Source: a bacterium (GTDB lineage: Bacteria > Omnitrophota > Gorgyraeia > Velamenicoccales > JABMQK01). Taken from it: a DNA stretch of 25,009 nucleotides. Position numbers and translations under genes: made by a program. The DNA is taken from positions 1 to 25,009 of the forward strand of contig JABMQK010000209.1 in assembly GCA_013203265.1 (NCBI GenBank), written 5' to 3'. Shown here in pieces: positions 1 to 25,009 of this stretch. The notes beneath the pieces were generated by a model. It made no database searches. It was not told the DNA's origin and saw only the letters and a program-made list of their open reading frames with translations. Every line of letters begins with the position of its first letter. Within the stretch, counting starts at the first letter, position 1.

Positions 1-10
1 TAAAGATACG

Positions 11-155
11 TCAGCCTTTGGCTGAAATTCCGACCGCCCTTTGTCTCAAAGGGCGGGACCAGATAGGCATTACTTAATTCCGATACGACCCAGCCCTTTT
101 GAAAAAAGGGCTGTCCGAAAGGAAGGTAGTGCACGAGAGTGAGTGCCTATCTGGT
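11..155. repeat. Cluster of palindromes / multi-hairpin intergenic element upstream of rsmD (left edge may be cut by the window)
   Basis: Hairpins TCAGCC-ttt-GGCTGA (11-25) and CCGCCCTTTG-tct-CAAAGGGCGG (34-56). A long stem ACCAGATAGGCAT (58-70) / GTGCCTATCTGGT (143-155) encloses CAGCCCTTTT-gaa-AAAAGGGCTG (91-113) and TCC-GAAA-GGA (114-123). Confidence 0.8.
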
Positions 156-260
156 TAAAAAATTTATTATCAATTAGATTTTCTTTAAGTCCAACTTTGA
201 TAACCCAAAGTCATATTAGAGAAAAGCTTAAATAGAGATTAGTAGAAAGTTTTTATTTTT

Positions 261-827
261 ATGCGAGTCAATAGTGGATTATTTAAATCGAGAATAATAA
301 ATTACCCTAAGCACATTCGTCCTACGGCAGATAAGGTGAGAAAGGGGTTGTTTGATGTTTTGAGGGCCAAGATAGTTGATTCGCATTTTTTAGAGTTGTT
401 TGCAGGTAGTGGAGCTGTAGGAATTGAGGCTTTATCCAATGGTGTCAATGAAGTATTTTTTGTAGAGAAAGATAGGCAATGTTGTAAGATTATAGAGAAA
501 AACCTATCACAGTTAGGCTTAGTGCCTAAAGAGGACGATACATATAAGAATATATTTATTTTAGCAATGGATGCTTTCAGGATAATTGATATTTTTTCTA
601 GAAAAAATAGGAAGTTTGACATTATTTTCTTGGATCCGCCGTACTATAAGGATCTTGCAAAAAAAACCTTGCAAAAGTTAGCAGCCTGTGATATATTATC
701 GCCTCACGCTTTGATTGTTGTAGAACATAGTAGAAGAGATTGTCTCGATGAGAGCATTTTTAACTTAACTTCTTTTAAACAAAAGAGATACGGAGATACA
801 GTATTATCATTTTACAAGAAGATGTAA
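261..827 (+). CDS. rsmD: 16S rRNA (guanine966-N2)-methyltransferase RsmD
   Basis: RPTADKVR, FLELFAGSGAVGIEALS (SAM-binding) and DIIFLDPPY motifs; canonical position upstream of coaD. Confidence 0.95.
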   Translation: MRVNSGLFKSRIINYPKHIRPTADKVRKGLFDVLRAKIVDSHFLELFAGSGAVGIEALSNGVNEVFFVEKDRQCCKIIEKNLSQLGLVPKEDDTYKNIFILAMDAFRIIDIFSRKNRKFDIIFLDPPYYKDLAKKTLQKLAACDILSPHALIVVEHSRRDCLDESIFNLTSFKQKRYGDTVLSFYKKM

Positions 828-858
828 TGTAGGGGGCGCATTGCAATACTCCCTTGCA
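828..858 (+). repeat. Degenerate GTAG-type REP palindrome
   Basis: tGTAGGGGGCGcATTGCAATacTCCCTTGCa: GTAG tag at 829-832, self-complementary core ATTGCAAT (840-847), imperfect GC-rich arms in AT-rich surroundings. Confidence 0.6.
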
Positions 859-884
859 TATTCGATTAACAAAAAGAGAAAAAA

Positions 885-1370
885 ATGTGCCAAAAAGCCA
901 TATATCCAGGTAGTTTTGATCCCATAACTTATGGCCATATCGATATAATAAAACGGGCATTAAAGATTTTTGATGAGGTAATTGTGGCCGTAGCAAATAA
1001 TTCTAGCAAAAGACCACTCTTGTCTACATCAGAAAGAGTAAAAATGGTTAAACAAGCTACAAAGGGTTTTGATCGTATAGTGGTTGAGAGTTTTGATGGA
1101 TTGGTTGTTGAATATGCGCACAAGAAAAGGATAGGGGTTATCGTAAGGGGATTGCGAATGATCTCTGATTTTGAATACGAATTTCAGATGGCGCTTACAA
1201 ATAGAAAGTTAGCCCCCGATGTAGAAACCATATATCTTATGCCTTCAGAGTCATATAGTTATATTTCATCTAAGTTGTTAAAAGAAGCCGCTTTTTTAGG
1301 TGCGGATATATCTAATTTTGTTCCGAAATCTATAGAAAAGAAATTAAAGGCGAAATTCAAAAAGAAGTAG
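885..1370 (+). CDS. coaD: Phosphopantetheine adenylyltransferase
   Basis: AIYPGSFDPITYGHIDII (HxGH-type motif), RGLRMISDFEYEFQMA, ISSKLLKE. Confidence 0.98.
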   Translation: MCQKAIYPGSFDPITYGHIDIIKRALKIFDEVIVAVANNSSKRPLLSTSERVKMVKQATKGFDRIVVESFDGLVVEYAHKKRIGVIVRGLRMISDFEYEFQMALTNRKLAPDVETIYLMPSESYSYISSKLLKEAAFLGADISNFVPKSIEKKLKAKFKKK

Positions 1371-1384
1371 ATGTTATATTTTTT

Positions 1385-1816
1385 ATGAAGATAGATATAA
1401 TGAGGCTAAAAGAAAACATAGTTGATAATTTTCAGGAATCGTATGATCCTAGAGACCTCGATTTAGACACCAGTGAAGTAAAATACCAAGACAGTATTAA
1501 TATTTCTACAGAAGTAAGAAAAGAGATGCGAGTCCTTTTTGCCAAAACACATTTTAGCGCTACAGTTGAATTGATTTGTTCTCGTTGTCTTAAACAATAT
1601 AGAAATGTGATAGATAGAGATTTTGATATTAAATATCCTTTGGATAAATCAGAACAATTTGTCGATATTACACAAGACATAAGGCAAGAGATTATTTTAG
1701 GTTATCCTGTAAAATTCTTGTGCAAGCCTGATTGTCGTGGACTTTGCCCTAGATGTGGCAAAGATTTAAACAAAGGGGTTTGTGATTGTCAAATGAAGTC
1801 CAAACTTAGCGAATAG
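1385..1816 (+). CDS. yceD: DUF177/YceD family metal-binding protein
   Basis: CSRCL and CKPDCRGLCPRCGKDLNKGVCDC cysteine motifs; canonical position upstream of rpmF. The last ~8 codons overlap the composite repeat. Confidence 0.9.
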   Translation: MKIDIMRLKENIVDNFQESYDPRDLDLDTSEVKYQDSINISTEVRKEMRVLFAKTHFSATVELICSRCLKQYRNVIDRDFDIKYPLDKSEQFVDITQDIRQEIILGYPVKFLCKPDCRGLCPRCGKDLNKGVCDCQMKSKLSE

Positions 1817-2032
1817 GGTGAAGCTAAGTTTGATGTCTGAATTTGACCCCCACACCAATTTTTGTTTAGAATAGAGTGGGATCTGTAAAAATATTCTATA
1901 AATTACGTATGAATCACCATAAACCAAAACAATTTGTAGAATTGGTGTGGGGGTTCAATTCCGACTAACAACTTATGTTTGTCCGCCACAAAATATTGTC
2001 GGACTCCATAAGTTGTGTCGTCATTGAAGGAG
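1788..2032. mobile_element. Composite three-stem palindromic element (MITE/REP-like), copy 1
   Basis: Stem 1 CAAACTTAGC (1801-1810) / GCTAAGTTTG (1823-1832); stem 2 GAATTTGACCCCCACACCAATT (1839-1860) / AATTGGTGTGGGGGTTCAATTC (1940-1961); stem 3 ACAACTTATG (1968-1977) / CATAAGTTGT (2007-2016). Same skeleton recurs at 24272-24501. Mobility is inferred, not shown. Confidence 0.7.
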
Positions 2033-2040
2033 AGTAACTA

Positions 2041-2271
2041 ATGGCTTTACCTAAACGTAGACATTCGGTAGCAAGAGGAAGAAAGCGTCGCACGCATTGG
2101 AAGATAAATTTGCGCCAGACTATTATTTGTCCTCAATGCAAACAAGAAAAGCTGCCGCATCACATCTGTCCATCCTGTGGTTATTATAAAGGCAAAGAGG
2201 TTTTAAAGATTGAGACTGTTGCGGAGAGAAAGAAAAGAAAAGAGAAAAAAAGAGACAAAAGAAAGAAATAA
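2041..2271 (+). CDS. rpmF: 50S ribosomal protein L32, zinc-binding (C+) form with basic C-terminal extension
   Basis: MALPKRRHSVARGRKRRTHW, CPQC and HICPSCGYY; SD AAGGAG at 2027-2032. Confidence 0.97.
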   Translation: MALPKRRHSVARGRKRRTHWKINLRQTIICPQCKQEKLPHHICPSCGYYKGKEVLKIETVAERKKRKEKKRDKRKK

Positions 2272-2304
2272 CTTTTTATTTTCGTAAAAGCTTTTGATAC
2301 ATTC

Positions 2305-2507
2305 GGCGGCGCCAAACCTTACCATTTATGGTGGGGACAAAAGCGCCGCCTCAGTATTCCTTCGACATGCTCAGGATGCTTCGAAGGATGCTGAGCGAAG
2401 CCGAAGCACAACCCTGAGCCCGTTCGACTTTGCTCAGGGCTCAGTCCTGAGCTTAGTCGAAGGACTGAGCAAACTCTGGTTTAGCTCGGGGTGCGTCGAA
2501 AGGGTTG
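2305..2507. repeat. Nested array of REP-like palindromes (TTCGAC-nnn-GCTCAGG ... CCTGAGC-nnn-GTCGAAGG family) preceded by a GC-rich hairpin
   Basis: GGCGGCGC (2305-2312) / GCGCCGCC (2343-2350) encloses CCTTACCAT-tt-ATGGTGGGG. Arms CCTTCGACATGCTCAGG (2359-2375), TGCTGAGCGAAGCCGAAGCA (2389-2408), CCGTTCGACTTTGCTCAGG (2420-2438), TCCTGAGCTTAGTCGAAGGA (2445-2464); CAACCCT (2409-2415) / AGGGTTG (2501-2507). Confidence 0.85.
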
Positions 2508-2584
2508 ATTTTGTATTAATGGTTTTGATTATTTAAGAATTCAAAGAGGATATAAAAAAGAATTGTAAGTTAACGGAGAAGAAG

Positions 2585-3613
2585 ATGAAGATAGCTGTTG
2601 ATGCTATGGGCGGTGATCATGCTCCAAAGGTTGTAGTTCAAGGAGCGGTAGAGGCTGTGAAGAACTATGATTTAGATATTTTGCTTGTTGGGAATTCCAA
2701 GCTAATAGAAAAAGAAATTCGTAAAATTAGAAATTGTCCCAAAGACAGGATTAAAATTGTCCATACCGACGAAGTTATCGAAATGGATGATTTACCAACA
2801 GCGAGTGTGCGAAGGAAGAAAAACTCTTCGATTTCCTTAGGAATAAATTTACTAAAGTCAAAAGAAGCTGATGCATTTGTTAGTGCAGGCAATACTGGTG
2901 CGGTTGTTTGTGCAGGGACGTTATATTTAGGTTTGCTGCCTGGGATTGAGCGTCCGGGAATTGCTATATTGTTCCCTACACTAAAGGGTATTTCATTAGT
3001 CGTTGATGTAGGGGCGAATATCGACCCTAAACCACTGCATCTTTTACAATATGCAATAATGGCAGATGCATATTATAGGCATGTGTTGGGACATAAAGAT
3101 AAACCAAGCCTTGGTCTATTAAATGTTGGCGAAGAGGTTACAAAGGGAACTGAATTTGTAAAAGAAACACATAGATTGCTTAGTCAGAGTTCACTAAATT
3201 TTGTTGGCAATGTTGAGGGGAAAGAAATATTTTCTGGAAATTGCCATATAATCGTTTGTGATGGATATGTGGGTAATGTAGCCCTTAAAGTTACAGAAAG
3301 TGTAGCAGAGATGCTCACTGAATTTCTACGAAGAGCGATACTAAGAGGTTTCTGGGGTAAGTTAGGGACATTGTTTTTAATTGGGAATTTAAGACGTTTC
3401 AAAAAAGATATAGATTATTCTGAATATGGAGGAGCGCCACTTTTAGGTGTTAATGGAGTAGTTATTATTGCCCACGGTCGTTCTTCCAGTAATGCTATAA
3501 AGAATGCAATTAGAGCTGCTAAGCTAGAGGTTGATAATGGAGTAAATCAGAAAATTATCGATGTAGTATCAATTGTACAAAAGAAAGTTACCTCACAAGA
3601 TACTCTCCTTTAA
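2585..3613 (+). CDS. plsX: Phosphate acyltransferase PlsX
   Basis: KIAVDAMGGDHAP, VSAGNTGA, RPGIA, DVGAN, GLLNVGEE, GNVEG, CDGYVGNVALK, GGAPLLGV, HGRS. Confidence 0.98.
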   Translation: MKIAVDAMGGDHAPKVVVQGAVEAVKNYDLDILLVGNSKLIEKEIRKIRNCPKDRIKIVHTDEVIEMDDLPTASVRRKKNSSISLGINLLKSKEADAFVSAGNTGAVVCAGTLYLGLLPGIERPGIAILFPTLKGISLVVDVGANIDPKPLHLLQYAIMADAYYRHVLGHKDKPSLGLLNVGEEVTKGTEFVKETHRLLSQSSLNFVGNVEGKEIFSGNCHIIVCDGYVGNVALKVTESVAEMLTEFLRRAILRGFWGKLGTLFLIGNLRRFKKDIDYSEYGGAPLLGVNGVVIIAHGRSSSNAIKNAIRAAKLEVDNGVNQKIIDVVSIVQKKVTSQDTLL

Positions 3614-3629
3614 AAAATCATTATAAATA

Positions 3630-4577
3630 ATGTTGGCATTTATTTTTCCTAGTCAGGGCGCTCAGTTTGTTGGAATGGGCAAGGATCTTTATGAGAATTT
3701 CTCTAGCTCAAGAGATATATTTAAAAAAGCAGATGAGGTGTTAGAATTTAGTGTTTCAGACCTTTGTTTTAATGGTCCACCAGATAAATTAATCTCAACA
3801 GAGAATGCTCAACCAGCGATATTAACAGTCAGTATTGCTGCCTTAGAGGCCATTAAAGAATATATTAAAAATACTTCTTCCAATTTAAACTTGTTGCCTA
3901 AATTTGTTGCTGGTTTGAGTTTGGGTGAGTATTCTGCGCTTGTCGCAGCAGATGTTTTATCATTTGAAGATGGGGTCTGCTTAGTGAGGAAACGAGGCCA
4001 ATTTATGGAAGAAGCAGCAAGGAATAATCCTGGTAAGATGCTTTCTATAATTGGTCTCTCCAAGGAAGTTGTTGAGGGAATTTGTAAGAGCAGTGATTGC
4101 GAGATTGCAAACTTAAACTGCCCAGGTCAAATTGTTATTTCTGGAAAGATTGATCAGATAGAAAGGGCGATGAATTTAGCCAAGGATAAAGGTGCAAAAC
4201 GAACTATTTTATTGGATGTAAGCGGTGCTTTTCATTGTTCTTTAATGAAGGAAGCAGAGTTAAAACTGGCTTCAGAAATTCATAAGTTAAAATTTAATCC
4301 ACCCAAAATTCCCATCATCAGCAACGTTACAGCTAAGAGCCAGGAAGATATAGATGGCATTTCCAATAATTTAATAAAACAGGTAAGTTCTTCTACATAT
4401 TGGGAGGATTCTATCAGTTTTATGGTTGCACAAGGAGTAGATTGTTTTTTGGAGATCGGCCCTGGAGTTGTATTGAGAGGATTAAATAGAAGGATAGCCC
4501 CAGATATCAAGACACTAAATTTAGGCAATATAGAACAAATTAAGTCTTTTGTTTCTGATAATCTAAAAAATAATTAG
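3630..4577 (+). CDS. fabD: Malonyl-CoA:ACP transacylase
   Basis: FIFPSQGAQFVGMG, TENAQPAI, GLSLGEY (catalytic Ser), NLNCPGQIVISG, VSGAFHC, EIGPG. Confidence 0.97.
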   Translation: MLAFIFPSQGAQFVGMGKDLYENFSSSRDIFKKADEVLEFSVSDLCFNGPPDKLISTENAQPAILTVSIAALEAIKEYIKNTSSNLNLLPKFVAGLSLGEYSALVAADVLSFEDGVCLVRKRGQFMEEAARNNPGKMLSIIGLSKEVVEGICKSSDCEIANLNCPGQIVISGKIDQIERAMNLAKDKGAKRTILLDVSGAFHCSLMKEAELKLASEIHKLKFNPPKIPIISNVTAKSQEDIDGISNNLIKQVSSSTYWEDSISFMVAQGVDCFLEIGPGVVLRGLNRRIAPDIKTLNLGNIEQIKSFVSDNLKNN

Positions 4578-4588
4578 AAGGAGAACGA

Positions 4589-5329
4589 ATGAAATTAAAA
4601 GACAGAGTAAGTTTGATTACAGGAGCGGCAAGAGGCATAGGTAGAGAAATCGCTCTTAAATTTGCCAAGGAAGGCAGCGATATCGTTGTTTGTGATGTAG
4701 ATTTAGAAGCGGCTCAGAATACACAGAAGGAGATTGAAGAATTGGGTCGTCGGGCTCTAAGTTTTAAAGTTGATGTTACTAATTTAGGACAGATTGAAGA
4801 GATGGTGAATTTAATACTTGACAAATTCTCTAAGATTGATATATTAGTAAACAATGCTGGCATTACAAAAGACAATTTAATCTTAAGGATGTCAGAAGAA
4901 GATTGGGATAAAGTGCTCTCTGTCAATTTAAAAGGCGCATTCAACTGTATGAAGGTTGTATCGCGCAGAATGCTTAAGAAGCGATATGGAAAAATCGTAA
5001 ATATTGCTTCGATTATCGGCATGATTGGAAATGCTGGCCAATCAAATTATGCTGCATCCAAAGGTGGCTTGATAGCTTTAACTAAATCCCTGGCAAAAGA
5101 GTTGGCTTCACGAAATATCAACGTAAATGCAGTTGCCCCGGGTTTTATTGAAACGCCTATGACAGCAAAATTACCAGAGGATTATAAGAAGCTGATGTTA
5201 GAAAATATTCCTATGGGTAAGTTTGGCGGACCGGAAGATGTGGCAAAGGTTTGTTTATTTTTGGCCGGTTCTGAATCCGATTACATAACAGGACAGGTGA
5301 TTGTAGTCGATGGTGGCATGATTATGTAG
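4589..5329 (+). CDS. fabG: 3-oxoacyl-ACP reductase
   Basis: ITGAARGIG, LVNNAGIT, NYAASKGG (YxxxK), NAVAPGFI, ITGQVIVVDGGM. Confidence 0.98.
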   Translation: MKLKDRVSLITGAARGIGREIALKFAKEGSDIVVCDVDLEAAQNTQKEIEELGRRALSFKVDVTNLGQIEEMVNLILDKFSKIDILVNNAGITKDNLILRMSEEDWDKVLSVNLKGAFNCMKVVSRRMLKKRYGKIVNIASIIGMIGNAGQSNYAASKGGLIALTKSLAKELASRNINVNAVAPGFIETPMTAKLPEDYKKLMLENIPMGKFGGPEDVAKVCLFLAGSESDYITGQVIVVDGGMIM

Positions 5330-5447
5330 TTGCAGCATAGTCAGAGAAGTTACAGAACGTCAAATATTAATTTTAGCAATTGAGATATCATAAATCTCTG
5401 CACTTACAGATTGTTAAGTAAGTGGACATAAAGCAGGAGGTAGACAA

Positions 5448-5693
5448 ATGGTAGATGTACCAGAAAAAATTAAGTCCATAATTTCAGAACAATTAGGAGT
5501 AAAACCAGAAGAGGTTACTCCACAGGCTTCATTTATCGAGGACTTAGGTGCTGATTCTCTTGATACAGTGGAGTTGGTTATGGCATTGGAAGAGGAATTT
5601 GGAGTTGAGATTCCTGATGAAGATGCAGAAAAAATGGCCACCGTTGGAGATGCTATTAAATATATCGAAGAAAAATCTAATAGCAAACAATAA
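5448..5693 (+). CDS. acpP: Acyl carrier protein
   Basis: [20 protein letters not shown] (phosphopantetheine Ser); SD AGGAGG upstream. Confidence 0.98.
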
Positions 5694-5716
5694 AATAAAT
5701 ATAGATTTTAAATTGT

Positions 5717-5748
5717 GCCCTCCAATTATTTTTGGGGGGTTTCTCTTT
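5717..5748 (+). terminator. Probable (weak) intrinsic terminator after acpP
   Basis: GCCCTCCAA (5717-5725) / TTGGGGGGT (5732-5740) stem with G-U pairs, followed by TTCTCTTT. Confidence 0.55.
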
Positions 5749-5761
5749 ATATAAGATTGTT

Positions 5762-7006
5762 ATGGGGAAAAGAAGAGTAGTCATTACAGGTTTAGGTGCG
5801 ATATCTCCCGTAGGGAATGATGTTTCTACCATATGGGATTCGCTTTTAAAAGGCAAAAGCGGAATTGCAAAAATAACTGCTTTTGATGCCTCTGAATTTA
5901 CTTCTCAGATTGGAGGAGAAGTTAAAGATTTTGATCCTCTTAAATATTTTTCATCAAAAGAATCAAGAAGAATGGCGAAATTCGTTCAGTTTGCTGTAGT
6001 TGCAGCAAAAGAGGCGATGGCAGACTCCGGGGTCGATATTTCAAAAGAAGATCCTTATCGAGTAGGAGTTTTAGTTGGTTCGGGTGTTGGTAGTCTTCAA
6101 GTAATGCAAGAACAATGCAGGAATTATGAAACCAAAGGACCTTCGAAAATTTCTCCTTTTATGATACCGCTGTTGATTGTAAATGAAGCAGCGGGCAATA
6201 TTGCGATAGCTCTAGGAGCAAAGGGTCCTAATTCTTGCGTGGCTACTGCTTGTGCTACGGGAAGTCATTCTATAGGTGATGCGTTTAGAATTATTGAACG
6301 TGGTAATGCAGATATCATGGTTAGCGGTGGTTCTGAAAGCTGTGTTACGCCTATGGGCGTGGGCGGATTTTGTTCTTTGAAGGCTTTATCGTGTAGAAAT
6401 GATGAACCAGAAAGGGCTTCTCGACCATTTGATAAGGAGAGAGATGGTTTTATTATGGCAGAAGGGGCTGGTGTTGTGATTTTAGAGGAATTAGAGCACG
6501 CTAAGAAACGCGCTGCCAAGATATATGGTGAGATCGTTGGATATGGCATGACAGGTGATGCATATCATATTACCGCTCCTCATCCTCAAGGTGAAGCTTC
6601 TGCTAAGGCGATGGAGTTTGCTTTAATAGATGCAAATTTTAATCCGCAAGACATACAATATATTAATGCCCACGGCACCTCTACACAGTTAAATGACAAA
6701 ATTGAAACTAAAGCAATAAAGATGGCTTTTAATACCCAGGCCAATAAATTAGCCATAAGTTCTACTAAATCTATGACAGGTCATTTAATTGGAGCTGCTG
6801 GAGGATTAGAATTTATTGTTTGTGTTTTAGCAATTAAGGATAATGTTGCCCCTCCTACAATTAATCTTGAGAATTCGGATCCCGAATGTGACTTAGATTA
6901 TGTGCCCAATCAGGCCCGCCAAATGGAAATCACAGCCGCTATGTCTAATTCCTTAGGGTTTGGTGGTCATAATGCAAGCCTCGTCCTTCAGAAATTTAAG
7001 AGATAG
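5762..7006 (+). CDS. fabF: 3-oxoacyl-ACP synthase II
   Basis: RRVVITGLG, TACATG (Cys), INAHGTST (His), TGHLIGAAG (His), SNSLGFGGHN. Start moved from 5732 to ATG 5762 because the upstream ATG lies inside the terminator stem and homology begins at MGKRRVV. Confidence 0.97.
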   Translation: MGKRRVVITGLGAISPVGNDVSTIWDSLLKGKSGIAKITAFDASEFTSQIGGEVKDFDPLKYFSSKESRRMAKFVQFAVVAAKEAMADSGVDISKEDPYRVGVLVGSGVGSLQVMQEQCRNYETKGPSKISPFMIPLLIVNEAAGNIAIALGAKGPNSCVATACATGSHSIGDAFRIIERGNADIMVSGGSESCVTPMGVGGFCSLKALSCRNDEPERASRPFDKERDGFIMAEGAGVVILEELEHAKKRAAKIYGEIVGYGMTGDAYHITAPHPQGEASAKAMEFALIDANFNPQDIQYINAHGTSTQLNDKIETKAIKMAFNTQANKLAISSTKSMTGHLIGAAGGLEFIVCVLAIKDNVAPPTINLENSDPECDLDYVPNQARQMEITAAMSNSLGFGGHNASLVLQKFKR

Positions 7007-7045
7007 ATTTAACAACCTGCATTACTTTCACTGCATTTATTTTTA

Positions 7046-8314
7046 ATGGATTACACAATAACAGAAAAGATACTTTTATCGCATACCGATAAAAAATCAA
7101 TTAGGCCTGGTGAGTTTATCTGGGCAAAGATAGATTTTAGCTTGGGTAATGATATTACCGCTCCTATTGCAATAGAACAGTTTGAAAAGTATGGCGCAAA
7201 AAAAGTTTTCGATAATAAAAGAATTGCTCTTATTCCCGACCACTTTACACCCGCAAAAGACATCAAAAGCGCTAATCAGGTTAAGAGGTTAAAAGATTTT
7301 GCTTGTAGATACAGGATAAAACACTACTACGAAGTCGGTCGTATGGGGATTGAACATGCGCTTCTGCCTGAATTGGGTCTAGTAAAACCCGGCGATTTAG
7401 TAATAGGTGCAGATTCTCATACATGTACTTATGGGGCCCTAGGTGCCTTTTCTACTGGTGTAGGATCTACTGATTTAGCAGCGGCTTGGATTACAGGTCA
7501 TTGTTGGTTGAGAGTCCCTGAAAGTATAAAATTTATATACAAAGGCAAACTGCCTAAATGGGTTAGCGGTAAAGATTTAATTCTTTACACTATTTTAGAT
7601 ATTGGTGTCGACGGCGCACTGTATAAAGCTATGGAATTTGGCGGTAGTGCAATTAGACAATTATCCATGGATGATAGATTTGCTATGTGTAATATGGCAA
7701 TTGAAGCCGGAGGAAAATCCGGAATAATTGAGCCCGATAAAACAACATTTGAGTATGTTAAAAAGCGTAGGGATTACAAAGCAAAATTTAGAAATTTAAA
7801 AAGTGATAAGAATGCACGTTACTCTGAGACTAGAGAATATGATGTATCCAGATTAGAACCACAAGTAGCTTGTCCACATCTACCCAGCAATGTAAAACCT
7901 GTAAGCAAATTAAAGAATGTAAAGATTGATCAGGTGTTTATTGGTTCTTGTACAAATGGACGTATTTCTGATTTAAGGATAGCCGCAAGAATTTTAAAAG
8001 GTAAGAAAGTCAATTCCAGAGTGAGAGCAATTATTATTCCGGCGACTCAAAAGATTTATTTGGATGCGATAAAAGAAGGGTTGCTCCAGATTTTTGTCAA
8101 GGCGGGAGGGGTAGTTTCTACTCCTACATGCGGTCCTTGTTTAGGAGGGCATGCAGGAATTTTAGCCGAAGGAGAAGTTGCTTTAGCTACGACTAATAGA
8201 AATTTTGTTGGTCGAATGGGTAGTCCGAAAAGTTTTGTGTATTTGTCAAATCCAGCTGTAGCTGCGGCAAGCGCGATAGCCGGAAAGATCATTCATCCTG
8301 GGGAAATAGTATGA
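7046..8314 (+). CDS. leuC: 3-isopropylmalate dehydratase large subunit (short LeuC/HacA-type subfamily)
   Basis: [24 protein letters not shown] and CGPCLGGH Fe-S cysteines, STNRNF-like [11 protein letters not shown]; adjacent to leuD and leuB. Confidence 0.92.
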
Positions 8315-8805
8315 TTATTAGAGGAAAAGTTCATAAATTCGGCAATGATATCAACACCGACGATATTATTGCCGCAAAATATTTAAATACTACTGATGCC
8401 AAAGAATTGGGTAAGCACTGTATGGAGACAATCGATTCAGATTTTATACAGAAAGTATCAAAGGGAAATATCATAGTGGGAGGCAAAAATTTTGGCTGTG
8501 GTTCGTCTCGCGAGCATGCTCCTATAGCTATTAAAGGATGCGGCATTTCTTTGGTAATTGCAAAAAGTTTTGCTAGAATATTTTTTAGAAACTCTGTTAA
8601 TATTGGTTTGCCTATATTGGAATTAAAAGATGAAGGTAAGATAAATGAAGGTGATGAATTAGAGGTGGATTTAACAAAAGGTAAAGTTAGAAATTTAATT
8701 CAAAATAAAATTTATGAATCACAGGCATTTGCTGAGTTTATGCAGGAATTAATTCAATCAGGGGGATTGATGAAATGGATTCGAAGAAAACACAATACAA
8801 AATAG
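8311..8805 (+). CDS. leuD: 3-isopropylmalate dehydratase small subunit (short type)
   Basis: [34 protein letters not shown]; ATGA overlap with leuC. Confidence 0.92.
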
Positions 8806-9842
8806 CTGTAATTCCAGGTGATGGCACAGGGCCAGAAGTTATTAGGGAAGGACTGAAGGTTCTTGAGGTTGTAAGTAGTAAATATGGTTTTAGATACGAA
8901 ACTATCAATTATGATTTTGGCGGAGATAGGCATTTAAAGACTGGTGAAGTCTTGCCGGATTCGGCCTTAGAAGAATTAAAGACTATGTCAGCAATTTATC
9001 TGGGTGCTGTAGGACATCCAGATGTAAAGCCGGGAATTTTAGAAAAAGGTTTACTTTTAAAACTAAGGTTTTCATTAGATCAACACATTAATCTGCGTCC
9101 AGTAAAATTGTACAATGTCGCATTTTGTCCATTGAAAGATAAAGTAGAGAAAGATGTGGATTTTGTAGTTGTGCGTGAAAATTCTGAAGGGCTTTATAAA
9201 GGTATGGGCGAATTTCAAAACAAAGGCACAAAGGATGAGGTAGCAATTCAGATTTCTTACAATACAAGAAAAGGTGTTGAGCGTTGTATTCGTTACGCAT
9301 TTGAATATACACGAAAACGCAACAGACAAAAGAAACTTACACTTTGCGGCAAGACTAATGTTTTAACTTATGCTTGGGATCTATGGGAGCGTACTTTTTA
9401 TGAAGTGGCTAAAGAATACCCTGATATAAAAACAGACTATGCTCATGTTGACGCTACTTGTATGTGGTTTGTCAAAAATCCTGAATGGTTTGACGTAGTC
9501 GTTACAGATAATATGTTTGGTGATATTATCACTGATTTAGGTGCTATGGTTCAAGGCGGAATGGGTATCGCTGCAGGAGGAAATATTAATCCGCAGGGCG
9601 TCTCTATGTTTGAGCCGATTGGTGGCTCTGCCCCAAAATACACCGGAAAAAATGTTATTAATCCTTTAGCTGCGATTTGTGCATTGAGCATGCTTCTTAG
9701 CGAGATTGGTGAAGTTCAAGCAGCAAAGGAAGTTGAAGATGCGGTAATTAAGGTTGTAAAGGAAAAGTTGAAAAGTTTAAGCGCAGGAAAAATGGGTTAT
9801 TCTACGTCTGAAGTTGGCGACCTAGTCGTAAAGAATTTGTAA
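8775..9842 (+). CDS. leuB: 3-isopropylmalate dehydrogenase (beta-decarboxylating dehydrogenase family)
   Basis: [56 protein letters not shown]; follows leuCD; AGGGGG SD about 9 nt upstream of ATG 8775. Confidence 0.88.
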
Positions 9843-9866
9843 CAAATACAAAATTGAGGATTAATC

Positions 9867-10955
9867 ATGAAGAAAAAGAAGGCATATAATGTTGCAGTCA
9901 TAGGTGTAGGCGTGGTTGGACAGATGATGTTGCGTATTTTGAAAGAACGCAATTTTCCAATTAAGAATTTAAGGGTATTTGCGCGCAGTGCACGTCAGAT
10001 TCAAGTGGATGGGATTAGTTATGACGTTCAAGTTATTAGCCCCGAAGGATTTGAGGGTGTTGATATTGCCTTGTTTGCAGGGACTGAAGGAGAAAAAGGT
10101 GCATCTGTAACTTTTGCTGGTGAAGCGGTAAAGAGGGGAGCGATAGTAATTGATAATGGAGCTGATTTTAGAATGGATCCAGATGTTCCTTTGGTTGTTC
10201 CCGAAGTAAATCCTAAAGATGCAAAAAAATATCGCAAGAAAGGCATAATTGCTAATCCTAACTGTTCAACTATTCAGATGGTTGTTGCTTTATGGCCGAT
10301 ACATAAAGTAGTAAAGATTAAAAGGGTGGTGGTTTCTTCTTATCAAGCTGCATCTGGAGCAGGAAGAGGAACGGTTGAGCAATTATTTAAAGAGACAAAA
10401 GAAATTCTTGATGCAGGATGCAGGATGCCTGCCTTGCCGGCAGGCAGGCAGGAAGCAGGAAGAATTGAACCTGAATCGTGTATTTTGAATCACGAGTCAA
10501 AAATTTTACCTAAACAGATTGCTTTCAATGTTCTTCCTCATATTGGAAGCTTTGGTGAATCTGATTATACCTCTGAAGAGTGGAAGATGGTAAGAGAGAC
10601 GCATAAAATTATGCATAGCGATAAGATAAAAATCAGTGCCACTACTGTGAGAGTGCCAGTTCGAACTGGTCATGCCGAAGCCATTTACATTGAAACAAAA
10701 AAGGATTTTTCTCTTGATCAATTAAGAGAATTATTAAAGAATTCTGCGGGTATCGAATTAATCGATGATCCCAAAAATAATCTTTATCCTCTGCCAATCG
10801 AAGCTGAAGATAAAGATGCTGTTTTTGTTGGTCGAATACGTAAAGACCCATATGTTAAGAATGCATTCTGGCTTTGGGTTGTTTCAGATAATCTTCGTAA
10901 AGGCGCTGCTTTGAACGCAGTGCAAATTGCAGAACTTCTAATAGCTAAGAAATAA
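9867..10955 (+). CDS. asd: Aspartate-semialdehyde dehydrogenase with a repeat-derived internal insertion
   Basis: GVGVVGQ, IDNGADFRMDPDVPLVVPEVN, IANPNCST (catalytic Cys), SYQAASGAG, RVPVRTGHAE, DNLRKGAALNAVQIAE. Confidence 0.97.
   Translation: MKKKKAYNVAVIGVGVVGQMMLRILKERNFPIKNLRVFARSARQIQVDGISYDVQVISPEGFEGVDIALFAGTEGEKGASVTFAGEAVKRGAIVIDNGADFRMDPDVPLVVPEVNPKDAKKYRKKGIIANPNCSTIQMVVALWPIHKVVKIKRVVVSSYQAASGAGRGTVEQLFKETKEILDAGCRMPALPAGRQEAGRIEPESCILNHESKILPKQIAFNVLPHIGSFGESDYTSEEWKMVRETHKIMHSDKIKISATTVRVPVRTGHAEAIYIETKKDFSLDQLRELLKNSAGIELIDDPKNNLYPLPIEAEDKDAVFVGRIRKDPYVKNAFWLWVVSDNLRKGAALNAVQIAELLIAKK
10410..10498. repeat. Heptamer array (GATGCAG) with an inserted 21-bp palindrome, in frame inside asd
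   Basis: GATGCAG GATGCAG GATGC[CTGCCTTGCCGGCAGGCAGGC]AG GAAGCAG, then degenerate inverse heptamers CTGAATC GTGTATT TTGAATC ACGAGTC (10471-10498). Confidence 0.85.
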
Positions 10956-10956
10956 A

Positions 10957-12543
10957 ATGTTTGATAGGAATCAGTCCAGAATAATAATTATTCTTGGATT
11001 ATTGGGAGTTTTTAGTTGTATCTTTTCTTTCTCTCGCCTTTCTGAAATTCCCGCTCTTGATTTTAAATTTCCCCTAGAAAAAGAAAAAATTATTATTAAA
11101 GCAGATAGCTTTATTGATTTACAGGGATATTCTTATAGATCCCCTATAAAAAAAGTCAAAGCCTTATCAGATGAGAAAAATATTATTTATCTTCAGAGAA
11201 GATTTGGCGTTAAAAGAGCCAATCAATTTTTAAAATCTTTACCTCTATATTATTGGCAGATAGATTATGTTTATGGTAAGGACAGAAAATTTCTGTATTC
11301 AAAAAAATCAAGACAGCTTACAAGGATATTCATTAGTCCGGTTGACGGAAAGATAATTGGATTTAATCATTTACCAAAGCCAGAAGAATATAAGCATTTT
11401 CGTATTTTATCAAAGGACGAATCAGAAGCGATAGCGGACGATTTTTTTAGTTTAATAGACTTTGATATTTCTGGTTTTAGAATGTCAAGGTATTCTTCCA
11501 TAGAGAGAAAACATATTTTTGAATGGGAGAAGATTATTCCCGAATTCAAAACAGCAAAATTAAGAATAAAGTTAGATATTTTTGGGGATAAAGTTGGTAA
11601 TTTTTCTTATTTTCTCGAGTTGCATCCTAAAGAAATCAAACAATTCGAATCCGGTAATATTTTAGCTTTAGTCCTGTCTACTGTTTTGAATGTGTTGGTG
11701 TTTGCTTTAGTTATTTTTGTTTTAATAGTTTCAATTAGAAAACGAAAGAAGTTAGAGTGGAAATTCGGCTTACCCTTTGCTTTGTTAATTTTGTTAACTT
11801 CGTTGATAAATTTCTATAAGTTAATTGATTATAAAGGGTCATTTTTGATTACATTTTTGTGTGTTTCTGTTTTTAGTGCTGTTGTCTATTTTCTTTGGAC
11901 GATGATAGTATCATGTGTTGCGAAATTTTTTGCTAAAGAATCGAATATAGATTTTTTCCCAATTAAAGTTTCCTCTTCGATTATGTTAAGTTATATTTTT
12001 GTTTTTACGGGTTTGGGTTTTACTATGTTGATATACGTTTTTATTCAAAAATTATTTAATCCAGTTGCTACTTTGGGATTCTATAGTTTTTTCTCCGAAT
12101 TTCCCCATTTTAGATTTTCTTTTTTAATTGCACCACTCCTATCTTTAAGCGCTGCAGTTGGTGAGGAATTATTTTTTAGGGCCCTTATGATTTCTTTTAT
12201 AAATAGATATTTAAAGAGGATGGGTCCGGCGATTGTGCTATCTAGCCTAATATGGTCTTTTATTCATGTTTCACCGATTGGATATGGCGATGTCTATCCT
12301 GGTTTTGTTAAAGGTCTCATCTTATTGCCAATAGGAATCTTATTTGGTTATATCTTTATAAGATTTGGTTTGGTTTGTGCCATTGTAACCCACTATCTTT
12401 ACGACCTTGTTGCCATAGGAACATCTTATTTAGAATTTAGTAATTTTCGCTATTTGAATGAAAATGTTATTATGATGTTAGCGGCTGCTATTTTGCCATT
12501 ATTAATTGTGTTTTACCTTAAGTTTAAAAAACCTAATGCATAA
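10957..12543 (+). CDS. CPBP (Abi / type II CAAX) family intramembrane glutamic metalloprotease with an N-terminal soluble domain
   Basis: N-terminal hydrophobic helix, ~200 aa polar domain, then many TM segments. Motifs E403-E404-x3-R408 (GEELFFR), SFIH437 and H479-YLY-D483. Confidence 0.75.
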   Translation: MFDRNQSRIIIILGLLGVFSCIFSFSRLSEIPALDFKFPLEKEKIIIKADSFIDLQGYSYRSPIKKVKALSDEKNIIYLQRRFGVKRANQFLKSLPLYYWQIDYVYGKDRKFLYSKKSRQLTRIFISPVDGKIIGFNHLPKPEEYKHFRILSKDESEAIADDFFSLIDFDISGFRMSRYSSIERKHIFEWEKIIPEFKTAKLRIKLDIFGDKVGNFSYFLELHPKEIKQFESGNILALVLSTVLNVLVFALVIFVLIVSIRKRKKLEWKFGLPFALLILLTSLINFYKLIDYKGSFLITFLCVSVFSAVVYFLWTMIVSCVAKFFAKESNIDFFPIKVSSSIMLSYIFVFTGLGFTMLIYVFIQKLFNPVATLGFYSFFSEFPHFRFSFLIAPLLSLSAAVGEELFFRALMISFINRYLKRMGPAIVLSSLIWSFIHVSPIGYGDVYPGFVKGLILLPIGILFGYIFIRFGLVCAIVTHYLYDLVAIGTSYLEFSNFRYLNENVIMMLAAAILPLLIVFYLKFKKPNA

Positions 12544-13312
12544 TATAAAGTTAACCATAGAATATGACGGGACCAAATATTGCGGTTGGCAGAAACAAAG
12601 AGTCAAAAGGTTTGGTTTTAAGAAGAAAAAACAAAAACTCGCCATTCAAGAAGCTATAGAATCTTGTATTAAGAAAGTACTTAGACAAAAAGTAAATATT
12701 ATTTCTTCAGGACGGACTGATAGCGGAGTGCATGCGTTAAAACAGGTGGCAAATTTTAAGACAACATCTAATATTAGGCCCCATAAGATAAAATTGGCAC
12801 TCAATGGTAATTTACCTAGAGATATACGGATTTCAGAGGCCGAGAGCGTTTCTTTGAAATTCCATTCGCGATACTCAGCTAAATCAAAGGTCTATCGCTA
12901 TATCATTCTAAATCAAGACCATAAATCGCCTTTCTGGGTCAATTATTCATATTGGTTTAAGTTCCCGTTGGATATAAGACTGATGAAAAAAGCTGCTAGT
13001 AATTTATTAGGAAGGAATGATTTTAAGGCATTTTGTGCTAGTGGTTCCAGTGTAGAAGACACTACAAGAAGTATAAAACGACTATCTATTGCTAATTTCA
13101 ATTATTTTTCATGTAATGCGATCTGTATTGAAATTGAGGCAGACGGATTTTTATATAATATGGTGAGAAATATTGTGGGGACATTGATTGAGGTTGGAAG
13201 AGGCAGATTTATCCCAAAAGATATTAAGAAAATTATTGAAAGCAGGGATAGATCTTTAGCTGGTCCTTGCGTTCCTGCCAAAGGGCTCTTTCTTATAGAG
13301 GTTAAATATTAG
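12536..13312 (+). CDS. truA: tRNA pseudouridine(38-40) synthase TruA
   Basis: IEYDGTKYCGWQKQ, SGRTDSGVHA (catalytic Asp), GFLYNMVRNIVG, PAKGLFLIEVKY. Start set at ATG 12536 (MHNIKL), overlapping the upstream gene by 8 nt. Confidence 0.97.
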   Translation: MHNIKLTIEYDGTKYCGWQKQRVKRFGFKKKKQKLAIQEAIESCIKKVLRQKVNIISSGRTDSGVHALKQVANFKTTSNIRPHKIKLALNGNLPRDIRISEAESVSLKFHSRYSAKSKVYRYIILNQDHKSPFWVNYSYWFKFPLDIRLMKKAASNLLGRNDFKAFCASGSSVEDTTRSIKRLSIANFNYFSCNAICIEIEADGFLYNMVRNIVGTLIEVGRGRFIPKDIKKIIESRDRSLAGPCVPAKGLFLIEVKY

Positions 13313-13346
13313 TGTTATCGAAATAACATCGGAGCCAAATTTGATA

Positions 13347-13374
13347 TTGACAAATAGCAAAAAAATGTTATACT
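13347..13374 (+). promoter_or_regulatory. Sigma70-type promoter for rplM-rpsI
   Basis: TTGACA (13347-13352), 16 bp spacer, extended -10 TG-T-TATACT (13369-13374). Confidence 0.75.
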
Positions 13375-13383
13375 TTTATCCTT

Positions 13384-13821
13384 ATGAATAAGACTACGTT
13401 TATGGCCAAAAAAGGCGAAATAAAACATTCTTGGTATATGGTTGACGCTACCAATAAGATTCTTGGTAGGCTGGCTGCTAAGGTAGCCTCAATTATTAAA
13501 GGAAAACATAAAGCAATTTTTACGCCTCATGTTGATTGCGGAGATTATGTTATTGTTGTAAATGCTTCAAAGATAAAGGTTACTGGTAGGAAGTTAAAAG
13601 AGAAAAAATATCTGAATTATTCTGGTTACCCGGGTGGACTAAAAGAGACTTCTTTAGAAAATATGCTTAAAAATAAACCAACTGAGGTAATAAAAAGAGC
13701 GGTGCGTAGGATGCTACCCAGAAAGCCTCTTTACGTGAAGGCGTTGAATAAATTGAGGATTTTCACTGGAGATAAACACCCTTATACTAATATTAAGAAA
13801 ATAAAGAAATTAGAGATATAA
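13384..13821 (+). CDS. rplM: 50S ribosomal protein L13
   Basis: WYMVDATNKILGRLA, FTPHVDCGDYVIVVNA, YSGYPGGLKE, AVRRMLP. Confidence 0.98.
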   Translation: MNKTTFMAKKGEIKHSWYMVDATNKILGRLAAKVASIIKGKHKAIFTPHVDCGDYVIVVNASKIKVTGRKLKEKKYLNYSGYPGGLKETSLENMLKNKPTEVIKRAVRRMLPRKPLYVKALNKLRIFTGDKHPYTNIKKIKKLEI

Positions 13822-13841
13822 ATACAAGAAAGCGTAGAGAT

Positions 13842-14237
13842 ATGGAAACAGTTACAAAATACAGAGCGACAGGAAGAAGAAAAGATGCTATAGCGACAGT
13901 AGAGCTCTTTGCTGGCAAGGGAGAAATTGTAGTTAATAAAAAACCTTGCGATTCCTATTTTTTAAGGGAGACCGACAGATTAATTTTGAGGCAACCTCTT
14001 GAAATCACTAATACCTTGGGTAAAGTGAATGTAAATGCGAAGGTAAGAGGAGGGGGTGCGACTGGTCAAGCTGGAGCATTGAGGCATGGTATTTCCAGGG
14101 CGCTATCTTTGATCGACGAGAACCACAGATTGATATTAAGAAAGGATGGATTTTTGACCCGCGATCCACGCACAAAAGAGCGCAAGAAATATGGTTTGAA
14201 GGGTGCTCGCAAGCGCTTCCAGTGGACGAAGAGGTAA
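13842..14237 (+). CDS. rpsI: 30S ribosomal protein S9
   Basis: TGRRKDAIA, VRGGGATGQAGALRHGISRAL, GFLTRDPR, ERKKYGLKGARK; follows rplM. Confidence 0.98.
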   Translation: METVTKYRATGRRKDAIATVELFAGKGEIVVNKKPCDSYFLRETDRLILRQPLEITNTLGKVNVNAKVRGGGATGQAGALRHGISRALSLIDENHRLILRKDGFLTRDPRTKERKKYGLKGARKRFQWTKR

Positions 14238-14295
14238 GCACAAAGTTACATATAAAATAAGACAATAAATTTAATTTTGTAATATAGTGATTATG

Positions 14296-14340
14296 GCCTA
14301 TCTCGACGAAAAAAGCTTGACGAGATGGGTTTTTTATTTT
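14296..14340 (+). terminator. Intrinsic terminator after rpsI
   Basis: GCCTATCTCG (14296-14305) / CGAGATGGGT (14321-14330) stem followed by TTTTTATTTT. Confidence 0.75.
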
Positions 14341-14345
14341 AGGAT
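14317..14345 (+). promoter_or_regulatory. Candidate promoter of the arg-lys operon, overlapping the terminator
   Basis: TTGACG (14317-14322), 17 bp spacer, TAGGAT (14340-14345). Confidence 0.4.
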
Positions 14346-14400
14346 AGTATATACTTATTGACGATAAAAATAAATTTCTCGAGAATTTAGAGGTGATGAA

Positions 14401-15420
14401 ATGATAAAGATAGGAATAATAGGTGCTACTGGATATACCGGTGAAGAGCTGATAAAGATTTTAATAAGGCATCCACATGTGAGGCTTACTTATTTGGCCG
14501 CTAAAATCGATAAAGAACAACCCATCGATGAGATTTTTCCTTATTTAAAGAATAGGTTGAGTTTAAAATGTGAAATACTAGATATTCAGAAGGCAATATC
14601 GAAGGCTGATTTGTTTTTTCTTGCACTACCGCATACTATATCTATTAAGGTTGCACCTATACTTCTGAATCATAAAAAGCAGGTAATTGATTTAAGCGCA
14701 GATTACAGATTGAAGAATAGTAATGTTTATAAAAAATGGTATGAGGTTGTACATAAGGATAAAATTAATCTTAAGAAATCTGTGTATGGTTTACCAGAAT
14801 TGTACAGAGAGAAGATAAAAAATGCGGATTTAATTGCTAATCCCGGATGCTATCCCACTTCTGCAATATTAAGTATTGCTCCAGCTTTGGTCTCTGGTAT
14901 TATAAAATGTGATTCTATTATCATTGACGCAAAGTCGGGAGCGACAGGAATTGGAAGAAGAGCATCTATGAGCTTTTTTTATTCTGAGATAAACGAGAGC
15001 ATTAAGGCCTATAAAATAGACTGTCATCAACATATGCCAGAGATAGATCAAGAGTTATCGAAGATAGCAGATAAAAAGGTCAATGTTTCTTTCTGTCCCC
15101 ATTTGGTTCCTATGAATAGAGGGATTTTAGAGACTATTTATTTAAAATTAAAGAAAAAAATAAGTCTGCCACAAGTATTAAAGATTTATGAGAGGTTTTA
15201 TAAAACTGAACCTTTTGTTAGAATTGTTAAGGCCGATTCGTTTTCGACTAAGAATGTATTAGATACAAATTTTTGTGATATAGGATTGAGGATAAGTGAG
15301 AATAGAGGCCTTTTAGTCGTCGTTTCAGCTATTGATAATCTTTTGAAGGGTGCCTCTGGCCAAGCAGTGCAGAATATGAACATTATGTGTGGTTTTCCAG
15401 AAGTAGGTGGTTTATTATAG
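14401..15420 (+). CDS. argC: N-acetyl-gamma-glutamyl-phosphate reductase
   Basis: IIGATGYTG, LALPH, IDLSADYRL, YGLPE, IANPGCYPT (catalytic Cys), HQHMPEI, DNLLKGASGQAVQNMN. Confidence 0.98.
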   Translation: MIKIGIIGATGYTGEELIKILIRHPHVRLTYLAAKIDKEQPIDEIFPYLKNRLSLKCEILDIQKAISKADLFFLALPHTISIKVAPILLNHKKQVIDLSADYRLKNSNVYKKWYEVVHKDKINLKKSVYGLPELYREKIKNADLIANPGCYPTSAILSIAPALVSGIIKCDSIIIDAKSGATGIGRRASMSFFYSEINESIKAYKIDCHQHMPEIDQELSKIADKKVNVSFCPHLVPMNRGILETIYLKLKKKISLPQVLKIYERFYKTEPFVRIVKADSFSTKNVLDTNFCDIGLRISENRGLLVVVSAIDNLLKGASGQAVQNMNIMCGFPEVGGLL

Positions 15421-16632
15421 ATGAAGATTTCTAAAAATAATATTATACCTAAAGGTTTTAAGGTTTGTGGTATTCATTGCGGAATTAAAAAGTCAAAAAA
15501 TAAGGATTTGGGTTTAATTTATTCTCAATTACCTTGTAGTGCCGCAGGCATGTTTACCTCAAATAGGGTACAGGCAGACTCTTTAAAAATTTGTAGAGAA
15601 CATCTCAGTAGTAAAGAAAGCAGAGCTGTAGTGGTTAATAGTGGGAATGCAAATTGTTTTGTCGGCAAAAGAGGATTTCAGGACGCTATATCTATTGTTA
15701 AGACTACAGGAAAATACTTAGGGATTCCTAATAGAAGCATTCTAACTGCTTCAACAGGCATTATTGGTAGGCCTTTGCCTTTAAAGATAATTAAAGAAGC
15801 GATCCCAAAGCTTTGTCAAGGATTGGAGAAAGGTAAACTAAAAGATTTTGCCGAATCTATTTTAACAACTGATACTTTTAAAAAAGTTGTTTCTTTAAAA
15901 CTTAAGATTAAAAATAAGCCAGTTTTGATTACAGGAATTGCAAAGGGCGCAGGCATGGTTTATCCGCATTTACAAGCAACTTCTAAGAGGCATGCTACGA
16001 TGCTGGTATTTATTATGGCAGATATAGCTGTTAAAAAAACTCTACTTGAGGATGCACTAAAAAAGAGTGTTGATAGTTCATTTAACTGTATTACTGTAGA
16101 TGGTTGTATGAGCACTAATGATAGTGTTTTGGTATTAGCGAATGGCGCAGCGAAGAATAAACCTATTGTTAAGAAAGATAAAGGTTTTAAATTATTTTGT
16201 GTAGGCCTATCTCATATTTGTGGTGTTTTAGCTAGAATGATTATTGAAGATGGTGAAGGAGCGACTAGGAGAATAGAGATTTCAGTAAAGACAGCTAAGA
16301 GTATGAAAGAAGCAAAGTTGGCGGCAGAGGCAGTGGCAAATTCTAATTTATTTAAGACGGCTATGTCTTGTGGTAATCCTAATTGGGGTAGAATTGTAGC
16401 AGCAATCGGCGCCGCAGGTATTCCAATTAAAGAAAATAAATTAGAGATATCTTTTAATAGGCAAAGAATTTTTAAGAAAGGTAAAATTTTCTCTATGGGA
16501 TTAAGGAATTCTTTTAGATTTTCGAAAGTTATTTCTGTAGGGATAAAACTTAATAGAGGAAGGTTTAATCATTGTGTTGAGACTTGTGATTTGACAGCGA
16601 ACTACGTCAGGATAAACGCGGGATACAATTAA
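15421..16632 (+). CDS. argJ: Ornithine acetyltransferase / N-acetylglutamate synthase ArgJ
   Basis: AGMFTSN, NSGNAN, STGIIG, ILTTDT, KGAGM...ATML (autocleavage Thr), DGCMSTND, DGEGAT, NWGRI. Confidence 0.96.
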   Translation: MKISKNNIIPKGFKVCGIHCGIKKSKNKDLGLIYSQLPCSAAGMFTSNRVQADSLKICREHLSSKESRAVVVNSGNANCFVGKRGFQDAISIVKTTGKYLGIPNRSILTASTGIIGRPLPLKIIKEAIPKLCQGLEKGKLKDFAESILTTDTFKKVVSLKLKIKNKPVLITGIAKGAGMVYPHLQATSKRHATMLVFIMADIAVKKTLLEDALKKSVDSSFNCITVDGCMSTNDSVLVLANGAAKNKPIVKKDKGFKLFCVGLSHICGVLARMIIEDGEGATRRIEISVKTAKSMKEAKLAAEAVANSNLFKTAMSCGNPNWGRIVAAIGAAGIPIKENKLEISFNRQRIFKKGKIFSMGLRNSFRFSKVISVGIKLNRGRFNHCVETCDLTANYVRINAGYN

Positions 16633-16643
16633 AGAGGTTAATT

Positions 16644-17501
16644 ATGGAAGAGGCTATTAAAAAAGCAGATGTTTTAATTGAGGCTTTACCTTATATTAAG
16701 GAATTTCATAAGAAGATTACAGTAATAAAGTATGGCGGTAGTATCCTCGGTGAAGAAAGAGTAAGGAAAGGCGTATTGGAAGATATTGTATTCTTAAGCT
16801 ATATGGGTTTAAGGCCGGTTCTTGTTCACGGTGGAGGACCTAATATTTCTGATAGGATGCGAAAATCTGGCAAAAAGACTGATTTTGTCGAGGGTATGAG
16901 GGTTACCGATAGAGAAACTTTAAAGATAGTTGAGGAAGAATTAGAAGTGTTAAATAAAGAAATCGTTAAAGAGATAGAGAAACTTGGTGGGAAGGCAAAA
17001 GGTTTCACAAATAATAATTCTATTTTAAAGGTTGAAAAAAAGAAATCAAAAGTTGACTTAGGCTTAGTCGGTAAAATGGCAGAGATTGATACAGAACTGA
17101 TTTTAAAGGAAATATCTCATCATACAATCCCGGTGATAAGCCCTATGGGTAAAGATGCAAAAGGAATTACATACAATATTAATGCCGATGAGGTCGCTTC
17201 TTTTGTAGCTTATACATTGACAGCGATAAAATTCGTTTTACTTACTAATGTAAAAGGAATTATGAGAGATATGGACGATCCAAATTCATTTTTGGCTAGT
17301 ATAAGAAAGGATGAAGTAAAGAAGCTTATTAAAGATAAGGTTATTCAAGAAGGAATGATCCCGAAAATAGAAGCATGTTTTAGGGCAATAGACGGTGGGG
17401 TAAAAAAAGCTCATATTATTGATGCGAAAATACCTCACGCTCTATTGTTAGAGATTTTTACAGATAAAGGTATTGGTACAGAGATAGCCAAAGATTTATA
17501 A
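16644..17501 (+). CDS. argB: Acetylglutamate kinase
   Basis: LIEALPYI, VIKYGGS, LVHGGGP, GMRVTD, NINADEVA, GMIPKIEAC, EIFTDKGIGT. Confidence 0.97.
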   Translation: MEEAIKKADVLIEALPYIKEFHKKITVIKYGGSILGEERVRKGVLEDIVFLSYMGLRPVLVHGGGPNISDRMRKSGKKTDFVEGMRVTDRETLKIVEEELEVLNKEIVKEIEKLGGKAKGFTNNNSILKVEKKKSKVDLGLVGKMAEIDTELILKEISHHTIPVISPMGKDAKGITYNINADEVASFVAYTLTAIKFVLLTNVKGIMRDMDDPNSFLASIRKDEVKKLIKDKVIQEGMIPKIEACFRAIDGGVKKAHIIDAKIPHALLLEIFTDKGIGTEIAKDL

Positions 17502-17507
17502 TTCGAT

Positions 17508-18695
17508 ATGAAAAAACAGGATATATTTAGAGTTTATCAGGATTGTATCTTAAATACTTATACTCGTGTGCCTAAAATATTTGTCAAAGGCAAGGGTATG
17601 AATTTGTTTGATATTGACGGAAAGAAGTATTTGGATTTTTTTCCTGGCTGGGGAGTGGCTAATGTAGGGCATTGTCATCCTAAGGTAATGTCAGCGATTA
17701 GGGATCAGGTATCAAAGTTAATACATATACCAAATAATTTTTATCACATACAGCAGGCGAAGTTAGCCAAGGAGTTAATTTATCATACATTTCCAGGCAA
17801 GGTATTCTTTTGTAATTCTGGAACCGAGGCTAATGAAGCAGCGATTAAATTTGCTAGGGTCTATGGCGCTGGAAAAAGGTTTGAGATTATTACTTTTGAA
17901 AATTCTTTTCACGGAAGGACTCTAGGTTCTTTAGCGGCTACTGGCCAAAAGAGATATCAAGATGGTTTCGCGCCGCTACCTACTGGTTTTAAGACAATAA
18001 AATTTAACAGTTTGCCAGTTTTAGAGAGAGGTGTTACTGAGAATACTGTGGCAATTATGTTAGAGTTGGTTCAAGGTGAAGGCGGTATCAATGTAGCCGA
18101 TAGATCTTATATTTATAAGATTCGGGAGATTTGTAACAAAAAAAATATTCTAATGATTGTTGATGAGGTCCAGACTGGGATGGGTAGGACTGGAAAGATG
18201 TTTGCCTTTCAAAACTACGACATAAAACCTGATATCATTACTTTAGCCAAGGCGTTAGGCGGAGGTTTGCCGATAGGGGCGATGATTGTAAAAAAAGATA
18301 TCGCAGATACGTTTAAACCCGGAATGCACGCTTCTACTTTTGGCGGCGGCCTGGTTATTTGTAAAGCTGCCTTGGGTGTCTTCAGGGGCATACAGAAAGA
18401 TAAAATGCTCAAAAATGCACAAAAGATGTCTAATTATATTTTTGACAGATTAGATGCGATGAAGGAAAAATATAAAATCATCAAAACGGTTAGAGGTATA
18501 GGGTTGATGATTGGAATTGAACTGAGCGTTGAGGGTAAAGGTATAGCAGAGGAGTGTTTAAAGAGGGGCCTGATTATTAATTGCACCCACAATACAGTTT
18601 TAAGACTAATGCCGGCTTTAAATGTTACTAAAAAACAGATTGATAAGGCCTTGCATATTTTAGGAAAGGCCTTGCTAAAATTTTCGCAAAAATGA
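17508..18695 (+). CDS. argD: Acetylornithine aminotransferase (class III PLP)
   Basis: FFCNSGTEANE, SFHGRT, ELVQGEGG, DEVQTGMGRTG, AKALGGGLPIG (PLP Lys), STFGG. Confidence 0.95.
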   Translation: MKKQDIFRVYQDCILNTYTRVPKIFVKGKGMNLFDIDGKKYLDFFPGWGVANVGHCHPKVMSAIRDQVSKLIHIPNNFYHIQQAKLAKELIYHTFPGKVFFCNSGTEANEAAIKFARVYGAGKRFEIITFENSFHGRTLGSLAATGQKRYQDGFAPLPTGFKTIKFNSLPVLERGVTENTVAIMLELVQGEGGINVADRSYIYKIREICNKKNILMIVDEVQTGMGRTGKMFAFQNYDIKPDIITLAKALGGGLPIGAMIVKKDIADTFKPGMHASTFGGGLVICKAALGVFRGIQKDKMLKNAQKMSNYIFDRLDAMKEKYKIIKTVRGIGLMIGIELSVEGKGIAEECLKRGLIINCTHNTVLRLMPALNVTKKQIDKALHILGKALLKFSQK

Positions 18696-19624
18696 AAATA
18701 ATGAATAAAGATTTTCTTACAATAAAAAATTTAGATACTCAGGATATCAAATCTATCTTTTCTTTGACCAATGATTTAAAGAAAGATAAAGAGAAATTTT
18801 CTGATTCGTTAAAGGGAAAATCTATTGCTCTTATTTTTCAGAAACCATCCAATAGGACGAGGGTTTCTTTTGAGGTGGGAATTTTTCAGCTGGGTGGACA
18901 TGCGATATACCTTAAACCAGAAGACCTCAATTTAGGTATTAGAGAGTCTATTGAAGATATATCGAAGACACTCTCGAGATATTTAGATGCTATTGTAGTG
19001 AGAACATTTAGCCATCAAATCGTTTTGGAATTAGCTAAGTATGCTGATATCGCGGTTATTAATGGTTTAAGTGATTTACTGCATCCTTGTCAGGCGCTTT
19101 CGGATGTATTTACCATACAGGAGAAATGTGGAAAGTTAAAGGGTATTACTTTTGCATATGTTGGAGATGGCAATAATGTTTGCCATTCGCTTATGTATGC
19201 TGCGGCTAAAATAGGAATGAATTTAAATATTGCGACTCCAAACAAATATTCACCCAAGAAAGAGATTATACAAGAAGCATTAGATATTGCTAAGAAAACA
19301 GGTGCGGTGATTTCATTATCTAATAATCCTAAAGATGCAGTTGGAGATAGTGATGTTATTTATACTGATGTCTGGACTAGTATGGGTAAAGAGAAAGAGG
19401 CTTGGAAGAGAAAAATGGCTTTTGGAAAATTTCAGGTCAATAAGGAATTACTGAGTTTAGCTAAGTCTTCAGCATTGATTATGCATTGTCTACCAGCGCA
19501 TAGAGGCCAAGAGATAACTGATGAGATCATAGATGGTCCTAATTCTATTGTTTTTGATCAGGCAGAGAATAGGTTACATGTTCAGAAAGCGATTTTACTT
19601 GCTTTGCTTGGGGGTATCAAATGA
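18692..19624 (+). CDS. argF: Ornithine carbamoyltransferase
   Basis: KPSNRTRVSFE (SxRT), HPCQALSD, GDGNNV, DVWTSMG, MHCLPAHRG, QAENR. Confidence 0.96.
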   Translation: MKIMNKDFLTIKNLDTQDIKSIFSLTNDLKKDKEKFSDSLKGKSIALIFQKPSNRTRVSFEVGIFQLGGHAIYLKPEDLNLGIRESIEDISKTLSRYLDAIVVRTFSHQIVLELAKYADIAVINGLSDLLHPCQALSDVFTIQEKCGKLKGITFAYVGDGNNVCHSLMYAAAKIGMNLNIATPNKYSPKKEIIQEALDIAKKTGAVISLSNNPKDAVGDSDVIYTDVWTSMGKEKEAWKRKMAFGKFQVNKELLSLAKSSALIMHCLPAHRGQEITDEIIDGPNSIVFDQAENRLHVQKAILLALLGGIK

Positions 19625-20790
19625 GAAAGGTTATTTTGGCTTATTCTGGGGGATTAGATACTGCCTGTTGTGTGAAGTGGCTTTCTGATAGAGGCTTTGA
19701 AGTCATTTGTTTTATGGCAGATTTAGGTCAGCCACATGACTTTGCGCCTGCAAAGAAAAGGGCAAAAGTAGCAGGTGTTTCCAAGATTTACATTAAAGAT
19801 TTAAGACAGGAGTTCATAAGAGATTTTATCTGGCCAGCCTTAAAAGCAAATGCCATTTATGAAGAAAAATATACCCTTGCTACAGCTTTAGGTAGGCCAT
19901 TAATCGCTAAATATTTAGTCGATGTAGCACATAAAGAAAAAGCTCATTATATTGCTCACGGATGTACAGGCAAAGGCAATGACCAGCTAAGGATTGAAGT
20001 TAGCTCTATGATTTTAGATCATAAATTAGAAATAATCGCTCCTTTAAGAATTTGGGAATTTAAGACTAGGGAAGAGGAAATTAGATATTTAGCAAAACAT
20101 AAAATTCCTATAGATGTGACCAAGAAAAAACTCTATAGCATTGATGAGAATATTTGGGGAATAAGCATTGAATGTGGCGTTTTGGAAGATCCCTGGAGAG
20201 AGCCTCCACATAATGCTTATCGGCTTACAGCATCGCTTGCTAGTGCTAAGTCAAAACAAGTTTATTTAACAATTGGCTTTAAAGCTGGAGTCCCAGTTGA
20301 AATTAATGGGAAAAAATATCCTGCTTCGGATTTGATTAAGAAATTAAACGCTATTGCAGGTGCCTTTGGCATTGGCAGGACGGATTTGGTGGAGAATAGG
20401 CTCATCGGCATAAAATCTCGGGAGATATATGAAGCCCCTGCAGCTCATCTTTTGATTGCCGCACATAAGGAGATTGAGAGTTTAGTTTTAGATAGGGAGG
20501 TCGCGCATAAAAAGCAGAAGATCGCCTTAGATTATGCAGATATTATTTATTACGGGCTTTGGTTTACGCCACAAAAGAAGAAATTGGATAATTTTATTAA
20601 CAAAACGCAAAAGAATGTTACAGGGACTGTTAGATTAAAACTATTTAAGGGCGGATTTTATTGTGTTGGAAGAAAATCGCCTTATTCTCTATATAAAAAA
20701 GAATTGGCGACTTATGGTAAAGGCGATAAGTTTGATCATTCAAAGGCCAAAGGGTTTATTAAAAATTGGGCAAGACCATATTTAAAATAA
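19621..20790 (+). CDS. argG: Argininosuccinate synthase
   Basis: LAYSGGLDT, LATALGRP, AHGCTGKGNDQ, YSIDENIWG, ENRLIGIKSREIYEAP. Confidence 0.98.
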   Translation: MRKVILAYSGGLDTACCVKWLSDRGFEVICFMADLGQPHDFAPAKKRAKVAGVSKIYIKDLRQEFIRDFIWPALKANAIYEEKYTLATALGRPLIAKYLVDVAHKEKAHYIAHGCTGKGNDQLRIEVSSMILDHKLEIIAPLRIWEFKTREEEIRYLAKHKIPIDVTKKKLYSIDENIWGISIECGVLEDPWREPPHNAYRLTASLASAKSKQVYLTIGFKAGVPVEINGKKYPASDLIKKLNAIAGAFGIGRTDLVENRLIGIKSREIYEAPAAHLLIAAHKEIESLVLDREVAHKKQKIALDYADIIYYGLWFTPQKKKLDNFINKTQKNVTGTVRLKLFKGGFYCVGRKSPYSLYKKELATYGKGDKFDHSKAKGFIKNWARPYLK

Positions 20791-20809
20791 TTTATAAAGA
20801 GAGGTAATT

Positions 20810-22168
20810 ATGGCTAAGAAATTATGGGGTGGAAGATTTAGCAAGAAGACCAATCCATTGGTTGAAGAATTTACATCCTCAATTTCCGTAGATAAAGAAT
20901 TGGCTTTCTACGATGTGATTGGTTCTATTTTACATATAGCTGTTCTCAAAGAAGCTGGATTAGTTTCTAAGGTCGAATATAGTAAAATCGATAGAGCTTT
21001 AAAAGAAATTAAGAAAAGTATTGAATCCGGGAATTTCAAAGTTGATGACAAATCTGAGGATATCCATTCAGATATACAAAATAAGTTGGAAAATAAAATT
21101 GGAAAAGTCGCTATGAAGCTACATACAGCTAGGTCGAGAAATGATCAGGTTGTTTTTGATGTAAAATTTTATTCTGGGCAATCATGTGCAGATGTTGTTA
21201 CATTGATAGCCGAGTTAGCAAAGACGATTTTAAATTTTTCCAACAAAGTTAAAAAGATCAACATCCCAGGATATACTCATCTTCAGCACGCACAGCCTGT
21301 TAGTTTAGCAAATTATTTTTTGTCTTATTATGAAATGTTGATGAGGGATGGGAATAGGATAGTTAGTTTCGGGGATAGGATAAAATTATCATTAGGTTCT
21401 GGAGCTTTAGCTGGAACAGTGATAGATGTTAGTAAATACAACAAGGCTATAACTAGTGCCTGTAAGAAACTAGGACTTAAGTTTGGAGAGCAGATTTTTT
21501 CTGTAGATAACAGTATTGATAATGTTAGCGATAGAGATTTTGTTATTGAGGCGTTGAGCGCTTTGGCGATTATAGGTATGCACCTTTCCAGATTAGCGGA
21601 AGATTTAATTATCTGGTCGACTTCCGAATTTGGATTTATTGAACTCGACGATGCATTTTGCACAGGTAGTTCCTTAATGCCACAGAAGAAGAATCCAGAC
21701 GTCTTAGAGTTAATCAGAGGCAATACAGGTAAACTTTATGGAAACTTAATGTCTGTTTTAGTTATGATGAAAGGTTTGCCTTTAGCTTATAATAGGGATA
21801 TGCAGTTGGATAAAGAGCCTTTATTTAGTTCATTTAAAATAATCAAAGATGAATTGAAAATTTTGTCAAAATTAATACCAAAGATTAAAATTAATGAAAG
21901 CAATATTAATGAGCAACTTAAGGATGAATCTTTATATGCAACGGACATAGCGCATTATCTTGTTACAAAAGGGATAGCTTTTAAAGAGGCGCATAAGATT
22001 ATTGGAAATTTAGTAAGATTTTCTTTGAATAATAAAATCAAAATAAAAGATATGACAAATGAGCAGTTGAATAAATTCAGTCAGTTTCTTAATCAAAAGA
22101 TTATTAATAAATTAATGGATCCGGTTTATTCTGTAAAATCAAAGAAATCGATTAGAAAGAAACAATAA
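20810..22168 (+). CDS. argH: Argininosuccinate lyase
   Basis: KLWGGRF, EDIH, HTARSRNDQ, PGYTHLQHAQP, GSSLMPQKKNPD, PLAYNRDMQLDK. Confidence 0.98.
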   Translation: MAKKLWGGRFSKKTNPLVEEFTSSISVDKELAFYDVIGSILHIAVLKEAGLVSKVEYSKIDRALKEIKKSIESGNFKVDDKSEDIHSDIQNKLENKIGKVAMKLHTARSRNDQVVFDVKFYSGQSCADVVTLIAELAKTILNFSNKVKKINIPGYTHLQHAQPVSLANYFLSYYEMLMRDGNRIVSFGDRIKLSLGSGALAGTVIDVSKYNKAITSACKKLGLKFGEQIFSVDNSIDNVSDRDFVIEALSALAIIGMHLSRLAEDLIIWSTSEFGFIELDDAFCTGSSLMPQKKNPDVLELIRGNTGKLYGNLMSVLVMMKGLPLAYNRDMQLDKEPLFSSFKIIKDELKILSKLIPKIKINESNINEQLKDESLYATDIAHYLVTKGIAFKEAHKIIGNLVRFSLNNKIKIKDMTNEQLNKFSQFLNQKIINKLMDPVYSVKSKKSIRKKQ

Positions 22169-22173
22169 AACAT

Positions 22174-23430
22174 ATGCATTATTTTACATACAAAGATAAT
22201 AATTTGTATTGCGAAGATGTAAAGGTAGGCGATATCGTAGAGAAGTTTGGTTCACCTTGTTATGTCTACAGTTACCGGACTTTAATTGAGCACTTTAGAA
22301 AGTTAAAGAGTGCTTTTAGCGCGGTAAAACCTCTGATTTGTTATTCTGTTAAGGCTAATTCTAATCTGGCAATTTGCAAGGCATTGGTTAATGAAGGCGC
22401 GGGTTTAGACGTTGTTTCTGGAGGCGAACTCTACAGAGCATTAAAGATAAAGACGAATCCAAAAAAGATAGTATTTGCAGGTGTGGGAAAAACCGATAAA
22501 GAAATTAGGGGAGCTATCAAGGCAGGGATTTTGTTTTTTAATGTTGAGTCAGAAGCAGAGATGCAGCGTCTGCATGAGATTTCTATTAGATTAAGAAGGT
22601 CTATTAATGTGTGCTTAAGGGTAAATCCCGAGGTAGATCCCCATACACACAGGTATATAAAAACAGCCAAAAAAGAAAGTAAGTTTGGTTTAAGTTTTTC
22701 TGCAGCAAGATTCATCTTAATTAATAAAGTAAGATTTTTTAATGTTCATATAAAGGGGCTGCATATTCATATTGGCTCACAAATAACAGAAGCCAGGCCA
22801 TATATCCAGGCAATAAAAAAAGTAAGCACCTTTATAAAAGAGATGAATAGTGCAGGAGTTAAATTAGAATATTTAAATATCGGCGGAGGAATGGGTATTA
22901 ACTATAAGAATGAAAAGGCGCAAACTCCAAAGGTCTTTGCTAAAGCGATAGTTCCTTTACTTAAAAAGACAGGGCTTAAGATTATTTTGGAGCCCGGCAG
23001 GTTTATTGTGGGTAGTGCAGGAATTTTAGTTTCGAGAGTCACTTTTGTCAAAGAGACAGGATCAAAGAATTTTTTAATCTTAGATAGTGGCATGAACGAT
23101 TTGATTCGTCCCAGTTTATATGAGGCTTATCACGAGATTGTGGCGCTGCACAAAAGACCTAAGTCCAGACAAAAGAAATACGATATCGTTGGTCCGATTT
23201 GTGAGAGTGGAGACTTTTTAGCAAAAGATAGATTGATGCCTCAAATAAGATCAGGTGAATACTTGGCGATAATGTGTTCGGGCGCTTATGGTTTTAGTAT
23301 GAGCTCAAATTACAATTCTCGTCCTAGAGCAACTGAGGTTTTAGTTAAAGGAGCGGGTTTCTTTTTAGTAAGAGCTAGAGAATCTTATTTGGATTTAATA
23401 AAGAAAGAAAAGTTTCCTTGGTTTTTGTAA
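22174..23430 (+). CDS. lysA: Diaminopimelate decarboxylase
   Basis: YSVKANSN (PLP Lys), DVVSGGE, HIHIGSQ, EPGRF, GPICESGD, GAYG, YNSRPR. Confidence 0.98.
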   Translation: MHYFTYKDNNLYCEDVKVGDIVEKFGSPCYVYSYRTLIEHFRKLKSAFSAVKPLICYSVKANSNLAICKALVNEGAGLDVVSGGELYRALKIKTNPKKIVFAGVGKTDKEIRGAIKAGILFFNVESEAEMQRLHEISIRLRRSINVCLRVNPEVDPHTHRYIKTAKKESKFGLSFSAARFILINKVRFFNVHIKGLHIHIGSQITEARPYIQAIKKVSTFIKEMNSAGVKLEYLNIGGGMGINYKNEKAQTPKVFAKAIVPLLKKTGLKIILEPGRFIVGSAGILVSRVTFVKETGSKNFLILDSGMNDLIRPSLYEAYHEIVALHKRPKSRQKKYDIVGPICESGDFLAKDRLMPQIRSGEYLAIMCSGAYGFSMSSNYNSRPRATEVLVKGAGFFLVRARESYLDLIKKEKFPWFL

Positions 23431-23433
23431 ATT

Positions 23434-24303
23434 GTGATTACAATGGTTAAGAAGAGCAACAAATTGAATTTCACAAAATTAGTTGCAAGTGGAAATGATT
23501 TTGTCCTCCTAGATTTAAGAGGTCAAAAAAAGCACTTAAATCTAGGGGCAATTGCGAAGAAACTTTGCAATCGAAAATTAGGGATTGGCGCAGATGGTCT
23601 GCTCGTTTTAGAAAGATCAAAAAGAGCCAATGTTAAAATGCGCATATTCAATCCAGACGGCTCTGAGGCAGAGATGTGCGGTAACGGAGCAAGATGTGTA
23701 GGTTATTTTATAAAAAATACAAAGCCCGCTGTCAAAGGTCAGATTAAAATCAGAACCAAAGCCGGAATCTTAAATGCTCAAGTAAGCAAAAATAATGTAA
23801 GAGTAAATATGACTGATCCCAAGAATATTAGATTAGATTCAGTTGTTAAGTTAAATAAACATTCTCTACGATTTAATTTCATCAACACAGGTGTACCTCA
23901 TACAGTAATTTTATGTGAAGGAATTGAAAGGATAGATGTTGATGCTTTAGGAAGGTTAATTAGATATCACAAGAGATTTAAGCCGAAAGGAACCAATGTG
24001 GATTTTATTGAACCCAGAGCATTAAACAACATTAGAATTAGAACATATGAAAGAGGGGTTGAAGAGGAAACATTAGCTTGTGGCACAGGAGCTGTTGCGG
24101 CAGCGGTTATTTATGTGTTGAAATTAAGGCAGTCTGGTTTAATAAGAGAAAATAAGTTATGTGTAAATGTTGATACAATTTCAGGTGAGATGCTGAAGGT
24201 ATTCTTTAATGTGATTAAAAATAAAATAAAAAATGTCTGGTTAGAAGGAAAAGCAGAGATAATTTGTGAGGGTCAAATGAAGCTCAAACTTATGGAGCGA
24301 TAG
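23434..24303 (+). CDS. dapF: Diaminopimelate epimerase (start GTG 23434 or ATG 23443)
   Basis: GNDF, GIGADG, NPDGSEAEMCGNG, TGVPH, TNVDF, TYERGVEEETLACGTG (both catalytic Cys). The last ~9 codons overlap the composite repeat. Confidence 0.97.
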   Translation: MITMVKKSNKLNFTKLVASGNDFVLLDLRGQKKHLNLGAIAKKLCNRKLGIGADGLLVLERSKRANVKMRIFNPDGSEAEMCGNGARCVGYFIKNTKPAVKGQIKIRTKAGILNAQVSKNNVRVNMTDPKNIRLDSVVKLNKHSLRFNFINTGVPHTVILCEGIERIDVDALGRLIRYHKRFKPKGTNVDFIEPRALNNIRIRTYERGVEEETLACGTGAVAAAVIYVLKLRQSGLIRENKLCVNVDTISGEMLKVFFNVIKNKIKNVWLEGKAEIICEGQMKLKLMER

Positions 24304-24501
24304 CGAACATAAGTTTGTTAGCTGAATTTGACCCCCCACCACTTTTTATTAGACATCGTTCATTAAAAGTGGTGGGGGGTTTAATTCGCACAGTGACTTA
24401 TGTCTTTCGACCACGCTCAGGACATAATCCTGAGTTTATCGAAGGATTATGTTTACTCACTTTGTTCGTTCCATAAGTCACGTGCTCATTAAAAGGGGGA
24501 G
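24272..24501. mobile_element. Composite three-stem palindromic element (MITE/REP-like), copy 2
   Basis: Stem 1 CAAACTTATG (24285-24294) / CATAAGTTTG (24308-24317); stem 2 GAATTTGACCCCCCACCACTTTT (24324-24346) / AAAAGTGGTGGGGGGTTTAATTC (24365-24387); stem 3 GTGACTTATG (24393-24402) / CATAAGTCAC (24472-24481). Same skeleton as 1788-2032. Confidence 0.7.
24404..24446. repeat. REP-like hairpin (TTCGAC...GCTCAGG family) nested in stem 3 of the composite element
   Basis: CTTTCGACCACGCTCAGG-acataa-TCCTGAGTTTATCGAAGGA, flanked on both sides by TTATGT (24398-24403 and 24447-24452). Confidence 0.85.
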
Positions 24502-24505
24502 TGTT

Positions 24506-25009
24506 ATGTCTAAAGTTTTTAAGGGCTCTATGGTTGCAATTGTTACACCTTTTTCCGCCTCTGGCGGAAAAGATTTGGTAGTTGATGAAAAGAAATTAAG
24601 AGAGTTGGTGAAATTTCAAATTGATAATGGCACTAGTGGGATTATTCCTTGTGGGACGACTGGAGAGTCTCCAACTTTAGACTATAATGAGCACGATAAG
24701 GTAATCGAGATTTGTATTGAAGTTGCCAAAGGAAAAATTCCTGTAATCGCTGGAACAGGGTCTAATTCTACTGACGAAGCGATTAGAATAACAAAACATG
24801 CTGCCAAGGCCGGAGCAGATGCATCATTGCAGGTTTCACCATACTATAATAAACCAACGCAGAAAGGTCTATATCTACATTTTAAAGCTATAGCTGATTC
24901 TGTTGATATTCCTATTATTCTTTATAATATTGCCGGACGCACAGGGGTAAATATTGAGCCAGAGACAATGGCAAAACTAGCACAGAATTGTAAAAATATC
25001 GTTGGTGTA
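24506..25009 (+). CDS. dapA: 4-hydroxy-tetrahydrodipicolinate synthase, 5' part (runs off the window; absent from the ORF track)
   Basis: Manual translation: MSKVFKGSMVAIVTPF...PCGTTGESPTL...IAGTGSNST...SPYYNKPTQKG...LYNIAGRTG; SD GGGGAG upstream. Confidence 0.97.
   Translation, partial: MSKVFKGSMVAIVTPFSASGGKDLVVDEKKLRELVKFQIDNGTSGIIPCGTTGESPTLDYNEHDKVIEICIEVAKGKIPVIAGTGSNSTDEAIRITKHAAKAGADASLQVSPYYNKPTQKGLYLHFKAIADSVDIPIILYNIAGRTGVNIEPETMAKLAQNCKNIVGV
24554..24568. repeat. 15-bp palindrome in frame inside dapA (encodes SASGG)
   Basis: TCCGCC-tct-GGCGGA between codons TTT (Phe16) and AAA (Lys). Confidence 0.75.

Follow-up and report, generated by a model that had tools for sequence, protein, structure and literature searches.

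Gene-less three-hairpin repeats in an Omnitrophota genome are probably the MITE-like form of a GIY-YIG nuclease cassette

The window, a stretch of 25,009 nt that makes up one entire 25 kb contig of an uncultured Candidatus Omnitrophota MAG (1.02 Mb in 210 contigs, 36% GC), has representatives of several families of GC-rich hairpin repeats from Omnitrophota. Family A, the main one, is probably a MITE-like, gene-less version of a polar cassette encoding a GIY-YIG nuclease, with the nuclease driving its spread in trans. Since the main family appears to be a gene-less form of this cassette, its nuclease is a strong candidate for the missing enzyme. The first-pass annotation had looked to Y1-HUH/RAYT, IS200/IS605 TnpA, reverse transcriptase or four-helix-bundle genes, but the gene linked to the repeat is a minimal GIY-YIG nuclease.

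When the whole MAG was compared with itself by BLAST, repeated DNA was marked in exactly four spacers of the window (1–154, 1779–1870 with 1937–2047, 2292–2468 and 24258–24499), as had been proposed, and spacers 5330–5447 and 14238–14400 had no repeated copy in the MAG and are unique. The second of these includes, at about 14291–14335, an ordinary hairpin and then a T-run, read from the sequence. Repeats were 3.6-fold enriched at contig ends. The real families are A (three-hairpin composite), B (TTCGAC/GCTCAGG hairpins), C (structured composite) and the CCGCC..GGCGG and CCTGCC..GGCAGG mini-palindromes. Several of the at least five families listed at first were therefore real, but the count of five was not upheld, as neither GATGCAG nor GTAG is a dispersed family. 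The GATGCAG heptamers form about 2.5 tandem units in asd, followed by two of GAAGCAG type, and the other seven matches in the window fall at unrelated sites in coding sequence. GTAG occurred 140 times against about 166 expected and so is not enriched; the sole repeated GTAG-headed hairpin is a family C module.

The gene-less family A repeat is a polar composite of three hairpins, 140–240 nt long. An L hairpin (TCAAATGAAG..CTGAATTTGA) is followed by a central GC hairpin and an R hairpin (TTyAATTCGC..GCGCTCATTrAA). Two ORF-less copies were found in the window, both on the + strand, as are all window features described here. A1 (1789–2028), in the yceD–rpmF junction, consists of L at 1789–1846, the central hairpin with a 79-nt loop at 1847–1953 and R at 1954–2028, and is followed immediately by the native SD GGAGAG and then the rpmF ATG at 2041. 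A2 (24273–24493), in the dapF–dapA junction, consists of L at 24273–24331, the central hairpin at 24332–24379 (arms CCCCCCACCAC..GTGGTGGGGGG) and R at 24380–24493, with the native SD AGGGGGAG and the dapA ATG at 24507 on its 3' side. The genome contained 86 terminal-hairpin matches on 50 contigs, corresponding to 23 paired elements and about 40 single hairpins, and the family was present in 21 of 41 relatives, spanning several families of the class. Both the cassette and the gene-less elements occupy gene junctions and run with transcription, the L end lying on or just past the upstream stop codon and the R end directly before the downstream native SD; 19 of 23 L ends adjoined the 3' end of a gene, and 13 of 14 R ends adjoined a gene start.

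Comparison of the filled junctions with their orthologues in relatives revealed empty alleles. The yceD–rpmF junction was empty in two relatives (G003 and G004), contained a GIY-YIG-bearing copy in the nearest relative (G001) and held the ORF-less A1 in this genome (G000). The dapF–dapA junction was empty in G001–G004, that is, in all four same-family relatives. A further junction, on contig C206, was filled in G000 and G003 and empty in G001, G004 and G005, G003 and G004 being members of the same genus. The G000 insertion at this position is flanked by an 11-nt repeat, GGAGGTTCTAA. At the filled yceD–rpmF site about 14 nt of the empty-site sequence are missing, so the insertion there was no simple paste.

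The insertions have rewritten the ends of the upstream genes. yceD (1385–1816; Pfam YceD) draws its last eight codons (QMKSKLSE) and its stop codon (TAG, 1814–1816) from the L hairpin of A1, and YceD of relatives with empty sites ends in CQVK or CKVN. Likewise, dapF (23434–24303; NCBIfam DapF) draws its last nine codons (QMKLKLMER) and stop codon (TAG, 24301–24303) from the L hairpin of A2; in G001–G004 DapF ends in ..KGETHV, ..KGVYYA, ..QGDCYV and ..KGEVYV, and all of these gene ends overlap the dapA start. The suggestion that the repeats supply stop codons was thus borne out at both genes, but the SDs, also attributed to the repeats, are native and unchanged at the empty sites. The downstream gene, dapA (24507–25009, running off the contig end; NCBIfam DapA), has its true start at ATG 24507, and its N-terminus MSKVFKGS.. 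aligns with MSREFRGS, MPKIFKGS, MSKKIFKGS and MFRVFKGS of relatives. An apparent N-terminal extension from ATG 24449 was rejected as an artefact of ORF calling.

Family A hairpins are maintained through compensatory changes, with 96% of cells paired versus 79% in shuffles and 108 double changes versus a shuffle mean of 29 and maximum of 44. This strong covariation, two conserved tandem G-A motifs and a GNNA-like loop are what could be seen if the elements were intercistronic RNA hairpins serving the host in processing, mRNA stabilisation, attenuation or translational insulation, kept by selection and not selfish, as are the strict co-orientation with transcription between stop codon and SD and an L hairpin about 80% identical across families whose DapF is only about 50% identical. 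We nevertheless regard this explanation as unlikely, because element-free orthologous junctions work in close relatives, some with overlapping stop and start codons, and because copies carry a nuclease gene and variable-length nested junk in their loops. There was also no matching Rfam family, and a simple terminator scan did not call the central hairpins. A host function is compatible with mobility, possibly through co-option after insertion. Host function could also underlie the strict polarity and phylum-wide conservation of family A, a point against the mobile-cassette reading.

The full-length family A cassette is approximately 410–480 bp, and the loop of its central hairpin holds a gene for an 80–95-aa GIY-YIG protein consisting of the catalytic domain alone. 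Ten A-type GIY-YIG copies between the same arms were found in eight genomes. Two are in this genome (C130 and C194), where the ORF is bracketed by the L and R hairpins and enclosed by the central arms, and one is the copy at the yceD–rpmF junction of G001. The ORF was also found within A hairpins in G003 (twice), G004, G005, G008 and G020, and in G010 the L hairpin stands alongside the gene. All cassette ORFs are co-oriented, L to R, and their proteins keep the GIY/YIG motifs and the Arg/Glu; the C130 and C194 genes match Pfam PF01541, and among solved structures UPF0213 proteins (1zg2, 1ywl) are the nearest relatives. The central arms of the gene-less A2 (CCCCCCACCACTTTT..AAAAGTGGTGGGGGG) are identical to those around the GIY-YIG gene in G003, G005 and G008. 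Across the 41 genomes, A-copy number was correlated with the number of GIY-YIG matches (rho 0.43) and not with that of Y1_Tnp matches (Spearman rho 0.08). A hairpins were absent beside many small GIY-YIG genes of these genomes (e.g. C132, 30 best Pfam matches); C132 is the third small GIY-YIG gene of this genome (Pfam PF01541 E = 5e-19) and has no flanking hairpins.

The closest published system is that of the Ssn nucleases with their NTS/SRM repeats. The genes of Ssn proteins, which are single-domain GIY-YIG nucleases, lie between dispersed hairpin repeats, and the enzymes cut next to these repeats in ssDNA form. The repeat–gene–repeat layout looks like that of an insertion sequence, and the authors raised mobility as a hypothesis; Omnitrophota are not mentioned (Chenal et al. 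2025, Nat Commun 16:2388, PMC11893778). As in Ssn, the protein described here has about 90 residues and only the catalytic domain, and the gene has hairpin repeats on both sides that recur in many gene-less copies genome-wide. Unlike the approximately 30-nt Ssn hairpin, the family A repeat is a polar three-hairpin composite of 140–240 nt placed precisely at stop/SD junctions, with orthologous sites both filled and empty. Searching this genome with the published SRM motif gave two matches, which is chance level.

The gene might instead be a secondary invader, a minimal homing-type nuclease targeting the central hairpin of a pre-existing repeat that something else spread or kept, in which case the gene-less form would be ancestral and not a deletion product. 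The gene position is always exactly the central-hairpin loop, gene-less copies have short, well-formed loops with no deletion scars, and several central arm types (CCCCCCACCAC, CCCCGCCC and CCCTTGACA) each occur with a gene. Gene-less copies also far outnumber full-length ones (two full-length copies in the genome versus 86 terminal-hairpin matches). However, the repeat is linked to no other enzyme, and the terminal hairpins, not the centre alone, accompany the gene in every full-length copy, in two bacterial families. In addition, the repeats flanking Ssn genes are the nuclease's own substrates, and a late arrival of the gene therefore seems doubtful to us.

We considered it improbable that the repeats are a REP/REPIN-type system moved by a Y1 HUH transposase (RAYT or IS200/IS605 TnpA). 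The genome has two Y1_Tnp genes, in C187 and C156, mismatched hairpins are typical HUH substrates, GTAG- and CGTC-headed hairpins are found within family C, and the loop/target complementarity of family B (below) recalls the guide/cleavage-site pairing of IS608. However, what flanks the C187 gene is a 19-nt inverted repeat of its own, found nowhere else in the assembly, rather than A, B or C units. Several A-bearing genomes had no Y1_Tnp match and many Y1 genomes had no A (rho 0.08), and GTAG was not enriched. Like the proteobacterial REP/BIME/REPIN and RAYT systems, family A has extragenic palindromes that are dispersed and gather in mosaic arrays, one small enzyme gene between its own repeats, and hairpins kept by compensatory change. 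It differs in having a hydrolytic GIY-YIG nuclease rather than a Y1 tyrosine transposase, no GTAG head, and neither linkage to nor co-occurrence with PF01797. The repeat families described here do not form a REP/RAYT system.

If family A is a mobile cassette, the nuclease would act in trans, recognising the hairpins in single-stranded form like its Ssn relatives, and its cleavage would initiate copying of the element into new junctions through repair or recombination. To our knowledge, a hydrolytic GIY-YIG enzyme does not rejoin DNA; for this reason the repair or recombination route is proposed, and the copying step is conjecture. The repeats flanking A elements are irregular, 0 to 11 nt long and SD-containing, which suggests microhomology and not a transposase with a fixed stagger. 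Copies within the genome were at most 93% alike, giving no sign of a very recent burst. The description of the repeats as active-looking is therefore only moderately supported for family A, and better supported for family B. A recent burst could be masked, as identical repeats may collapse in a 210-contig MAG.

Rickettsia palindromic elements, Neisseria Correia elements and Coxiella MITEs are short non-autonomous inverted-repeat elements that alter gene ends. Bacterial MITEs insert into one another, occupy spacers, are traversed by ORFs and contribute protein residues, and the same was seen here, but the family A parent element has no DDE transposase, its flanking repeats are not of fixed length and its orientation is strictly polar with transcription. 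The free-standing GIY-YIG genes of phage (T4 seg) are similarly small, lie between host genes in the same orientation and are able to spread by break repair. Phage and intron homing endonucleases include a DNA-binding domain and target a single allelic site, whereas the family A protein consists of the catalytic domain only, and the element is present at dozens of unrelated junctions per genome.

The smaller families, B, C and the mini-palindromes, also consist of non-autonomous hairpins, which favour the stems and loops of larger elements as landing sites and are occasionally found in frame in genes. The nesting noted initially was confirmed in both A copies. A small hairpin, GTCCGCC..GTCGGAC (1981–2004, read from sequence), lies in the loop of the A1 R hairpin, and CCGCC-type modules likewise occupy A-hairpin loops in C118, C166 and G001. 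A B unit (24398–24452; TTATGT, arm, loop ACATAA, arm, TTATGT) lies in the loop of the A2 R hairpin, which in other copies reads uninterrupted as ..ACTTATGT-loop-CATAAGT...

Family B has approximately seven units in the genome, with window sites at 2292–2510 and 24404–24452. The first is an array of GC-rich hairpin modules in the rpmF–plsX spacer, comprising a hairpin (2305–2350), half-units (2359–2396) and one complete B unit; 128 nt are 97.7% identical to C190:729–856. The rpmF–plsX spacers of relatives are 80–100 nt without the array, and some of its modules are missing from contigs of other samples. An 80-aa ORF through it (2294–2536) had no family match and was discarded as spurious. The complete unit (2414–2470) consists of CTGAGC, an arm (2420–2438), the loop GCTCAG, an arm (2445–2464) and CTGAGC, the loop being the reverse complement of the duplicated target. 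In the paralogous copy in C190 and in a contig of a related strain (run X8) exactly 51 nt are absent, CTGAGC being followed directly by AAAC.., and these two add to the empty alleles seen in relatives.

The family C composite (1–154), truncated by the contig start, consists of a TCAGCC-TTT-GGCTGA hairpin, AATTCCGA, a CCGCCC..GGGCGG hairpin and a long stem (CCAGATAGGCA..TGCCTATCTGG) enclosing two further hairpins, one of them GTAG-headed. Its MFE was -73 kcal/mol across 160 nt, and it had no match in Rfam. A 92% copy with one hairpin swapped was found at C74:1–158(-), and four partial copies in C57, C173, C85 and C94.

All-G/C 5-bp hairpins numbered 54 versus 3–14 in shuffles, and CCGCC..GGCGG mini-hairpins were present in 18 copies and CCTGCC..GGCAGG palindromes at about 10 loci. 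Besides the new YceD and DapF tails, the residues said to have been added to Asd and DapA were also recovered. A perfect 15-nt palindrome, TCCGCC-TCT-GGCGGA (24554–24568), lies in frame in dapA and adds five residues (SASGG) after VTPF that are missing from DapA of G001–G004; the unit, tCCGCCTCTGGCGGa, recurs in C136 and belongs to the 18-copy CCGCC..GGCGG family. In asd, an in-frame extra segment (10410–10462) is made up of the GATGCAG units (10410–10427), a 21-nt palindrome, CCTGCCTTGCCGGCAGGCAGG (10428–10448), of a type found at about 10 other, mostly intergenic, loci, and the GAAGCAG-type heptamers (10449–10462). Compared with Asd of G001, G002 and G004, the protein here has 16 additional residues, and it exceeds that of G005–G007 by more than 20.

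When the entire assembly (1.02 Mb in 210 contigs, 71% complete, 36% G+C) was compared with itself by BLAST, 13.9 kb proved to be present in at least three copies, about one-tenth of the intergenic DNA. Repeats are 3.6 times enriched at contig ends. In the window, which is the whole of contig C203 (25,009 bp), repeated DNA was restricted to four spacers, 1–154, 1779–2047, 2292–2468 and 24258–24499, and the claim of the first-pass annotation that repeats occupy four of the larger spacers is therefore correct. The spacers at 5330–5447, 5694–5731, 13313–13383 and 14238–14400 are unique and free of repeats in the same search.

All genes in the window are on the forward strand. They are those for an rsmD-like methyltransferase, coaD and yceD; rpmF, plsX, fabH, fabG, acpP and fabF (identities taken from gene order and sequence); leuC (assigned because it precedes leuD), leuD, leuB and asd; truA, rplM and rpsI; argC, argJ, argB, argD, argF, argG and argH; and lysA, dapF and dapA. 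The best relatives of DapF are all from Candidatus Omnitrophota MAGs. The genome is present in freshwater samples (runs X1 and X2). Between asd and truA, a gene at 10957–12543 encodes a 528-aa membrane protein with an Rce1-like (CAAX protease) domain at its C-terminus only, and this region is the most AT-rich of the window (29% G+C, with a negative AT skew). No transposase, nuclease or reverse transcriptase gene is encoded in the window. A tRNA/tmRNA scan found none, and a search with all Rfam families (E ≤ 1) returned just two chance miRNA matches, both on hairpins (E = 0.2 and 0.7).

The main family, family A, is a composite of three hairpins that includes GACC-footed ones, and is represented in the window by copies at 1789–2028 and 24273–24493. 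Its anatomy was determined by aligning 35 nhmmer loci and scanning for the terminal hairpin. The L hairpin consists of TCAAATGAAG, a variable region V, AACTTAyG, the loop, CrTAAGTT, the complement of V and CTGAATTTGA. It is followed by a central GC hairpin (for example CCCCCCACCAC..GTGGTGGGGGG) and by the R hairpin, made up of TTyAATTCGC, V, AACTTATG, the loop, CATAAGTT, the complement of V and GCGCTCATTrAA. The ends of the element are TCAAATGA.. and ..TCATTrAA, and it is 140–240 nt long when gene-less and 410–480 nt long when gene-bearing. Terminal hairpins gave 86 matches on 50 contigs of this genome, representing 23 paired elements and about 40 singles, many of them at contig ends; by this count roughly 50 junctions bear an element. 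The highest identity between copies within the genome is 93% (over 119 nt), and 85–90% is typical; identical copies may have been collapsed or left unassembled in the MAG. The terminal hairpin is maintained by compensatory change, with 96% of cells paired (79% in column shuffles) and 108 double-change cells (shuffle mean 29, maximum 44), and it includes two conserved tandem G-A motifs. A simple scan did not call the central hairpins as terminators.

Family A is placed precisely with respect to genes. In 19 of 23 cases the L end touches the 3′ end of a co-oriented gene or runs into it by up to 39 nt. At the R end, a gene start follows directly in 13 of 14 cases, and the SD usually comes immediately 3′ of CATTrAA. 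Complete copies are flanked by direct repeats of 0, 3–5 or 11 nt that always involve the SD, and a target-site duplication of fixed length was not seen at family A copies. As the flanking repeats vary in this way and about 14 nt of the empty-site sequence is missing from the filled site at yceD, insertion does not resemble the constant stagger that a transposase makes.

Orthologous junctions, both filled and empty, were found in relatives from the same family (G001–G004). The yceD-rpmF junction is empty in G003 and G004 (PlsX 78–79% identical), where yceD ends in CQVK* or CKVN* and is followed by AAGGAG and the ATG. In the window, yceD and dapF both enter the L hairpin in the same frame and terminate there, with the ends QMKSKLSE* and QMKLKLMER*, respectively, which bears out the earlier claim that the elements supply stop codons. 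The empty junctions establish that the YceD tail of this genome comes from the element and that the SD, GGAGAG, is native. The C-termini of two essential proteins, YceD and DapF, have thus been rewritten by elements, but the companion claim that elements supply SDs does not hold. The nearest relative, G001 (PlsX 82% identical), carries at yceD-rpmF a 480-nt copy (locus L128, reverse strand) with a 95-aa GIY-YIG ORF in its central hairpin. A gene-bearing and a gene-less copy have therefore once been found at the very same junction in two genera. Since the hairpin variable regions of the two copies differ, the insertions may be independent.

At the second window junction, dapF overlaps the dapA start in all four same-family relatives (e.g. 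..AAAGGAGAAACTCATGTCTAG). In the window the junction instead holds a 221-nt element with GAGGG on its left and AGGGGGAG on its right. The true dapA start is the ATG at 24507; the predicted ORF start at 24449 falls within the R hairpin and is an ORF-calling artefact. At another junction, on contig C206, no element is present in G001, G004 and G005; this genome has one there, with an 11-nt direct repeat (GGAGGTTCTAA), and G003, of the same genus as G004, has a different copy. A contig from sequencing run X4 skips 1778–2040 with no letters reported in between, and it is left out of the empty yceD-rpmF alleles. Insertions differ from genus to genus, and also between G003 and G004 of a single genus, which indicates movement of family A on this time-scale.

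The enzyme associated with family A was found outside the window. The Pfam GIY-YIG family (PF01541) was searched in 41 genomes, the coordinates were matched to those of family A matches and the regions were fetched. Small GIY-YIG ORFs are present in 41 of 41 genomes, and ten family A copies, in eight genomes from two families, carry one: two in this genome (contigs C130 and C194), two in G003 and one each in G001, G004, G005, G008, G010 and G020. Nine are complete, and the copy in G010 has the L hairpin only. The order in each complete copy is L hairpin, central 5′ arm, ORF, central 3′ arm, R hairpin and host SD, so that the L and R hairpins stand on the two sides of the ORF in all nine. The ORF is 80–95 residues long and co-oriented from L to R, and the GIY/YIG motifs, the Arg and the Glu are conserved across nine aligned copies. 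One copy (the first in G003) has an in-frame stop. In G003, G005 and G008, the gene-flanking arms are identical in sequence to those of the gene-less copy at 24273–24493. A minimal GIY-YIG nuclease is thus the partner of the main family, and we infer that the predicted nuclease drives its mobility. The closest solved chains are the UPF0213 proteins 1zg2 (E = 3.6e-9) and 1ywl.

Family A hairpins were also expected beside the 30 best Pfam GIY-YIG loci of the relatives, but most of these have none. A gene on C132 (PF01541 E = 5e-19) and most of the best Pfam matches represent other small GIY-YIG subfamilies that lack the A arms; hence the A-linked nuclease belongs to just one of several such subfamilies. 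PF01541 also matches the C130 and C194 genes above the cut-off. A TTGACC at the foot of the L hairpin is conserved in family A and lies about 40–60 nt upstream of the nuclease start in full-length copies, and on account of this position it could be the promoter of the nuclease gene. A sigma-70-like match (10/12) was seen only in the first window copy (1843–1872).

This arrangement recalls the Ssn proteins, single-domain GIY-YIG nucleases (cd10448) of about 94 residues that cut ssDNA site-specifically beside NTS/SRM hairpin repeats and leave dsDNA and RNA uncut; the repeats stand on both sides of the ssn gene and occur in hundreds of dispersed copies (PMC11893778). The authors noted the IS-like layout and left mobility as a hypothesis (Chenal et al. 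2025, PMC11893778). Both systems have a single-domain GIY-YIG ORF (80–95 residues here, about 90–100 there) located between hairpin repeats that are also dispersed genome-wide, but the repeat here is a three-hairpin composite. The SRM motif, HGTCWYN(0-2)YYVSBRHN(0-5)WNVSBRGN(0-2)RNCYNB, was found twice in 1.02 Mb, compared with 1–3 times in shuffled sequence, and never in the repeats. As known here from sequence, family A with its putative nuclease shares the logic of the Ssn-type nuclease/hairpin-repeat systems. Literature searches returned neither an account of Omnitrophota repeats nor any follow-up of the Ssn work. Whether repeat-ssn-repeat units move was left open in that paper (PMC11893778), and the filled and empty orthologous junctions, together with gene-bearing and gene-less copies that have the same arms, make the mobility of GIY-YIG/hairpin elements directly testable.

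Two other known systems were considered. The gene-less copies resemble MITEs: their termini are inverted repeats, they lack an ORF, and a longer relative shares their ends and carries an enzyme gene. They differ in the lack of a fixed-length duplication and in their linkage to a nuclease, not a transposase. A REP/REPIN-RAYT system, for which the first-pass annotation had proposed profiling repeats against Y1-HUH/RAYT genes, would be compatible with the presence of Y1 genes in the genome, but these are neither linked to the repeats nor correlated with them. The 225-aa RAYT-like Y1_Tnp gene at C187:4784–5461 is flanked by a 19-nt inverted repeat (AAAGGGGACGGTTCTATTT, 4760–5557) found nowhere else in the assembly, with no A, B or C units beside it, and only ORFs are listed beside the Y1_Tnp gene of C156. 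Four genomes (G001, G010, G020 and G026) have A elements and no PF01797 match, about 14 have Y1 and no A, and Y1 matches do not co-vary with A copies (Spearman rho 0.08, among genomes that are related and in some cases incomplete).

Family B units have the form CCT-TCGAC-nnn-GCTCAGG, a loop of 5–6 nt and CCTGAGC-nnnn-GTCGA-AGG. About seven are present in this genome, and a pattern search over 61 genomes of the class detected the family in nine, while a reversed control pattern gave no match. Both units in the window are flanked by a direct repeat whose reverse complement forms the loop: TTATGT/ACATAA/TTATGT at 24398–24452, in the R hairpin loop of the second A copy, and CTGAGC/GCTCAG/CTGAGC at 2414–2470. 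Of 28 strand views from nine genomes, 24 obey this rule on both sides (permuted loops: mean 2.5, maximum 10). A paralogous copy on C190, 97.7% identical over 128 nt, has an empty site in which CTGAGC is followed by AAAC. In a contig from another sample (run X8), the orthologous rpmF-plsX spacer lacks exactly the unit and one copy of the repeat, 51 nt. The empty alleles called for earlier therefore exist for both families, as empty orthologous junctions in relatives and as these two empty B sites. Other modules of the rpmF-plsX array are missing from contigs of runs X3 and X4, and from the differing module numbers in X3, X4 and X8 it is clear that the array varies between strains, as does family B. 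At 2357–2509 the array has differing module numbers in contigs from other freshwater, marine and aquatic samples, with joints at 2357–2480, 2395–2487 and 2419–2509.

The targets of family B are in the stems of other repeats. On C166 a B unit lies in the arm of another B, itself in an A hairpin loop that also holds CCGCC hairpins, a nesting of the 'Russian doll' kind proposed in the first-pass annotation. One 15-nt B arm occurs with four unrelated loops in three genomes, so the loop is either re-made from the target at each insertion or a freely evolving guide. Staggered-cut transposition, inverted duplication and fold-back synthesis fit the architecture only with extra assumptions, and the same is true of an IS-circle junction, integron attC logic and an IS608-type guide. 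No linked ORF was found at 16 B loci in seven genomes. It is possible, though we consider it rather unlikely, that family B is a class-wide element with constant arms whose 5–6-nt loop is always the inverted form of the host target duplicated at its two sides (target, arm, inverted target, arm′, target), either as a guide pairing with a single-stranded target or as a copy made from the target at each insertion. We know of no mobile element described with a guide loop or a target-copied loop. The rule and the verified empty sites could point to target-guided or target-templated insertion chemistry and, if so, family B and the GIY-YIG cassette would make the Omnitrophota a reservoir of transposase-free, hairpin-based, ssDNA-directed insertion.

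Smaller companion elements have inserted in frame in DapA and Asd. DapA reads VTPF-SASGG-KD here and VTPF-K[DN] in G001–G004, and the 15 added nt (TCCGCCTCTGGCGGA) fold into a perfect hairpin of the CCGCC..GGCGG type, which has 18 copies. Asd is 16 residues longer than in G001, G002 and G004, at a loop of variable length. The added DNA consists of a heptamer tandem with a 21-nt palindrome in its midst, and this palindrome recurs, reverse-complemented, in an intergenic composite on C173. The 7-nt units in this essential gene (10410–10462) are GATGCAG and GAAGCAG, with the frame kept only via the total length and the palindrome. Compared with relatives, residues have thus been added to all four proteins named in the first-pass annotation, as new tails in YceD and DapF, SASGG in DapA and the 16 residues in Asd.

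The first-pass count of five families is not supported, as two of those listed are not dispersed. The families that are real are A, B, C (the structured composite at 1–154), the CCGCC..GGCGG mini-hairpins and the CCTGCC..GGCAGG palindromes with a GCCGGC centre (about 10 loci). All-G/C 5-bp hairpins number 54, against 3–14 in shuffles. GATGCAG is not a dispersed family: asd holds 2.5 tandem units, and the window's seven other matches fall at unrelated coding sites. GTAG shows no enrichment, with 140 occurrences where base composition predicts about 166, and the only GTAG-headed repeated hairpin is a module of family C. The ecosystem of palindromes exists and reshapes the ends of genes. Two of the families listed in the first-pass annotation, and its claim that SDs are supplied, do not hold.

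These elements have practical consequences. The repeats break the assemblies of these small genomes, and gene callers are misled, as in the mis-set dapA start and a spurious ORF called at 2294–2536. A candidate enzyme can now be named for repeats that account for about one-tenth of the intergenic DNA in these genomes.

Downstream of family C, TTTAAGTCCAACTTTGATAACC (in 155–215) is similar to the 3′ arm of a family A hairpin that has decayed, and on C74 a family C composite sits in the loop of an A hairpin; on these grounds the contig may start inside a nested element. An additional repeat family, CGAACCACTCACTTCGTTCGGGTTCGGGACGGTTCAGG, has four copies in this genome (contigs C30, C93, C175 and C176) and shares CTCACTTCGTTCG with the R hairpin loops of family A.

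What the first reader, a model, noticed from the sequence alone, without database searches (positions are those of the whole stretch)
1788..2032. Three-stem composite element present twice, replacing the junction between two genes (stop codon through SD)
This copy and 24272-24501 share a skeleton in the same orientation: GTCAAATGAAGyyCAAACTTA-[variable]-TAAGTTTG-..CTGAATTTGACCCCC-[variable]-GGGGGTTyAATTC-..ACTTATG-[variable]-CCATAAGT-..TCATTrAArGG. Stems are kept while loops and some paired bases differ (CACACCAATT/AATTGGTGTG versus CCACCACTTTT/AAAAGTGGTGG), which looks compensatory. Both copies start inside the upstream CDS, so two unrelated proteins end in similar peptides: YceD ...CQMKSKLSE* and DapF ...GQMKLKLMER*. 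Both end in the purine tract that serves as SD for rpmF and dapA. An element carrying its own stop codon and RBS could insert into tightly packed operons without polarity. No transposase is present in the window, so mobility is inference.
Basis: partly seen in the sequence, partly recalled or inferred. Interest (0 to 1): 0.78.

Follow-up and report, generated by a model that had tools for sequence, protein, structure and literature searches.

The report
Gene-less copies of nuclease hairpin element
The two look-alike stretches are gene-less copies of a small selfish DNA element of Omnitrophota bacteria: its complete copies carry a tiny GIY-YIG nuclease gene inside the middle hairpin, and it inserts between operon genes just in front of the ribosome-binding site without breaking either gene.

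Summary
Window 1788-2026 and 24272-24494 are two copies of a three-hairpin palindromic element. The genome is a 1.02 Mb, 71% complete Omnitrophota MAG with at least 64 loci of this family, many at contig ends.

- **Range:** the family was found in 23 of 41 relatives and 27 of 151 sampled Omnitrophota genomes.
- **Stems:** 96% of positions are paired, with many compensatory changes and almost no G·U pairs. The 3' module is roughly the reverse complement of the 5' module.
- **Full-length form:** these members (two complete in this genome, about 17 in relatives) carry an 80-99 aa GIY-YIG nuclease ORF inside the middle hairpin. The window copies lack it.
- **Insertion:** same-family genomes have empty yceD-rpmF and dapF-dapA junctions, where the genes overlap or lie 12 nt apart. 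Both window copies are therefore insertions. They replaced the C-terminal tails of YceD and DapF.
- **Ribosome-binding site:** in the resolved cases the Shine-Dalgarno sequence is the host's own, and the element sits at its 5' edge.
- **Flanking duplications:** 0 to 11 nt, unlike a classical transposase.

The closest known system is the Ssn nuclease with NTS/SRM hairpin repeats (Chenal et al. 2025). Its published repeat pattern is not met here. This scan has reported the same family on other Omnitrophota genomes, and I reached this reading before seeing those notes.

The parts
1788..2026 (+). Copy A, ORF-less three-hairpin element between yceD and rpmF
   Evidence: Alignment with copy B. Boundaries come from empty sites in G003 and G004 and 11 other Omnitrophota. 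Related strains in other metagenomes also carry it.
1788..1847 (+). Copy A 5' module: long hairpin H1 with a tandem G·A/A·G mismatch. It contains the YceD tail codons and the stop TAG at 1814-1816.
   Evidence: nhmmer m5 hit, 52.8 bits; covariation; mismatch spectrum; ORF 1385-1816.
1839..1961 (+). Copy A middle hairpin H2: arms 1839-1861 and 1940-1961 with a 78-nt loop. In full-length members this position holds the GIY-YIG ORF.
   Evidence: Inverted repeat I1; sequence read directly; ORF-bearing homologue at the same junction in G001.
1951..2026 (+). Copy A 3' module: hairpin H3, roughly the reverse complement of the 5' module, with U·C/C·U mismatches on this strand
   Evidence: nhmmer m3 hit, 44.4 bits.
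2027..2043 (+). Host Shine-Dalgarno AAGGAGAG, spacer and rpmF start codon (ATG at 2041). Not part of the element.
   Evidence: The same AAGGAGAG / AAGGAGTG precedes rpmF in the empty sites of G003 and G004.
24272..24494 (+). Copy B, ORF-less three-hairpin element between dapF and dapA
   Evidence: Alignment. All four same-family genomes have an empty site with dapF and dapA overlapping, and both flanks align to it.
24272..24332 (+). Copy B 5' module (H1). It holds the DapF tail codons and the stop TAG at 24301-24303.
   Evidence: nhmmer m5 hit, 49.9 bits; ORF 23434-24303; tail comparison.
24324..24387 (+). Copy B middle hairpin H2: 26-nt arms and a 12-nt loop, of the CCCCCCACCACTTTT type
   Evidence: Inverted repeat I8. 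The same H2 type encloses a GIY-YIG ORF in G005, locus L135.
24377..24494 (+). Copy B 3' module (H3). A small GC-rich hairpin of another repeat family is nested in its loop, at about 24398-24452.
   Evidence: nhmmer m3 hit, 36.8 bits. Inverted repeat I3 links 24402-24434 with 2433-2465.
24495..24508 (+). Host Shine-Dalgarno GGGGGAG, spacer and dapA start codon (ATG at 24506). Not part of the element.
   Evidence: The empty sites read ..CAGGGGGATTGTTATGTCTAA (G002) and similar, so the G-run is ancestral.

Best explanation
Both stretches are ORF-less derivatives of a small mobile cassette of Omnitrophota. This reading favours internal deletion of the ORF.

Anatomy of the full cassette (about 380-460 bp):
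- a 5' hairpin module;
- a middle hairpin whose loop is an 80-99 aa single-domain GIY-YIG nuclease gene. Its start codon directly follows the 5' arm, it has no SD, and its stop overlaps the 3' arm;
- a 3' hairpin module that is roughly the reverse complement of the 5' module.

Shown:
- The family is multi-copy and spread across the phylum.
- The stems are kept as Watson-Crick DNA-type helices.
- The nuclease ORF keeps its catalytic residues.
- Occupied and empty orthologous junctions differ between genera, and even within one genus.
- Insertions sit in co-directional gene junctions, in sense orientation.
- The 3' end sits at the 5' edge of the host Shine-Dalgarno sequence.
- The upstream gene ends on a stop codon inside the 5' module.
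- Overlapping, translationally coupled gene pairs become pairs separated by about 230 nt of hairpins.

Inferred:
- By analogy with Ssn nucleases, the GIY-YIG protein binds the element's hairpins as single-stranded DNA and cuts a few nucleotides 5' of them.
- The G·A-bearing hairpin lies on the top strand at the left end and on the bottom strand at the right end. Such cuts would therefore fall at the two outer boundaries, on opposite strands, and free or copy the element.
- Integration next to the SD, with variable 0-11 nt duplications, would then come from loosely coupled nicks or microhomology repair, not from a fixed-stagger transposase.
- ORF-less copies would be mobilised in trans.
For: - **Copy number and range:** (64 loci, 24 of them within 200 nt of a contig end against 8% expected; 23 of 41 relatives; 27 of 151 in a phylum sample).
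- **Nuclease ORF nested between modules:** in this genome at C130:129-368 and C194:75-350, plus an N-terminal fragment at a contig end (C36:1-90); in about 17 loci of relatives, always ordered 5' module, ORF, 3' module on one strand; and at the very yceD-rpmF junction of G001.
- **Protein family:** Pfam GIY-YIG above cut-off. Tyr, Tyr, Arg, His and Glu are invariant or nearly so across 15 ORFs.
- **H2 types:** the stem types of ORF-less copies match those of ORF-bearing ones, and one ORF-less loop keeps the first roughly 10 nt of the ORF.
- **Empty versus occupied sites:** yceD-rpmF; dapF-dapA; the C93, C18 and C206 junctions; six relative-occupied, G000-empty pairs. G003 is occupied and G004 (same genus) is empty at the C206 junction.
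- **Position rules:**. In 32 of 38 cases an SD core lies 0-6 nt after TCATT, and in 21 of them at one fixed offset.
- **DNA-type stems:** G·U is about 2% of pairs. G·T and A·C mismatches are symmetric, and the tandem G·A is strand-swapped between the two modules.
- **Analogy:** Ssn proteins are roughly 94-aa single-domain GIY-YIG ssDNA nucleases whose genes are flanked by genome-wide hairpin repeats (PMC11893778). The element ORF's only hit in an N. gonorrhoeae chromosome is the NTS-flanked ssnA-like ORF.
Against: - No nuclease activity, excision product or new insertion has been observed.
- Contigs from the source metagenomes show no form that lacks copy A.
- Flanking duplications are inconsistent: 0-1 nt at C93, 3-4 at copy B, 6-7 at C18, 9 at C87 and 11 at C206. 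The genome-wide test for cognate flank similarity is weak (permutation p = 0.026).
- The published SRM repeat pattern is not enriched: 2 matches against 0-3 in shuffles.
- Membership of the ORF in the Ssn clade (cd10448) could not be tested, and identity to the gonococcal protein is only 27-37%.
- An ORF sitting in the loop of a multi-copy hairpin is equally what a homing endonuclease gene invading that loop would give.
- Two Y1-transposase genes are present in the genome.
- The ORF in C194 has no canonical start codon.
Confidence: 0.6

Rival explanations
1. The hairpin element and the nuclease gene are two separate selfish elements. The GIY-YIG gene would be a homing-type invader of the H2 loop, spreading among the many copies of the repeat. 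The three-hairpin repeat itself would be moved by something else, such as host recombination, a Y1/RAYT-type enzyme or replication slippage.
For: - ORF-bearing and ORF-less alleles exist for each H2 stem type. The ORF-less loop looks like the two edges of the ORF region, which is also the picture of an uninvaded target.
- The ORF has no SD and sits wholly within a loop.
- Other small hairpins also nest in the loops of this element.
- Y1-transposase genes exist in the genome.
Against: - In about 17 loci from several genera the ORF is always in the same place and orientation between the same two outer modules.
- Whole ORF-bearing units are present or absent at operon junctions as one piece.
- The protein has no DNA-binding domain of the kind homing enzymes use (80-99 aa).
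- The ORF-less loop retains the ORF's start region.
- No module lies next to the Y1 genes.
Confidence: 0.2
2. A host-serving intercistronic RNA element. The hairpin right after the stop codon and the hairpin right before the SD would act in the mRNA as processing sites, stabilisers or translation insulators, and this would explain the retention of the element.
For: - Sense orientation and exact stop-to-SD placement.
- Long stems of RNase III size, and UUCG/GNRA-like tetraloops in nested hairpins.
- A preprint describes stable structures just downstream of stop codons that govern re-initiation (10.1101/2020.02.10.941153, seen, abstract only).
Against: - G·U pairs are rare, and the mismatch spectrum shows no preference for the transcribed strand.
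- The 3' module is the mirror of the 5' module, which fits DNA palindromy.
- Junctions are occupied in one genus and empty in the next, and most relatives do well with overlapping genes.
- No Rfam family matches.
- A nuclease gene sits in full-length copies.

Secondary effects on mRNA are likely but were not tested.
Confidence: 0.1
3. A REP/BIME-type repeat mobilised by a RAYT (Y1 transposase), with the GIY-YIG gene as an unrelated passenger.
For: - Mosaic, nested, palindromic architecture in intergenic regions.
- Y1_Tnp genes at C187:5093-5425 and C156:273-695.
- The genome holds other REP-like families, according to notes on this window.
Against: - The modules start with GTCAAATGAAG, not with the GTAG or CGTC tags of REPs.
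- Modules are 60 nt or longer, not 20-40 nt.
- No module of this family was catalogued on the two contigs that carry the Y1 genes.
- The gene physically nested in the family is the GIY-YIG one.
Confidence: 0.06

Closest known systems
Ssn nucleases with NTS/SRM hairpin repeats (SsnA of Neisseria meningitidis; Chenal et al. 2025, Nat Commun 16:2388, PMC11893778)
   Same: - A single-domain GIY-YIG protein of about 90 aa.
- The gene is framed by hairpin-forming repeats.
- The same oriented hairpin repeat is scattered in many ORF-less copies, almost all intergenic.
- The layout looks like an insertion sequence.
- The element ORF's only tblastn hit in a gonococcal chromosome is the NTS-flanked ssnA-like ORF.
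   Different: - The published SRM pattern is not present.
- The repeat here is a 160-250 nt composite of three hairpins, and the gene sits inside the middle one.
- Copies occupy operon junctions in sense orientation at the SD edge.
- Presence/absence at orthologous sites is shown here, whereas for Ssn mobility was only hypothesised.
- Ssn clade membership (cd10448) and ssDNA cleavage are untested.
REP / BIME / REPIN elements with RAYT transposases (Enterobacteria, Pseudomonas)
   Same: - Intergenic, mosaic, nested palindromes kept by compensatory change.
- One protein gene flanked by the repeats, with many ORF-less copies.
- A proposed single-strand hairpin substrate.
   Different: - The partner enzyme is GIY-YIG, not a Y1 HUH transposase.
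- There is no GTAG/CGTC tag.
- The units are much longer.
- Placement is strict, from stop codon to SD, between co-directional genes.
Correia elements (Neisseria) and other bacterial MITEs
   Same: - Terminal inverted repeats and a size of 100-250 bp.
- Insertion next to genes, with effects on transcripts.
- ORF-less derivatives outnumber any autonomous form.
   Different: - There is no fixed target duplication (0-11 nt here, against TA for Correia).
- The linked ORF is not a known transposase.
- Orientation is almost always sense to the flanking genes.
Free-standing GIY-YIG homing endonuclease genes (T4 seg genes) and mitochondrial double-hairpin or GC-cluster elements
   Same: - A selfish nuclease gene inserted between conserved genes.
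- It can replace the end of a neighbouring gene.
- Its translation is probably kept low.
- It is associated with mobile hairpins.
   Different: - Seg-type enzymes have a DNA-binding domain and one cognate site.
- Here the protein is the catalytic domain only, and dozens of unrelated junctions are occupied.

Membership tests
Ssn nuclease / SRM repeat system | Single-domain GIY-YIG protein of about 94 aa (under 150 aa) | tested here: met
   PF01541 scores of 68.3, 62.6 and 39.6 bits, all above the cut-off. ORFs are 77-99 aa and the catalytic residues are conserved.
Ssn nuclease / SRM repeat system | Gene flanked on both sides by hairpin-forming inverted repeats | tested here: met
   The 5' module lies upstream and the 3' module downstream on the ORF strand, in the two complete G000 loci and in about 17 loci of relatives.
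Ssn nuclease / SRM repeat system | The same repeat in many further copies in the genome, mostly intergenic | tested here: met
   64 loci in 1.02 Mb, at gene junctions.
Ssn nuclease / SRM repeat system | Repeats fit the published SRM search pattern HGTCWY..YYVSBRH..WNVSBRG..RNCYNB | tested here: not met
   2 matches in the genome, neither in an element, against 0-3 in shuffled genomes. The same script finds 6 matches in the 1.4 kb gonococcal ssnA locus.
Ssn nuclease / SRM repeat system | Protein in CDD family cd10448, or blastp E < 1e-10 with 75% coverage to N. meningitidis SsnA | tested here: inconclusive
   CDD and the Nm protein were not available. tblastn against a gonococcal chromosome hits only the NTS-flanked ssnA-like ORF (E 4e-6, 37% identity, 79% coverage). 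The module-free UPF0213-like ORF of C132 aligns to it almost as well.
Ssn nuclease / SRM repeat system | Site-specific cleavage of single-stranded DNA only, a few nt 5' of the hairpin | not testable with these tools
   Needs purified protein and oligonucleotides.
MITE (miniature derivative of an insertion sequence) | Terminal inverted repeats | tested here: met
   The 3' module is hit by the 5'-module profile on the opposite strand, and the reverse also holds. 36-nt inverted arms were found in copy A.
MITE (miniature derivative of an insertion sequence) | Target-site duplication of fixed length | tested here: not met
   0-1 nt (C93), 3-4 nt (copy B), 6-7 nt (C18), 9 nt (C87) and 11 nt (C206); none is evident for copy A.
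MITE (miniature derivative of an insertion sequence) | Longer relative with the same ends that encodes a transposase | tested here: inconclusive
   A longer relative with the same ends exists, but its only ORF is a GIY-YIG nuclease, which is not a recognised transposase class.
MITE (miniature derivative of an insertion sequence) | Presence/absence at orthologous sites | tested here: met
REP/BIME with RAYT | 20-40 nt palindromes with a conserved GTAG or CGTC head, and a Y1 transposase gene flanked by them | tested here: not met
   Modules are 60 nt or longer and begin with GTCAAATGAAG. The Y1 genes at C187 and C156 have no module of this family on their contigs.
Curated structured RNA family (Rfam 15) | Match to a covariance model at the gathering score | tested here: not met
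   No hit in the window. Only sub-threshold chance hits to miRNA or plastid hairpins in six element loci.

The most novel reading that the evidence does not exclude
The tiny GIY-YIG nuclease is itself the mobilising enzyme of an insertion-sequence-like element that uses single-stranded hairpin ends and integrates specifically at the 5' edge of Shine-Dalgarno sequences. That would be the first direct case for mobility of Ssn-type nuclease-repeat systems. It would also be a new target choice: one that lets a selfish element colonise overlapping, translationally coupled operon genes without polarity.
Probability: 0.35. Interest if true: 0.8.

Novelty: new variant of a known kind. Interest (0 to 1): 0.6.

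Why it matters
How short hairpin repeats (REP, NTS/dRS3, Correia-like and others) multiply in bacterial genomes is an old question. For the Ssn systems described in 2025, mobility was only guessed at.

This family offers the pieces needed to test it. It has complete and gene-less copies in one genome and clean empty and occupied sites among close relatives. It also follows a simple placement rule: the 3' end lies at the SD edge and the upstream gene stops inside the 5' hairpin. This gives a concrete, testable model for the nuclease, with cuts at both outer boundaries on opposite strands.

There are practical consequences too:
- It explains why small Omnitrophota MAGs fragment at these sites.
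- It explains why proteins such as YceD and DapF carry odd shared C-terminal tails in annotation.
- It shows a way in which translationally coupled gene pairs get uncoupled in evolution.

Tried and rejected
- **Rfam search** at gathering and permissive thresholds: nothing meaningful.
- **Conserved mini-ORF** starting at the ATG in GTCAAATGAAG: the frame's length varies from 8 to more than 50 codons between copies, so I rejected it.
- **Kink-turn reading** of the tandem G·A: the bulge is 4 bp away from the G·A pairs, so I rejected it (read directly).
- **RNA-strand signal from G·U versus A·C mismatches:** none found.
- **Fixed target-site duplication:** not found. The permutation test of cognate flanks is only weakly positive (p = 0.026).
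- **Published SRM pattern:** not enriched.
- **Protein remnants of the nuclease in ORF-less loops:** only a roughly 10-nt trace in one H2 type. Nothing was found in the window's copy A loop.
- **Population polymorphism in metagenome contigs:** no joint skips copy A, and contigs cannot show absence.
- **Supplementary files of the Ssn paper:** not held.
- **PDB sequence search:** only a weak UPF0213 hit, E 0.017.
- **Resemblance of empty sites to the joined element ends** (ATTrAAATGAAGA): I considered this a possible att-like target. I could not separate it from the ordinary look of AT-rich gene starts (Met-Lys) with the eight pairs available.
- **Literature searches:** nothing on Omnitrophota repeats, or on MITEs that supply SD or stop codons, describes this family.
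Full report
**1. The observation**

In order it consists of:
- a 5' tag, GTCAAATGAAG;
- a first hairpin, H1;
- the connector CTGAATTTGAC;
- a G/C-clamped middle hairpin, H2, whose arms differ completely between the two copies but stay complementary;
- the connector GTTyAATTC;
- a third hairpin, H3;
- TCATTrAA, followed by a purine tract and a start codon.

The upstream ORFs run into the element, giving YceD ..CDCQMKSKLSE* and DapF ..CEGQMKLKLMER*.

**2. It is a large family**

The window lies in a 1.02 Mb, 210-contig, 36% G+C genome judged 71% complete. Its closest plsX relatives are all Candidatus Omnitrophota MAGs.

BLAST and profile searches with the two end modules give 115 module hits. 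Of these, 88 score 25 bits or more, and they group into 64 loci covering about 0.8% of the assembly. Twenty-four of the 64 loci lie within 200 nt of a contig end, against 8% expected, so the assembly breaks at these repeats and the true number is higher.

The family has variants: full three-hairpin copies, two-hairpin copies, single-hairpin copies, and copies with further small GC hairpins nested in loops.

It is found in 23 of 41 relatives, including all four genomes of the same family. It is also found in 27 of 151 genomes sampled across the phylum at E <= 1e-5. No Rfam family matches.

**3. Anatomy**

The 5' module is one long hairpin. GTCAAATGAAGAC pairs with GTCTGAATTTGAC around a conserved tandem G·A/A·G mismatch, followed by a 2-nt bulge and a 10-12 bp upper stem.

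The 3' module is roughly its reverse complement. It carries U·C/C·U at the matching place on the sense strand, so the G·A version sits on the other strand.

| Module | Copies | Base pairs | Paired | Pairs with double-sided changes |
|---|---|---|---|---|
| 5' module | 22 | 22 | 96.5% | 15 |
| 3' module | 16 | 21 | 96.4% | 13 |

G·U pairs make up only about 2% of the pairs. G·T and A·C mismatches are about equally common. The helices are therefore maintained as Watson-Crick, DNA-type stems with no sign of selection on the transcribed strand alone. Self-correction within palindromes could also produce such compensatory patterns, so the covariation does not prove a function.

**4. The missing gene**

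In the same-family genome G001, the same yceD-rpmF junction holds the element. There the H2 arms enclose a 95-aa ORF with the GIY-YIG signature.

In the window's own genome:
- Pfam GIY-YIG hits above the cut-off lie between a 5' and a 3' module at C130:129-368 (80 aa, complete) and at C194:75-350 (no canonical start codon).
- A fragment at C36:1-90, at a contig end, follows a 5' module.
- A fourth GIY-YIG gene, on C132, resembles UPF0213 proteins and has no modules.

In relatives of the order, about 17 of about 30 GIY-YIG loci show the same order on one strand: 5' module, ORF, 3' module. The start codon follows the 5' arm of H2 with no Shine-Dalgarno sequence, and the stop overlaps the 3' arm.

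The catalytic Tyr, Tyr, Arg, His and Glu are invariant or nearly so in 15 aligned ORFs.

Each H2 stem type seen in ORF-less copies also occurs with an ORF. One example is copy B's type, found with an ORF in G005. One ORF-less loop keeps the first roughly 10 nt of the ORF region.

**5. Insertion, shown by empty sites**

- **yceD-rpmF.** Eleven other Omnitrophota have a 14- or 29-nt overlap or a 3-21 nt spacer, and one more has an unrelated 94-nt repeat spacer. G003 and G004 of the same family read ..TGC CAA GTT AAG TAA AAGGAGAGATAG ATG and a similar sequence, while G001 is occupied.
- **dapF-dapA.** All four same-family genomes have overlapping genes, for example ..TGCCAGGGGGATTGTTATGTCTAA. The window reads ..TGTGAGG[element]GGGGGAGTGTTATGTCTAAAG.
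- **Other junctions of this genome.** C93 is empty in G001-G004, the insertion is precise, and it lies between GGAA and GGAG. C18 is empty in G001-G003, and AGGAGG(T) now stands on both sides. At C206, G001 and G004 are empty and G003 is occupied by a different copy, although G003 and G004 belong to one genus.
- **The reverse pattern.** Six junctions occupied in relatives are 0-25 nt spacers in this genome.

Related strains from other studies' metagenomes (about 96% identical) also carry copy A. No form skipping it was seen, but contigs cannot show absence.

**6. Placement rules**

- Of 51 3' module ends, 38 are followed within 7-14 nt by the start codon of a long ORF on the same strand, and four more sit at contig ends.
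- In 32 of those 38, an SD core begins 0-6 nt after TCATT, and in 21 of them at one fixed offset.
- Of the 23 5' modules with an upstream ORF of 100 aa or more, every stop codon lies between -8 and +36 of the element start. Nine of the 34 modules listed use the TGA or TAA inside the 5' tag (GTCAAATGAAG).

In the three cleanly resolved cases (copy A, copy B and C93), the SD after the element is the one already present in the empty site. The element therefore does not bring an RBS. It lands at the 5' edge of the host's RBS. Copies not followed by a gene lack the purine tract.

Flanking duplications range from 0 to 11 nt. In C206 the 11-nt duplicate preserves both the upstream gene's last codons and the downstream SD with its spacer.

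The insertions turned overlapping gene pairs into pairs about 230 nt apart and replaced the last residues of the upstream proteins.

**7. Mechanism (inference)**

The closest described system is the Ssn family (PMC11893778). Ssn proteins are about 94 aa long and consist of a single GIY-YIG domain. They bind a hairpin repeat only as single-stranded DNA, in one orientation, and cut a few nucleotides 5' of it. Their genes are framed by the repeat, and the repeat is scattered through the genome. The authors noted the IS-like layout but did not show mobility.

The element ORF's only tblastn hit in a gonococcal chromosome (filed among plasmids) is the NTS-flanked ssnA-like ORF.

If the Omnitrophota protein acts alike on the G·A-bearing hairpins, its cuts would fall at the left boundary on the top strand and at the right boundary on the bottom strand. 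That would delimit the element.

A fixed right boundary at the SD with a variable left boundary fits loosely coupled nicks or microhomology repair better than a fixed-stagger transposase. The sense orientation could come from selection, because only this orientation supplies stops and leaves the SD free. It could also come from a strand bias of a single-strand mechanism.

None of these steps has been observed.

**8. Rivals**

- The nuclease gene may be a separate homing-type invader of the H2 loop. The ORF-bearing and ORF-less pattern cannot exclude this, but the constant three-part unit appearing and disappearing as a whole argues against it.
- A host RNA role (insulation, processing or stability) may be a secondary effect. 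It does not explain the mirror symmetry, the near absence of G·U, the patchy occupancy or the nuclease gene.
- A RAYT-driven REP reading fails on the repeat head, on size, and on the lack of linkage to the two Y1 genes.

**9. Comparison and novelty**

The architecture and the protein type match the Ssn/repeat concept. However, the published SRM pattern is not met, and clade membership could not be tested. I therefore file this as a new variant of that kind, not as a member.

What is new relative to the paper:
- the three-hairpin composite with the gene in the middle loop;
- the operon-junction and SD-edge placement;
- the direct occupied/empty evidence.

After I had reached this reading, the scan's notes showed that other agents had described the same family on other Omnitrophota genomes, including an ORF-bearing copy between dapF and dapA in another genome. 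The family is therefore not new to this scan, and I found no paper that describes it.

This window adds three things: the same-family empty sites that fix the boundaries, the finding that the SD is host-derived, and the variable duplication lengths.

Noticed in passing
window 24398-24452 (inside copy B) and 2414-2470: A small GC-rich hairpin of another repeat family (..CTCAGGAC..GTCCTGAG..-like) is nested in the H3 loop of copy B. It is related, in inverted orientation, to units in the rpmF-plsX spacer (inverted repeat I3).
   Followed up: no
window 2294-2536: The rpmF-plsX spacer is filled with nested GC-rich palindromes and gives a spurious 80-aa ORF. Depth spikes in metagenome contigs show that these units are multi-copy too.
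   Followed up: no
window 24315-24476 and 24449-25009: The mechanical ORF list gives a 53-aa ORF inside copy B and starts dapA at 24449. Comparison with relatives puts the dapA start at ATG 24506.
   Followed up: yes
G000 contigs C187:5093-5425 and C156:273-695: Y1 (IS200/RAYT-type) transposase genes are present in the genome. No module of this family was catalogued on those contigs. They may serve the genome's other REP-like families.
   Followed up: partly
G000 C132:2042-2317: A fourth small GIY-YIG gene (91 aa, UPF0213/YhbQ-like) sits in an intergenic position without the modules and is followed by other GC-rich hairpins.
   Followed up: no
L123 (G005) about 1905-2038; L040 about 2694-2789: Two other Omnitrophota have different repeats in the yceD-rpmF spacer. 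G005 has inverted TGTCAAAT/ATTTGACA-rich arms reminiscent of this element's ends. L040 has tandem GTTTGTAA units.
   Followed up: no
G000 C163:2192-2228 versus C36:1995-2029: The same H2 stem carries its loop in either orientation (ATTTTCATAATATT versus TATATTATGAAAAT). This is a flip-flop, as expected from hairpin or cruciform recombination.
   Followed up: no
L158 (NZ_CP119142.1, 'plasmids' collection): Two 2.17 Mb Neisseria gonorrhoeae chromosomes are filed as plasmids in the plasmid collection. Their ssnA-like ORF seems to have a shifted N-terminus relative to the ATG.
   Followed up: no
G000 C63:8859-8935: A single-hairpin version carries the 5' tag and the 3' tag on one perfect 20-bp stem. 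A deletion between the direct-repeat arms of H1 and H3 would produce exactly this, and it still sits right before an SD and a start codon.
   Followed up: no

What the first reader, a model, noticed from the sequence alone, without database searches (positions are those of the whole stretch)
2414..2470. Insertion signature: target - left arm - INVERTED target - right arm - target
Two independent hairpins of the same family obey one rule with different 6-mers. Here: CTGAGC (2414-2419) + CCGTTCGACTTTGCTCAGG + GCTCAG (2439-2444) + TCCTGAGCTTAGTCGAAGGA + CTGAGC (2465-2470). At 24398-24452: TTATGT + CTTTCGACCACGCTCAGG + ACATAA + TCCTGAGTTTATCGAAGGA + TTATGT. So the loop is not fixed element sequence but the reverse complement of the flanking duplicated host 6-mer. 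Cut-and-paste transposition gives only the direct duplication. A direct-inverted-direct triplication points to template-switch or snap-back DNA synthesis, possibly primed by a HUH-nuclease nick or a reverse transcriptase. I do not know of this rule being described for REP doublets, but cannot check the literature.
Basis: partly seen in the sequence, partly recalled or inferred. Interest (0 to 1): 0.82.

Follow-up and report, generated by a model that had tools for sequence, protein, structure and literature searches.

The report
Palindromic insert whose loop mirrors its target
Both hairpins are copies of a 45-50-base palindromic insertion element found in many bacterial phyla, whose loop is the reverse complement of the short host sequence duplicated on either side; I found no description of this insertion signature, and ordinary cut-and-paste transposition does not explain it.

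Summary
Both window sites read target / arm / inverted target / arm / target.

- **Insertion.** Copies of the surrounding larger repeats elsewhere in the same genome lack the hairpin and carry the 6-mer once. The same filled-versus-empty pattern occurs in an Acidobacteriota genome (at least 31 empty, about 11 filled copies) and in one nested insertion.
- **Spread.** The family occurs in Omnitrophota, Acidobacteriota, Chloroflexota, Planctomycetota, Nitrospirota, CPR and other groups.
- **The rule.** Of 101 copies in independent contexts, 57 obey it perfectly and about 80 approximately. Register-shift, shuffle and covariation controls fail to reproduce it.
- **Refined anatomy.** a-c-[Y CCT TCGA N3-7 CTC AGG R]-c'-[Y CCT GAG N3-7 TCGA AGG R]-c-b, where c is 3-6 nt, always Y..R, and c' is its reverse complement.

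No Rfam family and no paper I could search describes it. No enzyme could be linked. Y1/HUH genes are near-ubiquitous in the phylum, so they say nothing either way. TopIB was not found in the five genomes tested, and no neighbouring gene recurs.

The mechanism is unresolved. I favour the loop being copied from the target by fold-back priming (about 0.4) over an inherited guide or splint loop (about 0.3). The scan had noted this same stretch before, but not on other DNA.

The parts
2414..2419 (.). Site 1, left copy of the target (CTGAGC; core CTGAG plus C).
   Evidence: It is single in the copy C190 of the same genome and in contigs from other metagenomes.
2420..2438 (.). Site 1, left arm CCGTTCGA-CTTTG-CTCAGG.
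   Evidence: The conserved blocks are shared with more than 100 copies in other genomes.
2439..2445 (.). Site 1, loop GCTCAGT. Positions 2439-2444 are the reverse complement of the target.
   Evidence: Loop grammar R-Y-N-R-Y.
2446..2464 (.). Site 1, right arm CCTGAG-CTTAG-TCGAAGG plus A2464, which pairs with T2445.
2465..2470 (.). Site 1, right copy of the target (CTGAGC).
   Evidence: The 51 nt at 2420-2470 are missing from C190, with 6 nt of ambiguity in where the gap falls. A contig in run X5 skips from 2413 to 2465.
24398..24403 (.). Site 2, left copy of the target (TTATGT).
   Evidence: It is single in C197, C148, C184 and C36.
24404..24421 (.). Site 2, left arm CTTTCGA-CCACG-CTCAGG.
24422..24428 (.). 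Site 2, loop ACATAAT. Positions 24422-24427 are the reverse complement of TTATGT.
24429..24446 (.). Site 2, right arm CCTGAG-TTTA-TCGAAGG plus A24446.
24447..24452 (.). Site 2, right copy of the target (TTATGT).
   Evidence: The 49-nt insert is missing from the other copies of the host repeat.
2290..2530 (+). Host of site 1: a composite repeat of about 185 nt between rpmF (2041-2271) and plsX (2585-3613). It also contains arm-like modules at 2359-2400.
   Evidence: 97.7% identity to C190 over 128 nt up to position 2419, then resuming at 2465. ORFs.
24315..24500 (+). Host of site 2: a repeated leader-type element with two hairpins and a ribosome-binding site, between dapF and dapA. The doublet sits in the loop of its second hairpin.
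   Evidence: Many copies in the same genome. ORFs.

Best explanation
Each site is one copy of a small non-autonomous palindromic insertion element.

Shown:
- The element has two inverted arms of about 20 nt. Each arm can close on itself through Y-CCT...AGG-R around a 12-nt TCGA-N3-7-CTC segment.
- The arms flank a loop of 5-8 nt with the form R-Y-N(1-4)-R-Y.
- The element sits at a short host sequence c (3-6 nt, always pyrimidine first and purine last). That sequence is single in empty sites and present on both sides of the insert. The loop core is its reverse complement.

Inferred, my preferred mechanism: the loop is written from the target during insertion.
1. The target is opened with a short 3' overhang c on each strand.
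2. An arm is joined to, or copied onto, each 3' end.
3. The arm's AGG-R end folds back on its own Y-CCT and primes copying of c, giving c'.
4. The two ends now finish in complementary tails (c' and c). They anneal, and each copies the other's arm.

The product is c-arm-c'-arm-c. No enzyme is identified.
For: - Insertion with a single-copy target: and the nested case, where TCAG inside another copy's CTCAGG is duplicated.
- The rule holds across phyla: 57 of 101 perfect and 76 of 101 broadly following, or about 80 once register-shifted cases are counted.
- The duplication length tracks the loop length (3-6 nt), unlike a fixed stagger.
- In most copies, and in the nested case, the bases next to the arms are not part of the duplicated core, yet they pair with the loop ends. 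This fits self-closing arms.
- The two arms of a doublet are not complements in their interiors (identical in 2 of 101) and combine almost at random. This fits two independently acquired arms rather than a snap-back copy of one arm.
- Almost every independent insertion in a genome has its own loop: 7 of 7 differ in this genome. Loops within a genome are no more alike than loops between genomes (p = 0.5). That is expected if each insertion takes its loop from its own target.
- Decay is spread over the three copies: left 6, right 9, loop 5 odd positions.
- Both small hairpins (target-arm-inverted target) fold clearly better than shuffles, and the two-hairpin fold competes with the long hairpin.
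Against: - No step of the mechanism is observed, and no enzyme or free-arm intermediate is known.
- Single arms flanked by inverted repeats, the expected one-ended products, are rare.
- Some loops recur in unrelated-looking contexts and genomes (TTAA, TCG, CTGAG, TCGAA types). This needs a target preference, or it favours inheritance of the loop.
- Doublets with two T..A-type arm interiors are absent from the set of 101 and rare overall, so the arms are not fully independent draws.
- The G+C count of the loop stays near 3 whatever its length. This fits any model that needs pairing, including a guide.
- About 10% of copies have flanks that are inverted rather than direct repeats, with an unrelated loop.
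Confidence: 0.4

Rival explanations
1. The loop is an inherited guide or splint. The element travels as single-stranded DNA. Its loop base-pairs with a complementary short target, which brings the element's two ends (held next to the loop by the arms' own mini-stems) against the target ends. The right-hand copy of c is either carried by the element, as in IS200/IS605 peel-and-paste 3' of a recognised site, or is copied from the loop.
For: - Precedent: IS608 chooses its target by base pairing with an internal guide and can be retargeted by changing that guide (PMC5934647, PMC3201880).
- The two-fold 'clover versus long hairpin' behaviour was proposed for REPINs (PMC3116915).
- The same loops recur in different contexts and genomes.
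- Loop G+C count is constant over lengths of 5-8 nt, as if a pairing energy were required.
- Tandem arrays (c-arm-c'-arm)n occur, as rolling-circle or circular forms would give (L177, L206).
- Y1/HUH genes are present in 43 of 47 element-bearing Omnitrophota genomes.
Against: - Loop diversity is very high: 57 different loops in 101 contexts, of different lengths. Within genomes nearly every independent copy has its own loop, and there is no within-genome relatedness.
- If the right-hand c is carried by the element, a change of specificity needs co-ordinated changes in the loop and in that c.
- Most same-loop multi-copy sets are larger composite repeats that carry the doublet along.
- Y1 genes are in 81% of all genomes of the phylum, so their presence says nothing. 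They were not found in G418 (15 matches) or G419, and no arm lies within 1.5 kb of the roughly 20 Y1 gene loci inspected.
Confidence: 0.3
2. The complementarity arises after insertion. The element inserts by some ordinary route. Later, intramolecular template switching at the quasi-palindromic arms (palindrome extension or correction), or selection for a DNA or RNA structure, makes the sequences on both sides of each arm complementary.
For: - A minority class has flanks that extend the long palindrome instead (L025, L052, L112, L123, L127, L134).
- One genome has single arms sitting between 7-8-nt inverted repeats (L052).
- Both kinds would follow from outward growth of whichever hairpin forms.
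Against: - Filled and empty sites differ by a clean insertion that includes exactly one extra direct copy of c. The downstream host sequence is untouched, so the right-hand copy was added, not converted.
- A cis pseudoknot between a flank next to the hairpin foot and the loop is sterically implausible (inference).
- The stems are invariant in sequence and the loops vary, which is the opposite of a selected RNA fold.
- No Rfam family matches.
Confidence: 0.12
3. It is an ordinary MITE moved by a DDE transposase. The flanking repeat is a normal target-site duplication, and the loop match is coincidence or target preference.
For: Terminal inverted repeats (CCTTCGA...TCGAAGG) and flanking direct repeats are present.
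Against: - The duplication length varies from 3 to 6 nt within one family.
- The loop-to-flank match survives permutation, register and covariation controls.
- No transposase gene recurs near 120 loci.
Confidence: 0.03

Closest known systems
REP doublets / REPINs mobilised by RAYT (TnpA-REP) Y1-HUH enzymes (Bertels and Rainey 2011, PMC3116915; Di Nocera 2013, PMC3733652; Corneloup 2021, PMC8266576)
   Same: Short, non-coding and intergenic. Two inverted units can form either one long hairpin or two small ones. They nest in mosaics of other repeats and can form tandem arrays.
   Different: - No GTAG or CGTC tag.
- Only a handful of independent copies per genome, not hundreds.
- No arm-flanked Y1 gene.
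- The same arm sequence occurs in many phyla.
- Variable flanking duplication with its inverted copy in the loop, which the REP papers I could search (PMC3733652, PMC3116915) do not report.
IS200/IS605 (IS608) guide-directed single-strand transposition and its non-autonomous derivatives (PATEs)
   Same: The element is defined by a hairpin. A short internal sequence is complementary to the sequence at the insertion point and at the element's other end. Insertion is next to, not within, a recognised short motif. This would explain a 'duplication' of variable length.
   Different: In IS608 the guides lie 5' of the hairpin feet, are fixed for a family (TTAC/TCAA), and pair partly non-canonically. 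Here the complementary stretch is the hairpin loop, pairs canonically, and differs from copy to copy. No transposase could be tied to it.
Snap-back or template-switch templated insertions: quasi-palindrome correction in bacteria, polymerase-theta end joining in eukaryotes, rolling-hairpin replication (from my own knowledge, not checked here)
   Same: These produce an inverted copy of the sequence next to a hairpin-forming 3' end, joined through microhomology.
   Different: They are sporadic repair scars without a conserved, phylum-crossing cargo sequence.
Small dispersed repeats (SDR4-6) of Nostoc (Elhai et al. 2008, Genome Res 18:1484; cited in PMC5861425; the paper itself was not readable here)
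   Same: Very small (21-27 nt) mobile-looking repeats that nest in one another and in hairpins, with no known enzyme.
   Different: Different sequence and a cyanobacterial range. Whether they show an inverted target copy could not be checked.
Integron attC sites and CTX-phage attP(+) folded single-strand recombination sites
   Same: The long hairpin has two paired boxes separated by an unpaired central spacer, with a variable terminal loop.
   Different: There are no R'/R'' core consensus sequences. The joint lies at the hairpin foot, not inside a box. There is no cassette or phage.

Membership tests
REP / REPIN (RAYT-associated) | Conserved 5' GTAG or CGTC tetranucleotide at the foot of the palindrome | tested here: not met
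   The arms begin Y-CCTTCGA and end TCGAAGG-R. No GTAG or CGTC tag appears in any of more than 100 copies. Criteria taken from PMC3733652.
REP / REPIN (RAYT-associated) | High copy number within a genome (tens to hundreds of independent copies) | tested here: not met
   0-24 pattern matches per Omnitrophota genome, and 354 of 401 genomes have none. There are 7 copies in this genome. The larger counts are composite repeats that carry the doublet.
REP / REPIN (RAYT-associated) | A Y1 (RAYT) gene flanked by the repeats (REPtron) | tested here: not met
   No arm lies within about 1.5 kb of the roughly 20 Y1 gene loci inspected. The Y1 gene on C187 of this genome is flanked by a different 16-nt inverted repeat.
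REP / REPIN (RAYT-associated) | Two inverted units able to form a long hairpin or two small ones | tested here: met
   DNA folds. Grammar arm-arm(inverted) in 120 of 133 arm clusters.
IS200/IS605-type non-autonomous element (PATE) | Insertion 3' of a short motif recognised by base pairing with an internal sequence, and the same motif at the element's far end | tested here: inconclusive
   The anatomy is compatible. However, the motif differs from copy to copy and the complementary stretch is the loop.
IS200/IS605-type non-autonomous element (PATE) | A cognate TnpA (Y1) in the genome, co-occurring with the element | tested here: inconclusive
   Y1_Tnp is in 43 of 47 element-positive genomes against 280 of 354 negative ones. 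It was not found in G418 or G419.
DDE-transposase MITE | Target-site duplication of fixed length for the family | tested here: not met
   Cores of 3, 4, 5 and 6 nt within one family, tracking loop length.
Integron attC | R'' (RYYYAAC) and R' (GTTRRRY) core sites at the hairpin foot | tested here: not met
   The foot is CCTTCGA/TCGAAGG in all copies.
Curated structured RNA (Rfam 15) | A match at or above a family's gathering score | tested here: not met
   No hit in the window or in 16 loci from other phyla. Only sub-threshold microRNA-like hairpin noise appeared.
Type IB topoisomerase site (YCCTT at both ends) | Presence of a TopIB gene in element-rich genomes | tested here: not met
   PF01028 was found in 0 of 5 element-rich genomes, while the control found it in Deinococcus.

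The most novel reading that the evidence does not exclude
The mobile unit is a single self-closing arm of about 20 nt, not the doublet. Arms are added to both 3' ends of a short staggered opening, prime fold-back copying of the overhang, and the ends re-join through the newly made complementary tails. This would be a previously undescribed way of inserting DNA that writes an inverted copy of the target into the element. It might run largely on host ligase and polymerase, and it operates in many bacterial phyla.
Probability: 0.35. Interest if true: 0.9.

Novelty: new variant of a known kind. Interest (0 to 1): 0.72.

Why it matters
- **A rule existing transposition models do not predict.** Small palindromic repeats are among the least understood components of bacterial genomes. 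This family gives a clean, testable rule: the loop core is the reverse complement of the flanking duplication, the core is always Y..R, and its length varies with the loop.
- **Either outcome would be of interest.** If the loop is written from the target, this is a new insertion chemistry. If the loop chooses the target, it is a natural, freely reprogrammable DNA-guided insertion element far smaller than IS608.
- **Unexplained reach.** The same 13-nt arm blocks occur from Omnitrophota to Acidobacteriota, Chloroflexota, Planctomycetota and CPR without any linked gene. What recognises and spreads them is an open question.
- **Practical use.** The rule lets annotators recognise these inserts and reconstruct the pre-insertion sequence. 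That includes inserts inside leaders and operon spacers such as rpmF-plsX and dapF-dapA here.

Tried and rejected
- **Rfam.** At gathering and at E-value thresholds, on the window and on 16 loci, nothing matched.
- **Literature.** Six successful full-text searches, including the arm motifs themselves, gave no description. Elhai 2008 could not be opened.
- **Y1/HUH association.** The family is in 323 of 401 genomes of the phylum, so it says nothing. No arms lie near Y1 genes.
- **TopIB, suggested by YCCTT at both ends.** Found in 0 of 5 genomes, so rejected.
- **Recurrent neighbouring protein.** All-against-all comparison over 120 loci found none.
- **Phage carriage.** 48 viral contigs matched, but 41 hits are one unrelated coding sequence. 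Only 2 are true doublets.
- **Polarity.** I tested whether exactly one outer base joins the duplication. No excess was found.
- **Within-genome relatedness of loops, as a test of inheritance.** None was found, but identical loops within a genome had been collapsed, so the test is weak.
- **Bursts of identical copies (G044, G117, G169, G420, G422).** These looked like evidence for inherited loops but turned out to be larger composite repeats.
- **A cis pseudoknot (flank with loop while the arms pair).** Rejected on geometry.
- **Assembly or amplification artefact.** Rejected, because the family occurs in many independent assemblies, including a record deposited as a whole chromosome.
- One search was a wasted alignment call.

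Full report
**1. The observation.** The two stretches read exactly as described.
- Site 1: CTGAGC (2414-2419), arm (2420-2438), GCTCAG (2439-2444) plus T, arm (2446-2463) plus A, CTGAGC (2465-2470).
- Site 2: TTATGT (24398-24403), arm (24404-24421), ACATAA (24422-24427) plus T, arm (24429-24445) plus A, TTATGT (24447-24452).

The arm pattern occurs twice in the window and never in 100 shuffles. Site 1 lies between rpmF and plsX. Site 2 lies between dapF and dapA. One caveat: at site 1 the 6-mer is the same as the element's own CTCAGG/CCTGAG stem motif, so site 1 alone would be weak evidence.

**2. They are insertions, and empty sites hold one target copy.** The assembly holding the window is 1.02 Mb in 210 contigs, 36% G+C and 71% complete. 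The window's relatives and the record titles place it in Omnitrophota. Both doublets sit inside larger repeats that have other copies in this genome.
- The repeat of about 185 nt at 2290-2530 recurs on contig C190. Identity is 97.7% up to position 2419, then resumes at 2465. C190 therefore lacks exactly 51 nt and has one CTGAGC.
- The leader-type repeat that hosts site 2 recurs on C197, C148, C184 and C36. All of these read GAC-TTATGT-TTAC with a single TTATGT.
- Contigs from other metagenomes also hold empty forms of site 1. One contig in run X5 skips from 2413 to 2465, with 6 ambiguous letters. One in run X4 reads CTGAGC followed directly by the downstream flank.
- In a Vicinamibacterales genome (G420), a composite repeat exists in at least 31 empty copies (…AAG-CGAC-GGC…). 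Eleven of the 12 doublet copies I inspected in that genome lie in the same composite at that point, with loop GTCGT/ACGAC and CGA(C) on both sides.
- In G003, one doublet lies inside the CTCAGG block of another. Removing it together with one TCAG restores the outer arm.

**3. The family is not specific to this genome.**
- The half-pattern occurs in 7 of 41 relatives and in 47 of 401 genomes of the phylum. The reversed-pattern control gave zero matches.
- A scan of one genome per prokaryotic species hit its 120-locus limit. Hits came from Omnitrophota, Acidobacteriota, Chloroflexota (Anaerolineae, Dehalococcoidia), Planctomycetota/Brocadiia, Nitrospirota, Binatia, Saccharibacteria, Parcubacteria, Leucothrix and others.
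- About 90 chance hits to the half-pattern are expected in 596 Gb. Roughly half the loci match on both strands, which means 26 fixed bases, and those are real doublets.
- Viruses hardly carry it: only 2 true copies were found.

**4. The rule, quantified and refined.** From 118 distinct full doublets I kept 101 with unrelated outer flanks.
- 57 have a perfect triple: left core equals right core equals the reverse complement of the loop core. 76 broadly follow. Several of the rest are one-base register shifts, so about 80 obey the rule.
- Agreement is 0.77 in register against 0.17-0.36 when shifted by 1-4 nt. Permuting loops among elements gave 0.38 +/- 0.02 against 0.69 observed in an earlier set of 88.
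- On 13 copies of identical geometry, both proposed helices are 87.5% paired. All five variable pairs change on both sides, and no shuffle of 500 reaches the observed score.
- Position by position, the left flank matches all but the first base of the reverse-complemented loop, and the right flank matches all but the last.

The anatomy is therefore a-c-[p L p']-c'-[q' R q]-c-b.
- The direct repeat c is the loop length minus 2 (3-6 nt).
- p (Y) pairs with p' (R), and q' (Y) pairs with q (R). These bases are not duplicated target in most copies, nor in the nested case.
- The core always begins with a pyrimidine and ends with a purine (57 of 57). The loop reads R-Y-N(1-4)-R-Y in 88 of 101 copies.
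- Each arm is itself closed by Y-CCT...AGG-R. So c-arm-c' and c'-arm-c are two alternative small hairpins of 7-10 bp that compete with the long arm-to-arm hairpin. At site 1 the two-hairpin fold is the minimum-energy fold.
- Written as a circle, the element is X-Y-X'-Y'. X is TCGA..CTC, Y is AGG-loop-CCT, and X' and Y' are their approximate reverse complements. The integrated form is always opened in Y' at c: R-then-L junctions are rare outside tandem arrays.

**5. Other properties that bear on the mechanism.**
- Arm interiors (the 3-7 nt between TCGA and CTCAGG) are not complementary between the two arms. They are identical in only 2 of 101 doublets and combine almost at random. Doublets with two T..A-type interiors are absent from the 101, and one was seen later.
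- Loops are very diverse: 57 different loops in 101 contexts. All 7 doublets of this genome differ, and loops within a genome are no more alike than loops between genomes.
- Some cores recur, often resembling pieces of the arms (TCG/CGA in 20 of 57 perfect copies, also CTGAG, TCAG, TTAA, TCGAA). Several insertions lie in or beside arm-like sequence.
- The number of G or C bases in the loop stays near 3 for loop lengths of 5 to 8.
- Sets of many copies with one loop (G044, G117, G169, G420, G422) are larger composite repeats that carry the doublet along.
- Tandem arrays (c-arm-c'-arm)n exist.
- About a tenth of copies instead have flanks that extend the long palindrome, with an unrelated loop.
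- True single arms are rare. In one Dehalococcoidia genome they sit between 7-8-nt inverted repeats.

**6. Search for a partner enzyme.**
- No protein family recurs within the 8 kb around 120 loci.
- Y1_Tnp (PF01797) is present in this genome: on C187, flanked by a different 16-nt inverted repeat, and on C156.
- It is also in 323 of 401 genomes of the phylum: 43 of 47 with the element against 280 of 354 without, by my hand count from the tables.
- It was not found in G418 (15 matches, 94% complete) or in G419.
- No arm lies near any of the roughly 20 Y1 gene loci inspected.
- A type IB topoisomerase, suggested by YCCTT at both ends, was found in none of five element-rich genomes.
- Reverse transcriptases were not tested.

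**7. Mechanism.** What is shown is that a discrete unit of about 45-50 nt is inserted at a short Y..R sequence. That sequence then flanks the unit, and its inverted copy lies in the loop. A fixed-stagger DDE transposase cannot give a 3-6-nt duplication that tracks the loop, nor the inverted copy. Two classes of explanation remain, and both use loop-to-target pairing.

(B) The loop is copied from the target. Arms reach both 3' ends of a short staggered opening, fold back on their CCT/AGG mini-stem and prime copying of the overhang. The two ends then anneal through the new complementary tails and copy each other's arm. I worked through the strand logic, and it reproduces the observed order on both strands. 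It also explains several features: the non-complementary arm interiors, the arm-borne p and q bases, the duplication, and the fact that each insertion has its own loop.

(A) The loop is inherited and acts as a guide or splint. In the two-small-hairpin fold, the element's 5' and 3' ends lie directly beside the loop. A target strand paired to the loop is therefore lined up for joining on both sides. IS608 sets the precedent for guide-directed target choice (PMC5934647, PMC3201880).

I favour B (about 0.4) over A (about 0.3). The reasons are the loop diversity, the lack of loop lineages within genomes, and the even decay of the three copies (left 6, right 9, loop 5). The recurrence of some cores and the constant loop G+C count keep A alive. 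Post-insertion palindrome extension or structural selection (about 0.12) is disfavoured because the filled-versus-empty comparisons show a clean addition.

**8. Comparison with known systems and novelty.** The element behaves like a REPIN in being a non-coding inverted doublet with two alternative folds. It fails the REP/REPIN criteria that could be tested: tag, copy number and an arm-flanked RAYT gene. It resembles IS608 in principle through target complementarity, but it differs in where the complementary stretch lies, how it varies, and the lack of a linked enzyme. It is not an attC site, not a DDE MITE and not an Rfam family. Six full-text searches found no description of a loop that mirrors the target duplication, though most subscription papers were not searchable. 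I class it as a new variant of a known kind (small palindromic non-autonomous elements) with a new, well-supported insertion signature and an open mechanism.

Noticed in passing
window 24315-24500; also window about 1788-2032; G000 contigs C148, C184, C197, C36, C95, C49 and others: A leader-type composite repeat sits directly upstream of many genes. It has a GACCCCCCACCAC...GTGGTGGGGGG hairpin, then a second hairpin (CACAGTGACTTATG...CATAAGTCACGTG), then CTCATTAAAAGGAGG and a start codon. It looks like a portable promoter/5'-UTR module. Related copies in other Omnitrophota genomes carry doublets at the same TTATGT (L092, L098) or at a second hot spot, GTTCGT (L022, L057, L122).
   Followed up: partly
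G000 contigs C35:2160-2200, C166:2897-2940, C109:790-830, C100:6205-6260, C210:680-730: Another small palindromic family (CTTCCGCCAAA..TTGGCGGA / CAGCCGAAGGCTGATCCGTCCTTCGGCGGAC) often lies directly beside doublets. In C100 and C210 it occupies the position in the leader repeat that the doublet occupies in the window.
   Followed up: no
G000 contig C187:4770-5550 (locus L172): A 225-aa Y1/HUH (IS200/RAYT-like) gene is bracketed by 16-nt inverted repeats GGGGACGGTTCTATTT / AAATAGAACCGTCCCC. This is a REPtron-like arrangement belonging to a different repeat family.
   Followed up: partly
Omnitrophota genomes G001-G418: Y1_Tnp (PF01797) genes, mostly solitary ORFs of 130-330 aa, are present in 323 of 401 sampled genomes of the phylum. 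The one-strain-per-species survey in PMC6006769 found them in about 43% of species.
   Followed up: no
G422 (loci L304-L323) and G420 (loci L324-L335): Acidobacteriota genomes carry composite repeats of more than 150 nt in tens of copies. One hairpin in them begins CCGA (TCCGAGGGGCTTCGCCCCTCGGA), which recalls the 'CnGA-foot' structures that PMC6006769 links to class 3 Y1 proteins. Within these otherwise near-identical composites, the doublet's arm interiors differ between copies more than the flanks do.
   Followed up: partly
window 2359-2400: Just upstream of site 1, arm-type blocks occur in a different, interleaved order: CCTTCGA..GCTCAGG..TTCGAAGG..GCTGAGC, that is A-B-A'-B'. This segment is part of the 185-nt composite also present on C190.
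   Followed up: no
viral loci L248-L293: About 40 IMG/VR contigs, mostly from one sample, share one identical coding stretch that matches the half-pattern by chance (CTCAGGCACTACCTGAGTCTGTTCGAAGG). This is a trap for pattern-based surveys.
   Followed up: yes
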